Source of the DNA: Parcubacteria group bacterium Gr01-1014_30 | Lineage (GTDB): Bacteria; Patescibacteriota; Minisyncoccia; Minisyncoccales; 2-12-FULL-40-12 | Assembly: GCA_007376185.1 (NCBI GenBank) | Contig: VMFS01000005.1 | Location: forward strand, 1 to 46,617 | Reading direction: 5' to 3' | DNA: 46,617 nt | Shown here: positions 1 through 46,617 of the stretch, piece after piece | Layout of the letters: each line of letters starts with the position of its first letter | Numbering within the stretch: the first letter of the stretch is position 1 | Notes under the pieces: model-generated | What the model saw: the letters and a program-made list of their open reading frames with translations, nothing else | Database searches by the model: none | Told to the model about the DNA's origin: nothing | Translations under genes and position numbers: made by a program

Positions 1-99
1 AGACGCATTCCCCGCAATGTTCTAGGTCAGAGGGTGTACTTTGTTTCTCCCGAAGATCTTATTTTAAGCAAACTGCTGTGGTATAAAGAAAGCGAGTCA
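1..99 (+). repeat. 99-bp exact direct repeat, copy 1
   Basis: agacgcattc...agcgagtca is identical to 2524-2622; the copies diverge at the next base (g vs a). Confidence 0.97.
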
Positions 100-228
100 G
101 AGCTTCAGTTGCGAGATATTGAGTCTGTTTTGAAATTTCAGAAAAAACTTGACTGGGAGTATCTTAAAAAATGGGCTAAAATACACTCTACATTTAAAAC
201 CTTGGAGAAGTTAAAACGAAATGTTTAG
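1..228 (+). CDS. C-terminal part of a nucleotidyltransferase-like (DUF6036-like) protein, 5'-truncated by the window edge
   Basis: [31 protein letters not shown] is the typical C-terminal helical part of these NTase-fold proteins; nt 1-99 are identical to 2524-2622 inside the NTase ORF at 2194. Confidence 0.75.
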
Positions 229-880
229 TCAAAATCACACCAAGCCGCCTATAAAATCCGTACTTATCGCTATTTTTAGCACAGCCGTTTTGCTTGGCGG
301 CTACTTGGCTCTGGCCGCATGGCAGAGCTGGTGGCCTTTTGAATTACAAAAACAGCAGGCCTGCACGCAGGAAGCTAAAATATGCCCTGATGGTACTGCC
401 GTAGGACGAACCGGCCCAAACTGCGAGTTTGCAGAGTGCCCGCCCGACCCAACCGCTGGCCTTGTCCCGAGCGAAGTCCAAGGGTGGCAAACCTATCGCA
501 ACGAGGAGTATGGGTTTGAGGTGAAGTACCCTGGAAATTGGCTCGTTAGTTTAGGTGATCCTCCGAGTCAATCTTCTCCAGCTTTTGGGCCAGCCGAAAA
601 TTATAGACCTCTAATTTTTATTAGAGCTGGTGCAAGATCATTGGACATGCTTGAGCGATCCTTAGATTCTACTATTTTAGAGAGAAATGAAGTAGTGATT
701 GGTGGCATGAAAGCTGAGGTTGTATTATACCAGCCACACGCACAAAGTTTACCGGAAAAAGACGTATTTTTTAGTAAAGATGGAATTGATTATCTTATTA
801 TAGGCAAAGAAGGCACAGAGGATGAAAAATCTTTAGAAATTTTCGACCAAATCCTCTCCACGTTCAGGTTTTTGGACTAA
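221..880 (+). CDS. Membrane-anchored surface protein, paralog 1 (TM + CTQEAKxCPDG Cys motif + PsbP-like WxTYxNxxYGF..YP domain)
   Basis: N-terminal hydrophobic helix, [43 protein letters not shown]-terminal ILSTFRF. Confidence 0.85.
461..484 (+). repeat. 24-bp in-frame insertion (LVPSEVQG), half-copy of the TTCGA..CTCA/TGAGC..CGAA short repeat family
   Basis: cttgtcccgagcgaagtccaaggg; removal restores PTAG-WQTY; resembles 7581-7601, 24001-24025 and 25771-25794. Confidence 0.6.
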
Positions 881-893
881 ATTATTTAGTTCC

Positions 894-921
894 TTGCATT
901 TATGTGTAATTTAGCTATGAT
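894..921 (+). promoter_or_regulatory. Sigma70-like promoter, probably leaderless transcript of the TA pair
   Basis: TTGCAT-16-TATGAT, ATG 6 nt downstream. Confidence 0.55.
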
Positions 922-927
922 GTAATT

Positions 928-1158
928 ATGACGGTAGCCACTATACCAAAAGAGCTTACTCGAAAAGGCGAGTTGGTAGTAATTCCTCGCAGAGAATACG
1001 AGGATTACTTGCGTTTCAAAATAACTGAAGTGAGGCGTTCAAAAGCTAAAATTGATGCAGGGCTTAGAAAATCGCTGCAAGAACTTCGGCAAGGAAAAGC
1101 AGTGGGTCCCTTCGGCAGCGCAAAAGATCTGATGAAATCTTTGAAATTCGTCCGTTAG
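928..1158 (+). CDS. Putative antitoxin
   Basis: 76 aa, GELVVIPRREYE and ELRQGKAVGPF.SAKDLMKSL motifs, directly upstream of a RelE-like gene. Confidence 0.7.
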   Translation: MTVATIPKELTRKGELVVIPRREYEDYLRFKITEVRRSKAKIDAGLRKSLQELRQGKAVGPFGSAKDLMKSLKFVR

Positions 1159-1161
1159 CTC

Positions 1162-1407
1162 ATGCAAGTTGAATATACTCCTCATTTTAAGAGAAAATTT
1201 GCAAAGTTGTCCGACGTAGTTCAGAGTAAATTTGAAAAGAAAATAACATTACTCTTGCGCAATATCCGCCACCCGTCGTTACACGCTAAAAAATTTGACG
1301 AAGCAGGAGATATTTGGCAGGCGCGCGTGGACGACAACGCGCGTTTTTATTTTAAAATTACAAGAAACACATATTCTCTTCTTGATATTAAGAAACATAA
1401 GGACTAA
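1162..1407 (+). CDS. RelE/ParE-superfamily toxin
   Basis: 81 aa, YTPHFKRKF..L..HPSLHAKK..IWQARVDDNARFYF pattern. Confidence 0.75.
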   Translation: MQVEYTPHFKRKFAKLSDVVQSKFEKKITLLLRNIRHPSLHAKKFDEAGDIWQARVDDNARFYFKITRNTYSLLDIKKHKD

Positions 1408-1410
1408 AAA

Positions 1411-2034
1411 GTGGGTGATTCTCCTCAAAACAAAAGCAATACCTATGTAGTTGTTGGACTCATCATTGCTGCCGTCCTACTCGGCGGATATTTTGCTTTG
1501 GCCGCATGGCAACTCTGGTGGCCGTTTGCAGTACAGCAACAGCAGGCTTGCACTCAGGAAGCTAAACTTTGTCCCGATGGTTCATATGTAGGCCGCACCG
1601 GCCCCAACTGCGAATTCGCCGCCTGTGCAGGAGAAGTTGATGTCTCCAATTGGCAAACCTATCGCAACGAGGAGTATGGAATAGAATTTAAATATCCCAA
1701 AAGCTGGGATGTTAAAGAGTATTTAGGAGAAGGGCAGATAGAGATTTTGGAATATATTCCAGATACACATAATGTAATTTATGTTACTGAAAGCGCTCGC
1801 TCTCTAGAAGAGTGGTTAATAGCTGACGATGAGTGGTCTCTTTATTATGACCCTGAAATGATGACAGACGCAGAGCCATTTCTTATTGGGGGAGAGGAAG
1901 CGCTTTCTGTACAAATTAGCGAACTTGTTCTTCCCATGACTATTATTGGTATCAGAAAAAGCGGACGTCTTTATATTATTGAGAGTAATTCTGGATTAAT
2001 AGATATCCTTTCCACCTTCAGGTTTATTGAATAA
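1411..2034 (+). CDS. Membrane-anchored surface protein, paralog 2
   Basis: Same [25 protein letters not shown] scaffold as 221-880 with an unrelated central region; GTG start. Confidence 0.85.
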   Translation: MGDSPQNKSNTYVVVGLIIAAVLLGGYFALAAWQLWWPFAVQQQQACTQEAKLCPDGSYVGRTGPNCEFAACAGEVDVSNWQTYRNEEYGIEFKYPKSWDVKEYLGEGQIEILEYIPDTHNVIYVTESARSLEEWLIADDEWSLYYDPEMMTDAEPFLIGGEEALSVQISELVLPMTIIGIRKSGRLYIIESNSGLIDILSTFRFIE

Positions 2035-2039
2035 TTTTT

Positions 2040-2237
2040 ATGCAGAGAGTTTCAAAAGCAAAAGTTAGGGCAAAGTTTCTGGAAAGGAAATCCGCACAGG
2101 ATATTCAGGACGAAATTTTTAGGAGCATGTCGGCCGGCAAGAAAATTAAACTTACATCCGATTTTTCAATGTTTTTATTAAAACAAAATCAAAATGGATT
2201 TCGAAGACTTAATCACAAAAATAGCCGCAATACTTGA
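2040..2237 (+). CDS. Small protein partnered with the nucleotidyltransferase (TA-like pair)
   Basis: 65 aa, AQDIQDEIFRSMSAGKKIKL motif, overlaps the NTase start. Confidence 0.6.
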   Translation: MQRVSKAKVRAKFLERKSAQDIQDEIFRSMSAGKKIKLTSDFSMFLLKQNQNGFRRLNHKNSRNT

Positions 2238-3252
2238 CAAATTGTCGATTCCGTACGCCATTACCGGTGGCTACGCAGTTTCTGTATGGGGACGCCTTAG
2301 GGCAACTTTTGATATAGATGTTATCGTTGAACTCTCAGTAGTCAAAGGAGGTGAGTTAACACAGGCGCTCAAAGCGCTCTCTAAATCTGGCTATATTGAT
2401 GAGCTGATGGTGACGGACGCTGTTGAAAGTAAGGGAGAATTCAATTTTATCCATACCGAGTCCGGCATAAAAGTGGACTTTTGGGTGATGGAGCAAGATG
2501 GTTACGGCAGAGAAAAGTTAGCAAGACGCATTCCCCGCAATGTTCTAGGTCAGAGGGTGTACTTTGTTTCTCCCGAAGATCTTATTTTAAGCAAACTGCT
2601 GTGGTATAAAGAAAGCGAGTCAAATCTTTTTCAAAACCAACCTCGCGAGGAACCACCGACTAAGCCAGATTTCGTAGATGATTCCAGGCGGTCACTAAAG
2701 CTGCCACTCGCTATTATTTTAATCGTCGCCGCTTTGCTGACTAGCTACTTTGCTTTGGCCGCATGGCAAATCTGGTGGCCGTTTGAAGCACAAAAACAGC
2801 AGGCATGCACTCAAGAAGCAAAACTCTGTCCCGACGGTTCATATGTCGGCCGCACCGGGCCAAATTGTGAATTCGCCGAGTGCCCGGACTTTGTGGAAGA
2901 TATAATTTTTGGCCTCGAAGCAGAGGAGTTTTGCGGCCCTGAACCGCCGGCAGAATGTGGGCTTGGAACGCGGCTCGGTTGCAGAGTTGCTGACAAAAAA
3001 TGGGATTGCTACGATAATATACCAACTAGTCAGCCCATAGTAACTTTTGAACAATGCGTCGCAGCTGGAAATCCAGTGATGGAAAGTTTTCCGGAACAAT
3101 GTCGGGATAAAAGCGGAGCACTGTTTGTGAATTGGCAAGGAGCCGGCCAGTTTTGTATACAGATTATAGCCCCTGCTAGAAATCCGGCAACAGGCGAAGT
3201 CAGAGAATTTCCTACGCCCTGCGACGTGCCCGAGGGCTGGAAACAAATTTAG
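2194..3252 (+). CDS. Chimeric ORF: nucleotidyltransferase N-terminal 143 aa fused to membrane surface protein paralog 3
   Basis: YAITGGYAVSVWG..RATFDIDV NTase motif up to 2622, then TM helix, CTQEAKLCPDG, FEQCVAAGNPVMESFPEQC and FPTPCDVPEGW Cys modules. Confidence 0.75.
   Translation: MDFEDLITKIAAILDKLSIPYAITGGYAVSVWGRLRATFDIDVIVELSVVKGGELTQALKALSKSGYIDELMVTDAVESKGEFNFIHTESGIKVDFWVMEQDGYGREKLARRIPRNVLGQRVYFVSPEDLILSKLLWYKESESNLFQNQPREEPPTKPDFVDDSRRSLKLPLAIILIVAALLTSYFALAAWQIWWPFEAQKQQACTQEAKLCPDGSYVGRTGPNCEFAECPDFVEDIIFGLEAEEFCGPEPPAECGLGTRLGCRVADKKWDCYDNIPTSQPIVTFEQCVAAGNPVMESFPEQCRDKSGALFVNWQGAGQFCIQIIAPARNPATGEVREFPTPCDVPEGWKQI
2524..2622 (+). repeat. 99-bp exact direct repeat, copy 2 (ends at the fusion junction)
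   Basis: Identical to 1-99. Confidence 0.97.
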
Positions 3253-4520
3253 TGAATAGTTTTGCGGTGAAGTTTGCGGTAATAGCCGATGGCAAAGCGG
3301 TGGGCTTCTGCGTCAACTCGGAGTAAAAGATTGCGCAGTTCGGGCACTAACTCTGAGAGCTTAATTGGCTCTTTTTTATTGCTTTCGTATATTTTTACTC
3401 CTTTGTGACGGCTGTCTTTGGTCAGCGCGATGACATTAGTTTTTAGTTTGTAGTTTTTAGTTGTTAGTAAGGCGGCGTTGAGTTGCGCTTTACCTCCGTC
3501 AACAACTATCAAGCCGGGCAGAGGCCATTCTTTGTGGCGGAAGCGGCGCGTCAATACCTCTTTTAACATAGCTATGTCGTTGGGTTTTTTGTGCCAGCGA
3601 ATTTTAAACTTTCTGTATTCTTGTTTGTCGGAGCGGCCCTCTGTGAAAACAACCATGGCGCCTGTCGCAAACTTTCCTTGAATGTTAGAGACGTCGTAAC
3701 CTTCTATTCTGCGCCACTTCCTCGGCGGCGTAGCCGCTGCCGCTGCAGCTTGGTCTAACACTTTCGCGTTAGACATTACTTTTTCAAGAGAAACAATTCG
3801 GTCTCTTAACAGAGCCGCTTTTTCAAAGTCATGTTTTTTGCCGGCTTTTAACATCTCTTTTTCTAAGCGCAGGAGAACAGTTCTCCTTTGCCCTTTTAAT
3901 ACTTTGATTAGGTTTTTTATGTTTGCCTGATAACTTTTGGGGTCGGGGTTTGGCCCAGGGCAAAGGTTCAGATGGCACCAGGGGCATTTTGTCGCGGGGT
4001 GCTTTCGGGCCATATAGTACGGAAAAACTTTTCTTAGATATTTCAAAGTTTGCTTCAAAGCCCTTCCGTCCACAAACGGCCCAACGTAATTAGTTTTTAG
4101 TTTGTAGTTGGTAGTTTTTAGTTTCGTTTGGTGCGTTATAAGCATGCGGGGCAATTTTTCTTTGGTAACGGCTACGTAAAAGTAGTTCTTGTCGTCGCGC
4201 CATAAAATGTTGTATTTGGGCTTGTGCTTTTTTATTAACTTTGCTTCAAGAAGCAGGGCCTCAATTTCAGAGCCGGTCTCAAGATAGCTAACCTTCTTGG
4301 TTTGTTTAAGACGCTCTCGGTGCTGTTTGACTCTTTCACGCAGGTTGGCCGCTTTGCCGATGTATAAAACCTCTTTGCCCTTTTTGAAGATGTAAACCCC
4401 GGGGCCCTTTGGCAGCCTGCTCACTTGACCCCGTAATACAACTTCCGGCGCGTTCTTTTCAAGAACGCGAAGTCGCCGTAGGCGACCGGAAGATGATATA
4501 CGGGGTTGAGATATTTTCAA
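3249..4520 (-). CDS. uvrC: Excinuclease ABC subunit C, compact form lacking the C-terminal HhH domain; start uncertain (TTG 4520 or GTG 4424)
   Basis: LPKGPGVYIF..YIGKA.NLRERV GIY-YIG domain, FEKAALLRD UVR motif, RIEGYDVSN / PGLIVVDGGKAQ / DAEAHRFAI RNase H-like domain. Confidence 0.92.
   Translation of the reverse strand: MKISQPRISSSGRLRRLRVLEKNAPEVVLRGQVSRLPKGPGVYIFKKGKEVLYIGKAANLRERVKQHRERLKQTKKVSYLETGSEIEALLLEAKLIKKHKPKYNILWRDDKNYFYVAVTKEKLPRMLITHQTKLKTTNYKLKTNYVGPFVDGRALKQTLKYLRKVFPYYMARKHPATKCPWCHLNLCPGPNPDPKSYQANIKNLIKVLKGQRRTVLLRLEKEMLKAGKKHDFEKAALLRDRIVSLEKVMSNAKVLDQAAAAAATPPRKWRRIEGYDVSNIQGKFATGAMVVFTEGRSDKQEYRKFKIRWHKKPNDIAMLKEVLTRRFRHKEWPLPGLIVVDGGKAQLNAALLTTKNYKLKTNVIALTKDSRHKGVKIYESNKKEPIKLSELVPELRNLLLRVDAEAHRFAIGYYRKLHRKTIH
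3436..3468 (-). repeat. ACTA(A/C)(A/C)A heptamer tract in-frame in uvrC (TTKNYKLKTN)
   Basis: + strand ttagtttttagtttgtagtttttagttgttagt. Confidence 0.8.
4090..4124 (-). repeat. ACTA(A/C)(A/C)A heptamer tract in-frame in uvrC (KLKTTNYKLKTN)
   Basis: + strand ttagtttttagtttgtagttggtagtttttagttt. Confidence 0.8.
4429..4505. mobile_element. 77-bp miniature inverted-repeat element (CCCCGT...ACGGGG) with TTGA direct repeats
   Basis: About 20-bp imperfect terminal IR, two inner hairpins (cgcgttctt/aagaacgcg; gtcgcc/ggcgac), TTGA at 4425-4428 and 4506-4509. Confidence 0.8.
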
Positions 4521-4534
4521 CTTTTGTGTATAAT
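4506..4534 (+). promoter_or_regulatory. uvrA promoter (likely leaderless)
   Basis: TTGAGA-17-TATAAT, ATG 8 nt downstream. Confidence 0.65.
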
Positions 4535-4542
4535 TAGCGACC

Positions 4543-7479
4543 ATGACGATAGGCAATTATATCAAAATTCGTGGAGCCAGGACACACAATTTAAAAAACG
4601 TGAACGTTGACATACCAAAGAATAAACTGGTGGTGATTACCGGCATTTCGGGTTCGGGAAAATCATCTCTTGCCTTTGACACGCTTTACGCCGAAGGCCA
4701 AAGAAGATATGTGGAGTCCTTGTCCGCTTACGCAAGGCAATTCTTGGGCGTGATGGAAAAACCCGACGCCGACTCAATTGAAGGCATAAGCCCTGCCATT
4801 TCAATTGACCAAAGAAAGGCCTCGCACAACCCCCGCTCTACCGTCGGCACTATCACCGAAATCTACGATTATTTGCGACTTCTTTTTGCCAGAGCTGGCG
4901 TTCCTCACTGCCCCAAGTGTAAAAAAAAGGTTTGGCGGCAAACAATTGACCAAATTGTGGAGCAGGTTTTGAAACTTCCCAGAAAAACTGAGATTTTAAT
5001 TTTGGGCCCGGTGGTTTCGGGCAAAAAAGGCGAACACCAAGGCGTGGTGGAAGAAATCAAGAGAGCCGGCTTTGCCAGGGTTAGAGTAAACGGAATAACT
5101 TACCGTACAGAAGAAGCCCTTGGCACAAAGTTGGACCGTAATAAAAAGCACAACATTGAAGTGGTGGTGGACAGATTAGTCCTTGATAAAGATTTGGATA
5201 GGACGAGGTTAGTGGACTCTTTGGAAACGGCTTTGAAGCTGGGCAAAGGAACGGTTAGCGTTAATCGTTTAGCGCAGCCCGTATCGTCTAACGTTAGACG
5301 TAAGACGGCAAACGAAACGGGTAGCGATAAACGACAAACGACCAACGATTTACTGTTTTCAGAACATTTTGCTTGCGAGGAGTGTGAAATTTCTTTGCCG
5401 GAGTTGGAACCGCGCCTTTTTTCTTTTAACAGCCCTTTTGGCGCTTGTTCTCCCTGCCAGGGCCTTGGCGAGAAACTTGAGGTTGACCCAAAATTGGTTT
5501 TGCCAAACCCTAACCTGTCAATTGCCGAGGGCGCCATTTTCCCTTGGGCAAGGGCTTCGCACAAAGTTGGGCGCCAGGGGTTTTTTTGGTGGCAGCTGCA
5601 AGAGCTGTCGGAAAAGGAAAAAATTGATTTGAACTCACCGGTTAAAAACTTGCCCGAAGACAAAGTTGATTTAATTCTGGAACTTGTCGTTTCTTCTTTG
5701 GAAAGGCGATACCGCGAAACGGACTCAGAATATACAAGAGAGGAAATTGAGCAGTATATGGTGGAGAAAAAATGCGACAAGTGCAAAGGTAGAAGATTGA
5801 AGCCAGAGGCCTTGGCCGTAACCGTGGCCGGTAAATCAATAGACGAAATCGTTGAAACGCAAGTTGATAGAGCTAAAGAATTCTTTGAAAACCTACTAAA
5901 CCCTAAACCCAGCCCTTTCTGGAAAGAGCGGGGTAAACCCTATACCCTAAACCCTCAAGTGCGCAAGATTGTTCAGCCCATCGTTAAAGAAATCGTTAAT
6001 CGCTTGCAATTTTTGGTTGACGTCGGCCTTGAATATTTAACTATGGACAGGAAAGCTCAAACTTTGGCAGGCGGAGAGGAGCAAAGAATAAGGTTAGCCA
6101 CTCAGCTTGGTTCAAAACTGACCGGTGTTTTGTATATTCTTGATGAACCATCGGTTGGCCTTCACGCCAGAGACCAAGGGCGACTTATCGCGACCTTAAA
6201 GGAGCTGAGGGATTTGGGTAACACCGTTGTGGCTGTTGAACACGATTCCCAAACCGTGCACGCTTCTGACTGGGTGGTGGATATTGGGCCCGGAGCTGGG
6301 AAACACGGCGGCAAAGTAGTTTTTGAGGGAACGCCCAGGGCGCTGTTAAAGGCCAATACGTTGACCGGGAAGTACTTATCAGGGAGGTTAGCGGTTAGCG
6401 TTAATCGTTTAGCGCAGCCCGTATCGTCTAACGTTAGACGTAAGACGGCAAACGAAACGGGCATCGCTACCGATAAACGAAAGACGAATTACTTAATTAT
6501 AAAAGGTGCTAAAGAGCACAACCTTAAAAACATTGACGTTAAGATACCACTGGGGAAGTTCGTGTGTATCACCGGCGTTTCGGGCTCGGGTAAAAGTTCT
6601 TTGATGCAAGACATTTTGGCCAAGGCCTTAATGAAAAAGTTTTACAGGGCAAAAGAAGAGCCGGGGCTACACGAGAAAATTTTGGGAACAGAACATTTGG
6701 ATAAAGCTGTCGTGGTTACCCAAGAACCTATTGGCAGAACCCCAAGAAGCAACCCAGCCACTTACACCGGCGCCTTTACATATATAAGGGATATTTTTTC
6801 CTCGACGAGAGAAGCCCGCGTGCGCGGATACAGACCAGGCCGTTTTTCTTTCAACGTTAAGGGCGGCAGGTGCGAGGCGTGCGAGGGCCAAGGCGTAAAA
6901 AAAATTGAGATGTACTTTTTGCCAGACGTCTATGTTGAGTGTCAGGAATGCAAAGGAAAAAGATTTAACAAAGAAACTTTGGCGGTGGAGTATAAAGGGA
7001 AAAACATAGCCGACGTTTTATCAATGACCGTGGAAGAGGCCTTGGAGTTTTTCAAAAACATACCGGCTCTCCATGCAAAGTTGAAAACGCTCAACGACGT
7101 TGGTTTGGGTTACATTGAAGTGGGCCAGCCGGCGCCCTCTTTGTCGGGAGGGGAGGCGCAAAGAGTAAAACTGGCAACGGAACTGGCAAGAAAGGCGACT
7201 GGCAGGAGTTTGTATATTCTGGATGAACCCACAACTGGGCTTCACTTGGACGACATTAAAAAATTGATTTTCGTTTTACGCGGCCTTGTTGATAAAGGCA
7301 ACACGGTGCTTTCGACCGAACACCAGATAGATTTTATTCGCGCTTCTGACTGGGTAATAGATTTGGGTCCGGAAGGCGGGGACAAGGGCGGCAGAATCGT
7401 GACCGAAGGCCCGCCTTCAGAAATCGCCAAAAACAAAAAAAGCTATACCAGTAGATATCTAAGATCGGGAAGGGCTTGA
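4543..7479 (+). CDS. uvrA: Excinuclease ABC subunit A
   Basis: GARTHNLKN, two [10 protein letters not shown] Walker A motifs, Zn fingers, L(A/S)GGExQR signatures, LYILDEP. Confidence 0.99.
5252..5321 (+). repeat. 70-bp palindromic in-frame insertion in uvrA, copy 1
   Basis: Identical to 6392-6461; contains the perfect 16-bp palindrome cgtctaacgttagacg. Confidence 0.95.
5896..5955 (+). repeat. CCCTAAA heptamer tract in uvrA with a nested 26-bp hairpin element (5908-5933) flanked by TAAA repeats
   Basis: ctaaaccc-TAAA-cccagccctttctggaaagagcgggg-TAAA-ccctataccctaaaccct. Confidence 0.8.
6392..6461 (+). repeat. 70-bp palindromic in-frame insertion in uvrA, copy 2
   Basis: Identical to 5252-5321, same reading frame ([23 protein letters not shown]). 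Confidence 0.95.
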
Positions 7480-7504
7480 CAATGTTTTTTGGTTGTAATA
7501 ATAT
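7476..7504 (+). promoter_or_regulatory. groESL sigma70-like promoter
   Basis: TTGACA-17-TAATAT upstream of CIRCE. Confidence 0.6.
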
Positions 7505-7517
7505 CCAAAGGTAGTAA

Positions 7518-7620
7518 TTAGCACTCAACCCGTTCGATTGCTACTCAGGGCTTCGGCCGTGAGCGGCTCAGCCGAACGGTTGTCCTGAGCAAGCCGAAGG
7601 ACAAAGGTCTTAATTGCTAA
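7518..7620 (+). promoter_or_regulatory. CIRCE (HrcA operator) interrupted by a 73-bp insertion
   Basis: Perfect left arm TTAGCACTC at 7518-7526; candidate right arms GATTGCTAC (7536-7544) and AATTGCTAA (7612-7620); position upstream of groES. Confidence 0.75.
7529..7601. mobile_element. 73-bp palindromic element (TTCGA..CTCAGG/CCTGAGC..CGAAGG family) with CAA direct repeats
   Basis: ctcagg/cctgag and ttcggc/gccgaa arms; CAA at 7526-7528 and 7602-7604. Confidence 0.7.
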
Positions 7621-7631
7621 TACATAAAACT

Positions 7632-9574
<1,943 letters not shown>

Positions 9575-9607
9575 AAATAGGCCTTAGCCCTATAGACTTT
9601 GGTTATC

Positions 9608-9639
9608 CCTGCCCTTGGGCATAGGGGGCGGGTTTTTTT
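9608..9639 (+). terminator. Probable intrinsic terminator after groEL
   Basis: GC-rich hairpin cctgccc..gggcggg followed by T7. Confidence 0.55.
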
Positions 9640-9673
9640 GTTATTTGTGAAATCTTGGGTATAATATATATTA

Positions 9674-10390
9674 ATGTTAGCCAAGGATAAGGAAAAGCCA
9701 AAGTTGGCCGAAGTTGTTTCCATTACCGCTCATTATTTGAGAAACCCCCTAACCATTATTAGGACTTATCTTGAGGCGTTGATTTTCGAGGATTTGGGTA
9801 AAATCAATCAAAAACAAAAAGAATATCTTTTGGATGCTTTGGAGAATGTTAAGAGGATGAAAGAAACAGTTAATCAGTTTTTGGACATCTTTCTGGTTGA
9901 GGAAAAAAGATATAAAATGATATTAGAGCCCGCTGTCTTGGGAGATTTAACTGACGAAGTAATCGGGGATTTTTCACTTTTGACCAAAGCCTCTAATTGT
10001 GAAGTTTTTTTTAGAAAACCAAAAAATCTGCCCAAAGTCTTAACTAATCAACTGAAAATTCGTCAAGTGATTGAGAATTTGATCTCCAACGCCTTAAAGT
10101 ATAAAAGGATAGGCCGTGGTAAAATAGAAATAGCTTTGGTTAAATCAGGCAAAAACATTGTATTTTCTTGTAAAGACGACGGCATAGGAATTCCCCACAA
10201 GGATTTTAAGAAAGTATTTACTAAATTTTATAGATCAGAACAGGCCATAGAGTCAGATCCTTCGGGTGCCGGCTTAGGTCTTTATATCAACAAGGCTATT
10301 ATTGAGTTAAGCGGCGGTAAAATTTGGTTTAAAAAAAATAAAGATTTTGGCATGACTTTTTACTTCAGATTACCTATCGCTCAAGTATGA
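9674..10390 (+). CDS. Sensor-less histidine kinase (HisKA + HATPase_c)
   Basis: AHYLRNPLT H-box, NLISNALKY N-box, DDGIGI, FTKFYRS, GAGLGL. Confidence 0.9.
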   Translation: MLAKDKEKPKLAEVVSITAHYLRNPLTIIRTYLEALIFEDLGKINQKQKEYLLDALENVKRMKETVNQFLDIFLVEEKRYKMILEPAVLGDLTDEVIGDFSLLTKASNCEVFFRKPKNLPKVLTNQLKIRQVIENLISNALKYKRIGRGKIEIALVKSGKNIVFSCKDDGIGIPHKDFKKVFTKFYRSEQAIESDPSGAGLGLYINKAIIELSGGKIWFKKNKDFGMTFYFRLPIAQV

Positions 10391-10776
10391 ACAAACTGAA
10401 TATGAAACAGAAAATCTTGATGATAGAAGACGACCATTTTTTACGGAAAGTTTATCGAGACAAGTTAATTAGGGAAGGTTTTGATTTTATTGAAGCAACC
10501 AATGGCATTGAGGGGACAAATAAAATTATTTCTGAGAAACCAGACCTGGTTTTATTAGATTTAATTTTGCCCAAAAAAAATGGCTTTGACGTATTAATTG
10601 ATGTGAAGAGGAATAAAGAGACCGCTAACATTCCGGTTATTATCCTTTCCAACCTGGGTCAGGAGTCAGATGTAAAGAGAGGACTCTCTTTGGGGGCAAA
10701 GGATTATTTAATTAAGCCGGAAGTTGGTCTCTCTCAAGTGATAGCAAAAGTGAAAGAATGGTTAGTTAGAAAGTGA
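10387..10776 (+). CDS. Single-domain response regulator (REC)
   Basis: ILMIEDD, PDLVLLDLILPKKNGF, VIILSN, GAKDYLIKP. Confidence 0.93.
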   Translation: MNKLNMKQKILMIEDDHFLRKVYRDKLIREGFDFIEATNGIEGTNKIISEKPDLVLLDLILPKKNGFDVLIDVKRNKETANIPVIILSNLGQESDVKRGLSLGAKDYLIKPEVGLSQVIAKVKEWLVRK

Positions 10777-10782
10777 TTTTCA

Positions 10783-12468
10783 ATGAAAGTAGATATTGAA
10801 GGTCTTAAAAAAATTTTGGTGGATTCAAATTTAATTTCTGAAAGGGATTTTAATTTGGCGACAAAGGAAGCCAAAGAGCAGAAGAAATCCCTGCAAGATT
10901 TAGTTGTTGAAAAAGATTTAATTTCTGACGAAGAACTCGGTCAGTTAATTGCTGACCAAATTGGCTTTCCTTATATCAACCTTAGCAAGGCCAAGGTACC
11001 AAAAGAAATTTTAGAAATTGTTCCCGAGCTGGTTGCTAGAGAACAAAAAATTATCGCCTTTGACAGGACCCAAGAGGGTTTAAAATTGGCAATGGCCAAC
11101 CCCGAGAATTTAGAGATAAGAGAATTTATTGAAAGAAAAAGCGGCGAAAGAGTCATACCTTATTTTGCCACCTCAAAAGATATTGAAGATGTTTTAAAGT
11201 TTTATAAGAAGGGAATCAGAGTAGAACTGGAAAAATTGGTAGGCAGAACTTTAAAAGAAGTTGAGCAAAAAACAAAAACGTCCGAAGAGCTCCAGCTGCC
11301 AGTTATTAAAATTACGGAACTAATTTTAAATTATGGTTATGAAAACCGAGCTTCGGATATTCATTTGGAACCCTACAAAAATAAAACAATCTTGCGGTAT
11401 CGAATCGACGGAGTGCTGCACGATGTTTTGACCTTGCCAAAATTTTGCCACGATCTTTTGGTCTCGCGAATTAAAATTCTCGCCAAACTGAGAACCGATA
11501 TCCACGAGATAGCTCAAGATGGCCATTTTTCTTTTGAGGTTCCTGCCGAAAAAGTTGATGTTAGGGTTTCAGTGGTGCCGATTGAAGAAGGCGAGAAAGT
11601 GGTTTTGAGATTACTTTCTGAGCGTGTCCGTAAATACGATCTTGAAGATTTGGGACTGCTGGAGGAACACGCCAAAATTATTAGAAGGAATATTAAAAAA
11701 CCCTGGGGAATGACTTTAATTTCGGGTCCGGCGGGCTCTGGGAAAACTACCACCTTATACGCGGTCTTGAAAATTTTAAATACCAGAAACGTTAACATTA
11801 TGACGATTGAAGACCCGATAGAATATGACATAGAAGGGGTTAATCAAATTCAGGTCAACCCAAAGACCAATTTAACTTTTGCCGAAGGTTTAAAAGCAAT
11901 TGTTAGACAAAATCCGGATATTATTATGGTTGGCGAAGTCAGAGACATAGAAACAGCCAAATTAACGGTCAATGCCGCTATGACCGGCCACCTGGTTTTA
12001 TCAACTTTTCATGCCATAGATTCTTCCACCACTTTGCCGCGCCTATCCGACATGGGGACAGAGCCTTTTCTAATTACCTCAACAGTAAACCTGATCATCT
12101 CTCAAAGATTGGTTCGCAAAATTTGTCCCAAATGCATTGAGAGTCATAAAGAATCTTTCTCAGAAATAGCCAAGCTTTTGGGAAGAGATTTAACTCTCAA
12201 ACCAAAAACAAAGGATGAAACTTGGCTTTTTAAAGGTCGGGGTTGCCCTCTTTGTCAAAAGACCGGCTATTTTGGCAGGACAGGTATTTTTGAAACCCTG
12301 GAAATGCAAGAGCCAATAAAAAAATTGGTTATGACCAAAGCCAATGCCGATCAAATTAGAAAGGCAGCCCGAAGCCTCGGAATGAGAACAATGATTGAAG
12401 ACGGTTTTGAAAAAGTTGAAAGAGGCATCACCACCTTGGAGGAAGTTTTAAGAGCCATTAAAGAATAA
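10783..12468 (+). CDS. pilB: Type IV pilus assembly ATPase (PilB/GspE family)
   Basis: ASDIHLEP, RYRIDGVL, GPAGSGKTTTLY, TIEDPIEY, PDIIMVGEVRD, tetra-Cys motif. Confidence 0.95.
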   Translation: MKVDIEGLKKILVDSNLISERDFNLATKEAKEQKKSLQDLVVEKDLISDEELGQLIADQIGFPYINLSKAKVPKEILEIVPELVAREQKIIAFDRTQEGLKLAMANPENLEIREFIERKSGERVIPYFATSKDIEDVLKFYKKGIRVELEKLVGRTLKEVEQKTKTSEELQLPVIKITELILNYGYENRASDIHLEPYKNKTILRYRIDGVLHDVLTLPKFCHDLLVSRIKILAKLRTDIHEIAQDGHFSFEVPAEKVDVRVSVVPIEEGEKVVLRLLSERVRKYDLEDLGLLEEHAKIIRRNIKKPWGMTLISGPAGSGKTTTLYAVLKILNTRNVNIMTIEDPIEYDIEGVNQIQVNPKTNLTFAEGLKAIVRQNPDIIMVGEVRDIETAKLTVNAAMTGHLVLSTFHAIDSSTTLPRLSDMGTEPFLITSTVNLIISQRLVRKICPKCIESHKESFSEIAKLLGRDLTLKPKTKDETWLFKGRGCPLCQKTGYFGRTGIFETLEMQEPIKKLVMTKANADQIRKAARSLGMRTMIEDGFEKVERGITTLEEVLRAIKE

Positions 12469-12474
12469 TATGAA

Positions 12475-12653
12475 CCCCGTTCGCTGCAGCTCCGCTGCAT
12501 CTCACGCCTCGGATTTCGTCCTCGGCGTTAGAAGTCCTTGGCAGAAAAAATTGCGAAGAAAATTTTTTCTGCGCAGGACAGACGGGGTATAATCAATAAA
12601 CAATGTCTGTCTGAAATTAGTTTTCACTATATAAGGGCAGACTTCTAACGGGG
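12475..12653. mobile_element. 179-bp composite inverted-repeat element (CCCCGTTAGAAGTC/GACTTCTAACGGGG) with TGAA direct repeats and a nested 44-bp insert
   Basis: TGAA at 12471-12474 and 12654-12657; nested insert 12482-12525 flanked by CGTT; inner hairpin gcagaaaaaatt/aattttttctgc. Confidence 0.85.
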
Positions 12654-13693
12654 TGAAAGAGGAAGTAATATTTTTTACTGAACACTTATCTTTGATGCTT
12701 AAAGGAGGCGTCCCCATTGTTGAAGTTTTGGAAACGTTAAAGAGCGGAATCAAATCGGAATCTTTCAGAAGAGTTCTTGACGATATTTCGAAAAGTATTT
12801 TAGAAGGGAAGAGTTTGTATTGGGCCCTGGGCCGCCATAGCAAAATTTTTGATCAATTTTATATCAGCATAATCAGGATTAGTGAAGAATCGGGAAGTTT
12901 AGAAGAAAACTTAAAGTATCTATCACAGAAACTTCGCCGTGACAACGAGATGAAGAAAAAAGTTAAGGGAGCTTTGATCTATCCAGCAATAATTGTTTTT
13001 CTAGCTCTGGTTATTACTTTTACCACCACTCTTTTTATTTTGCCGAAAATTACCAATCTTTTTCAGTTTTTAGAAATTGATTTGCCGTTGGCAACTAAAA
13101 TTTTAATTTCAGCTACCGTTTTTTTTCAAAAATACTGGCTTTTCATTTTAGTCGGGATAATCGCGAGTTTTGTAATTTTAGGATTTCTGCGAAGGTTAAA
13201 GCTGTTTAAACTTTATTTTGACAAGATAAGTTTATTTTTACCCTTGTTTGGTCCAATCATGAAAAATTTTAATTTACTCTTTCTTTCAAGAACCCTTTTT
13301 ACGCTTTTGAAAAGCGGAGTGCCGTTAATTCAAGCCCTAAGAATATGTGCTGAAACCGTTCCCAACGAGACCTATAAAAGAAATTTGCTTTCGGTGAAAT
13401 TGACAGTGGAGAGAGGAGAGAAAATTAGCAGCGGGTTAGAAAAATTTTCCAAAATTTTCCCGCCCGTTTTTTTCCAAATGGTTTTAGTTGGGGAAAGGTC
13501 GGGAACACTGGAAGAAAGTTTGCTTTATTTGGCTGAATATTATGAAGAAGAGACCGACGCAACCTTAAAAAATCTTTCCAATATTTTAGAACCAGCTCTG
13601 TTAATTTTGGTTGGCATTTTTGTTGCTTTTGTAGCCATAGCCGTTATTGTTCCAATCTATAAATTTACCGGTCAACTACGGTTTCGTCAGTAA
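12653..13693 (+). CDS. pilC: Type IV pilus platform protein (PilC/GspF family)
   Basis: FTEHLSLMLKGGVPI, EESGSLE, GALIYP, LLKSGVPL, MVLVGERSGTLE, LEPALL. Confidence 0.93.
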   Translation: MKEEVIFFTEHLSLMLKGGVPIVEVLETLKSGIKSESFRRVLDDISKSILEGKSLYWALGRHSKIFDQFYISIIRISEESGSLEENLKYLSQKLRRDNEMKKKVKGALIYPAIIVFLALVITFTTTLFILPKITNLFQFLEIDLPLATKILISATVFFQKYWLFILVGIIASFVILGFLRRLKLFKLYFDKISLFLPLFGPIMKNFNLLFLSRTLFTLLKSGVPLIQALRICAETVPNETYKRNLLSVKLTVERGEKISSGLEKFSKIFPPVFFQMVLVGERSGTLEESLLYLAEYYEEETDATLKNLSNILEPALLILVGIFVAFVAIAVIVPIYKFTGQLRFRQ

Positions 13694-13696
13694 TCA

Positions 13697-14137
13697 ATGC
13701 CCAATAATCAACCTGGTTTTACTTTGTTTGAAATTTTATTGGCAGTGGCAATTCTAGCTATTTTAATTTCTATAACCATCCCGCTTGGTTTAGATTTTTA
13801 TAAAAGTCAACAGTTAGAAGCTAATACTCAGGGAATTTTACAGACCTTAAGAAGAGCTCAATCAAAGGCCATGTCAGCTGAGTTAGACTTTCCTTGGGGT
13901 GTATATTTAACCAACGATAATTATATTCTATTCAGGGGCAGCTCTTATGCGTCTCGCGACTCCCAATATGATGAAGTTTTTGATTTGCCCTTAACCATTA
14001 GCTTATCAGGCATTTCAGAGATCGTCTTTTCCAAACTGGAAGGAAGACCAAATGTTACCGGAGATATTATTTTGAGTAGCAGTTTGGATGTTATGACAAT
14101 AAACATAAACGAGGCGGGAAGAGTAAACCTTCAGTGA
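13697..14137 (+). CDS. Minor pilin / pseudopilin (FimT/GspH-like)
   Basis: GFTLFEILL class III signal, LRRAQSKAM, C-terminal INEAGRV. Confidence 0.85.
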   Translation: MPNNQPGFTLFEILLAVAILAILISITIPLGLDFYKSQQLEANTQGILQTLRRAQSKAMSAELDFPWGVYLTNDNYILFRGSSYASRDSQYDEVFDLPLTISLSGISEIVFSKLEGRPNVTGDIILSSSLDVMTININEAGRVNLQ

Positions 14138-15009
14138 CGATGCTGGAAAAAGGACAATCACTTTTAGAATTAATATTGGCAATGGGGATTTTTGTGACCG
14201 TTATTGCCGGCTTGAGTTTTTTTGTCTTAGACAGCTATATTACAGGCCGTCTATCTTATGAAATTAGTAAGGCGGATTTTTTAGCTCAAGAAGGCTTGGA
14301 GGCGGCAAGATCAATAAGGGATAATAATTTTAATGATTTGGTTGCGGGTAGCCACGGACTAACAATTACCCTTGGGCGCTGGACTTTCCAGGGAACCCAA
14401 GAAGATGTTTCCAGCCAGCTGACGCAGGGGATAAGACAAATTCAAATTGAAAATATTGATTCTGATACAAGAAGAGTTACCTCAAGCGTAGCTTGGCTAT
14501 TTAGCGAAGGAAGAAATCAAGAAGTTGAGCTGGTTAGCTATTTGACAAACTGGCAGAAAACTTCTGGCGTTGAAATAAGAAAACCAACTGTTCATAACGA
14601 CCCGTCGCCCAGAAGAACCACCAATGCCGGTAACGCTTATGACTACCCGGACGGAACCACCTTTGCTACAACTAACTATGGCGTTAACAAGAACCCCTCA
14701 ATTACCTTTTACAATTGGCAACTACCAACCCAAGCCTACAACTCTTTAGTCCTAAATTATAGATATCATGCCGGTCAAGCTGCCAACGACCGATATGCTA
14801 TTGCTTATTCAACCACTGGTTGCGCCGGAACTTTCACCAACTTGATTTCTCCGACTTCCTCGGGAGCTCCAGATACTACGGTTTCAGTTATTTTGGACGC
14901 CAGCCAGAATTTGTCTTTGCTTTGTTTGAAAATCTATTCAACGAGAACCGGGTCGTCTGATAACGCGAATCTTTACACCAGAGACATTTGGACTGAAGGA
15001 AGTTTTTAA
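14134..15009 (+). CDS. Minor pilin (PilV-like) with extra C-terminal beta-rich domain
   Basis: KGQSLLELIL class III signal, AQEGLEAARSIRD. Confidence 0.8.
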   Translation: MTMLEKGQSLLELILAMGIFVTVIAGLSFFVLDSYITGRLSYEISKADFLAQEGLEAARSIRDNNFNDLVAGSHGLTITLGRWTFQGTQEDVSSQLTQGIRQIQIENIDSDTRRVTSSVAWLFSEGRNQEVELVSYLTNWQKTSGVEIRKPTVHNDPSPRRTTNAGNAYDYPDGTTFATTNYGVNKNPSITFYNWQLPTQAYNSLVLNYRYHAGQAANDRYAIAYSTTGCAGTFTNLISPTSSGAPDTTVSVILDASQNLSLLCLKIYSTRTGSSDNANLYTRDIWTEGSF

Positions 15010-15010
15010 A

Positions 15011-15628
15011 ATGGAAACCCCGCCCTTTCTCCACTCAAGACTTCAGGTTAGTCAACCGCGTAAGGCGAAGCCGCCTATCGGCTTTGGCTATATATTACCT
15101 CAAGCTATCAGTGGAGAAAGGGCGGGGTTTACCTTAGTTGAACTTTTGATTTATACTGGAATTGTTGGCTCAATTTTAGTTGTGACTACCGGATTTTTAT
15201 GGAATATCGTTTTTGGCAGTATCAAAGAAACCGCTTATCAAGAGGTTCAGCAAAATGGAAGATTTGTTCTATTGAAAATGACTCAAGAGATTAAAAAGGC
15301 CTCGGCAATAAACAGCCCCATACCAGGTTCTTCTTTGAGCACCCTTTCTTTGGCCATGGCTAGCAGTTCTTTAAACCCTACAGCGTTTGACGTAATTGGC
15401 GGACGTTTGAGAATTACTCAAGGCAGCAGCAGCCCTTATTACTTAACCAGCGATTTGGTAACTGTAAGCAACATTCAATTCAGCAATCTTTCGTATCCTG
15501 CCACCCCAGGCGCAGTTAGAGTTGAAATGACCATTGAATATATCAATCCCGAAGCAAGAAGCGAGTATCAAGCGGTGATTGATTTAGTTTCTACGGTTTC
15601 TTTGGTTCCTGGGGGAGCCCAACCTTAG
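15011..15628 (+). CDS. Minor pilin (PilW/GspJ-like) with an abnormally long leader
   Basis: GFTLVELLIY at residue 39; leader encoded by a palindromic element. Confidence 0.8.
   Translation: METPPFLHSRLQVSQPRKAKPPIGFGYILPQAISGERAGFTLVELLIYTGIVGSILVVTTGFLWNIVFGSIKETAYQEVQQNGRFVLLKMTQEIKKASAINSPIPGSSLSTLSLAMASSSLNPTAFDVIGGRLRITQGSSSPYYLTSDLVTVSNIQFSNLSYPATPGAVRVEMTIEYINPEARSEYQAVIDLVSTVSLVPGGAQP
15015..15130. mobile_element. Inverted-repeat element (CCCCGCCCTTT family), in-frame in the pilin leader
   Basis: Perfect 21-bp IR aaaccccgccctttctccact / agtggagaaagggcggggttt. Confidence 0.8.
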
Positions 15629-15641
15629 TTTCAAAGTTTTT

Positions 15642-16022
15642 ATGCAAAATCGCGGTTTCATAGCTTTAATAACGATTTTAATGGTTTCTGCCGTTGCCTT
15701 GCTAATTGGTTCAGGCCTAAGTTTTCTTAGTATTGGCGAAGCTAAAATGAGTTTACAGAAAAATAAATCTTCCCAAGCCCATTATTTAGTTACAGCTTGC
15801 GTTGAAGAAGCATTAATGAGGTTAAAAAACAACATCAATTATCCGGGAAATGAAATTATCAGCTTGGCTGAAGGTTCTTGCCAGGTTCTGCCCATTGTGG
15901 GCAATTGGACTCTAAGGGTTTCAGCCGATTACGCAAATCAAGTCAAGAAAGTGAGAGTTATAATCAACCAAGTTAATCCCAGTATGGAGATTTCTTCCTG
16001 GCAGGAGGTTGCTGATTTTTGA
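15642..16022 (+). CDS. Minor pilin (PilX-like)
   Basis: RGFIALITIL leader, ACVEEALMRL, C-terminal SWQEV. Confidence 0.75.
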   Translation: MQNRGFIALITILMVSAVALLIGSGLSFLSIGEAKMSLQKNKSSQAHYLVTACVEEALMRLKNNINYPGNEIISLAEGSCQVLPIVGNWTLRVSADYANQVKKVRVIINQVNPSMEISSWQEVADF

Positions 16023-16034
16023 GCAAGGCGAAAA

Positions 16035-16133
16035 CCCCACCCTCTATGCTGTTTGTTTTTTTCTAAAAAGGAATTAAAATACGTGTGGCGCTAACAAGTC
16101 CTCGCGGTAAAAATTACTGCTTAGAGGGCGGGG
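16035..16133. repeat. Intergenic inverted-repeat element (CCCCRCCCTCTA family)
   Basis: ccccaccctctatgc / gcttagagggcgggg (13/15 IR), plus outer gagca/tgctc. Confidence 0.7.
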
Positions 16134-16149
16134 TGCTCACTGTGGTCGC

Positions 16150-17250
16150 ATGTTTAATTTTTTTGGTCGCAAACCTTTTGGGCTGGATATATCTGACTAT
16201 TCAATTGAGATGATTTCTTTGTCTGGCTCGCCAGAAAGTCCACGGCTGCTATCTATGGGCAGAGTAACCTTGGCAGCAGGCATAGTTGAAGATGGAGTTG
16301 TCCTCAATAAGGAAAAATTAAAAGAGCGCTTATTAATTTTGGTTGAAAAGCCGGAATTCGGTAAATTAAAAACCAGACAAATTATTTTCTCTTTGCCTGA
16401 GTCAAAAAGCTTCATTCACATTTTGCCAACGCCTCAGGTTGTCTTGGGGAGAAAAGAAAGGCAGGAAGTTGAGTCACAAATTGAAAGAATTTTCCCCTAC
16501 CCCTTGTCAGATCTTTACTTTGATTATAAAATAAGGCAAGGCGCCGCTTTTGCAGAAATTTTAGCTGTAGCCGCGCCCAAAAAAGTTGTTGATGATTACT
16601 TAGAGGTTTTCAGAAGCTGTCGGCTTTTACCAATTGCTTTAGAAATTGAATCGGAAAGCTTGACGCGCTCTTTGGTAAACGAAGCAGATAAACCATTTTT
16701 AATCGCCGATATTGGAGCCAGAACTACCAATTTTAGCGTTTTTGATGAAAATGGTTTAAGATTGAGTATTTCTCTGCCCGTTGCCGGCAATAGATTAACC
16801 CACATTTTGGCTGAAAAACTAAAGGTTTCTTGGCTCCAAGCAGAAAATCTTAAAAGAGAGGTTGGCCTTAATCCGGATTTAGAAAAAGGAAAAATCTTTT
16901 TAATTTTGCAAAAAGAAATCCAAAAAATAATTTCAGAGATTAAAAAAATTGATGACTACTTTCAAGAAAAAACCAAAAAAGAAATCAAGAAAATAGTTTT
17001 GGCCGGCGGTTCGGCTAACTTGCCCCGTTTAGCTGATTACTTAAGTGAAAATTTGGAGAAGCCAGCAATTGTTATTGACCCGTGGATTAACATAAATATT
17101 GACATTTTGCGCGGAAAAGAATATCTGAAAAAAGCCCTGTTGGTTGACCCCGTTCTTTACTCTAGCGCCATTGGTTCAGCTTTAAGAGGGTTGTTCGATC
17201 AACCTGAAGCAGCTGGCTTGAATTTACTTCCCAAAAGCCGAGAAAAATAA
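16150..17250 (+). CDS. pilM: Type IV pilus assembly protein PilM
   Basis: FGLDISDYSI, IADIGARTT, IVLAGGSANL, AIGSALRG, C-terminal LNLLP. Confidence 0.92.
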   Translation: MFNFFGRKPFGLDISDYSIEMISLSGSPESPRLLSMGRVTLAAGIVEDGVVLNKEKLKERLLILVEKPEFGKLKTRQIIFSLPESKSFIHILPTPQVVLGRKERQEVESQIERIFPYPLSDLYFDYKIRQGAAFAEILAVAAPKKVVDDYLEVFRSCRLLPIALEIESESLTRSLVNEADKPFLIADIGARTTNFSVFDENGLRLSISLPVAGNRLTHILAEKLKVSWLQAENLKREVGLNPDLEKGKIFLILQKEIQKIISEIKKIDDYFQEKTKKEIKKIVLAGGSANLPRLADYLSENLEKPAIVIDPWININIDILRGKEYLKKALLVDPVLYSSAIGSALRGLFDQPEAAGLNLLPKSREK

Positions 17251-17252
17251 AA

Positions 17253-17317
17253 CTCCGCACCTTTTCTGCACAGATTGCATTTCATCGCGCAAGGCGCGGC
17301 GCAGAAAAGGTGCGGAG
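17253..17317. repeat. Intergenic 65-bp inverted-repeat element
   Basis: Perfect 17-bp IR ctccgcaccttttctgc / gcagaaaaggtgcggag with inner cgcgc..gcgcg hairpin. Confidence 0.8.
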
Positions 17318-17358
17318 AAAGGTCGAAAACAATAAACTGTTAAGATATTTTTTAAATT

Positions 17359-17808
17359 ATGGCTCAGTTCTCAAAGGGGTTTACCTTAATTGAGCTTCTG
17401 ATTGTCATTGGAATTCTAGTAGTTTTGGTGGCTGCCAGCCTTATAGCCATTAATCCTTTTCGGCAGTTTGCCCAGGCTAATGACGCCAACCGTCAGGCCG
17501 GAATAACCAGTCTGATAAACGCAGTTTATCAAAACGTTATTGACAATCGGGGCGCCTTTGCTTGTGCGACAGCTATTCCTACGGTGGCGACCGTAATGGG
17601 TTCTGCCACAACATCAGGGCAATATAATATATGTTCTTGTATTGTCCCAAATTATATGGGAGCGCTGCCTTTTGACCCCCAAACCGGAAGCTACACCAGT
17701 TGCACGACTTACAATACCGCCTACACTATTCTCAGAGACGCTACTACTGGCAGAATTACCATTGCGGCACCTGCAGCTCAACTAAGCACAATTAGCATAA
17801 CCCGATAG
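17359..17808 (+). CDS. Type IV pilin (probable major pilin)
   Basis: KGFTLIELLIVIGIL..AINP..QFAQANDANR, YMGALPFDP. Confidence 0.9.
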   Translation: MAQFSKGFTLIELLIVIGILVVLVAASLIAINPFRQFAQANDANRQAGITSLINAVYQNVIDNRGAFACATAIPTVATVMGSATTSGQYNICSCIVPNYMGALPFDPQTGSYTSCTTYNTAYTILRDATTGRITIAAPAAQLSTISITR

Positions 17809-18039
17809 GCGATTACTTGAAGAGTTGCCACAATAATAAAAGCATGCTCAAATATTCCTGTTACCAGCTAGGAAATTTTTTGTCTTTTCCTGCTACACAA
17901 GTAGGTTTGACAATGCAGTAAAAGTTTGTAAAGATTTACAGAAGGAATAAGACCCTGTGGATAAGTTGTTATTGCAATCTTTTAATATGGGTTTATAATT
18001 AACCAATGGTCGAATATTAATATAAAAACATTAATAAAT

Positions 18040-18705
18040 ATGGAAGAAACAAACAAAAAATACGCGGTGAGCAACAATTCCAGCAATCGCAGTTGGTATA
18101 ACAGTTGGCATGGTAGCGCTCAACATGCTTTGATCCATTGGGGTATTTTTCTGATTATTGCCGCGCTAGCTTGGTCCATAGTTCAGGGTAGAGTATGGAA
18201 TTGGGTGTTTAGTTTAAGCGCGCCAGAGCCAATAGTGCGCTTGGTTAAATCCAGCGCCCAACTCTTGCTGGATCCCCAAACCACGGCCGTTACCGAAGGA
18301 GAAACATTCTCAGTAGACATAACGCTGGATAGCGGCCAAGGTGGCGTAGACGGCGTGGATATTTATTCCTTGAATTACGACCCAAGCTTGCTGCAAGTTG
18401 TGGACAGCGATCCGGAAAAACCAGGAGTCCAGATAGTGCCCGGCGACGTCTTGCCGGTTAATGTCTACAACTCTGTTGACACAAAAGCTGGTAATATTAA
18501 ATTTTCGCAGTTGACGAACCCCGGCACTACTTTTACCGGTCGCGGTGTTTTGGCCACAATTCCTTTTAAAGCGCTGTCTGCCGGTATTGCGTATCTTACT
18601 TTTGACTTTGTCAAAGGCAGCACAGTTGATAGCAATGTGGCTTACGCCGGAAAAGACCGCTTGGATCGCGTAACTGAAGGCGTTTACACGATTATTCCAA
18701 AATAA
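18040..18705 (+). CDS. Membrane-anchored cohesin-domain protein
   Basis: TM helix, then GETFSVDI..VDGVDI..YDPSLLQVVD..G.G.LATIPFKA. Confidence 0.75.
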   Translation: MEETNKKYAVSNNSSNRSWYNSWHGSAQHALIHWGIFLIIAALAWSIVQGRVWNWVFSLSAPEPIVRLVKSSAQLLLDPQTTAVTEGETFSVDITLDSGQGGVDGVDIYSLNYDPSLLQVVDSDPEKPGVQIVPGDVLPVNVYNSVDTKAGNIKFSQLTNPGTTFTGRGVLATIPFKALSAGIAYLTFDFVKGSTVDSNVAYAGKDRLDRVTEGVYTIIPK

Positions 18706-18707
18706 AC

Positions 18708-20099
18708 ATGATAAATAGCTGTAGGCCGCTATCTTTGGTGTCTTTGATTTTGGCCTCCGTTTTGGTTTTTTCAGGCCTATTTTTTTTTCAAGTAAAAGCG
18801 CAAACTACTGCAACCTTGGCGCTTTCTCCCACTTCAGGTTCCGTTGCCGTCAACCAAACCTTTACTGTAAATATCGCGCTTAATACCGCCGGCGCGCCAG
18901 CTGACGGCGTGGATATTTATATGTTGCGCTTCAATCCAAGTGTTTTGCAAGTGGTTGACGCTGACAGCGCTGTCACCGGAGTCCAAATTGGAGCCGGCAC
19001 TTTGATGCCGAATACCGTGTACAATGCGGCAAACAATACAGCTGGCACCATTCAGTTTGCGCAGTCCGCCTCCGGAGGAAGCAGCTTTACCGGCTCAGGA
19101 ACCCTAGCCACAATCACTTTTCGCGGGATTGCGGTGGGTAGCTCAAACGTAACTTTTGACTTTACTTTAGGAAGCACAACTGACACCAATGTTTCTTACC
19201 AGGGAGTGGACAGGTTGAGCCAGGTTACCAACGGCTCTTACACTGTAACTGCAGCAGGCGACACCACTCCGCCGATTCTTTCCAACGGTCAGCCAACCGG
19301 CACTTTGCCTTCAGGAACAACTCAGACAACAATTAGTTTGAATACAAACGAAAGCGCAACTTGCCGTTATTCAACTACTCCTGGAACTTCTTATGCCGCA
19401 ATGACTAATACTTTCTCAACTACCGGCGGTACTTCCCATTCAACTTTAGTTACTGGCCTGGCTGATGCTACTGCCTACAACTATTATGTTCGCTGTCAAG
19501 ACACGGCTGGTAATGCCACGACTAACGACTTTACAATATCTTTTAGCATAGCTTCACCGTCACCTCCGCCTCCTCCACCACCCCCAGCACCACCACCACC
19601 GCCACCAGCGGGAGGAGGAGGAGGAGGAGGCGGCGGCGGAGGCACTACTGACACTACTCCGCCAGTTATTTCTAATATTAGGATTAGTACGAGCACCTTT
19701 TCTTCAGTTACTATTACTTGGCAGACCGATGAGCCAGCCACTTCCCAAGTGGAATATGGAAAAACTATAAATTATGGTTTATACAGTCCATTGAGCAGCG
19801 CTTTAGCCACCAGTCATGTGGTTATCATCACTGGCCTTGAGCAAGAAATAACTTTTTATTTCCGAGCAATCAGCAGAGATGCCGCTGGCAATCAAACGTT
19901 TGGTTCTCAGAGTATTTTTATCACTACAAACCGGCCAAGGTTGTTAGGCGACTTCAACGGCGATGGAAAAGTTAATATTTTCGACCTTAGTATTTTACTT
20001 TCCAACTGGAAAAAGAATAGACCTGAATATGATTTGAATGGCAATGGATCAGTTGACATTTTCGACTTGAGCATCTTACTTTCCAACTGGACAAAATAA
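18708..20099 (+). CDS. Secreted modular protein: cohesin + 2 Fn3/Ig-like domains + Pro/Gly linker + C-terminal dockerin
   Basis: Signal peptide; cohesin paralogous to 18040; WQTDEPATSQVEYG Fn3-like; duplicated GDFNGDGKVNIFDLSILLSNW / DLNGNGSVDIFDLSILLSNW. Confidence 0.85.
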   Translation: MINSCRPLSLVSLILASVLVFSGLFFFQVKAQTTATLALSPTSGSVAVNQTFTVNIALNTAGAPADGVDIYMLRFNPSVLQVVDADSAVTGVQIGAGTLMPNTVYNAANNTAGTIQFAQSASGGSSFTGSGTLATITFRGIAVGSSNVTFDFTLGSTTDTNVSYQGVDRLSQVTNGSYTVTAAGDTTPPILSNGQPTGTLPSGTTQTTISLNTNESATCRYSTTPGTSYAAMTNTFSTTGGTSHSTLVTGLADATAYNYYVRCQDTAGNATTNDFTISFSIASPSPPPPPPPPAPPPPPPAGGGGGGGGGGGTTDTTPPVISNIRISTSTFSSVTITWQTDEPATSQVEYGKTINYGLYSPLSSALATSHVVIITGLEQEITFYFRAISRDAAGNQTFGSQSIFITTNRPRLLGDFNGDGKVNIFDLSILLSNWKKNRPEYDLNGNGSVDIFDLSILLSNWTK

Positions 20100-20134
20100 A
20101 TTGTTAATAAAATAATAAAATAAGACCTAAGTTT

Positions 20135-21331
20135 ATGAGAAAAAAATACTTCTTGGTTTTCATCTCCATAATTTTAACCTTGGTTTTTTTCCCGCAAATT
20201 ATTTGGGCACAAAGCGCCCTACTTTACTTTTCTCCTTCTAGCGGAACATTTACAGAAGGACAAAACTTTTGGCTTACTATAATGGTTGACACCAAGGGCG
20301 TTGCGGTAAACGCTGTGGCAGCTTACTTTTCTTATCCTGAAGACAAACTTACGCCTCTTGGGGTGGATACATCTGGTTCAGTGATGACAATTTGGGCAGA
20401 AAAAAGCGCCAGCAACGGAAAAGTGGAAATTGCCGGCGGCTTGGTCACGCCGGGTTTTTCCGGAATTAAAAAGATTGCTTCAGTAGGTTTTAGGCCCAAA
20501 GTTTCTTCAGGCAGCGTTAATTTTAAATTTAACCAGGATTCAGCGGTTTTAGCAGACGCTGATAACAAAAATATTCTTAACTTAAATCAATCCGGGCAAG
20601 GAAATTATAGCTTAGCCCCCAGGCCCACAGCGCCAGCGCCAGCGCCTACACCTCAACCCGCACCTGCGCCTGAACCTGAGCCCCGCTTTCCGCTGATTTC
20701 TGAAGTTGAGCTTGGAGAAATTACCAGGAATGAGGCAACTATTTCCTGGAAAACTGACTTAGAGACCGATTCGTTAATTGAATACGGGTTAACTGCCGAT
20801 ACTATGTTGATAACTGTTGCTGATGAATCGTTAACAAAAGAGCACTCTTTGAAACTTTCTGAACTTGATCCGGGGAGGCTTTATTATTTTAGAATTAGAA
20901 CTAAAACCCAAGAGGGCGTTCAAGGCGCAACACAAGCTTTTACTTTTACCACATTGGGCTATGTCGCTGAAATTAAAGTTTTTGACGCTGATACCAATCA
21001 ACCATTACCCGAAGCAGAGGTTAAGGTGGCTTTACCTGAAGAAATAACAAAAATTACCGACCAGGAGGGAAAGGTATTTTTTGACCAGTTACCCTTGGGC
21101 GAACAATGGATTTCGGTGAAATATCAAGATGTCTTAGCGAGTTATCAAATTACTGTTACCGACCAGGAGCCTCAGAGTTTTGATATAGGGGTTAAATTGC
21201 CGAAAATCAAAAAAGGGGTTAGCATTTTCTGGGTTGCCATTCTCCTTATCTTGACTGGTTTAGTAATTATAGTTATCGTGACGCTAGTTAGGAATTGGAT
21301 TTTAAAAGAAAGAGAAAAAAACATACTTTAA
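20135..21331 (+). CDS. Surface protein: cohesin + Pro linker + Fn3-like + carboxypeptidase-regulatory-like domain + C-terminal TM
   Basis: LYFSPSSG..VNAVAAYFSYP; ISWKTD..IEYG; TDQEGKVFF; hydrophobic C-terminus with basic tail. Confidence 0.8.
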   Translation: MRKKYFLVFISIILTLVFFPQIIWAQSALLYFSPSSGTFTEGQNFWLTIMVDTKGVAVNAVAAYFSYPEDKLTPLGVDTSGSVMTIWAEKSASNGKVEIAGGLVTPGFSGIKKIASVGFRPKVSSGSVNFKFNQDSAVLADADNKNILNLNQSGQGNYSLAPRPTAPAPAPTPQPAPAPEPEPRFPLISEVELGEITRNEATISWKTDLETDSLIEYGLTADTMLITVADESLTKEHSLKLSELDPGRLYYFRIRTKTQEGVQGATQAFTFTTLGYVAEIKVFDADTNQPLPEAEVKVALPEEITKITDQEGKVFFDQLPLGEQWISVKYQDVLASYQITVTDQEPQSFDIGVKLPKIKKGVSIFWVAILLILTGLVIIVIVTLVRNWILKEREKNIL

Positions 21332-21349
21332 ATCATAAAAAATAACCTT

Positions 21350-21387
21350 GCAACCATAAAAAGCCCCTTGGGGCTTTTTATGGTTGC
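21350..21387. terminator. Perfect 18-bp hairpin, probable terminator
   Basis: gcaaccataaaaagcccc-tt-ggggctttttatggttgc. Confidence 0.7.
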
Positions 21388-21471
21388 TGTTTTTATGTTT
21401 TTGGGCTATAATGGAATAGTGACAAATGGTCGGCTTTTATTAAACTGTCAACTAAAAACTATAAACTAATT

Positions 21472-22035
21472 ATGAACATTTGGTTAATTGTTTTAATAAT
21501 TTTGGGAGCTGTTGTTTTGTGGCTTGTTTTCACTTACAACCGCTTCGTCACGCTCATAAATAGAGCAAAAGAGGCTTGGGCAGACATTGACGTGCAGTTG
21601 AGAAGGAGGTACGACTTGATTCCAAATTTGGTTGAAACGGTCAAGGGCTACGCGGCTCACGAGAAAACGGTTTTTGAGAACGTTACTAAGGCGAGGGCTC
21701 AGGCAATGTCGGCTGAGCAGTCGGGCGACCCGAAAAAAGTGGCTAGTGCTGAAAACTTTCTGTCGTCAACTTTAAAAACCCTTTTTGCGGTGGCAGAAAA
21801 TTATCCTCAACTGCGCGCCTCTGAGAATTTCGTGGAACTTCAAAGAGAACTGCGCGACACAGAAGACAAAGTGCAGGCCGCCCGTCGCTTTTACAACACC
21901 AATGTTAAAGATCTGAACACTAAAGTTGAAAGCTTTCCGGCAAATGTAGTGGCGAATATGTTCAAATTCACCAAGATGGAGTTCTTTGAGATAGAGGAAG
22001 CCGCGGCCAAAGAGCCCGTGAAAGTACAATTCTAA
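21472..22035 (+). CDS. lemA: LemA family protein
   Basis: YNRFV..EAWADIDVQLRRRYDLIPNLVETVKGYAAHE, ENYPQLRAS, ARRFYN. Confidence 0.97.
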   Translation: MNIWLIVLIILGAVVLWLVFTYNRFVTLINRAKEAWADIDVQLRRRYDLIPNLVETVKGYAAHEKTVFENVTKARAQAMSAEQSGDPKKVASAENFLSSTLKTLFAVAENYPQLRASENFVELQRELRDTEDKVQAARRFYNTNVKDLNTKVESFPANVVANMFKFTKMEFFEIEEAAAKEPVKVQF

Positions 22036-22044
22036 TGCTACATC

Positions 22045-22140
22045 CCAGCTCGGAGAGGGGTCGGGAGAACTCGCTAGTTCTCCCGTGGAGGAAAACAGGT
22101 CGCGAAGCGACCGTTAGAAACCGAGGGTTTCTAAAGAGCG
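22045..22140 (+). repeat. Three-hairpin intergenic element, copy 1
   Basis: Homologous to 33964-34064; hairpins cgggagaact/agttctcccg, ggtcgc/gcgacc, tagaaacc/ggtttcta. Confidence 0.9.
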
Positions 22141-22180
22141 AACACATCTTAATTAAAGATGTGTGAGCGACTAATTTTGT

Positions 22181-23083
22181 ATGACCCTATATACCCACAA
22201 AGAGTCCAACATAGCCAAGACCTGGGTTTATTTGACGGGATTTTTTATTCTTGTGACTGCCGTTGGGTGGCTCATCAGTTACGCCATGGGAAGCGCTGTG
22301 ATTCTTTGGTTTGCAGTAATTTTGAGTGTTTTGATGAGCTTTTTCAGCTATTGGTATTCAGATAAAATTGTTTTGGGAATTAGCCGCGCCAAGGAAATAA
22401 AAAAGCAAGACGCACCAGAGCTCTATCGCATTGTTGAGAATCTTAGCATCACCGCGGGCTTGCCAATGCCAAGAGTATATATTGTTGAAGAAGCTCAGCC
22501 CAATGCTTTTGCAACTGGCCGCAATCCGCAAAAAGGCGTGGTGGCGGTAACTAGAGGGTTGCTTGAGCGGTTGGATAGACCAGAGCTTGAAGGTGTCTTG
22601 GCGCACGAGTTAGGCCACATCGGAAATCGCGACATTCTTTTGTCAACAATAGTTGTTGTGCTGGTTGGAGTGGTGGTGATTCTTACTGATTTCTTCTTTA
22701 GAATTGCTTTTTGGGGAGGTATGGGAGGTCGCGGCAGAGAAGCCGGGCAGGTAAAAGCAGTTATGATGTTATTCGCTTTGGCTTTGGCAATTTTGGCTCC
22801 GATTTTCGCCACTCTTATGAAACTGGCCATTTCCAGAAAAAGAGAGTTGCTGGCTGACGCTTCGGGAGCGCTTTTAACTCGTTACCCTGAAGGGTTGGCC
22901 AGCGCGCTTGAAAAAATTTCGCAAGACCCAAACCCGATGAGAAAAGCTTCTGACGCCACGGCACACCTTTTCATTGCCAGCCCTTTTCGCGGCAGAGAAG
23001 AAACTTCCTGGCTGCACAAATTGTTTATGACGCACCCGCCAATGGAGGAAAGAGTAAGAGCGTTAAGGGGAATGCGGACTTAA
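22181..23083 (+). CDS. htpX: Zinc metalloprotease HtpX (M48)
   Basis: PNAFATGRNP, AHELGH, SRKRELLAD, THPPMEERV; follows lemA. Confidence 0.96.
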   Translation: MTLYTHKESNIAKTWVYLTGFFILVTAVGWLISYAMGSAVILWFAVILSVLMSFFSYWYSDKIVLGISRAKEIKKQDAPELYRIVENLSITAGLPMPRVYIVEEAQPNAFATGRNPQKGVVAVTRGLLERLDRPELEGVLAHELGHIGNRDILLSTIVVVLVGVVVILTDFFFRIAFWGGMGGRGREAGQVKAVMMLFALALAILAPIFATLMKLAISRKRELLADASGALLTRYPEGLASALEKISQDPNPMRKASDATAHLFIASPFRGREETSWLHKLFMTHPPMEERVRALRGMRT

Positions 23084-23275
23084 AAATCCGAAGCACGACC
23101 ACAGCCCATTTCCAATGGGCTGGGTCGCCCAGCCCTTTAGTAAGGGCTGTGGCGAAATTCGAAATTCGAAACAAATTCAAATGACTAAAATCCAAACTTC
23201 CAAAACCCGCGTTTTTAACATTTGAATTTAGAATTTAGATATTGTTTCGAATTTCGATATTCGGATTTCGAATTT
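23084..23275. repeat. Inverted heptamer-repeat element (AAATTCG/CGAATTT) with nested 54-bp double-hairpin insert (23099-23152, CGA direct repeats)
   Basis: aaatccg-aagcacg-aaattcg-aaattcg-aaacaaa... mirrored by ...ttgtttcg-aatttcg-atattcg-gatttcg-aattt; insert ccacagccc...gggctgtgg. Confidence 0.85.
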
Positions 23276-23281
23276 AAAACT

Positions 23282-23812
23282 ATGACTTGTCCTCGCTGTA
23301 AAATCGATTTAGAGCAGACATTATTCTACAATACAGCAGTAGATTACTGCCCTCGATGTCTTGGAATGTTTTTTGACGAAGAAGAGTTGAGATGGGCGAA
23401 AGACGCCAAAGACAAAAACTTGGTCTGGCTGGACATCGATCTTTGGAAAGACGAAAGAAAGTTTCGCTTAAACTACGGCGTGCGGCTTTGCCCTTCCTGT
23501 CGTTTGCCTCTTTACGAAGTTTACTACGGAGCTTCGCAAATTATTGTTGACGTTTGCAACGTATGCCACGGCATATGGCTTGATAGGGGAGAATTCAAGA
23601 AAATAGTCAACTACCTCAAAGAAGAGTCAGACCAGAAACTTCTAAATAAATACGGCAACTCCATGCTGGAAGAGTTTAAAGAGATTTTTTCCGGCCCTGA
23701 AACCTTGCGGGAGGAGCTCGCCGATTTCCTGGTACTTTTGAAACTGCTGAACTACAAATTCTTGGCCCAGCATCCAAAAATAGCAAAAGCGATTTTGCAA
23801 CTGCCAAAATAA
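23282..23812 (+). CDS. Double zf-TFIIB zinc-ribbon protein
   Basis: CPRC..DYCPRCLGMFFDEEEL and CPSC..DVCNVCHGIWLDRGEF; ATG 23282 preferred because the upstream extension is the repeat element. Confidence 0.85.
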   Translation: MTCPRCKIDLEQTLFYNTAVDYCPRCLGMFFDEEELRWAKDAKDKNLVWLDIDLWKDERKFRLNYGVRLCPSCRLPLYEVYYGASQIIVDVCNVCHGIWLDRGEFKKIVNYLKEESDQKLLNKYGNSMLEEFKEIFSGPETLREELADFLVLLKLLNYKFLAQHPKIAKAILQLPK

Positions 23813-23816
23813 TCTT

Positions 23817-23904
23817 GGAGGAGTCGCATAGTGGCCTAGTGCAACGGTTTGGAGAACCGTGACCCTTCGGGGTTTCGTGGGTTCGACTCCCACCTCCTCC
23901 GCCA
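23817..23904 (+). tRNA. tRNA-Ser(GGA)
   Basis: Acceptor GGAGGAG/CTCCTCC-G-CCA, anticodon arm ACGGT-TTGGAGA-ACCGT, long variable arm, GTTCGAC T-loop. Confidence 0.96.
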
Positions 23905-24026
23905 CTCAACTCATTTTGAACGAAGTTCAAAATTCGTTCGTGATCTTCGCTTCAAACTTTCGTTTGAAGCTTCGACCAAAGCTCGAAATGAGTTGAGTGT
24001 TTCGAGCGAGCGAAGCGAGTCGAGAA
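23903..24026. repeat. Cruciform element plus GAGC..GTCGA half-repeat between tRNA and GIY-YIG gene
   Basis: 14-bp IR cactcaactcattt/aaatgagttgagtg enclosing ttttgaac/gttcaaaa and gcttcaaac/gtttgaagc hairpins; then ttcgagcgagcgaagcgagtcgagaa. Confidence 0.8.
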
Positions 24027-24029
24027 ACA

Positions 24030-24293
24030 ATGCTCAAATATCATTTTTACATTGCTCGTTGTTTAGATAAAACTTTATACGTTGGCAGTACTGACAATAT
24101 TGATAAACGAATAATCAGACATAATACTGGTCAGGGATCTAAATGGATTAAACAACATGGAACCGCCGAGATTATTTACGCTGAAGATTATAATACGTTA
24201 CTTGAGGTAAGAAGGAGGGAAAGACAAGTCAAGAAATGGTCAAGAGTTAAGAAAGAAAATTTGATCTCCGGAAAATGGGGCAAGCTTAAGTAG
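24030..24293 (+). CDS. Stand-alone GIY-YIG nuclease (UPF0213/YhbQ-like)
   Basis: FYIARC.DKTLYVGSTDNIDKRIIRHN.G.GSKW..RRERQVKKWSR.KKENLI. Confidence 0.9.
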   Translation: MLKYHFYIARCLDKTLYVGSTDNIDKRIIRHNTGQGSKWIKQHGTAEIIYAEDYNTLLEVRRRERQVKKWSRVKKENLISGKWGKLK

Positions 24294-24320
24294 AAGGCAA
24301 AAGAAATTTTTTCATAATGT

Positions 24321-25034
24321 ATGAGTCGCAATAAAATAATTTTATTTCTAATAATCATTGCGGTTTTGATAGTTGCGGGATATTTTTTCATTAACCCAAA
24401 AGCTCCACAAACAATATCTCGTTCAACAGCAGTCAGTGTCTTAGCCTCATCGTTATTTAAAACAGAGGCGTGGCTTGGTTTAGACGGGTATCCGGGAGGC
24501 ATTTCGTTGCGCACTACATCAGACGCCGATCTTCTGTTAAAACATAACAATGCGGACATAGTTTATAGATATAGCACAAGAGATAATCAATTTTCGTTGG
24601 TAAATTTAGAAATCTGGTCTAATGCAACGGGCGAAACTGTCGACTGTAATACTCAAGTTGAAAAAGAACCTTGGCGAATCAAAATAGACAGAGAAACAAA
24701 CAAATTATTGGTGGACGATAAAGAAGTGAAAGGAATTAAAGGTCAAGTTCACTTGCGATATCAATTCACCTCAAGAGGCGATAAATTTGCCGTTCTTTCT
24801 GCTGGGGGTAAGAAAGCATCTTCGCTACTACCTTTTTTGGGAGAAGGTGGGGCTTCCGGCGCTCACTATAATCAAGTTTTTAGTTTTCCTGATCTCACTT
24901 CAATGTACTCTGTGACTGAATTACCATTCACAACTGAAAAAATAACATATAGAAGTTGTTGGTCTTTTGATGAAAGCTATATCGTTTATTCTGACGCGCT
25001 TGATTCTCGGTTGGCTATAATTGTAGTTGAATAA
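24321..25034 (+). CDS. Hypothetical membrane-anchored protein
   Basis: 237-aa ORF with N-terminal TM helix. Confidence 0.7.
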   Translation: MSRNKIILFLIIIAVLIVAGYFFINPKAPQTISRSTAVSVLASSLFKTEAWLGLDGYPGGISLRTTSDADLLLKHNNADIVYRYSTRDNQFSLVNLEIWSNATGETVDCNTQVEKEPWRIKIDRETNKLLVDDKEVKGIKGQVHLRYQFTSRGDKFAVLSAGGKKASSLLPFLGEGGASGAHYNQVFSFPDLTSMYSVTELPFTTEKITYRSCWSFDESYIVYSDALDSRLAIIVVE

Positions 25035-25071
25035 CTTTTGGTTTCGGATTAAACTTGAATTTGCCGCCAAA

Positions 25072-25104
25072 CCCCAGTAGCAGAAACTTCGTTTCGCTAC
25101 GGGG
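25072..25104. repeat. Short hairpin element (CCCC.GTAG..CTACGGGG family)
   Basis: ccccagtagcagaaac-ttc-gtttcgctacgggg; resembles 46359-46387. Confidence 0.65.
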
Positions 25105-25127
25105 TAGGCTTGGAATTGCTGATGTGC

Positions 25128-25158
25128 TTGACAGCAGTGATACACTTTTGATACACTT
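25128..25158 (+). promoter_or_regulatory. TA promoter with overlapping direct-repeat operator
   Basis: TTGACA-18-TACACT; TGATACACTT occurs twice (25138-25147, 25149-25158). Confidence 0.5.
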
Positions 25159-25238
25159 AAAATATGCCAGGTAGTAGAAATTCGACTGCTGCCTCGGCAG
25201 CAAAAATAATATAATTAGTCGAATTTTCACTATCTGGT

Positions 25239-25460
25239 ATGCCTACCACCAAAACTCGTTTAAATATCACTCTTTCGCCGGAAATGGAAACGGCGATAAA
25301 GCGGCTAGCCGAGCGCGATAGAGTTCCGCAGGCAAGCAAGGCGGCTGAGCTTCTTCTTGGGGCGCTTGAGCTTGAAGAAGACCGCGTTTGGAATAAGTTG
25401 GCTCAAAAGAGAGACAGGAGAGGCGCAAAATTTCTTACTCACAACAAGACATGGAAGTGA
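25239..25460 (+). CDS. Putative RHH-type antitoxin
   Basis: MPTTKTRLNITL..LAERD..ALELEED; overlaps the toxin start. Confidence 0.75.
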   Translation: MPTTKTRLNITLSPEMETAIKRLAERDRVPQASKAAELLLGALELEEDRVWNKLAQKRDRRGAKFLTHNKTWK

Positions 25461-25732
25461 GCTTTGATATATGTTATCACGAGCTAGTTGTTAAAGAAGA
25501 CATCCCGCGTTTATCTTTAGAGTGGAGAGAAAAAATTAAACGCGCTATAGAAAACCGTCTTACCACGCGGCCGGAGGCCTACGGCAAGCCGCTTCGCCAG
25601 TCGCTGAAGGGGTACAGAAAACTGCGCGTCGGGGACTGGCGCGTAATTTTTAGAATTGATGGCAAAACCATAAAGATATTCATTATTCAGCATCGTTCCG
25701 TAGTGTACAAAATGATACAGAAAAGAATCTGA
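25451..25732 (+). CDS. RelE/ParE-family toxin (start may be GTG 25457)
   Basis: YGKPLRQSLKGYRKLRVGDWRVIFRI..IQHRSVVY. Confidence 0.88.
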   Translation: MEVSFDICYHELVVKEDIPRLSLEWREKIKRAIENRLTTRPEAYGKPLRQSLKGYRKLRVGDWRVIFRIDGKTIKIFIIQHRSVVYKMIQKRI

Positions 25733-25750
25733 GATTTACGATATTTTCAA

Positions 25751-25794
25751 TGGTTCGATAAACTCACCATTGACCCTGAGCCGAGTCGAATGGG
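25751..25794. mobile_element. 44-bp element of the TTCGA..CTCA/TGAGC..TCGAA family with TCAA direct repeats
   Basis: TCAA-tggttcgataaactcaccattgaccctgagccgagtcgaatggg-TCAA. Confidence 0.7.
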
Positions 25795-25848
25795 TCAAAC
25801 AGACACCGCCAACAACATTTTTTATCGAGAGACCGCGATGCTTCAAAA

Positions 25849-26622
25849 ATGAGAACAAGAACTATTATACAAAAAGACTCAAGCAACATAATTAAAGGCT
25901 TTGTAGAGCGAGCTGAAAACCTAACTCTTAATCATCCAGGAACAGAAGGACAACTAAAGGAGCTTTTTCTAGGAAATGTTCTTAAATTATTTCTCTCTCA
26001 GCAGTTTGATATAGGATCCGGAATCATAACAAACCATAATGGTACGGAAAGCTCCCAAGCCGACATAATAATTTATGATAGGCGAATGATCCCTCCATTC
26101 ATCTATCAGGGTAATGTTGGAGCTTACCCTGTTGAAAGTGTATTGGCAGTAATAGAAGTTAAATCTACTCTAAGCCCTAACTCTAAGAATGGATTTAAGA
26201 AAATAGGAAAAGACGCTAGTAAGTTAGATGATATTTACAAAAAATGTACCTTTTTTGAAAGAAGTAAGTTCAATTCCGATAGCCCGCGACCACCTTTTTT
26301 TGCGGTTTTTAGTTTAAAAGAAAATATGCCTAAGCTTTTGCATAAAAATAATAAAAAAGCTTGTAACTGGCTTGATAAAAAGAGCAGATATATTTCATCA
26401 GTCTGTATTGTTGGCAAATATTCTTGGATTAGAATGGGGCCGCCTGCTTACCCTAAGGTGGGATGGAAATTTCAAAAAGGTATCAATAGAATATACGAAG
26501 AAACTAAGAGATTCATAGCAGTTTTGTTAGATAATGTTAGAACAACTGCTGAAAAGAGGTTAAAATTTTCAATCGAAGAACACAGAGACTGGTTGAGTCA
26601 ATATATTCGAGATCAAAGTTAA
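25849..26622 (+). CDS. DUF6602-like putative PD-(D/E)xK nuclease
   Basis: G..KE..L....IGSGII....S.QADIIIYD...P..ESVLAVIEVKS; AT-rich. Confidence 0.65.
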   Translation: MRTRTIIQKDSSNIIKGFVERAENLTLNHPGTEGQLKELFLGNVLKLFLSQQFDIGSGIITNHNGTESSQADIIIYDRRMIPPFIYQGNVGAYPVESVLAVIEVKSTLSPNSKNGFKKIGKDASKLDDIYKKCTFFERSKFNSDSPRPPFFAVFSLKENMPKLLHKNNKKACNWLDKKSRYISSVCIVGKYSWIRMGPPAYPKVGWKFQKGINRIYEETKRFIAVLLDNVRTTAEKRLKFSIEEHRDWLSQYIRDQS

Positions 26623-26905
26623 TAGAAACAAACCTACATTGAAAAAATACTTTGTTGAAATTTAAATTTACATCAAACACGAATTTAAAGGTGTTTTTGG
26701 TTGCTTTAAAATATGGTAAGGTTAAGTAATTATGAATATTCAAACATTAGAAAAAGTTAATCTTTCTAGCAGAAGACTCTAATTTAATCCTAAAAATCTT
26801 AGTTCTAGTCTTAGTCACTTGCAGTTAGTCAATAGAGTTGGCAATCCGAACAGGAATCAGACTAAAGAATTTGCCAGCCAAATAAACTTAAGTTAATTCA
26901 AGCGT

Positions 26906-27337
26906 ATGAAACTAAATACTTACCTTAACTTTGCGGGCAACACGGAAGAAGCTTTTAACTTTTACAAATCAGTTTTCGGGGGCGACTTAACGCCAATTGT
27001 CCGTTTCAGGGATGTGCCCACAGAAGGCGTGAATATCCCAAAAGAGGACGAAAACAAAATTATGCACGTTGGTCTACCTATAGGTGGCCAGATGCTGATG
27101 GGAACAGATGCCCTTGAGTCACTTGGGCAAAAACTGGTTTTGGGAAACAATTCTTATATTTCCATACACCCTGACAGCAAAGAAGAAGCCGACAGGATAT
27201 TTTCGGCTCTTTCTGAAGGTGGCACTATAGAAATGCCAATTGCCGATCAGGTGTGGGGCGACTATTACGGCAGTTTCAAAGACAAGTTCGGCGTGCAGTG
27301 GATGGTAAATTATCACGAGGAAAAGCAAAGGCATTAA
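26906..27337 (+). CDS. VOC/glyoxalase family protein (PhnB-like)
   Basis: YLNFAGNTEEAFNFYKSVFGG, IMH, WGDYYGSFKDKFGVQWMV. Confidence 0.92.
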   Translation: MKLNTYLNFAGNTEEAFNFYKSVFGGDLTPIVRFRDVPTEGVNIPKEDENKIMHVGLPIGGQMLMGTDALESLGQKLVLGNNSYISIHPDSKEEADRIFSALSEGGTIEMPIADQVWGDYYGSFKDKFGVQWMVNYHEEKQRH

Positions 27338-27444
27338 TGAAGGGAGAGTAATTGTGTCAAGGTATTTGACTTGATTTTTGACTAATTTTCAATATAATAA
27401 TAAAATAAAGGTCTATCATTAAATGGATAAGGTATTAAACAACT

Positions 27445-27690
27445 ATGATTAGAGCAATATGGGGTTTAGCCTGGTTTAAGACGATTTTGGGGATTTTATG
27501 GCTCATTCTGTTTATATGGGCATTGGTAGATATTTTGGGCAGCAAGAAAGATGTAGCCACCAAGATTATTTGGATAGTCGTGTGCTTAATCCTACCCGTA
27601 CTGGGCGTTATTATCTATGTGATTTTTGGAAGCGGAAATAAAGATACTAATACCCCCACGCCACCGTCGGCCCCTCCTACTTCTCAATAA
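27445..27690 (+). CDS. PLDc_N domain small membrane protein
   Basis: WALVDIL..KIIWIVVCLILPVLGVIIYVIFG. Confidence 0.8.
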   Translation: MIRAIWGLAWFKTILGILWLILFIWALVDILGSKKDVATKIIWIVVCLILPVLGVIIYVIFGSGNKDTNTPTPPSAPPTSQ

Positions 27691-27722
27691 TTGACAGATT
27701 GTTTTTTTAGTCTATTTTGGTT

Positions 27723-27754
27723 ATAATAAGGCGACTAAACGCCTTATTATTTTT
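27723..27754 (+). terminator. Hairpin, possible terminator
   Basis: ataataaggcg-actaaa-cgccttattat followed by a T run. Confidence 0.45.
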
Positions 27755-27813
27755 AAGTACACACCGTCAGTTGAAAACTTAGTTGAATGGAGTTATACTG
27801 ACTGAAGAATAGT

Positions 27814-29274
27814 ATGCCAAACGGAAAAAGCAAAATCATATTGATTATTGCGCTGGTATTGTTGTTGATTTTGATTGTTAGAGGAATTGAACGCAAAAAA
27901 GAACAGCAAGATAACGGATCTGTTCCACCAACCCCACAAAATGACGGATCTGTTCTACCAACCCCACCTTCTTCAACTTCAGGCGAGTTTCCTACCCCTA
28001 CCCCTACTCCAACACCCACTCCAACTCCGACTCCAACTCCAACTCCGACTCCGACTCCGACTCCGACTACTCCTCCAGTGTCAGGCGATTTTCCCACCCA
28101 AACCCTTGATTTCTTCGACGCAACTACTGTTCATCCTAACGCCCGCGGTTTCCAGTTAAACGACTATGACCCCATAAGCAAGAAGGTTGTCTTTTATCCT
28201 TGGGGCGGCGCGAATAGCGGTCCGAGCGGAGTAATTCTTTCTTACGATACTACCAAAAACTTCTTGGATAAAGGAAGCTATGAAGCGGCTGACCTTACGC
28301 AGTTGATTGGTCCTGAAGCAGAGGGTTTCGGTGGTGGTTGTGTAGACAACAACGGCTGGTTCTACCTACCCGCTCTTAGGAAAGACGTTGGCGCTGGTAC
28401 AGTAGCTAACAGCTTAATGATCCGCTATAAAGGCACCAAGGCGGTTAATGATCGTTCTGCCTACGAGACCTTTGACGTGGCCGGGCTGGGCATACCGAGA
28501 ATCGGCTGGGCGCCATGCATATATCAGAGCGGCTACGTCTATTATAGCCCGATTCTTGAGAACGGATCTAGAGTTCCACACGGAATCTTCCTGCGATATA
28601 ACACTGCTCTGGCATTCAATAATACTTCAGCTTGGAGCTGGTATGATATTAAAACTAATGTAAGTTCCAGAGCTGCCGGCTTCCAGTCAATGGCTACTAA
28701 GTATCCTTATGTTTATCTTATCCCATTCGGTGTTGGTGAAAGTCTGATCGTAAGATACGACGTCACCAAGTCATTCAACTCTCCTTCCTCCTATCAAACC
28801 TTTGACATTGCTACTCTTAACAATAACGTCAAGGGTCCAACCGGAGGAATACTGGTTGGGAATACTCTTGTGCTTGTTCCCTGGAGAGATCTTTCAAAGC
28901 CTGGCACCAAAGCGATTATGAGTGTTGCGGCGGCATTTGACACCACGCGGTCATTATCTGATGCAGCAGCCTGGAAATTCTTTGACACTAATACCAGCGA
29001 TCCAAAGGCGGAGGGGTATCAATTTGGCTGGGCAGATAAACAGGGCTTTGTCCACTTTGTCCCTCAAATCAATAGCTCTGTGACAGTTCCACCTTTTATC
29101 GTATGGGACAGCAGCAAACCCTTTGACCAAGTCTCCTCTTGGAAAACCTACAGCAGCGCAGGCGTGACTAATTCTACCGGCGCTGCCTACGATGGAGAAA
29201 GTACTGCCTGGCTTGCTCCTTATGGTAATGGTGGAAGCAGTGGTCTCATTACGCAGGTAAAAATGAATTACTGA
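27814..29274 (+). CDS. Membrane-anchored surface protein with (PT)n stalk and about 7 internal repeats (beta-propeller-like)
   Basis: TM helix, PTPTPT tract, recurring YxP..(R)YDT...F...S(W/Y)..(F/Y)D units. Confidence 0.8.
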   Translation: MPNGKSKIILIIALVLLLILIVRGIERKKEQQDNGSVPPTPQNDGSVLPTPPSSTSGEFPTPTPTPTPTPTPTPTPTPTPTPTPTTPPVSGDFPTQTLDFFDATTVHPNARGFQLNDYDPISKKVVFYPWGGANSGPSGVILSYDTTKNFLDKGSYEAADLTQLIGPEAEGFGGGCVDNNGWFYLPALRKDVGAGTVANSLMIRYKGTKAVNDRSAYETFDVAGLGIPRIGWAPCIYQSGYVYYSPILENGSRVPHGIFLRYNTALAFNNTSAWSWYDIKTNVSSRAAGFQSMATKYPYVYLIPFGVGESLIVRYDVTKSFNSPSSYQTFDIATLNNNVKGPTGGILVGNTLVLVPWRDLSKPGTKAIMSVAAAFDTTRSLSDAAAWKFFDTNTSDPKAEGYQFGWADKQGFVHFVPQINSSVTVPPFIVWDSSKPFDQVSSWKTYSSAGVTNSTGAAYDGESTAWLAPYGNGGSSGLITQVKMNY

Positions 29275-29384
29275 ATCAGTGAAAAACCTAAAATATTGAG
29301 TTAGTTCTTTGGCAAACGCCTGGACAAAAGGAAAGCCGTTGCCAGAATAAAAACTCGCTGACTTTTAAATTTGATATTAGCAAT

Positions 29385-30083
29385 ATGAATCAAAAAGGAT
29401 TTATTAATATCATTTTATTGATTATAGTCATCGTTGTAATTGTTGGCGCTGGAGCTTATTTTGCCGCAACCTGGCAAACAATACCCGCGCCAACTCCAAT
29501 CCCGACACCAAGTCTAACTCCTTTACCGACTCCCGAGCCAACACCCACACCTGTGCCAGTTGGAAGACCTAATTCAACATCTTACAAAGAGGACGGGACT
29601 TGCCCTCTTGGGTATGTAGATTATGGCGTGCCCCTCCAGTGTGTTACACCTGAATACATGGAATATTGCAAAACTCACCCTTGTCCGATATGTCTTGCCG
29701 GCGACACACTGATTGACACGCCTTCTGGCTTGATTGCAGTAAAGGATTTACAAGTTGGCATGCCGGTTTGGACAAAAAATAAAGCCGGTGAGCGCGTTTC
29801 TGGTTTTGTAACCAAAACGTCAAAAACAGCCGTTCCGGCAACTCACCACATGGTGCATTTAATTCTTAATGACGGCCGGGATTTATTTGTTTCTTCGGGT
29901 CATCCAACCACCGATGGACGCGCCATCGGCGATCTTGTATCTGGCCAAGCGTATGATAACGCAACCATAGTAAGCGCTATACGCGTTCCTTATGGCGAGA
30001 GCGCAACATACGACTTGTTGCCGTCTGGGGACACCGGATTCTATTGGGCCAACGGCATTCTCATTGGCAGTACTCTTCATTAG
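29385..30083 (+). CDS. Pilin-like-leader membrane protein with C-terminal Hint (Hedgehog/intein) domain
   Basis: MNQKGFINIILL leader, Pro/Thr linker, Cys-rich module, CLAGDTLIDTPSG..VKDLQVG..SSGHP..YDL..YWANGILI. Confidence 0.85.
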   Translation: MNQKGFINIILLIIVIVVIVGAGAYFAATWQTIPAPTPIPTPSLTPLPTPEPTPTPVPVGRPNSTSYKEDGTCPLGYVDYGVPLQCVTPEYMEYCKTHPCPICLAGDTLIDTPSGLIAVKDLQVGMPVWTKNKAGERVSGFVTKTSKTAVPATHHMVHLILNDGRDLFVSSGHPTTDGRAIGDLVSGQAYDNATIVSAIRVPYGESATYDLLPSGDTGFYWANGILIGSTLH

Positions 30084-31324
30084 TGGGCGGGGATTGTAAT
30101 CGGGTCTGATGGGGCATGGGTCCGCTTTGCGGCGATGAGTAAGGGCAGCGCGCCCACTTGAATTGCCGCGCTTATCACGAATGAAGCGGGGTAGCCGAAT
30201 ACATCAGCAGAGCGGCCCAGAAAGGGTTGGGTTACGGCGCCTCCCGCGCTGTCTAAGAGCGCGTCAAACGAAAGCACCGTGGCTCTATGATGAGACGCAA
30301 TGAGCCCGTTTAAGTATGCGTGCCGCACCGGCATAGCAACGGCAAAAATAAGCCCCCAGAGTATGAGCAGTAAAACCACCGCCCAAAAGTTCGCGACGAA
30401 TCCCATAAGCGCTATAACCGCTACTCCTATAGCCTCTGTCGTAATAAGCAGGCCTGTGCGGGTACGAAAAAGACGCCGCACGTAATCAACCGAGAGTCCG
30501 CCGACAATTTGGGCTGCCGCCACTATGGCGGCAGCAAGCCCTGCGACGCTGTACGCTTGCGGGTTGCCGTAGAGCTCCAGCAAATAGGGCTGCATGGCGT
30601 AGAACACGTAAATTCCAATGCCCGCAAAGGGGGCAGACAGCATCAAGAATTTTACCGAGCGGTTTCGCCAGCCGTTTTCCATGGCGGCAGTGAGCACGGA
30701 TTTTATGTGCTTTGCAAGCCCAAGGCCTTTCTGCGGCGTGAATCCAAGATCGCGCATCATGAATATGCTTATTAAGAGCGTTACGCCAAGAAAGCCCACG
30801 CGGAAAAGATACGGAGCGCCTAAATTGATAAGTTGCGCTATATATCCTCCTGCGACAGATCCCAAAAGCATAGCCGTTCCGCCGAGCGCCTGCCCGCGCG
30901 CGAGCACGGATTCCAGCTGGCCTTTGTAGTTTGTGGCGTTTAGGGCATCCACGAGCCACGCTTCCATTGCTCCAGAGAGAAACGTAAATCCAAGCCCCAA
31001 AATTACAGAAACAATGGCCCATGCCCACAGCGGCCCGTGGATCTGCCAGAGCCACCAGTATATGAGTGTTCCGATTAAAAGCGTGGCAGAGCCGAGCTCG
31101 TACGACTTGCCGCGCCCTTTTGTGTCCGCCACCAATCCTGTGGGTATTTCAAAAAGCACCATGCCTGCGGTAAAAAAAGCGTTAGCGGCAAACGCCGAGG
31201 TATTTGAAAGCCCCGCGTCTAAAAGAAAAAGCGTATTAATGCCCCAGATGAATGAAGCGGCAAGGGTGGAAAAAAGCGTTAAGAGATAGTAGGTAAGCTT
31301 AACTTTCTTTGGCGTAGACGCCAT
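30080..31324 (-). CDS. MFS transporter
   Basis: LFEIPTGLVADTKGR, FLSGAMEAWLVD, multiple TM helices; ATG 31324 preferred. Confidence 0.9.
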   Translation of the reverse strand: MASTPKKVKLTYYLLTLFSTLAASFIWGINTLFLLDAGLSNTSAFAANAFFTAGMVLFEIPTGLVADTKGRGKSYELGSATLLIGTLIYWWLWQIHGPLWAWAIVSVILGLGFTFLSGAMEAWLVDALNATNYKGQLESVLARGQALGGTAMLLGSVAGGYIAQLINLGAPYLFRVGFLGVTLLISIFMMRDLGFTPQKGLGLAKHIKSVLTAAMENGWRNRSVKFLMLSAPFAGIGIYVFYAMQPYLLELYGNPQAYSVAGLAAAIVAAAQIVGGLSVDYVRRLFRTRTGLLITTEAIGVAVIALMGFVANFWAVVLLLILWGLIFAVAMPVRHAYLNGLIASHHRATVLSFDALLDSAGGAVTQPFLGRSADVFGYPASFVISAAIQVGALPLLIAAKRTHAPSDPITIPAH

Positions 31325-31397
31325 GAGTTGATGATATAAGAAAAAGGGAAATGCCGCAATGAAATTCGCGATAGCGCCGGACTTATCCATTATTGAT

Positions 31398-31426
31398 TTG
31401 CAAGAAAAAAGCGGAATTTGTATAAT
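31398..31426 (+). promoter_or_regulatory. Sigma70-like promoter giving a ~130-nt leader
   Basis: TTGCAA-17-TATAAT. Confidence 0.65.
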
Positions 31427-31562
31427 AAATTATAAAGACTATCAAAGCAACTTTTCCAGAGCGCGGCAGCTTCTTAAGAGTTGCCAGTTAGGAGATGCCG
31501 CCAAAGGACATGAATTTCTTTAATAATAAAGGTCGAAGTTGTATTAAAGTAATATAAGAAAA

Positions 31563-31961
31563 ATGAATTATTTGGCAATTCTTATTGCGGCGGTTGCGGA
31601 TATGGCGGTTGGGTATTTGTGGTACGGACCGCTTTTTGGCAAAACTTGGACGGGAATGATGGGGTTTACGCCAGAGAGCGTTAAAGCCATGAAGATGACT
31701 CCCAAGCAGGCAATGGCAGGAGGTTTTATTACTGCGTTAATTTTCGCCTACGCACTTGCGATGTTCGCTAACCTCATTGAGGTTTCAGGTTTAACAGGAG
31801 CTTTTACACTTGGCTTTTGGATTTGGTTCGGATTTGTGGCGACAATTCAGGCCGGTTCTTTTCTCTGGGAAGGAAGGCCCTTTAAGTTATTCGCGTTTAA
31901 CGCCGTTGAATCTTTGATCGCTACTTTAGCGATGGCGCTTGTGGTGGTACTTTGGCAGTAG
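31563..31961 (+). CDS. DUF1761 family membrane protein
   Basis: MNYLAILIAAVA..G.LWYGPLFGKTW, four TM helices. Confidence 0.85.
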   Translation: MNYLAILIAAVADMAVGYLWYGPLFGKTWTGMMGFTPESVKAMKMTPKQAMAGGFITALIFAYALAMFANLIEVSGLTGAFTLGFWIWFGFVATIQAGSFLWEGRPFKLFAFNAVESLIATLAMALVVVLWQ

Positions 31962-32014
31962 AGCCAAAGCGCGGCGGATCAAGACTATCTGGAAAATAAG
32001 AGAACTTTCATTTA

Positions 32015-32632
32015 ATGAGCGAAAAGCGGAGTTTGGTCCTTAGACATTTTAGAAAAGTTGACAGCGTCATTTACGAAGCGTTAAAGGGTATAAATTTCAA
32101 GGAGCGCTCCTTGCTGAAAAAACGCGCAAGTTCTGATTACCTCGCGGCTTTATGCCGCGAGGTAATCAACCAGCAGCTTTCAGACAAAGTTGCTCGTGTG
32201 ATTGTTGCAAGATTTGATAAAACTTTTGGCCTAAAAGTTAAGCCGAGAGGGCTGCTTGGGACAAGCGACAAAAAGTTAAGGGCTTTGGGCATATCCAATG
32301 CCAAAGTGAGCTATATTAAAAACATAGGCCGCGCTTTTTTGCAAAAGCCTAAACATTTCAGCCGTTTGCACAAACTGCCAGATGAAGAAGTTGTCACTAA
32401 ACTGACGAGCATTAAAGGGGTGGGCCCGTGGACAGCCGAAATGTTTTTAATATTTACTTTGGGCAGAGAAGACGTTTTCTCTTACGGGGACTTGGGTTTG
32501 AGGAAAGCGTTCGCCAACTTGTACGGAGTAAAAAATCCCAAGGAGCGCGATCTTGAAAAAGTGGTTTCACGTTGGAGCCCCTTCAAGTCCTACGGCGCAA
32601 TGGCGCTTTGGAGAAGCGTTGATAACGCTTAG
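32015..32632 (+). CDS. DNA-3-methyladenine glycosylase II (AlkA/HhH-GPD family)
   Basis: INQQLS, LTSIKGVGPWTAEMFLIFTLGREDVFSYGDLGLR, WSPFKSY. Confidence 0.92.
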   Translation: MSEKRSLVLRHFRKVDSVIYEALKGINFKERSLLKKRASSDYLAALCREVINQQLSDKVARVIVARFDKTFGLKVKPRGLLGTSDKKLRALGISNAKVSYIKNIGRAFLQKPKHFSRLHKLPDEEVVTKLTSIKGVGPWTAEMFLIFTLGREDVFSYGDLGLRKAFANLYGVKNPKERDLEKVVSRWSPFKSYGAMALWRSVDNA

Positions 32633-32661
32633 TACCTGAAGTTGTGGTATAATATAAATGT

Positions 32662-33132
32662 ATGATGGAGGATCTGCCGCGCACAGCTCCGCGGTGGGAT
32701 AAATACCGTTTGAGAAGACTGAGAAAATCAATAATTAATCCGCACTACTACGGCGACATTGTCAGACGTCTTTTCTTGACCGCGGGAATTGTTATCGCTT
32801 TTTCTACTCCTCTTTTTTTCCATTTAGCGCCCAAACTGTCAATCCCTGTTTTTTCATTAATCGTTGTCGTGACTTTGGTGTTTCTCGCGGGTTATACCAG
32901 CCCCGCCAAAAAACGCGTCGTTGAACTTGACATAATCTCCTCGGCGTTGGCCATAGTTCTGTTTGGCATAAGCGCTTTTCTGGCTTGGAGGTCTGATCAT
33001 CCCGACTGGCACAGGGTTTTCTTTTTCTTTTTGCTGTCAGGTCTTGGGTTGATATTCATATTCGCTCTTTACTACAGCGTAAAGTCCCTGCGCGGCATTA
33101 GTTCTTCAAAGGAATCCTACCCGGAAATTTAA
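32662..33132 (+). CDS. Hypothetical membrane protein
   Basis: Four TM helices, HYYGDIVRRLF and ALYYSVKSLRG motifs; extended -10 8 nt upstream. Confidence 0.75.
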   Translation: MMEDLPRTAPRWDKYRLRRLRKSIINPHYYGDIVRRLFLTAGIVIAFSTPLFFHLAPKLSIPVFSLIVVVTLVFLAGYTSPAKKRVVELDIISSALAIVLFGISAFLAWRSDHPDWHRVFFFFLLSGLGLIFIFALYYSVKSLRGISSSKESYPEI

Positions 33133-33144
33133 AGATTGCGTTCA

Positions 33145-33174
33145 TTGACTTAAATTATTTCTCCGTGGTATCAT
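33145..33174 (+). promoter_or_regulatory. atp operon promoter
   Basis: TTGACT-18-TATCAT with TGn extension. Confidence 0.55.
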
Positions 33175-33187
33175 AAGCACTTGATAT

Positions 33188-33922
33188 ATGCCTGAAATTC
33201 ACATACGCGCTGAAGAAATTTTAACCATAGGGCCGTTTCCGGTTACCAATTCTCTTTTGGCATCTTTTTTGATTTCAGGTTTAATGGTGGCCGCCACTTT
33301 TTTTATGCGGAAAAAAATGGCTTTTATTCCCGGCAAAATTCAGAATTTTTTTGAAATGATAGTTGAAGACATATTAAAACTGATGGACTCCGTTTTGACC
33401 GACAGAAAGCTTTCGGAGAAGTATTTGCCGCTCGTGGCCACGATTTTTCTTTTTGTTTTGGCTTCAAACTGGCTGGGTTTAATTCCGGGAGTGGGCGCTG
33501 TAGGGTTTAAAGAGAACGGGGTTTTGAAGGCCTTTTTGCGGCCGCCTTCAAGCGACCTAAATTTTACCATAGCTTTGGCCGCTATAGCCGTTTTCGGCGT
33601 TAATTTTTTTGCGGTTTTGGCGTTGGGTTTTAAGAAGCACTTTTCCAAATTTTTCACTCTTCGCAATCCGATTTTTTCTTTTGTGGGGTTGATTGAATTT
33701 GCCTCAGAATTCATTAAAATCATTTCTTTTTCCTTCAGATTGTTCGGAAACATATTCGCTGGTAAGGTTTTGCTCTTAATAGTCGGTTTTCTGGTGCCTT
33801 ACTTTATACCTTTGCCTTTTCTGTTTCTTGAAATTTTTATAGGGTTTATACAGGCCTTTATTTTTGCTATACTTACGCTGGTATTCATCGCCATGGCCGT
33901 GCAGCCAGAATCGGCCCACTAA
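33188..33922 (+). CDS. atpB: ATP synthase F0 subunit a
   Basis: NWLGLIPG, PSSDLN, SFSFRLFGNIFAG, IQAFIFAIL. Confidence 0.97.
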   Translation: MPEIHIRAEEILTIGPFPVTNSLLASFLISGLMVAATFFMRKKMAFIPGKIQNFFEMIVEDILKLMDSVLTDRKLSEKYLPLVATIFLFVLASNWLGLIPGVGAVGFKENGVLKAFLRPPSSDLNFTIALAAIAVFGVNFFAVLALGFKKHFSKFFTLRNPIFSFVGLIEFASEFIKIISFSFRLFGNIFAGKVLLLIVGFLVPYFIPLPFLFLEIFIGFIQAFIFAILTLVFIAMAVQPESAH

Positions 33923-33963
33923 AAGGTCGTTTTAAAACATTAATACTATTACCAATTAAGTCG

Positions 33964-34064
33964 CCAGCTCGGAGAGGGGTCGGGAGAACTCGACCAGTTC
34001 TCCCGTGTAGGAAAACAGCGAGGCCGAAGGCCAAGCGTTAGAAACCGCGGGTTTCTAAAGAGCG
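33964..34064 (+). repeat. Three-hairpin intergenic element, copy 2
   Basis: Homologous to 22045-22140; additionally closed by ccaattaagtcgc/gcgactgattgg (33952-34093). Confidence 0.9.
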
Positions 34065-34089
34065 GCGTAGTGCAACGAGCCGCGACTGA

Positions 34090-34332
<243 letters not shown>

Positions 34333-34335
34333 CAA

Positions 34336-34866
34336 ATGTCAGAGCTTTTACATCAACTTGGCATTGATTGGAAACTGCTTTTGAGCCAAGCGGTTAACTT
34401 TTTGGTTCTTTTGGCCGTCCTAACGTTTTTTCTTTACCGGCCTCTCTTGAGGATAATGCGCGAGAGAAGGCAAAAGATAGAACTAGGCATGCGAGGGGCC
34501 GAGGAGGCAGAGCATATAATAGCCCAAGCGGAAGATACAAAGAAACAAAAGATAGCGGCGGCCGAAGGTCAAGCCTTATCCATAATTTCAAGCGCAGAAA
34601 AAGAGGCGTTAAAGCAGAAAGAGCAGTTGATTTTGGAAGCTCGCTCAAAATCGGACGCCTTGCTTGAAGAGGCCGCAGACGTTGCCGAGCGCCGCCTTAT
34701 AGAACAGCTTTCAAGTTTGCTGGCAGACGCGAAGCAGCTTATAAAAGACGCGATAGTGAAGACCGTGTCGCTAAGGCCGGACCAAGTTGACGAAAAACTA
34801 ATAGACCAAGCTGTACATCAGATTAAATCCCAAATCCCAAATTCTAAACACCTTTTTGACGTATGA
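34336..34866 (+). CDS. atpF: ATP synthase F0 subunit b
   Basis: LGIDWKLLLSQAVNFLVL..LYRPL..ERRQKI, operon position. Confidence 0.95.
   Translation: MSELLHQLGIDWKLLLSQAVNFLVLLAVLTFFLYRPLLRIMRERRQKIELGMRGAEEAEHIIAQAEDTKKQKIAAAEGQALSIISSAEKEALKQKEQLILEARSKSDALLEEAADVAERRLIEQLSSLLADAKQLIKDAIVKTVSLRPDQVDEKLIDQAVHQIKSQIPNSKHLFDV
34825..34849 (+). repeat. AAATCCC heptamer tract in-frame at the atpF 3' end (KSQIPNSK)
   Basis: aaatccc-aaatccc-aaattct-aaac. Confidence 0.65.
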
Positions 34867-35240
34867 AGTATTCACCGGAGTTATACGCCAGAGCGTTTAT
34901 GGAAACGGTGGCTCAGGCCTCCCAAGTAAAACAAAAAGCTCTGCTTTCGCGTTTTCTTGAAATCATCGTAAAAAACGGCGACTACCTAGGGATTAAAAAG
35001 ATACTTAGCAAGATTGAAGAAGCGGTCGTCAGGGAAAAGGGCGGGAGAATGATTACTTTGGAGTTTGCGAGAGAGGTTGAAAAAGAGCTGGCGGAGCGTC
35101 TGAAAAGCAGTTTTAGCGATAATGACCATATTTTAACGTTGCTCAATCCGGAGCTGGTTGCGGGCGTAAGGGTGTTGGTTGACGGGGAGTCGGAACTTGA
35201 TATGTCTCTGCAGAGAAAACTTAAAAAACTTTTTACATAA
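34863..35240 (+). CDS. atpH: ATP synthase delta subunit (short form)
   Basis: YARAF, NPELVAGVRV..LDMSLQRKL, operon position. Confidence 0.88.
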   Translation: MKYSPELYARAFMETVAQASQVKQKALLSRFLEIIVKNGDYLGIKKILSKIEEAVVREKGGRMITLEFAREVEKELAERLKSSFSDNDHILTLLNPELVAGVRVLVDGESELDMSLQRKLKKLFT

Positions 35241-35252
35241 TGTTACGCTTCA

Positions 35253-36782
35253 GTGTCATACGATATTCTTGAAAAACTTAAGAAGGAAATTGAAGGATTC
35301 AAAGAAAAGCCCGAATTTGCAAAAGTAGGCGTAGTCGTGGAAGCCGGCGACGGCATAGCCAAAATCTCGGGGCTGTCGGGAGCTTTGAGCCAGGAACTCT
35401 TGATCGTCCAAACAAAAGATTCTGAGGTGCCAGCTTTAGCTTTTAACTTGGAAGAAACACTTGTGGGCGCCGTGGTTTTAGGCCAAGCTCACTCCTGTCA
35501 AGTCGGCGACAGAGTTCACAAAACAGGAAAAGTTCTTTCAATAAAGGTGGGTCAAGAACTCATAGGCAGGGTCTTGAGTCCTGTTGGGGAGGCGCTGGAC
35601 GGAAAGGGCGTTTTGTTCAAAAAACCACAAGAGGCCGCTGATTATTTTTTGGAGAGACAGGCTCCTTCGGTTATTGACCGCGAGTCGGTAAATACGCCGC
35701 TTCACACCGGAGTCAAAGCCATTGACTCAATGATTCCCATAGGCAGGGGACAGAGAGAGTTGATAATCGGGGATCGCCAGACCGGTAAAACCGCCTTGGC
35801 GCTTGACGCCATTTTGAACCAGAAGCAGGACCGGGGTAGGCCACAGGTTATTTGCGTTTATGTGGCCATCGGGCAGAAAAACTCAAAAGTCGCGAAAATA
35901 ATAAAAAAACTGCAAGAAGCCGGAGCCATTGATTACACAATTGTGGTTTCTGCTCCCGCTTCCTCGCCCGTCGCTCTTCAGTATTTGGCTCCATATGCTG
36001 GCTGCGCCATCGGCGAGTACTTTATGGACAAGGGCAGGGATGCTTTGGTTATTTACGACGACCTTTCAAAGCATGCCGACGCATATAGACAGCTCTCGCT
36101 TTTGTTACGTAGGCCGCCAGGTAGGGAAGCGTATCCAGGCGACATTTTTTATCTGCACGCGCGACTTTTGGAAAGAGCGACCAAGCTCAATCCCGAAAAG
36201 GGCGGCGGGTCCTTGACCGCCTTGCCCATAATAGAAACAAAACTCGGAGACGTTTCAGCTTACATTCCTACGAACGTCATTTCAATAACCGACGGACAAA
36301 TCTATCTTGAATCTGGTCTTTTTTATCAGGGGATTCGGCCTGCCTTGAACGTCGGGCTTTCCGTGTCTAGAATAGGGTCCTCGGCCCAGACCAAAGCTAT
36401 GAAAAAAGTGGCGGGGCGTTTACGCTTAGAGCTTGCTCAGTTCAGAGAGCTTCAGGCCTTCGTGCAGTTTTCGTCGGACCTTGACGAAAACACAAGAAAA
36501 CAGATAAGCCGGGGCCGGCTGCTGACAGAGGTTTTGAAGCAAGCCGATTCTTCGCCTTTGCCCTTTGAGTGCCAAGTTGTTTTGCTTTTCGCCGCCTTGC
36601 AGGGATTTGCTGACGACGTGTCTCTTGAAAGAGTAGGGGTCTTTGAAGAGCGTTTTGAAGAGTATCTGGAAAAACTTCACCTAGAAGACATTTTGAAACC
36701 GATTCAGGAGACGGGCAATCTGGACGAAAAGACCGAAAGCGCATTAAAAAAAGCTCTAACCAATTTTAAGAACACTTTTTAG
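35253..36782 (+). CDS. atpA: ATP synthase alpha subunit
   Basis: [41 protein letters not shown]. Confidence 0.99.
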
Positions 36783-36785
36783 AAC

Positions 36786-37678
36786 ATGGAGTCCTTGCAA
36801 AACATAAAATCGCGCCTTCGCGCAGTTCGCAACATCGGGCAGATTACCAAGGCAATGGAAGTTGTGGCCGCTACTAAAATGAGGAAAAGTCAGGAAATAG
36901 CTCTCAGGACTCGCCCTTATGCTTTCAAAGCGCTTGAACTTTTGAGCAAACTTAGCCGCTTCTCACCTCTGGAAACGGCTTTGACCAAAAAGCGGCAGGT
37001 TAAGACAACTTTACTCGTTGTCATTGCTTCTGACCGCGGTTTGGCTGGCGCTTTCAACACTCAAGTATTTCGATCAGCTGAAAAGCTATTCAAAGCCGAC
37101 AGTGTTTACGCGGCCGTGGGAAAGAAAGCAGGAAAGTTTATTTTGAAAAAAGGTTTATCTTTGGTTTCCGGTTTTCAGGGTTTTGGCGATTTTGTGAGAT
37201 TTGAAGACATAAAGCCCTTGGCCGACTTTGTCATAGACGGGTTTAAATCGGCCAGGTGGGACCGTGTAGTTACCGTGTCAATGCATTTTCGCACGGCTTT
37301 AAAACAAGAGATGGTAAACCAGCAGGTTCTTCCAGTTGACTTTGAAAAAATTGAGGAGACCGTAAAGGCAATAGTCCCGGAACACGGTAAGTACGCAGAA
37401 TCTCTACCAACTACCAACTACAAACTACAAACTGCAGGCATTGACTACCTGTTTGAGCCTTCTGCCAAAGAAACGCTTGAAATGCTCATACCTCATTTGG
37501 TTAAAATGCAGATTTATCATTTGGTGCTGGAGGCAAATGCGTCTGAACATTCCGCAAGAAGAGTGGCTATGAAGCAGGCCTCTGACAACTCAGACGAGCT
37601 TTTTTCCGCTTTTACCCTTCAGTACAACAAAGCTAGGCAGGAAGCAATCACCAAAGAAACGATTGAAATAACGTCAAC

Positions 37679-37691
<13 letters not shown>
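36786..37691 (+). CDS. atpG: ATP synthase gamma subunit (C-terminus altered by insertion)
   Basis: QITKAMEVVAA, SDRGLAGAFN, ASEHSARRVAM, YNKARQEAIT. Confidence 0.98.
37404..37431 (+). repeat. CTAC(C/A)AA heptamer x4 in-frame in atpG (LPTTNYKLQT)
   Basis: ctaccaa ctaccaa ctacaaa ctacaaa. Confidence 0.85.
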
Positions 37692-39368
<1,677 letters not shown>

Positions 39369-39372
<4 letters not shown>

Positions 39373-40538
39373 ATAAGAATTTCATTGTACGTTTTCTCGT
39401 ATTCAGACACCATTCTTTCAGCGGTAAACTTTTCTTCAACAAGGGCTCGGCAATTTTCTCTCAATTCAAGATAATCTTTTTTAGGCATACCGTATATTCT
39501 TTTTACTGCCTCAACCATACCGGCAATGCCGGTTTTTTTAATCAGCCAGTTTCCTCTGACGTCTTTTGGCGAAGAGTTGACGATAAATCCGGTTTGACCG
39601 TCTTTTACGATTTCTGGCACAGACCCTCTGGCAAAAGCGACAACTGGGGTTCCGCAAGCCATTGATTCTATCATTACTAGACCAAATGGTTCTTCCCATT
39701 GTATAGGAAAAACTGTTGCTTTTGATCTGCCGTAAAAAGAAGGGACCTCGCTTCTTTTCACAGTTCCGTGATATTTTATCTTTCCCTCGCTTCTTTTGAC
39801 CTTCTCCATTATGCGGTCTTGGACATAATTTCTGTCCAATTCTTCCATAGAAAAGGCTCCAATAATGTCCAGCTTTTTTTGGGCTTTTTCGACAACTTCA
39901 ACGGCCTCTCCAATGCCTTTTGTCTTTTTCAATCTTCCAGTAAAAAGTAGGTTGTTCCCACCTTTTGCCGAAAAGGGGAACCTTGCCAGTTCCAGGCCGT
40001 TGTAGATGGTTTTCGTAAACTTGAGACCAGGGTAAGATTTTCTTTGGTAGTTTGATATGGAAACAAAGTAGTTCTCCTTTTTTCTAAACAACTTTTTGAG
40101 CCGACTTTCTAATTCAGGATACAAACAAATGCCGTGCACAGTGAACACAAATGGAGTATCAACTTCCTTGGCAACAATGAGTTCTGCCAAAGGATTATTT
40201 GTATGCACATGCACCAAGTCAAACTTTTCTTTCCGGCAGGCCTCAATGAGCCGCAAGTAAATATCCATCTGCAAACTCATTATCATTGTTGTTCTCAAAC
40301 TGGGGTTGGCAATGCTGTAAAGCTCGTTTCCTGAGATAATGGACCGAAAGGGGTTGGTGGAAGTAAAAATTTTTTTTACTTTTATGGTAGAACTCTTGGG
40401 GCACAGAAAAAAAACGTCATGCCCCCTTTTTTTTAAAATTAAAGCCAATGGCACACTCACATTGGCATCTGCTCTTATTAAATCTTCTGGCGGAGGAATC
40501 GGCTGGATGTCGCTTATGTTGGTGAAAAGTATTTTCAT
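39369..40538 (-). CDS. GT4 family glycosyltransferase
   Basis: IYNGLE, FTGRL..KGI, WEEPFGLVMIESMACGTPVVAF. Confidence 0.93.
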
Positions 40539-41839
40539 ACCTTGCCGCCGATTAGTTGGCTATATATGTTAGAAATCTGTTCAGCTATTTTTTTCCAGGA
40601 ATAATTTTCTACAACGTTTTTATAGCCGTTTTCCGTTAAAGTTTTTGCCAGCTCAGGGGACTTATGAATTTTAAGAACTTTTTCTTTCAAATCAACAGGG
40701 TTTCTTGGTTGAAACAGGAGGCCGTTTACGTTATCTTGGATTATTTTAGCCAGTCCGCCGACGTTAGAGGCGATGATAGTGGTTTTACAGGCCATGCTTT
40801 CTAGAGTCACCAGACCGAAGGGTTCGTAGTAAGATGGTACCACAAGCGCGTTGGCCGAGCAATAAAAAAGATGCAAGCGGTTATTGTCAACGCAGCCAAG
40901 AAAATTGATAGTATTTTCCATGCCAAGGTCTCCGACGATTTTTAAAAGCCGCTGATATTCTTTGAAGTCATCTGTGTTTTTCTGGCGACCGTAGATTTTG
41001 CCCCCTATTATTAGAACTTTTAAGTGTGCAACTTCGCTTTTTAATAGATTGGCAGCGTGTATAAGCGTTCCAATGCCTTTTCTCCACTCCAGACGTCCCA
41101 CAAACAAGATAATAAGCTCTTTTTCTGGCAGAGCGAGTTTTTTTCTGGCTTCCTGGCGGGAGACTGGAGAAAATATTTTTAAGTTAACGCCTCCTGGGAT
41201 AACCTCTATTTTTTCCTCGAAGGTCTTGTATTGTTGTTGTAAAAAAAGCTTTTCCGAGCTGGACAAGCTTATTATTGCGTCGGCATGTTTGCTTATTTCT
41301 TCTTCAAGGGACAACCTTTTATCAAAAATGTCTTTGCCGTTGTTCTTGTAAGAGTATTGCTCTTTTACCTGCAGACGAATTTTGCCAAGAGAGTGAAAAT
41401 TCTGCAAAAAAGGAACTGAAAACTGCTTGCTGGCTTTCGCGGCCAGCCAACCGCCGTCCCAGTAATGTCCGTGGAACAAGCTATAGGAGTTTTGACGGTT
41501 GATAAACTTAAGAAAGTTTTCGTATAACTCAGGCAGAAAGTCAAACAATAACTTTCTGCTGATGTACTTTATTGGCCCTCCTTGCAGTCGGATTAAACGG
41601 GAATTTCTGCCAATCAAAGATACTGATTTTTTGTGACGGCTGTCCAGCCGGGCAAAAGCATCAATAGACCAGCCATTTTTATCCAACTCCCGTAAAAGAG
41701 AATTAACATAAACAGCTTGGCCTCCGCTTTCTTGGGCTCCCAGTTGGGCTAGCGGGTCGTCATGGCAAAACATTGCCACTCTTTTGCGCAGAGGACTTTT
41801 ATCTGGCGCTGGCTCTGATTCTGAAGATGTTTTCTCCAT
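40535..41839 (-). CDS. GT4 family glycosyltransferase (MshA/sucrose-phosphate-synthase-like)
   Basis: DPLAQLG..SGGQAVYV, HGHYWDGG, FHSLG, FVGRLEWRKG, YEPFGLVTLESMAC. Confidence 0.92.
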   Translation of the reverse strand: MEKTSSESEPAPDKSPLRKRVAMFCHDDPLAQLGAQESGGQAVYVNSLLRELDKNGWSIDAFARLDSRHKKSVSLIGRNSRLIRLQGGPIKYISRKLLFDFLPELYENFLKFINRQNSYSLFHGHYWDGGWLAAKASKQFSVPFLQNFHSLGKIRLQVKEQYSYKNNGKDIFDKRLSLEEEISKHADAIISLSSSEKLFLQQQYKTFEEKIEVIPGGVNLKIFSPVSRQEARKKLALPEKELIILFVGRLEWRKGIGTLIHAANLLKSEVAHLKVLIIGGKIYGRQKNTDDFKEYQRLLKIVGDLGMENTINFLGCVDNNRLHLFYCSANALVVPSYYEPFGLVTLESMACKTTIIASNVGGLAKIIQDNVNGLLFQPRNPVDLKEKVLKIHKSPELAKTLTENGYKNVVENYSWKKIAEQISNIYSQLIGGKV

Positions 41840-41941
41840 CTTAAAAACCCCCGTTTATGGGGAAATTATCATATTTTAACTTTTGCCACCAAATATGTCA
41901 ACTCTTTAAATTTTTTCGCATTTATGATATAATACATATGT

Positions 41942-43663
41942 ATGGCAAGCTCGCAGGTTGCCGAAATCAAAAACCGTCTTGACATCGTTGAACTAATCGG
42001 CTCTTACATAAAACTCCAGAAAGCTGGAGCCAATTTTCGGGCTCTCTGCCCTTTTCACTCGGAAAAAAGCCCGTCGTTTTTCGTTTCGCCCTCGCGCCAA
42101 ATCTGGCATTGTTTTGGAGGTTGCGGGCAGGGCGGCGACATTTTCAAATTTATAATGCTGATTGAAGGCGTGGAATTCGGCGATGCCCTGCGTCAGTTGG
42201 CTCAAAAAGCCGGAGTGGTTTTAAAAAGAGAAAGCCCGGAATTGCGCACTCAACGCCAGCGGCTTTACGAAATTTGCGAGCTGGCAACTTTGTTTTTTGA
42301 AAAGCAGTTGGAAGAACAAAGGAGCGGAAAGTTAGCCAAAGAGTATCTTCTGAGGAGGGGCATTAACGAAGAGTCAGTCAAAAAATGGCGCATAGGTTGG
42401 AGCCCAGAGGTTTGGCAAGGACTTTCCGATTTTTTGGTGAGCAAAGGGTTCAGCAGAGCAGAGATTGAAAAAGCAGGGCTTTCCGTTAAAAGCGACAAAG
42501 GATCTTTTTACGACAGATTTCGCGGCCGCATAGTTTTTCCGGTGTTTGATTTGAGTTCTCAAGTAGTCGGCTTTGGCGGCAGGGTTTTTGCTTCGTCCGC
42601 CGAAGCTTTAGCGAAGGCGGAGAAAGAGCAAGTTGCAAAATACGTTAATATTCCCAATACTTTGCTTTACGATAAAAGCCGGATTTTGTATGGTTTGGAC
42701 AAAGCCAAGCAAGACATCAGGCAAAAGCAAGAGTGCATACTCGTTGAGGGTTACACCGACGCCATTTTGGTTTCTCAAGCAGGCTTTCCCAATGTTGTGG
42801 CGGTTTCGGGCACAGCTTTAACTCCTTTTCATCTAAATATCCTTAAAAGATATTCAGAAAACCTCTTAACGGCTTTTGACATGGATTTTGCCGGAGATTC
42901 CGCCACCAAAAGAGGCGTTGATTTGGCTCAGGAGATGGGTTTTAACATAAAAGTTCTGCTGCTGTCGGAAGGTTCAGACCCAGCCGATATTGTCGCTCAA
43001 GACGCGGGACTCTTTTCAAAACTCTTGCAGGAGGCCCGTTCAATACTTGAGTTTTATTTTGAAACAACTTTTTCGCGTTTTAACCCGGCTTTGCCCGAAA
43101 ATAAAACAGCGATTTCCAAACTTTTGCTCCCAGTCATTAAAAGAATTCCCAACTCCATTGAGAGGTCTTTTTGGGTTAGAGAATTGGCGAGGCGCCTTGA
43201 AGTGAGAGAAGACGATGTGCTGGAAGAGTTAAAAAAAGTCGGGCCAAAAAAATACGACCGAGTTCCAGAAAATCAGGAGACCACTGTCGTACATCAAAAA
43301 TCGCGCCGAGAACTTTTGGAAGAACAACTTTTGGCGCTGGCGTTTAAGTTTCCCGAATGCCTAAAATCGCTTGACCAAGAGGCCCAAGTCGTTCTTGCCG
43401 ACTTAAAACACAGAGTCGAGGCGCAGCAAGAGTATTTTAACTATATTTATTTGAAAGCCGAAGTGGAAGAACTGCAAAAAAAAGATGCCCTGCCCGAAAT
43501 TCAGTTCTGCCTGAAAGAAATCAAGTGTTTGGACATTAAAAATGAACTGGGGCAAATTTCCAGAGAGATAAAAAAGGCGGAGCAAGAAAGAAACATTCAG
43601 AAAACGGCTGAGTTGACCAAGAAGTTTGACCGAATAAGCAAAACAATGATTCAGCTAACGTAA
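41942..43663 (+). CDS. dnaG: DNA primase
   Basis: CPFHSEKSPSF..WHCFGGC, DRFRGRIVFP, VEGYTD, FDMDFAG TOPRIM. Confidence 0.98.
   Translation: MASSQVAEIKNRLDIVELIGSYIKLQKAGANFRALCPFHSEKSPSFFVSPSRQIWHCFGGCGQGGDIFKFIMLIEGVEFGDALRQLAQKAGVVLKRESPELRTQRQRLYEICELATLFFEKQLEEQRSGKLAKEYLLRRGINEESVKKWRIGWSPEVWQGLSDFLVSKGFSRAEIEKAGLSVKSDKGSFYDRFRGRIVFPVFDLSSQVVGFGGRVFASSAEALAKAEKEQVAKYVNIPNTLLYDKSRILYGLDKAKQDIRQKQECILVEGYTDAILVSQAGFPNVVAVSGTALTPFHLNILKRYSENLLTAFDMDFAGDSATKRGVDLAQEMGFNIKVLLLSEGSDPADIVAQDAGLFSKLLQEARSILEFYFETTFSRFNPALPENKTAISKLLLPVIKRIPNSIERSFWVRELARRLEVREDDVLEELKKVGPKKYDRVPENQETTVVHQKSRRELLEEQLLALAFKFPECLKSLDQEAQVVLADLKHRVEAQQEYFNYIYLKAEVEELQKKDALPEIQFCLKEIKCLDIKNELGQISREIKKAEQERNIQKTAELTKKFDRISKTMIQLT
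42596..42621 (+). repeat. 26-bp palindromic in-frame insertion in dnaG (SAEALAKA)
   Basis: tccgcc-gaagctttagcgaa-ggcgga between the GFGGRV and AKYVN motifs. Confidence 0.6.
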
Positions 43664-43726
43664 GTTAGGGATTGAACGTTGACAAAAAAATAGCGGAATT
43701 TGTTGAATGGTAAAGGAGATGAGGAA

Positions 43727-44818
43727 ATGAAGCGAGGAGAGACGTCGCGAATTGAAAGGTACTTGCGTGATTTCAGGGAAAGGTTTGAACCTTTCTTAAC
43801 TGGATGGTTGGAAAGAGAGGTTGTGCGTTTGACTGAAGTTGACAGGATTGGCAGGGTTATGGCCGAGGCCATCAGCGAGTTCACCCTAAGAGGCGGAAAG
43901 AGAATCAGAGCCGCATTGGTGAATATTGGTTATAGTTTGGCAGGAGGCCTTGACGCTTCCAGGATTTTTCTGGCATGCGTGGCTTACGAACTGCTCCACG
44001 CTTACTTTTTGATCCAAGACGACATTGCTGACAAAGATTACACGCGACGGGGCAGACCAACCGTTCACCGTAGATTCCAGGAAATCTACTCTGAGATACT
44101 GAGCCCTCTTTCGGAGGAGGAGAGGGAGCATTTTGCCAACTCGATAGCGATGTTTGACGGCAACATATGCCGTTCCATGGCTTTTAAGGCACTTTCAGAG
44201 CTTGACTTCAGCACCGAGCTAGTTCTCAAAGCCGTGAGGCATTTTGGCGCTCTTGATGAGAGCACGAATGTTGGACAAGTGGTGGACATCTTGGCGCCGC
44301 TTAAGGCAGGGTTTATGGAAAAAGGCGTTATGAAAATCGCCCAACTTAAGACGGCAAGATACACCATTGAAGGGCCGTTGCAGCTTGGAATGATTTTGGC
44401 GGGAGCTGGCGATGAACAGTTGCGCCAGATCAGCGATTACGCTATACCAGTTGGCGAAGCTTTCCAGATTAGGGATGACATTTTGGGGGTCTTTGGTTCA
44501 GAAGAGGAAATGGGGAAACCCGTTACTTCCGACCTTGAAGAGGCAAAAAAAACTTTGCTAACGGTTTTTGTTCAGCGAAGAGGAGGAAGGTTTTGGAAGA
44601 AACTGTCTCCTGTGCTTGGCAAGAAAGGATTGACTCTAATGGAGCTTAAGGAGGCGCGGGCGATTTTCAGAAGCTCCGGCGCCCTTAGGGAAGCAGAGGT
44701 GTTTGCGTGTAAGTTGGTTGAAGAAGGGAAGTCGGCCCTTGGACGTTTGAGTCTGCCTGAAGAATTTAAGGCATTGCTTTCGGAACTCGCCGATTATCTG
44801 GTCGCCAGGAGGACTTAA
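43727..44818 (+). CDS. Polyprenyl diphosphate synthase (GGPP/IdsA-like)
   Basis: GGKRIR, DDIADKDYTRRGRPT (FARM), GQVVD, KTARYT, FQIRDDILG (SARM). Confidence 0.93.
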   Translation: MKRGETSRIERYLRDFRERFEPFLTGWLEREVVRLTEVDRIGRVMAEAISEFTLRGGKRIRAALVNIGYSLAGGLDASRIFLACVAYELLHAYFLIQDDIADKDYTRRGRPTVHRRFQEIYSEILSPLSEEEREHFANSIAMFDGNICRSMAFKALSELDFSTELVLKAVRHFGALDESTNVGQVVDILAPLKAGFMEKGVMKIAQLKTARYTIEGPLQLGMILAGAGDEQLRQISDYAIPVGEAFQIRDDILGVFGSEEEMGKPVTSDLEEAKKTLLTVFVQRRGGRFWKKLSPVLGKKGLTLMELKEARAIFRSSGALREAEVFACKLVEEGKSALGRLSLPEEFKALLSELADYLVARRT

Positions 44819-44822
44819 GGAG

Positions 44823-45341
44823 GTGGTGATGACAAGCCGCCGAAAAAAAAGATTTGCAAGGACTGTTGTGAACTTCTTGGCACAGCTGTTCCCATTCTTT
44901 ACCAAAAAAAGGGGGGTTGCCTTGATTGTCAGGAACCAGATAGGGTTAATTCTTGTGCTTCGGGAGCTCGAAACAAAGCCTGAAATTGGCAAGCATGCCG
45001 GAATGTTTTCAATTCCAATGGAGACGGTTGAGCCGGGGGAGCATGACGTTCAGGCTATTAAGCGGCTTATTGAAGAGGAATTGCCCGGCTTAATCTCAAA
45101 AATCAAAGTTGTGCAGACGAGATTTGGTCTTTATAGAGTCGGCCACCGCACTTGGGCCACACTTTATACTGCCACTGCTTCCGATGACTCCTTGCCCGAC
45201 CCACAAGCCGTCGGCGTTGCCGGACACCAGTGGGTTTCCCCACCAGAAGCGTTGGCCTTGCATTTGCGCAGAGGGGCCAGAGAAATGATTGAAGATTACA
45301 TTAGTGGGCGTTCGTTCGTAGTACGTCGTAACTGCCGTTGA
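44823..45341 (+). CDS. Nudix-fold protein with degenerate Nudix box
   Basis: GMFSIPMETVEPGE..QAIKRLIEEELPG, HQWVS. Confidence 0.7.
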   Translation: MVMTSRRKKRFARTVVNFLAQLFPFFTKKRGVALIVRNQIGLILVLRELETKPEIGKHAGMFSIPMETVEPGEHDVQAIKRLIEEELPGLISKIKVVQTRFGLYRVGHRTWATLYTATASDDSLPDPQAVGVAGHQWVSPPEALALHLRRGAREMIEDYISGRSFVVRRNCR

Positions 45342-45345
45342 ATAT

Positions 45346-46152
45346 TTAAAGCAACACAGTTGTTCCTTTCACCGTTTGACCGATTAACACTTTACTTATG
45401 AGATAAGGCCTTTGTCCGTTAAACACAAAGGCCTTCTTATTTTTTAGGAATGCTAGTTGCTTCAACTTACCTGGCATTTGTCCCGAAACGTCGTTTGCTC
45501 CCATTTTTTCAATAGCGCCGTGTTTTTTTATCAGCGAGTTAAGTTCTTTTCGGTCAAGAAGTTTCATAGGTCTTTCGCTTCTTGACGGCGGAAAATTTTT
45601 ATAAACACCCTCAACGTCCGTGGCGAAAAGAATTTGAGAGCTCTTGATTTTTTTGGCCAGGATTACGGCTATTTCGTCAGCTGAAAGAATATAAACTTTG
45701 TCGCTTCCGCCCAAAACCAAGTCGCCGCCCAGCAGAGGCGTACCTCCTCTTTTGACGATTGTTTCAAGGACGGAAAAGTTTCTCAAAATGGTTTTATCTC
45801 GCTGCCTTTCAAACAAAGAGCTTGTTTGCAGGGGGACCAAAGGCAGGCCTGTTTCTGCAAATATTTTGGCAATTTGGTTGCCGAGGTTTCTTAAAGTTGT
45901 AATAACTTCGGCTATGTTCCTCAAAGAGTAGGTTTCAATTTTGCGATTTTTTAACTTGTACTTATAAACAAGCGGATGGCCGAAAGATCCTGCTCCATTC
46001 AGCAGAATGAGCTTCAGCTTCGGTTTTTGCCTTAGAGCGCCGGCGATTTGTTTAGCGGTTTTTTTGACAAATGCAGTTTTCAAAACTGGTTTGCCGAGTT
46101 TTTTTTGGGTGATAATACTTCCGCCGAGCTTGAGAATTATGGTTTTTGGCAT
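45346..46152 (-). CDS. Isopentenyl phosphate kinase (amino-acid-kinase fold)
   Basis: ILKLGGSIITQK, GAGSFGHP, PLLGGD, ILSADEI, TDVEGVY, DVSGQMPGKL. Confidence 0.85.
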   Translation of the reverse strand: MPKTIILKLGGSIITQKKLGKPVLKTAFVKKTAKQIAGALRQKPKLKLILLNGAGSFGHPLVYKYKLKNRKIETYSLRNIAEVITTLRNLGNQIAKIFAETGLPLVPLQTSSLFERQRDKTILRNFSVLETIVKRGGTPLLGGDLVLGGSDKVYILSADEIAVILAKKIKSSQILFATDVEGVYKNFPPSRSERPMKLLDRKELNSLIKKHGAIEKMGANDVSGQMPGKLKQLAFLKNKKAFVFNGQRPYLISKVLIGQTVKGTTVLL

Positions 46153-46211
46153 CAACTTAATTATATCATGATTTGATATTACGGCCGTAACCTGCTAATA
46201 TACAAAAGTTC

Positions 46212-46617
46212 ATGAAGAAATCTAAAAAGCCAAGAAAGATTGGCGCCAAAAAGTTAAAGAAAAGGATCTCAAAACGCAAACCTCGCAAGAAAGTTGTTTC
46301 AAAAAAAGCGGCGCGCAAGAGTAATCCAAAAAAAAGAAAAAGAGTGATCCGCCGGGGACCCCGAAGTAGAGCAGGCTCACTACGGGGCAGGGTTTTTTCG
46401 CCGGAAAAAGTTGCAGAGCTTGTTGACAAAGGAAAGGAAAGGGGCTTCGTTACAATGGCTGAAATCTTATATTTCTTTCCCGAAATGGAAAAAGACGTTC
46501 AAGGTCTGGAGAACTTGTACGAGGTTTTGGAGAAAGGCGGCGTTGAAGTAAAAGAAACAAAGGGATTTTTGCAAATCCAAGAAGAGTCGGGCAAGAAAGC
46601 CGCAAAAGTACTGGAAC
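46212..46617 (+). CDS. rpoD: RNA polymerase primary sigma factor, 5' part (basic extension + region 1.1), runs off the window; not in the ORF track
   Basis: Open frame from ATG 46212: Lys/Arg-rich leader, then LVDKGKERGFVTMAEILYFFPEMEKDVQGLENLYEVLEKGGVEV; near dnaG. Confidence 0.85.
   Translation, partial: MKKSKKPRKIGAKKLKKRISKRKPRKKVVSKKAARKSNPKKRKRVIRRGPRSRAGSLRGRVFSPEKVAELVDKGKERGFVTMAEILYFFPEMEKDVQGLENLYEVLEKGGVEVKETKGFLQIQEESGKKAAKVLE
46359..46387. repeat. Short hairpin element in-frame in the rpoD N-terminus
   Basis: ccccgaagtagagcaggctcactacgggg; resembles 25072-25104. Confidence 0.6.

Follow-up and report, generated by a model that had tools for sequence, protein, structure and literature searches.

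The first 99 bases of the DNA analysed here (the window, 46,617 nucleotides from Parcubacteria group bacterium Gr01-1014_30) recur exactly at positions 2524-2622, beyond which the two copies diverge, AATCTT following position 2622 and GAGCTT following position 99. Does this repeat bound a 2,523-bp element that is excised or amplified in the cell, as a preliminary description of the sequence had proposed, or is it a product of the assembly? The exact repeat itself was confirmed by sequence comparison, and a 99-nt match cannot have arisen by chance in 46.6 kb. In our judgement the whole pattern probably reflects an assembly overlap at a 606-bp duplication, in which two paralogous nucleotidyltransferase (NTase) modules share an identical 5' part, and it calls for no circle. 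The features that bear on the question are listed below; the "cassette" is the region which, with one copy of the 606-bp repeat, makes up the 2,523-bp unit.

1-99, forward strand: repetition, at the contig end, of the final 99 nt of the duplicated segment, the assembler's fixed overlap (identical to 2524-2622).
1-228, forward strand: 3' part (75 codons) of NTase-A, a DUF6036 nucleotidyltransferase (Pfam PF19502), its 5' part lying off the contig.
221-880, forward strand: surface-protein paralog 1, 219 aa, with an N-terminal membrane anchor, a four-cysteine module and a PsbP_2-like domain (identical to P0038).
928-1158, forward strand: 76-aa ORF with no family match, a possible antitoxin solely by its position before a RelE/ParE-like gene.
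1162-1407, forward strand: 81-aa RelE/ParE-like protein, a weak match (Pfam, NCBIfam and protein-atlas scores).
1411-2034, forward strand: surface-protein paralog 2, 207 aa, membrane-anchored and PsbP_2-like (identical to P0032).
2017-2622, forward strand: true repeat, a 606-bp segment with two copies per genome (a single 606-nt contig of run X1 at twofold depth; match at an end of contig C6).
2040-2237, forward strand: 65-aa ORF of no known family that overlaps the NTase start, an upstream partner of DUF6036 NTases (conserved adjacency).
2194-2622, forward strand: NTase codons 1-143, common to copies A and B (100% identity to residues 1-143 of P0121).
2622/2623, forward strand: junction that lacks about 134 nt by comparison with run X1 and the other version of the contig (X1 record 8; ends of P0121 and P0001).
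2623-3252, forward strand: surface-protein paralog 3, residues 6-214 of the 214-aa P0001 (100% identity over 209 residues).

The contig end

The window is the entire contig C4, from base 1 to the last base, of an 11-contig genome, and position 1 is a contig end. When match lengths of 20-200 nt were tested, the longest exact match elsewhere was exactly 99 nt at 8 of the 22 oriented contig ends; five other ends had a longest match of 28-90 nt and nine had none. De Bruijn-graph assemblies leave overlaps of length k at contig ends, and the same effect gives circular or repeat-bounded contigs identical k-mers at their ends. The overlap seen here behaves likewise, being situated at the very end of a physical contig, having a length that is constant at other ends, and coinciding with the edge of a longer, collapsed repeat of twofold depth. 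It differs from the overlap of a circular contig in that the second copy lies within C4 itself and not at its other end, giving the contig the shape of a lollipop (a loop with an exit) rather than that of a closed circle.

The 99-bp length of the repeat is an artefact, namely the fixed overlap of the assembler where the contig met the 606-bp duplication, and the early caution that a graph with k=99 would yield such a repeat proved to be well placed. The first 99 bases would have been left at a branch point of the graph (a final k of 99, or k-1 overlaps at a k of 100) because the 606-bp segment occurs twice, identically, in the genome. Passages of the preprint 10.1101/639609 contained nothing relevant to k-length overlaps at contig ends.

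Copy number of the duplicated segment

Within the 606-bp segment, the final 18 nt of paralog 2 are followed by the small ORF and by NTase codons 1-143. Its depth was taken from the contigs of run X1; contigs drop rare variants, and those of X1 hold 0.97 of the sampled words of the window, so that X1 is possibly not the source sample. Runs X2 and X3 hold next to none of the stretch, and their sole use was one X3 contig ending at 2623.

In X1, positions 2017-2622 form one 606-nt contig with a k-mer depth of 27.1. The contig covering 499-2046 within the cassette has a depth of 14.6, and the flanking contigs have depths of 13.6 (70-367) and 13.8 (from 2623 onward). Adjoining contigs share 30-nt overlaps, as expected for k=31. 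The comparison of 27.1 for the repeat with 14.6 for the cassette and 13.6-13.8 for the flanks shows that there are two copies of the repeat per genome and no amplification.

The junction at 2622/2623

The linear sequence can be read as a single 352-aa frame (2194-3252), in which the N-terminal part of the NTase is fused to paralog 3. The preliminary description had reported this fusion at GAGTCA/AAT, and the contig does contain one such in-frame ORF; the junction itself finds no support in X1, in the other version of the contig or in related loci. Of the two junctions that were to be compared at the end of the repeat, GAGTCA-GAG and GAGTCA-AAT, only the former is seen among the X1 contigs, an outcome that the preliminary description had named as counting against its proposal: record 1 begins 30 nt within the repeat and continues into position 100. 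In record 8, which covers 2623 onward, position 2623 is preceded by 164 letters that fall outside the window. These can be read as a 30-nt overlap followed by 134 nt, a size for the missing segment that is suggested by the k-1 overlap rule together with the protein ends. The missing 134 nt or so would encode the last 40 codons of NTase-B and the first five codons of paralog 3. The corresponding residues, carried by P0121 and P0001, are encoded nowhere in the assembled genome.

The other version of the contig (46,768 nt) encodes paralogs 1 and 2 and, as two distinct proteins, an NTase of 183 aa and a paralog 3 of 214 aa. The first 143 residues of its NTase are those encoded by 2194-2622, and the protein ends in ...NKIKE; its paralog 3 starts with MSTTN, the remainder being that encoded by 2623-3249. 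No 352-aa protein is found among the 120 proteins listed, the search range of 114-366 aa being one that would include it. A relative in X3 has ...NKIKE-stop overlapping MSTTN in the 30 letters that precede 2623. Complete NTase ORFs occur at 101 of 103 related loci, with lengths of 180-199 aa at 99 of them and of 202 aa and 237 aa at one each, and at none of the 101 is the NTase fused. The 352-aa fusion is not the main form of the locus, and is most likely a misjoin made at the exit from the collapsed repeat.

Some observations count against this explanation. The other version of the contig is longer by 151 nt and not by 134 nt, which leaves 17 nt unexplained, and contig C6, described below, ends short of the full overlap. 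The other version has a different 5' end, a 75-aa partial protein being on record only for the 46,617-nt contig. Extending C4 by 17 bases at its 5' end was rejected as an account of the other version, as the resulting 80-aa partial protein is not among the 20 proteins listed. When ORFs were mapped from stop to stop across the entire window, no obvious second frameshift appeared that might hold the 17 nt.

Searches for the missing DNA did not recover it. An exact search of a metagenome contig collection with window positions 2623-2654 gave no matches. A DNA search with 2017-3300 matched 7 of 40 relatives, which include no genome of the same genus, over at most 92 nt at no more than 88% identity, and none of the matches is informative on the junction. 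Protein-guided scans with P0121 gave 23 loci in genome contigs and 80 in metagenome contigs, with best identities of 57% and 64%, and yielded no copy of the missing segment.

The nucleotidyltransferase genes

Joining position 2622 to position 100 gives an in-frame NTase of 143 + 42 codons, or 185 aa, as had been noted at the outset. This was further confirmed by a gapless alignment with P0122, a full-length 185-aa relative, whose residues 1-145 align with 2194-2628 and residues 111-185 with 1-225 (76% identity for the latter). The gene rebuilt by circularisation is NTase-A, which is split across two contigs. The part encoded by 1-225 scores 26.3 bits against PF19502 (DUF6036; cut-off 23.6) over profile positions 90-146, and the N-terminal part covers profile positions 8-110. 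The fused 352-aa ORF scores 22.6 bits, just below the gathering threshold of 23.6, and intact P0121 has a precomputed PF19502 assignment. A full-text search of the literature for the term DUF6036 found no occurrence.

NTase-A and NTase-B are 62% identical over their last 37 aligned residues. An ordinary diverged NTase paralog with uniform coverage, the state that the preliminary description had set against its own proposal, is thus what was found. The two genes would be old paralogs with diverged 3' ends, whose identical 5' parts arose by recent duplication or gene conversion; gene conversion may be the cause. The locus resembles known cases of segmental duplication or gene conversion in that the two modules are identical over 606 bp before falling to 62% protein identity. 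In addition, the copy on the C6 side starts with 18 nt that equal the 3' end of paralog 2 in the window and that, at C6, follow the stop codon of paralog 4 and a hairpin. It differs from such cases in that the direction and mechanism are deduced, and in that the record has only a single collapsed copy of the segment, which hides any small differences between the two copies.

A homolog of the 65-aa ORF lies directly upstream of the NTase at 63 of the 101 complete loci, including 15 of the 23 genome loci; its best protein-atlas score is only 0.77. The small ORF and the NTase, whose adjacency is conserved, would form a putative toxin-antitoxin pair. There is a likeness to toxins of the AbiEii and MenT type, as many relatives have precomputed PF08843 (AbiEii) beside PF19502 and, at 63 of 101 loci, the start of the NTase is overlapped by a conserved small ORF in the manner of an upstream antitoxin. 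However, the NTase has no significant sequence likeness to solved chains of this type (8an4, E 0.37), its best solved match being 5uvd, an uncharacterised NTase-like protein (E 9.3e-5), and the upstream ORF, at about 65 aa and with no family match, differs from AbiEii and MenT antitoxins.

Other genes of the cassette

The gene content is as first described, with two surface proteins and two toxin-antitoxin-like pairs, one being the 76-aa and 81-aa ORFs and the other the small ORF with the NTase. The 81-aa protein matches Pfam ParE_toxin (PF05016) with E 0.027 and 15.5 bits, below the cut-off of 23, and TIGR02385 with E 0.039 and 14.5 bits, below the cut-off of 27.9; a search of the Protein Data Bank gave no match. 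It is nevertheless likely to be a distant member of the RelE/ParE family, because its protein-atlas feature score to clusters named RelE/StbE is 0.98. Among all ORFs in 1-3252, Pfam and NCBIfam scans found no recombinase, integrase, replication or partition gene.

Order of the locus

The start of contig C6, taken as its reverse complement, terminates in 93 of 94 bases matching 2017-2110, after paralog 4 and a hairpin. Before the point equivalent to 2017, this end of C6 has no similarity to the window. C6 alone among the other contigs has such a match to the start of the repeat. Its end stops 5 nt before the overlap would be a full 99 nt, and one base of the match differs. The upstream copy of the repeat would thus be placed after C6, making C6 and C4 adjacent.

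The chromosome would then carry FtsH (on the reverse strand) and paralog 4 at the end of C6, followed by copy A of the 606-bp segment, the C-terminal part of NTase-A (100-228) and paralog 1. The RelE/ParE-like pair, paralog 2 and copy B would come next. Copy B would lead into the C-terminal part of NTase-B and the start of paralog 3, these being the approximately 134 nt absent from C4, and the order would close with the rest of paralog 3 and then uvrC. In this arrangement the cassette is probably integrated and not circular.

Alternative explanations

The 2622/2623 junction might be a real deletion of about 134 nt in part of the source-sample population, fusing the N-terminal domain of the NTase in frame to the membrane-anchored paralog 3. 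We regard this as rather unlikely. Graph assemblers should not print junctions that are absent from all reads, and normally require read support for every k+1-mer; some source-sample reads may therefore contain the printed junction, and X1, holding 0.97 and not 1.0 of the sampled words, may not be that sample. That the fusion is in frame also speaks for a deletion, yet chance alone would give it one time in three. The point at which copies A and B cease to be identical is exactly the left breakpoint, which is expected for an error at the exit from a repeat and would be a coincidence for a deletion. Moreover, no listed X1 contig bridges the junction, both genes are intact in the other version of the contig, and the complete relatives are uniformly unfused (0 of 101).

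The 1.9 kb is flanked by perfect 606-bp direct repeats, on which RecA-type pop-out can act, and the 2,523-bp unit could be an excised circle, present at an appreciable level, that was formed by homologous recombination between them. Depth and short junctions do not separate the two states: an integrated cassette, and a chromosome with one excised circle per cell, give identical depths and junctions because the repeat is longer than the k-mers and the reads. Such a circle is nonetheless very improbable. The cassette lacks a replication, partition or recombinase gene, and the ratio of 14.6 in the cassette to 13.8 in the flank is not one that a non-replicating circle would hold. In both contig versions the cassette also shares a contig with uvrC and uvrA, a weak argument since both versions face the same graph. 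Tandem amplification, with more than one cassette per genome, is extremely improbable. The head-to-tail junction of 2622 with 100 does exist (X1 record 1), but the cassette shows no excess over the flanks, and the depth of the repeat, about 1.9 times that of the flank, fits two repeats and one cassette. Neither the excisable circle nor the amplified cassette of the preliminary description is supported.

A combined reading is quite improbable. It holds that the 134-nt deletion welds an AbiEii-like NTase N-domain to an anchored surface protein in part of the population, while a 1.9-kb block pops out and in via the 606-bp repeats. The block would consist of paralog 1, the RelE/ParE-like pair and paralog 2. 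If this were true, an ultra-small bacterium would vary its set of surface proteins by recombination.

Implications

Assembly at the 606-bp duplication most likely produced both the apparent circle and the fused gene. Later work should not treat the 2.5-kb circle as a mobile element or the 352-aa fusion as a new domain architecture, and about 134 nt should be flagged as missing from this version of the contig. For this genome, a likely contig join runs from the start of C6 through the repeat to C4. The underlying biology appears to be ordinary, consisting of four paralogous anchored surface proteins interleaved with toxin-antitoxin-like modules, two of which would have been homogenised recently.

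The repeat at the start of the contig

As the preliminary description stated, nucleotides 1-99 of C4 (contig VMFS01000005.1) recur exactly at 2524-2622; directly after both copies the sequence differs. The length of this repeat is an assembly artifact. The genome holding C4, all of which is covered by the window, comprises 11 contigs (769 kb, completeness rating 97%). For each of its 22 oriented contig ends the longest exact match elsewhere in the genome was determined, testing lengths from 20 to 200 nt. The match was exactly 99 nt at eight ends (C1+, C2-, C4+, C5+, C8-, C9+, C10- and C11+), in agreement with the original caution about a k=99 assembly graph; it was 28-90 nt at five ends, and nine had no match. 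One constant overlap at unrelated contig ends is the hallmark of de Bruijn-graph assembly with a final k of 99 (or of 100, if contigs overlap by k-1). The figure of 99 nt thus carries no biological information and marks a branch point of the assembly graph.

The 99-nt overlaps also relate other contigs. The end of C2 is the start of C5, C8 and C10 have one end in common, and C9 carries an inverted copy of its start some 2.3 kb further in, near 2255-2353. The further overlaps (C1/C3, C2/C5, C8/C10, C9, C11/C8) suggest more joins or collapsed repeats and could serve to scaffold the genome.

The duplicated segment

Of the words sampled from 1-3300, the public sequencing run X1 contains a fraction of 0.97. 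Its data consist of contigs only (k=31), each having one mean k-mer depth.

Contigs of run X1 on C4 (position, mean k-mer depth, description)
70-367, 13.6, begins 30 nt within the repeat and continues into position 100
499-2046, 14.6, cassette
2017-2622, 27.1, single contig of 606 nt
2623 onward, 13.8, contig of 2,823 nt

Adjacent X1 contigs overlap by 30 nt, as expected for k=31. The last contig follows this rule as well, stopping at 5281, 30 nt into the next repeat (start 5252). The single 606-nt contig has about 1.9 times the depth of its surroundings, showing that the true repeat is 606 bp long (2017-2622). The cassette (100-2016, containing surface-protein paralog 1, a RelE/ParE-like pair and paralog 2) has the depth of the flank. 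These depths fit a genome in which the 606-bp segment occurs twice and the cassette once. Thus, within the supposed 2,523-bp unit only 2017-2622 is raised in coverage (27.1 against 13.6-14.6), and tandem amplification of the cassette is excluded by its flank-level depth.

Among the 11 contigs, only C6 also matches the 606-bp segment. Its reverse complement ends in the following order.

FtsH gene, reverse strand
paralog 4, 224 aa, with its stop codon
hairpin
8 nt
94 nt matching 2017-2110, with 93 positions identical and the single mismatch 4 nt from the contig end

The similarity begins exactly at 2017, where the 606-nt contig of X1 also starts. In C4 the segment opens with the final 18 nt of paralog 2. 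The C6 copy has these 18 nt after the stop codon and hairpin of paralog 4, which makes them an orphan remnant there. This sequence arrangement points to a real copy event, by duplication or gene conversion, rather than to an accident of the graph. The chromosome would then read C6 (reverse), 606-bp copy A, 100-2016, 606-bp copy B, paralog 3 and uvrC, and the nucleotidyltransferase (NTase) "rebuilt" by circularizing the unit would be NTase-A, divided between C6 and C4. The feature that does exist is an ordinary 606-bp tract, duplicated or converted between two paralogous NTase modules.

The excisable circle proposed initially is not supported: profile scans found no replication, partition or recombinase gene in the cassette. 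Neither a k-mer nor a short read spans the 606-bp repeat, so the X1 contigs cannot formally separate an integrated cassette from a chromosome accompanied by one excised circle in each cell; the two states would give the same junctions and depths. The integrated state is favored, because the cassette lacks those genes and because a non-replicating circle would not hold at 1.06 times the flank depth. Occasional pop-out between the perfect 606-bp repeats may occur, as with direct repeats in general, but nothing in the data calls for it.

The NTase reading frames

Joining 2622 to 100 does give an in-frame NTase of 185 aa (143 + 42 codons). A 185-aa relative, P0122, aligns ungapped, residues 1-145 to 2194-2628 and 111-185 to 1-225; the Pfam DUF6036 profile matches the first piece with positions 8-110 and the second with 90-146. 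The fusion of the NTase to paralog 3 is likewise present in the linear sequence, as one 352-aa frame (2194-3252). This fusion is most likely a misassembly, or at most a minor variant.

In the X1 contig covering 2623 onward, base 2623 is at position 165, and the 164 preceding letters do not lie on 2459-2622. Subtracting the 30-nt overlap leaves 134 extra letters before 2623. None of the listed X1 contigs bridges 2622 and 2623. In run X3, a relative is represented by a low-depth contig that matches 2623-2654; the 30 letters directly upstream of this match encode ...NKIKE-stop and MSTTN in overlapping frames. The same ends occur in database proteins. Paralog 1 (P0038), paralog 2 (P0032), P0121 and P0001 all come from one contig of 46,768 nt. 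P0121 is a 183-aa NTase whose first 143 residues are those of 2194-2622 and whose last 40 are distinct, ending in ...NKIKE. P0001 is a 214-aa paralog 3 that starts with MSTTN, followed by 209 of 209 residues of 2623-3249. The 40 NTase codons and five paralog 3 codons absent from C4, minus one base where the genes overlap, total 134 nt, matching the X1 figure. The 40-residue C-terminus is encoded nowhere in the 11 contigs; within the genome it comes closest to the copy-A C-terminus, with 62% identity over 37 residues, and all other matches have E values of at least 1.5.

The 46,768-nt contig exceeds C4 by 151 nt, not 134 nt. A 75-aa 5' partial protein is recorded only for a 46,617-nt contig, so the two also differ at an end; C6 has 163,076 nt in both versions. 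Two versions of C4 thus seem to exist, with about 134 nt of the difference accounted for and 17 nt not. No near-identical contig was found in the genome and metagenome contig collections scanned.

The fusion could alternatively stem from a deletion carried by a minority of the source sample, since a junction printed by a graph assembler should have read support. This is unlikely, and X1, X3 and the P0121/P0001 version speak against the fusion as the main form. So do the NTase relatives, found at 103 loci (23 from genomes, 80 from metagenomes): 101 have a complete open reading frame, 99 of them of 180-199 aa, one of 202 and one of 237, and none extends into another domain. The 352-aa protein is also absent among the 120 database matches listed, whose length range (114-366 aa) would cover it. 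Moreover, the missing piece begins on its left exactly where copies A and B cease to match, as expected if the assembler left a collapsed repeat by the wrong exit; a biological deletion would start there by coincidence alone.

Short repeats in uvrA and uvrC

Two short repeats lie downstream.

5252-5329 and 6392-6469, 78-nt element within uvrA (4543-7479), copies 96% identical
3435-3468 and 4089-4122, 34-nt T/G-rich repeat within uvrC (3249-4556, minus strand), copies 91% identical

The uvrA element is in frame, one copy in each half of UvrA, adding about 26 residues, and folds as RNA into hairpins of -26 and -29 kcal/mol; the genome has no further copy. The two in-frame uvrC copies give KLKT/NYKLKTN-like peptide insertions. 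Contigs of X2, a run from another sample, match a 33-nt piece of this repeat at up to 75.9x depth, so this short element may be widespread.

Gene content

The 81-aa protein is weakly related to RelE/ParE and matched none of the solved structures. The best solved match of the DUF6036 NTase is 5uvd, an uncharacterized NTase-like protein (E = 9.3e-5); similarity to 8an4, a chain of AbiEii/MenT type, falls short of significance (E = 0.37). Many relatives have a precomputed AbiEii annotation. No paper matched a literature search for "DUF6036". A 65-aa open reading frame overlapping the NTase start has an upstream counterpart at 63 of 101 loci and no family match in profile scans or the protein atlas; its adjacency suggests that it and the NTase may be a toxin-antitoxin pair.

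An anchored paralog lies within 600 nt downstream of the NTase at five of the 78 loci having enough downstream sequence; the neighborhood recurs, yet is not the rule. In two other genomes (loci L017 and L019) the order of anchored paralog, small open reading frame, NTase and anchored paralog is repeated, the downstream paralog beginning at or just within the NTase 3' end.

The four surface-protein paralogs have a common N-terminal membrane anchor and four-cysteine module, followed in paralogs 1, 2 and 4 by a PsbP_2-like domain.

Anchor and four-cysteine module in the four paralogs
C4 271-442
C4 1458-1629
C4 2715-2886
C6 608-749

At E <= 0.001 the module has matches in 2,308 database proteins. 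Among the 120 matches listed it precedes many different C-terminal domains (for example IPT/TIG PF01833 and Gmad2 PF10648 in precomputed Pfam assignments), and some of the matched proteins have source names of Nanoarchaeota or Aenigmatarchaeota. The anchor and module appear to form a surface-display stalk that is common among ultra-small bacteria and archaea.

Follow-up and report, generated by a model that had tools for sequence, protein, structure and literature searches.

The DNA examined here (the window, 46,617 nucleotides) and the genome to which it belongs probably carry several families of non-autonomous, MITE-like DNA transposons, distributed genome-wide alongside hairpin modules and heptamer tracts; we put the probability of this reading at about 0.7. 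The families with CCCCGT... ends, CCCCGTAATACAAC and CCCCGTTAGAAGT, are miniature transposons proper: their terminal inverted repeats (TIRs) measure 13-18 bp, and they insert with a staggered target duplication of 4 bp. They insert into one another, and they have expanded in this genome, where they number 18 and 16 copies, most of the relatives that have them holding 1-3. The window is the whole of contig C4 of genome G000, which amounts to 769,151 bp in 11 contigs and is 97.1% complete. The source of this very small genome is a groundwater bacterium.

Short repeats in the window and in the genome

Genome-wide, repeats make up 314 intervals and 27 kb, i.e., 3.5% of the genome, and none exceeds 400 nt. 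When the window was compared with the genome by blastn-short, 28 window intervals had further copies, ten of which were judged to be coding segments, either paralogous or of low complexity (1-99, 300-520, 1492-1621, 1651-1697, 2017-2106, 2524-2622, 2744-2886, 20649-20682, 28108-28205, and 28629-28901), the remainder being short elements. About 24 discrete pieces of 24-208 nt were located, and these fall into four classes: CCCCG..CGGGG inverted repeats (4429-4505, 12475-12653, 15018-15127, 16035-16133, and 46359-46387), 7-mer tracts (3435-3468, 4089-4124, 5896-5960, 21442-21472, 34822-34845, and 37393-37433, and also as arms of the element at 23083-23290 and of the 78-mers in uvrA), three-hairpin elements of about 100 nt (22043-22141 and 33946-34091), and hairpin modules of the TGAGC/CGAA type. 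The genome has 77 CCCCG..CGGGG inverted repeats whose stems reach 7 bp or more vs 4.2 +/- 2.0 in 10 shuffles, and 88 period-7 arrays (TRF score at least 36) vs 0 and 1 in a pair of shuffled genomes. In the window, hairpins whose stems span 10 bp number 103 vs 42.9 +/- 7.1 in the control.

The original prediction of about 25 tiny elements in at least four families is borne out by these hairpins and arrays in excess of shuffled controls, and further copies elsewhere, which it had proposed to look for, exist for every major family. Its host gene identities were right by Pfam, i.e., uvrC (3249-4556, -), uvrA (4543-7479), dnaG (41942-43663), and rpoD (from 46212); Pfam also supports pilB/pilC, pilins, and atpB-E-F-H-A-G-D in the window. 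Two of its items could not be substantiated: the element assigned to a surface protein (27974-28088) is a 12-nt tandem array, and that at the left edge, at 461, lies inside a gene family that is repeated in the window and on contig C6.

Miniature transposons with target duplications

The 18 genomic copies of the CCCCGTAATACAAC family are 67-109 nt long, with 18-nt terminal ends and a 3-nt mismatch at the centre. Direct repeats of 4 bp or more directly adjoin 14 of the 18, whereas with positions moved by 11 nt as a control 1 of 18 had them. Similarly, the 4-bp duplication accompanies 10 of 11 copies in other genomes of the order (control 1/11), and 68 of 84 copies in metagenome contigs, where the lengths are 113-143 nt. 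Model R1 recovered 18 loci in the genome itself and, when 150 other genomes of the order were searched, 1-3 matches in each of 17. Its best match, at 92.3 bits, is the 77-nt miniature transposon CCCCGTAATACAAC...ATGATATACGGGG inside uvrC (4429-4505, +), which is flanked by TTGA at 4425-4428 and 4506-4509 and lies 13 codons past the uvrC start. Element and duplication together add 77 + 4 = 81 nt, or 27 codons, and removal of the element and one TTGA copy gives an N-terminus of the length found in relatives. The predicted fold of 4405-4520, which spans the element, has an energy of -50.8 kcal/mol.

The CCCCGTTAGAAGT family has 16 copies of 74-194 nt in the genome, with perfect 13-bp ends; a 4-bp target duplication was present at 10 of 16 copies, while none of the 16 controls had even 2 bp. 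The 179-nt member CCCCGTTAGAAGT...ACTTCTAACGGGG (12475-12653, +) sits in the second codon of pilC between TGAA at 12471-12474 and 12654-12657. The present GTG start of pilC consists of the right TGAA copy together with the last G of the element, and without the element and one TGAA copy an in-frame ATG start is restored. At both orthologous loci, in genomes G004 and G001, the pilB stop and the pilC ATG are only a few bases apart. The element is itself interrupted by a nested element of 44 nt (12482-12525, +) with its own CGTT duplication at 12478-12481 and 12526-12529, and a copy on contig C3 (20591-20721) has an uninterrupted CCCCGTTAGAAGT end that lacks the nested 44 nt.

It is conceivable that the pieces instead arise in place, heptamer tracts by slippage and palindromes by template switching or arm-to-arm conversion, their likeness reflecting mutational bias or gene conversion. 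We consider this unlikely. It fails to explain duplications that are specific to each copy (14/18, 10/16, and 68/84), conserved 13-18-bp ends that recur across many unrelated sites and genomes, and nested copies bearing duplications of their own, although some of the pieces described below do speak for it.

Selection for a function has also to be weighed: the elements would then serve mainly as structured RNA or DNA modules, for example as leaders, as terminators, as stems for processing, or as sites bound by proteins, with mobility secondary. In the CCCCGTAATACAAC family compensatory changes occur at 10 of 26 base pairs, a number reached by 0 of 500 shuffles and compared with 0-4 in slid controls, and across genomes the outer stem covaries and two loop motifs are fixed. 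Copies at ORF starts favour one orientation (16 vs 2, and 24 vs 1), some CCCCGCCC hairpins end in terminator-like T-runs and such stems bracket three tRNA genes, and one variant of the 100-mer sits between tRNA genes. On the other hand, no Rfam family was matched (Rfam 15 gave tRNA-Ser only for the window at the gathering threshold, and nothing for five element copies at E<=1), copies lie within coding regions where such a role is hard to see, relatives lack the elements at the same spacers, and the swapping of whole hairpin modules of palindromic DNA can mimic covariation. A chiefly functional origin appears quite improbable. Spread via RNA, whether by retro-elements or by small RNAs that bear ribozymes and are copied back into DNA, would find its single argument in the conserved fold with covariation and can almost be dismissed: the reverse transcriptase domain PF00078 had 0 hits in the genome, there was no ribozyme or other Rfam match, and the combination of TIRs and a duplication fixed at 4 bp is typical of transposition via DNA.

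As a separate observation, one family occurs in genomes from across the candidate phyla radiation, none of them with an autonomous copy; its members often hit start codons exactly and in one orientation.

Pieces within genes and spacers

Twelve pieces lie inside Pfam-supported genes (three each in uvrA and uvrC, and one each in dnaG, atpF, atpG, a pilin leader, rpoD, and an AlkA-like gene). The reading frame is open through all 12, as had been predicted, and in four cases no other of the six frames is open. In alignments of UvrA, DnaG, AtpF, and UvrC all six window-specific gains in length match a repeat, a hairpin, or a heptamer tract, and judging from the sequence the intragenic pieces are probably translated as added peptide. 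In uvrA a 78-nt repeat with a palindromic core between CGTTTAG-type heptamer arms is present twice, at 5252-5329 (+; aa 238-263) and at 6392-6469 (+; aa 618-643) in the linker joining the two ATPase halves. The first copy is identical to 6392-6461 at 70 of 70 nt, the two being 96% alike over 78 nt. They share the frame, one of the three frames on the same strand being open. The first segment is missing from 2r6f UvrA and from 16 of 16 orthologs, and at the second UvrA is about 13 aa longer than in genome G002. The third extra segment, a tract of TAAACCC units with an inner hairpin at 5913-5928 (5896-5960, +; aa 452-472; TRF), extends UvrA by about 16 aa relative to its nearest ortholog, again that of G002, with 1/6 frames open; all three segments are absent in the 16 aligned orthologs. 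The identity of the two uvrA copies suggests recent activity of the elements, although one intragenic conversion could also account for it, as an origin in place would have it. Against the transposon reading, no presence/absence polymorphism was seen among contigs of one run.

A 24-nt hairpin module in dnaG (42597-42620, +) adds 7 aa (SAEALAK), has an identical copy at C9:44272-44295, and is the sole window-specific insertion of DnaG against 15 orthologs. In a pilin-like ORF a 110-nt inverted-repeat element, CCCCGCCCTTTCTCC..., with 23-bp stems (15018-15127, +) starts 7 nt past the ATG, giving a 38-aa leader before G|FTLVELL. Its frame is open up to this pilin motif, which is also found at 17376-17415; the fold of 15000-15140 is -67.4 kcal/mol, and a 92% copy lies at C6:4363-4472. 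The 29-nt CCCCG...CGGGG mini-hairpin in rpoD (46359-46387, +), within a Lys/Arg-rich N-terminal extension (aa ~50-59), had no second copy. Two tandem units of 44 nt (37679-37766, +), 98% alike, run across the stop codon of atpG and the spacer that separates it from atpD; the unit has five more genome sites, and from here onward the atpG C-terminus departs from that of G002.

Some of the other pieces speak for an origin in place. In uvrC a tract of AAACTAN units on the coding strand (3435-3468, -; aa 364-374, LTTKNYKLKTN; TRF period 7, 4.7 copies) aligns without gaps to solved UvrC chains, so that length is unchanged, and relatives have heptamer tracts of other units at the site. A second uvrC tract (4089-4124, -; aa 145-156, KLKTTNYKLKTN; TRF period 7, 5.0 copies) makes the protein 4-10 aa longer than most orthologs, and genome G009 has a tract of GAAAATT units there; at each of the two sites 1/6 frames is open. 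An AAACTAC-type tract occupies a variable loop of atpG (37393-37433, +; aa 204-216; TRF), where G002 has the same tract type broken by a further insert of about 50 nt. Both uvrC sites and the atpG loop hold heptamer tracts of different units in other genera, and the tracts are regarded as old hot-spot features, an insertion origin being unsupported. Together with the excess of period-7 arrays (88 vs 0-1) this speaks for formation in place. An AAATCCC-unit tract at the atpF C-terminus (34822-34845, +; IKSQIPNS; TRF) leaves AtpF 4-7 aa longer than three orthologs, and an AAACTAW tract (21442-21472, +; TRF) lies directly 5' of the LemA start. A perfect palindrome of 35 nt with 15-bp stems in the AlkA-like glycosylase gene (32134-32168, +; aa 41-51; 1/6 frames open) was ruled out as an insertion because it aligns ungapped to 2yg8 and 2h56 where these are conserved: conserved codons are replaced and protein length is the same. 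That it preserves both length and conserved residues favours an origin in place, and such a length-neutral palindrome points to an in-situ process at work as well.

Between genes, a 99-nt element of the CCCCGCCCTCTA...TAGAGGGCGGGG family lies 5' of pilM (16035-16133, +). The family has 18 strict copies with lengths clustering at 44-61 and 97-101 nt, and a target duplication was found in 0 of 18, again as expected if pieces form in place. Between pilM and a pilin gene lies an inverted repeat (17253-17317) that has stems of 17 bp; this repeat, for which a genome blast gave no other copy, may be a terminator. The three-hairpin 100-mer between LemA and M48 (22043-22141, +) has a core, CCCGTNNNGGAAAA, common to 20 genome sites, and is followed directly 3' by a 23-nt palindrome (22142-22164) flanked by GAGCGA on both sides; the LemA-M48 spacer measures about 40 nt or less in five of seven relatives vs 145 nt here. 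A second copy with an added hairpin separates atpB and atpE (33946-34091, +), where G002, G020, and G005 have spacers of 44, 99, and 47 nt without the element vs 167 nt here. Between M48 and the Zn-ribbon gene, with a spacer of 139 nt vs 0-40 nt in most of the seven relatives, lies an inverted-repeat element (23083-23290, +) from a family of 20 intervals, with CGAAATY heptamer-tract arms (23153-23172 and 23244-23263). Its left arm harbours a 54-nt three-hairpin element, CCACAGCCC...GGGCTGTGG (23099-23152, +), between CGA repeats; all six genome copies of the latter lie within heptamer arms, and arms without it exist, e.g., at C6:59254. Finally, a 71-nt inverted-repeat element (25167-25237, +) and its 96% copy at C6:64034-64105 are both flanked by TATG.

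Of the flanking repeats listed in the original prediction (TTGA, TAAA, TGAA, CGTT, CAA, CGA, and TCAA), TTGA, TGAA, CGTT, and CGA were confirmed, with TATG at 25167-25237 besides. Nesting, also foreseen, was seen for 12482-12525 in 12475-12653, for 23099-23152 in an arm of 23083-23290, and for the hairpin in 5896-5960. The empty sites that it had called for were found for UvrA, atpB-atpE, LemA-M48, M48-Zn-ribbon, and pilB-pilC; at the uvrC and atpG tract sites relatives have heptamer tracts of their own, and the palindrome at 32134-32168 leaves protein length as it is. Its notion of non-autonomous, recently active insertion systems draws support from copy-specific duplications, empty sites, and the identical uvrA copies.

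The mobilising enzyme and comparison with known systems

As had been noted, the window holds no transposase; none with matching ends was found in the genome, no two ends at a distance of 1-3 kb from each other in 80 genome loci, and no match to the element ends in viral contigs. What the window does hold is a stand-alone GIY-YIG nuclease ORF of 98 aa (23997-24293, +; PF01541, 49 bits), one of seven small GIY-YIG ORFs besides UvrC in the genome, for which no link to the elements was found. The single Y1 ORF of the genome (C6:22611-23243) scores 19.1 bits with the NCBIfam RAYT model (cut-off 80). It is flanked by GGGACWGTCCC palindromes which recur nowhere else in the genome and match none of the dispersed elements, so that assignment to REPIN/RAYT, a suggested partnership, fails. 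Assignment to IS200/IS605 derivatives fails as well, as duplications are present and the TnpB domain PF07282 has 0 hits in the genome. Two divergent rve ORFs have flanks unrelated to the elements, no end motifs lie near rve ORFs in six genomes, and rve presence is unlinked to element carriage (4/18 carriers vs 27/133 non-carriers).

The miniature transposons are probably moved in trans by an enzyme encoded outside them, which may have been lost, left unassembled, or be a host gene unrecognised as a transposase; an autonomous copy may likewise be unassembled, the genome being 97% complete. With about 90% of the genome coding, the sole copies to survive would be those in spacers, on start codons, where the target duplication would recreate a start, or in-frame and stop-free in tolerant loops, where they would be translated as extra peptide as in Rickettsia. 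Heptamer tracts probably mark permissive sites on which the small hairpins can land, and slippage is the likely way in which they grow.

The elements belong to a known type, that of MITEs or Rickettsia palindromic elements (RPEs), here in a new lineage and with new twists. RPEs were reportedly described by Ogata et al. in 2000. According to a review they are palindromic repeats of about 150 bp in several families, in-frame in unrelated housekeeping genes and compatible with protein function (PMC10969869). Here too a reduced genome has in-frame palindromic repeats adding peptide that orthologs lack (uvrA three times, dnaG, atpF, and uvrC). Unlike RPEs, the present pieces range from 24 to 208 nt, are often nested and mixed with heptamer tracts, include two families with clear TIRs and 4-bp duplications, and belong to an unrelated, candidate-phyla-radiation-like lineage. 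Bacterial MITEs, e.g., Correia/NEMIS, RUP, ERIC, BOX, and Nezha (PMC10969869), resemble them in small size, TIRs, target-site duplication, many copies, non-coding nature, and occasional in-frame intragenic copies. The elements are small, lack a transposase ORF, and have TIRs and a target duplication of fixed length that varies by copy; they differ from those MITEs in that no parent autonomous IS with the same ends was found in the genome, the 80 genome loci, or the viral collection. Many copies lie exactly on start codons in one orientation, which was not found described in the titles and abstract openings of the papers surveyed. REPINs are not known to make a target duplication and are generally extragenic, whereas the present elements have target duplications and intragenic copies. 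REP/REPIN elements, which go with a single-copy RAYT (Y1) transposase, are similar in being short palindromic repeats without their own transposase, and one single-copy Y1-like gene with hairpin flanks is present here too (PMC3116915). In cyanobacteria, Elhai et al. reportedly described in 2008 very small dispersed repeats, hairpins about 24 nt long that lie within other repeats, within tandem heptamer tracts, and also within genes. These small dispersed and heptamer repeats are alike in nesting, whereas the present ones occur in a different phylum, have different sequences, and are joined by larger TIR elements with duplications.

Short repeats and genes of the window

The genome of Parcubacteria group bacterium Gr01-1014_30 comprises 769,151 bp in 11 contigs (C1–C11), of which C4 in its entirety is the window, with a completeness of 97.1% and a contamination of 0.83%, and the relatives with which it was compared have genomes of 0.3–1.5 Mb. 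Repeat finding in the window, together with a blastn-short search against the genome, showed that the interspersed short repeats are real, and comparison of the genome with itself gave 314 repeat intervals covering 26,979 nt (3.5%) in 94 linked families, some of which are paralogous gene pieces. As the longest alignment in this self-comparison is only 339 nt, a multi-copy insertion sequence can be taken as absent from the genome. Inverted repeats of the form CCCCG..CGGGG number 77 (4.2 ± 2.0 in shuffles), and there are 88 tandem arrays of period 7 with a score of at least 36 (0 and 1 in shuffles); at a low score threshold 257 arrays have period 7, versus 54 with period 5 and 72 with period 8. 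Hairpins with a 10-bp stem occur 103 times in the window, where 42.9 ± 7.1 are expected. Twenty-four short pieces were placed there, close to the about 25 elements of the original prediction and all belonging to classes that it named, and the families recur beyond the window (18 full copies of the first CCCCGT-ended family, 16 loci of the second and 20 genome sites with the core of the three-hairpin ~100-mer). Crude ORF calls assign 140 repeat intervals to coding sequence, 126 to intergenic sequence and 48 to boundaries; these calls over-predict, 90% of the genome being called coding, and the counts therefore support only that the repeats are enriched in spacers.

Pfam matches place in the window uvrC (3249–4556, minus strand), uvrA (4543–7479), groEL with a two-component pair, pilB, pilC, pilM and pilins, cohesin/dockerin proteins, LemA, an M48 peptidase and a Zn-ribbon protein, a stand-alone GIY-YIG ORF of 98 aa (23997–24293), an AlkA-like glycosylase, the atpBEFHAGD operon, two glycosyltransferases, dnaG and the start of rpoD; a tRNA-Ser gene lies at 23817–23904. 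The start codons of uvrC and uvrA apparently overlap back to back (4542–4545), so that these divergent genes have no spacer; in relatives the genes are 0.5–1.7 kb apart. The GIY-YIG ORF and an ORF with a ParE-type toxin domain (25451–25732) are found where the window is least conserved and richer in AT. Three tandem repeats of a PsbP-like/DUF6036-linked gene family occupy positions 1–3252, the family is also present at C6:1–750, and stretches of 99 and 90 nt are 100% identical among the copies and the C6 start. The gamma subunit of the F-type ATP synthase was detected in 4 of 30 relatives at E ≤ 1e-20 (uvrA and dnaG in 28 of 30 each), and the ATP synthase operon is therefore patchy within the order.

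Element families at gene starts and in spacers

Two MITE-like families have CCCCGT ends. The first, CCCCGTAATACAAC...ATGATATACGGGG, with full copies of 67–109 nt, has spread by insertion and is presented here as proof of insertion. The flanking direct repeats claimed for the short elements are borne out, as a repeat of at least 4 bp abuts 14 of the 18 copies (17 at 3 bp or more), compared with 1 of 18 in a control shifted by 11 nt, and the repeats vary by copy (TTGA, TATG, CTTG, CAAAG, TGAAA, TAAA and others). The copy at C11:135172–135280 contains a nested 35-nt CCCGTAGA...TCTACGGGG element between TCCG/TCCG, and its sister copy has the hairpin uninterrupted. Twelve aligned two-hairpin copies share a Y-shaped fold, in which 10 of the 26 pairs show compensatory changes, a number reached by 0 of 500 shuffles (slid controls gave 0–4). 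A known structured RNA was considered and rejected, since no Rfam match was found, the first family included. The genome-wide count with a covariance model that had been proposed was run for this family and extended to the order, where 17 of 150 other genomes carry 1–3 matches each; 4-bp duplications flank 10 of the 11 copies read in them, and across the order the outer stem covaries and two loop motifs are invariant.

The second family, CCCCGTTAGAAGT...ACTTCTAACGGGG, is 74–194 nt long, with an exact 4-bp duplication at 10 of 16 loci and one of at least 3 bp at 11 (control 0 of 16, even at 2 bp). Its window copy (12475–12653, flanked by TGAA/TGAA) carries a 44-nt insert at 12482–12525 between CGTT/CGTT, and in the copy at C3:20591 this end is intact and without the insert, in agreement with the nesting first proposed. 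The window copy sits in the second codon of pilC. At the orthologous loci of two relatives (G004 and G001) a few bases separate the pilB stop from the pilC ATG, and removal in silico of the element together with one of the two TGAA copies gives back an in-frame ATG to pilC; the present start is a GTG formed from the last G of the element and the right-hand TGAA duplication.

The three-hairpin ~100-mer has window copies in the LemA–M48 and atpB–atpE spacers. Here relatives provide the empty sites that had been called for: the atpB–atpE spacer is 44–99 nt long and without the element in all three relatives with the operon, and among the seven relatives, all of which conserve the order LemA–M48–Zn-ribbon, the first spacer is about 40 nt or less in five (145 nt in the window) and the second in six (139 nt in the window). 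The window's M48–Zn-ribbon spacer holds an element with CGAAATY heptamer-tract arms, in one of which a 54-nt three-hairpin element is nested between CGA/CGA; all six genome copies of this element lie in such arms. The CCCCGCCCTCTA...TAGAGGGCGGGG family (16035–16133, with a related element at 15018–15127) has lengths clustering at 44–61 and 97–101 nt, and a duplication was found at 0 of 18 strict copies. Inverted repeats of the type CCCCGCCC...GGGCGGGG bracket three tRNA genes (C2:4406–4508, C7:69503–69602 and C1:12751–12857), and a variant of the three-hairpin 100-mer stands directly between or adjoining tRNA genes at several sites; both may represent processing stems, or captured genes. A 44-nt unit at the atpG/atpD junction (37679–37766) combines a stop codon, a purine-rich stretch and a hairpin, and a reverse-complement piece of it occurs in the M48–Zn-ribbon spacer of one relative (G002, locus L219), after the M48 stop.

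Pieces that lie within genes

UvrA was compared with the solved G. stearothermophilus protein and 16 orthologs (at most 80% identity), and the window protein has three extra segments common to none of the 16. Two of these (aa ~238–263 and ~618–643) are copies of a 78-nt repeat, identical at 70 of 70 nt and read in the same frame into the same peptide, and the third (aa ~452–472) is a tract of TAAACCC units with an inner hairpin. In four relatives (G001, G027, G024 and G005; loci L007, L014, L015 and L017) UvrA has extra segments unrelated to these, partly at the variable points used in the window protein and partly elsewhere. Some have a high content of Ala, Gly, Arg and Ser, as would result from the translation of GC-rich repeats. 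The phenomenon therefore extends beyond this genome. At aa ~379 of the window protein (nt ~5675–5690) about nine residues (YG..FEG) are missing that are present in all 15 orthologs covering the region. In DnaG the single window-specific gain relative to 15 orthologs is 7 aa encoded by a 24-nt hairpin with an identical copy on C9, and the AtpF C-terminus is longer by 4–7 residues owing to an AAATCCC tract.

In uvrC, a 77-nt transposon and its 4-bp duplication add exactly 27 codons, 13 codons past the start. Without the insert the UvrC N-terminus has 16 residues before a conserved LP, compared with 13–14 in relatives, and the insert is therefore read as translated, rather than as spacer, on the strength of these predicted lengths. 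A 110-nt element at 15018 starts 7 nt past a pilin ATG and encodes a 38-residue leader in the same frame as the G|FTLVELL cleavage motif that follows it. The intragenic pieces had been noted to keep the reading frame, and all 12 lie in an open frame, which in four is the sole open frame of six and in the 78-nt uvrA copies is one of three on that strand. Open frames throughout are as predicted by selection on translated inserts; removal of the inserts at the RNA level would not predict them.

Not every short piece is an insertion. The view that such pieces are insertions missing from orthologs stands for the CCCCGT-ended families, by their duplications, and for the extra segments of UvrA and DnaG, and fails for a tract in uvrC (3435–3468), which aligns ungapped to solved UvrC chains, and for a perfect 35-nt palindrome with 15-bp stems (32134–32168), which encodes a conserved AlkA-like stretch with no change in length relative to 2yg8 and 2h56. 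Both uvrC tract sites hold heptamer tracts in other genera too, made of different units (G009 has AAATCCA-type and GAAAATT-type, G026 CAATYAR and G021 AAACTAW), and in G002 the atpG loop holds a tract of the type seen in the window, broken by a further insert of ~50 nt. Permissive loops thus carry the heptamer tracts as an old or a recurrent feature. The palindrome of unchanged length suggests that a process forming palindromes in situ works beside transposition.

Distribution, start codons and comparison with known systems

Public genomes were scanned for the exact left-end 16-mer. As about 280 chance matches are expected for the 16-mer alone, only copies with the right end within 200 nt were used. 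This gave 39 two-ended copies in 80 loci, mostly 130–147 nt long, 29 with an exact 4-bp duplication, and nearly all carriers are labelled as lineages of the candidate phyla radiation. No copy with ends 1–3 kb apart occurs in the 80 loci, which together with the lack of a multi-copy insertion sequence in the genome agrees with the proposal that the elements are non-autonomous. In metagenomes the two-ended pattern is present on at least 120 contigs; among the matches listed, 68 of the 84 copies read have a 4-nt duplication, most commonly TATG (17), TTGA (10), TGAA (8) and CTTG (7).

Many duplications overlap the start codon of an ORF that has 80 aa or more and a short upstream extension. Of 32 copies in genomes 18 do so (16 versus 2 by orientation), compared with 205 of 1913 TATG sites in the same loci, and of 68 copies among the metagenome matches listed 25 do so (24 versus 1), compared with 315 of 2762 control sites. 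In the present genome the second family lies at start codons in 5 of 11 cases (110 of 4000 random sites), and the first family is without this habit (2 of 17, one being a spurious internal GTG in uvrC). CCCCGT-ended elements on ORF starts are found at C3:20591, C5:8382, C6:34121, C10:36030 and 12475–12653 in this genome and at loci L093–L172 and L226–L305 in other genomes and metagenome contigs, and the duplication of 4 bp at such sites, in many cases TATG or TGAA, regenerates a start codon. The excess may reflect target choice or the survival of harmless insertions.

Several candidate mobilisers were sought. The genome has one Y1 transposase-like ORF (Y1_Tnp, 44 bits), flanked by palindromes with no other copies anywhere in it, two divergent rve ORFs with flanks unrelated to the element ends and one tyrosine recombinase, and none of these has flanks resembling the ends; searches of the genome gave no DDE_Tnp_1, DDE_Tnp_1_4, IS1380-type, TnpB or reverse transcriptase match. 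Seven small GIY-YIG ORFs are present. An rve ORF occurs in four of five further carrier genomes; rve as the mobiliser was nevertheless rejected, since in the order sample carriers (4 of 18) and non-carriers (27 of 133) are similar, and element end motifs were found near no rve ORF in six genomes. A viral vector was likewise rejected, with 0 exact two-ended matches to the long or short form in IMG/VR. The one public run found to contain the window is labelled as groundwater metagenome and is possibly its source sample. Over 3300–23290 the contigs of this run break at element copies (5281/5292, 6421/6432, 12499/12523, 15057/15080 and 22112/22134); the joining sequences derive from other copies of the families or from different organisms, and the contigs include no empty-site allele.

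It is tempting to speculate, at a probability of roughly one in five, that the CCCCGT-ended elements are an orphan superfamily spanning the candidate phyla radiation, moved by a host enzyme, preferring start codons and acting as mobile modules of translational control. No autonomous copy would then exist, and the mobiliser would be a host-encoded enzyme not recognised as such, making a cut with a 4-bp stagger, preferentially at translation start codons and in fixed orientation. The duplication would regenerate the start, as TATG or from the last G of the element and TGAA, and insertion would put a structured leader and a short upstream reading frame before a gene that survives. The same machinery would also give rise, as a side effect, to the heptamer tracts and mini-hairpins of protein loops.

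The usual picture of a candidate-phyla-radiation genome is a streamlined one with little mobile DNA. The present genome devotes about 3.5% of its 769 kb to dozens of families of tiny repeats, which reshape spacers, gene starts and proteins of repair, replication and ATP synthesis. Filled and empty sites are dated markers for strain tracking in groundwater communities, and annotators should be aware that insertion scars may account for odd loops, long leaders or GTG starts in such genomes. A phylum-wide orphan family with a start-codon bias also makes it testable which enzyme moves parentless MITEs.

In the titles and opening lines of abstracts on Patescibacteria and the candidate phyla radiation no description of such elements was found. 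Among the closest known counterparts are the very small dispersed repeats and tandem heptamers reportedly present in cyanobacteria, and bacterial MITEs are similar in their inverted-repeat ends and target duplication. The palindromic elements of Rickettsia, as described in a review (PMC10969869), are likewise translated in-frame insertions in a reduced genome, beside which the present elements are a second, independent case of selfish palindromes becoming protein segments. The elements are accordingly filed under a known kind, of which the notable features here are an orphan family spread through a phylum, its start-codon habit and the heptamer hot spots in protein loops.

Follow-up and report, generated by a model that had tools for sequence, protein, structure and literature searches.

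A probable mini-element at the rebuilt start codon of pilC in a Parcubacteria genome, and its relatives carrying a GIY-YIG nuclease gene

We have analysed a window of 46,617 nt, contig VMFS01000005.1 (GCA_007376185.1), from Parcubacteria group bacterium Gr01-1014_30, a genome of 769 kb that is 97% complete. The locus is the junction between a pilB-like and a pilC-like gene, and its features are collected in Table 1. By direct reading, the pilB stop is followed by a single t (12469) and then by the former pilC ATG (12470-72), after which comes a non-coding element of 179 bp (12475-12653). A scan of 12300-12800 also picked up a terminator-like site on the minus strand within pilB.

An earlier note on this DNA, made from the letters alone, had claimed that the element is flanked by a duplicated TGAA, that a GTG start has been rebuilt for pilC and that the old ATG now meets a TAA after 40 codons. 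All three claims proved correct: the two copies of TGAA match base for base, GTG 12653 opens the T2SSF/PilC frame and the frame of the old ATG ends where it was said to end. GTG 12653-55 takes its first G from the end of the element and its TG from the duplication, and it is the first start codon in the pilC frame after the TAA that precedes it (12632-34). In the Pfam alignment, position 1 of the T2SSF profile falls on residue 8 of the GTG-started PilC. On these grounds GTG 12653 is probably the pilC start in use. There is no Shine-Dalgarno sequence at a normal distance before it, the nearest, AAGGG, ending 15 nt upstream. The relic ORF left at the old ATG had no match in a Pfam search, and its MNPVRS start is the N-terminus of the 93-aa nuclease forms found in the gene-carrying copies described below.

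Table 1. Features at the pilB-pilC junction (positions in the window).
Feature	Position	Strand	Basis or remark
pilB-like traffic ATPase gene	10783..12468	+	TAA stop 12466-68; Pfam T2SSE E 3e-120
Relic ORF from former pilC ATG, MNPVR...	12470..12592	+	40 codons, TAA 12590-92 inside element
Target-site duplication, left copy TGAA	12471..12474	+	direct reading; family statistics
Left terminal inverted repeat, outer 7 nt CCCCGTT	12475..12481	+	direct reading
44-bp insert splitting left inverted repeat	12482..12525	+	separate double-hairpin repeat family
Left terminal inverted repeat, inner 7 nt AGAAGTC	12530..12536	+	direct reading
Core hairpin 1: GCAGAAAAAATT, 8-nt loop, AATTTTTTCTGC	12541..12572	+	predicted fold; conserved in 27 aligned copies
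Internal ACGGGG (right-tip copy) + TATAAT	12582..12593	+	conserved in subfamily
Core hairpin 2: GTCTGTC ... GGCAGAC, small inner hairpin	12605..12642	+	predicted fold; alignment of 27 copies
Right terminal inverted repeat GACTTCTAACGGGG	12640..12653	+	direct reading
pilC-like platform protein gene, 346 aa	12653..13693	+	Pfam T2SSF E 1e-57
Target-site duplication, right copy TGAA	12654..12657	+	direct reading

The ends of the element form a perfect 14-bp inverted repeat once the 44-bp insert is removed, as had been proposed: taking out the insert together with one CGTT leaves a left arm of CCCCGTTAGAAGTC, which matches the reverse complement of the right arm exactly. With up to two mismatches allowed, the window contains two occurrences of this 14-mer, where 0.28 would be expected. 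The region has a predicted folding energy of -78.4 kcal/mol (z -5.3), and in the predicted fold the internal ACGGGG-TATAAT segment pairs with the left tip. Variants of core hairpin 2 are found in which both arms have changed together (e.g., GTTTTCCC/GGGCAAAC in C3 and C7). An Rfam search of 12300-12800, with E values up to 1, gave no match. Integron attC sites were considered as well, the tips holding GTTAGAA/TTCTAAC, and were rejected, since the boxes are not in the order or the register of an attC layout.

The insert in the left arm has the pattern TCGCTG-stem-TCC-stem-TCTCACGCCTCG-stem...TCGGC, and its repeat family is present at no fewer than 12 other loci of the genome (blastn-short and alignment), with stems whose sequence varies from copy to copy, their two arms remaining matched. 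The nesting described in the earlier note stands insofar as an insert from a separate family splits the left arm. However, it did not take place at pilC: the same composite lies on two further start codons of the genome (C6:81381-81557 and C2:23037-23267), so that the nesting predates the arrival at this site. The left ca. 95 nt are identical across the three loci, as are 52 nt of the insert region. Nor is there support for the CGTT on either side of the insert (12478-81 and 12526-29) as a duplication made by it; by eye, no matching 4-bp flank appears at the other copies in the alignment, and GTT is part of the 5' consensus of the hairpin repeat itself.

The order pilB-pilC is the same in the host and in its closest relatives. 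In the two closest genomes (G001 and G004, PilC identity 48-49%) the distance from the pilB stop to the pilC ATG is 11 and 4 nt, respectively, versus 184 nt here, and neither contains an unrelated long spacer, in agreement with the insertion proposed. It would appear that a formerly tight junction (stop, 1 nt, ATG) has been broken by 184 structured bases; such a change from a tight junction to a long structured spacer may have altered how much PilC is made relative to PilB and might, as the earlier note suggested, uncouple or tune PilC translation. We found no genome of the same species in which the site reads taatATGAAAGAG, its exact empty form. A scan of metagenome contigs with PilC gave four loci, the only close one being L105 (68% identity), which begins inside pilC so that no junction is visible. 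In runs X3/X4 a contig ca. 86% identical shows the end of pilB, the ATG and pilC-like letters with no element in between; it is short and of low depth, with an overhang of 30 letters. Another short read contig of low depth has a different copy of the family at the same pilB-pilC junction. The contigs of the source run cover both junctions and the unique interior of the element, no single one of them spanning it whole or joining across its ends, and a joint from 12542 to 12627 inside the element probably comes from another copy.

A total of 23 copies ranging from 38 to 231 bp, with tips CCCCGTTAGAA..TTCTAACGGGG, were identified in the host genome, where 11-nt tips are common to all of them; allowing one mismatch, there were 24 left and 26 right tips genome-wide. 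The tip pair was present in 19 of the 61 genomes from the same order, and a reversed control pattern had 0 matches. For the statistics on short copies we used 85 of them, 21 from the host genome and 64 from 18 relatives. A perfect 4-bp duplication flanks 50 of the 85 (the remaining 35 lack it), versus 2 of 85 in a control for which the right 4-mer was taken 6 nt further on, and what had been noticed at pilC is hence seen in other members of the family too. A literature search found no description of this element family, and we are dealing with a large and apparently undescribed group of very small mobile elements of ultra-small bacteria.

Insertions concentrate at start codons and at the TTGA of -35 boxes, and both signals are rebuilt. 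In 32 of the 85 copies a GTG has been rebuilt and a long ORF follows it, namely in 24 of 64 in relatives and 8 of 21 in the host genome (leaving out one false flag, C8:31335), and copies with a perfect duplication of TGAA or TGAG were on a start codon, with GTG rebuilt, in 20 out of 20 cases. Of TGAA/TGAG sites, the null share located at a first start codon or outside any ORF is at most 0.26; genomes of kin not being independent, the binomial figure makes the bias look stronger than it is. The genes affected in the host genome include some with no other usable start, such as that for L36 (VKVRPSVKKICKNCK), and those for SSB and GatB; in the relatives the N-termini, read by eye, are presumably those of a putative GroES, MurG, RecR, S18, SmpB and FtsZ. 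Other copies are translated in frame, e.g., in the N-terminus of FtsZ (C11:134028), in prepilin leaders (such as C6:10391) and in an L25-like protein. No single target register accounts for the start-codon and the -35 sites, TGAA and TTGA sharing TGA one base off. We also considered that the hairpin might bring a Shine-Dalgarno sequence near the start, an idea that was dropped because most of the host genes bearing an insert have no clear Shine-Dalgarno before the old ATG. The target is probably chosen and not only tolerated.

The family is linked to a nuclease gene. Gene-carrying copies of ca. 280 bp have the same tips as the short ones, and their sole gene codes for an 86-aa GIY-YIG nuclease (Pfam GIY-YIG, E 2.4e-15). 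Its best PDB match is UPF0213 BH0048 (1zg2, E 6e-5), and NCBIfam gave only a sub-threshold match to group I intron endonucleases. When relatives were searched for long copies with 201-400 nt between the tips, five (278-344 bp) were found, in 5 of the 61 genomes of the order. The nuclease ORF fills the element, with its stop inside the right tip, in all five and in 43 further loci with the tip pair. These 43 are from a set of 54 loci retrieved via the nuclease protein; a perfect 4-bp duplication flanks 26 of them, while 11 have landed at a start codon, where a G/A-TG has been rebuilt. For nine of the 11, the frame of the nuclease is already open at the host ATG or TTG (MNPVRS..WYVY), and the stored 93-aa nuclease proteins share this same N-terminus. 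The host genome, complete as it is to 97%, has no gene-carrying copy with these tips; it does contain four small intact GIY-YIG genes, ca. 32-42% identical to the family nuclease, in other contexts. Alignment scores between the ends of the short elements and those of the nuclease genes were close in both orientations.

Very probably, then, the pilC start received a non-autonomous mini-element (131-bp core plus the 48-bp repeat) at 5'-A/TGAA-3', the slash marking the point of entry, with TGAA duplicated and GTG rebuilt. The element, already with its 48-bp hairpin repeat, would have landed after the A of the ATG, doubling four bases. All members end in ...CGGGG, and the last G plus the duplicated TG would make an in-frame GTG, by which the N-terminus of PilC is kept. 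The ca. 280-bp members would supply the nuclease, which would be the enzyme that mobilises the short copies in trans. To our knowledge no transposition chemistry is described for a lone GIY-YIG nuclease, and the strand joining and the 4-bp duplication are left unexplained by it. We lean, if only slightly, towards a new kind of transposon, whose autonomous form of ca. 280 bp would carry nothing else than the 86-aa GIY-YIG gene and would insert in one direction at start codons (A/TGNN or /TATG) and at the TTGA of -35 boxes. The 4-bp duplication would remake the host signal on the far side of the element, and for expression of the nuclease (MNPVRS..) the element would rely on the ATG and the ribosome-binding context of the host.

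A different possibility, which we regard as rather unlikely, is that the element has been kept at pilC for the benefit of the host, for example with its gene-proximal half as a promoter or translation start region making expression of pilC independent of pilB, and that the uniform orientation of the copies reflects selection. Along these lines, in the subfamily to which the pilC copy belongs, the copies on start codons all have the same end next to the host gene (24 of 24). Genomes of different families have in common the internal ACGGGG-TATAAT as well as a TATATAA box that precedes the GTG by 20-25 nt, and the region of the GTG is unpaired in the predicted centroid fold. However, a sigma-70 promoter scan of 12300-12800 found no site with both hexamers, TATAAT is exact in only 4 of 27 aligned copies, and the same element sits on unrelated genes. 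Moreover, the gene-carrying copies are equally co-oriented with the host gene (16 of 16), so that directional insertion explains the bias with no need for a host function.

It is quite improbable that the short copies are ordinary MITEs whose mobility comes from a conventional transposase (IS3/IS481-type, as in the rve genes of the host genome, or IS5/IS1380-type, with 4-bp duplications), the GIY-YIG gene of the long copies being only a passenger. Several DDE families typically make duplications of 3-5 bp, and in the host genome there are two genes with an rve domain and one for a Y1 transposase. Yet the two rve genes are not bounded by family tips, a DDE_Tnp_1 match is absent, and none of the family tip pairs 200-3500 bp apart in the host genome convincingly encloses a gene. 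The tips begin with CCCCG, unlike those of IS3, which are TG..CA, and a passenger is hard to reconcile with an ORF that fills the long copies and the further loci alike and stops inside the right tip. Finally, we give hardly any credence to the 184-nt spacer being a structured leader or a regulatory RNA native to pilC, for which its strong fold would speak, or a contig mis-joined across a repeat, for which one could invoke the ca. 95 nt common to three loci, which could mislead an assembler, and the absence of a source-run contig spanning the whole element, given that the same sequence is found at unrelated genes, with a separate 4-bp duplication in each case, that Rfam has no match and the closest relatives have such short spacers, and that the gene order agrees with that of relatives, with source-run contigs over both junctions and the interior.

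If a lone 86-aa GIY-YIG nuclease does move DNA, we would know of no autonomous transposon smaller than this one, and its chemistry would lie outside those listed among insertion-sequence families. It would also be an element that picks, in a very compact genome, the few sites where insertion costs the host almost nothing, and its habit of inserting at start codons and -35 boxes, which it then restores, would be a way of living in genomes that have hardly any DNA to spare. There is a practical side for the annotation of CPR genomes. The genes pilC, ssb, rpmJ and gatB probably start from a GTG that the element has created 130-230 nt past the apparent operon junction, and short spurious ORFs (MNPVR...) arise at the old ATG; gene callers may therefore misplace starts or call spurious ORFs.

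Among known systems, the bacterial MITEs (Correia/NEMIS of Neisseria, RUP, ERIC, Nezha) are among the closest. Like them, the family is short, non-coding and multi-copy, with inverted repeats, a short duplication, hairpins and a longer relative with the same ends. The pilC element itself has the terminal inverted repeats, the duplication of fixed length and the dispersed small non-coding copies, and a gene-carrying element with the same ends exists in relatives and is absent from the host genome. Unlike in these MITEs, the longer relative carries the 86-aa GIY-YIG nuclease only and no DDE transposase (of the IS3, IS5 or IS1380 types) between the inverted repeats, and the family inserts at start codons and at the TTGA of -35 boxes, rebuilding the signals, in uniform orientation. 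Rickettsia palindromic elements (RPE) are palindromic repeats tolerated inside genes, and other copies of our family are likewise read through in frame. In contrast, the pilC copy sits on a start codon, has no frame open across it, stops after 40 codons and has had a new start made; we know of no nuclease partner of RPE.

IS200/IS605 and REP/RAYT elements use a Y1 HUH transposase and are not known to make a target duplication. The resemblance lies in the hairpins, the very small size and the oriented insertion by a short target, and a single-strand mechanism like theirs would explain the uniform orientation. The family differs from them in that it regularly has 4-bp duplications and carries GIY-YIG as its sole gene; the long copies have no Y1 gene, and the one in the host genome lies elsewhere. 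Free-standing homing endonuclease genes (Seg/Tev) are again small selfish GIY-YIG genes between host genes or at their edge. They home to a single cognate site through recombination and are not known to have inverted tips or to make duplications, whereas here there is a family with tips, duplications, many unrelated targets and non-coding derivatives.

Among these systems are also the Ssn proteins (clade cd10448), GIY-YIG single-strand nucleases associated with NTS/SRM hairpin repeats, whose NTS-ssnA-NTS layout was likened to an insertion sequence by Chenal et al. (2025, PMC11893778). Their discussion also cites IS200/IS605 and REP/RAYT elements, whereas their text is without the words "MITE", "duplication" and "start codon". 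The likeness is that of a small single-domain GIY-YIG gene between its own hairpin repeats, dispersed in many copies (PMC11893778). A single-domain GIY-YIG protein of ca. 100 aa is found in our gene-carrying members (86 aa) and not in the pilC copy, and the gene is flanked on both sides by a dispersed cognate repeat, with short copies in the same genomes (e.g., G001). In contrast to Ssn, the nuclease has UPF0213 BH0048, and no named Ssn protein, as its best solved relative, and the repeats are the inverted tips of one ca. 280-bp unit that has a 4-bp duplication and an ORF whose stop lies inside the tip.

At the pilB-pilC junction, every base of the layout described in the earlier note was borne out by the sequence. 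The 179-bp family element sits in the pilC start codon, and its last G and the TG of the duplicated TGAA form the GTG at which the T2SSF/PilC frame now opens. The Pfam T2SSF profile starts at residue 8 of PilC as read from this GTG, and the N-terminus aligns as KEEVIFFTEHL here vs. KEKIFLVRHL in relatives. With a TAA upstream in its frame (12632-34), GTG 12653 is the earliest codon from which translation could begin and still include the N-terminal residues common to relatives. The old ATG does meet, as claimed, a TAA after 40 codons (12590-92).

Features of the junction, the rest of the window and the remaining contigs (C2, C3, etc.) of the same genome; positions without prefix are those of the window
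Feature	Position	Remarks
pilB-like gene	10783-12468	stop TAA 12466-68; Pfam T2SSE, E 3e-120
Old pilC start ATG	12470-72	one base past pilB stop
Left duplication TGAA	12471-74	directly 5' of left tip
Left tip, outer part CCCCGTT	12475-81	after TGAA
44-bp insert (double-hairpin repeat)	12482-12525	bounded by CGTT on both sides
Inner left tip AGAAGTC	12530-36	then ca. 100 nt interior
Right tip GACTTCTAACGGGG	12640-53	
Rebuilt start GTG	12653-55	opens 346-aa ORF, T2SSF/PilC protein, Pfam E 1e-57
Right duplication TGAA	12654-57	
Double-hairpin repeat, further loci	C5:13448; C8:10473; C9:30121; C11:4803; C11:110474; others	
Family copy in prepilin leader	C6:10391-10521	131 nt + 4-bp duplication (45 codons); rebuilds G|FTLTELL, read through
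Family copy in FtsZ N-terminal tail	C11:134028-134110	83 nt + 4 bp (29 codons), read through in frame
More in-frame family copies	C8:31335; C10:43419; C2:24082; C3:5535; C5:18363	
Palindromic element, other family (CCCCGCCCTTTCTCC..GGAGAAAGGGCGGGG)	15018-15127	110 nt, in ORF 15011-15628; begins 7 nt past ATG of pilin-like gene, read through in frame; leader 39 aa, end ..ERAG|FTLVELL
Its sister copy	C6:4363-4472	
Repeat pair	5252-5329; 6392-6469	78 nt, 96% alike
Tandem pair	37679-37766	44 nt
AGTTTTTAGTTTGTAG-type repeat	3435-3468; 4089-4122; 37393-37433	both orientations
GIY-YIG genes in ca. 300-bp hairpin elements with other tips (CCCCGCACCTTTTCAG and CCCCGCCCTTGAAAAG)	C6:142693-142992; C11:76455-76760	one small gene each; TTGA flanks; adjoin TTGACA word
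Small GIY-YIG gene	C3:22597	at tRNA end
Window GIY-YIG gene	24036-24260	98-aa open frame, Pfam E 4e-13, hairpin-rich flanks
Y1 (IS200/RAYT-type) transposase gene	C6:22653-22973	
rve-type transposase genes	C2:63031-63375; C6:78383-78664	

In relatives, the distance from the pilB stop to the pilC ATG is 4 and 11 nt in the two closest genomes (G004 and G001, respectively, with 48-49% PilC identity). Two sequencing runs from other studies, X3 and X4, are filed under different studies and years, and their tables agree in every contig; they may represent a single data set deposited twice and were counted as one. Hints of an empty site come from short, low-depth contigs of these runs. In one of 151 nt (record 12, ca. 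86% identical), the end of pilB and the ATG are followed by CAAAAGTAATATGCTCGCTGAATC.., a sequence similar to the 5' part of pilC but not to the element. In record 17, the terminal 24 nt of a family element whose interior differs stand before the pilC 5' end.

The genome carrying the window as contig C4 (769 kb, 11 contigs, 97% complete) gave 24 left-tip and 26 right-tip matches at no more than one mismatch. We curated 23 copies of 38-231 bp, 2 of them nested within others, and their interiors split into several subfamilies. The tip pair was found at 15-200 nt spacing in 19 of 61 same-order genomes, with 0 matches for a reversed control pattern. To the 21 outer copies of this genome we added 64 from 18 relatives, a set outside which fall 12 further tip-pair copies, a few others (e.g., G055:C17, G031:C11, G022:C27) and all copies lying 10 nt or less from the end of a locus. 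Tabulating their flanks upheld the claim of a 4-bp target duplication, as the four flanking bases were identical on both sides in 50 of the 85 copies vs. 2 when the right 4-mer was taken 6 nt further on. The duplicated words (reverse complements pooled) were TGAA (16), TTGA (9), TATG (7), TTTA (6), TGAG (4), TGGA (3), CAAG (2) and CCCG, TGTA and TTAA (1 each). An alignment of 27 copies shows the conserved order tip, A/T hairpin, internal ACGGGG, TAnAA-rich box, second hairpin and other tip, and both arms of the second hairpin change together in some copies.

Eight of the 21 outer copies in this genome are on a start codon, where the terminal G and the duplicated TG create an in-frame GTG for a long ORF. 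The hosts are pilC, ssb (VNLNKVFLIGRLTRDPE), an RsmI-like gene, gatB (VKYQPTVGLEVHVEL), rpmJ/L36 (VKVRPSVKKICKNCK) and three others. The copy at C8:31335 was rejected as a ninth, having no duplication and being read through in frame on the other strand. Among relatives, 24 of the 64 copies have a rebuilt GTG with a long ORF. One explanation would be that insertions are simply tolerated at such places. Of the TGAA/TGAG words in this genome, 341 coincide with the first start codon of an ORF (at least 80 codons) and 976 are outside all such ORFs, so that tolerance alone predicts a start-codon share of at most 0.26. Among copies whose TGAA or TGAG duplication is perfect, 20 of 20 occupy start codons, far above the null, an excess that carries no p-value weight as related genomes are not independent. 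In the ca. 130-nt subfamily of the window the TATAAGGGCAGAC..CTAACGGGG end adjoins the host gene in 24 of 24 start-codon copies; in TATG-class copies of the subfamily with a gene, orientation agrees in L061 and disagrees in L036 (L numbers are copies in relatives).

In five of the seven copies flanked by TATG, the original ATG follows one base past the element and leads into an ORF of at least 137 codons. Copies of the TTGA class lie on TTGAC(A/C/T) words, and about 10 of the 14 listed rows (counted by eye) have a TGnTAnAAT extended -10-like box ca. 17 nt on. Copies of this kind with a TTGA duplication are L022, L023, L035, L049, L050, L054, L067 and L098, plus C7:36475 and C11:93138 in this genome. 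The TTGAC words look like -35 hexamers rebuilt by the duplication. Some putative host genes, named from N-terminal peptides, were hit in more than one genome: ssb in this genome and G052 (C2:23037; L033), an RNase H-like gene in G001 and G037 (L053, L063) and ftsZ in G022 (L093) and, in frame, in this genome (C11:134028). Each pair involves genomes of different families, and because the interiors of the copies differ, this suggests repeated hits rather than inheritance.

The earlier note had also described a nested 44-bp insert flanked by CGTT. Insert and flanks are there, and the insert belongs to another family of double-hairpin repeats (TCGCTG-stem-TCC/TTCG-stem-TCTCACGCCTCG-stem-TCGGC; ca. 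46-56 nt) with at least 12 other loci in this genome, several of them inside long ORFs. Their stems vary among copies yet stay complementary. The reading of CGTT as a target duplication was not supported, since none of the other copies, inspected by eye in the alignment, has duplicated 4-bp flanks and the 5' consensus of the repeat itself includes GTT, so that CGTT is better read as overlap. An identical 52 nt occupies the same left-tip place in C6:81381-81557 and C2:23037-23267, each inserted at a different start codon and bearing TGAA or TGA(A/G) flanks of its own; the C2 copy also contains a nested 80-bp family member. This composite was found in none of 60 relatives but is present at another locus in the X3/X4 contigs (record 13). 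The simplest reading is that nesting took place once and that the composite then inserted at least three times in this lineage.

In 5 of the 61 same-order genomes, this one not among them, the tips are also found 201-400 nt apart, in copies of 278-344 bp. Each is filled by one ORF of ca. 86 aa (MWYVYLL..KWYIGST..), whose TAA stop falls inside the right tip. The product is assigned to Pfam GIY-YIG (E 2.4e-15), and among solved structures UPF0213 BH0048 (1zg2, E 6e-5) comes closest. The nuclease has 634 protein clusters at E ≤1e-5, the best 120 being 72-91% identical, with names from several CPR lineages (Jorgensen-, Wildermuth-, Falkow- and Levybacteria). A species-genome scan with one nuclease protein gave 54 loci, 43 with the tip pair, and 26 of these 43 had a perfect 4-bp duplication. 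Eleven of the 43 are on start codons (rebuilt G/A-TG and an ORF of at least 100 codons) and five more are of the TATG class; nuclease and host gene point the same way in all 16. Many stored forms have 93 aa and an N-terminus, MNPVRSQ.WYVY, that corresponds exactly to ATG-AA plus the tip CCCCGTTAGAAG in frame, and the nuclease frame is open from the host ATG or TTG in 9 of the 11 start-codon loci. Judged by these forms and frames, MNPVR..., the relic ORF at 12470, likewise reads from the host ATG into the tip, but lacks the nuclease behind. In this genome none of the tip pairs spaced 200-3500 nt apart convincingly brackets a gene. Its intact small GIY-YIG genes number four, with 32-42% identity to the family nuclease (the one in the window is not bounded by family tips), and there is no DDE_Tnp_1 match.

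As for PilC, pilB and pilC were apparently once adjacent (stop, 1 nt, ATG) and are now separated by 184 nt. This spacer is predicted to fold at -78.4 kcal/mol (z -5.3), the left tip pairing with the internal GACGGGG; in the centroid, the GTG region is unpaired. Ribosomes leaving pilB may start again at the old ATG and terminate at 12590-92, and PilC would thus now depend on fresh initiation at the GTG. No SD-like word was found at normal distance before GTG 12653. Most host genes with inserts also have none, which is why these organisms may do without SD.

Among the papers listed by full-text word searches of an open-access library, none gives a description of MITEs in CPR bacteria, of GIY-YIG elements with inverted tips and duplications, or of start-codon-rebuilding insertions. 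The closest published system found is Ssn, the GIY-YIG single-strand nucleases that, in Chenal et al., 2025 (PMC11893778), are flanked by their own dispersed hairpin repeats, a layout said there to resemble an insertion sequence.
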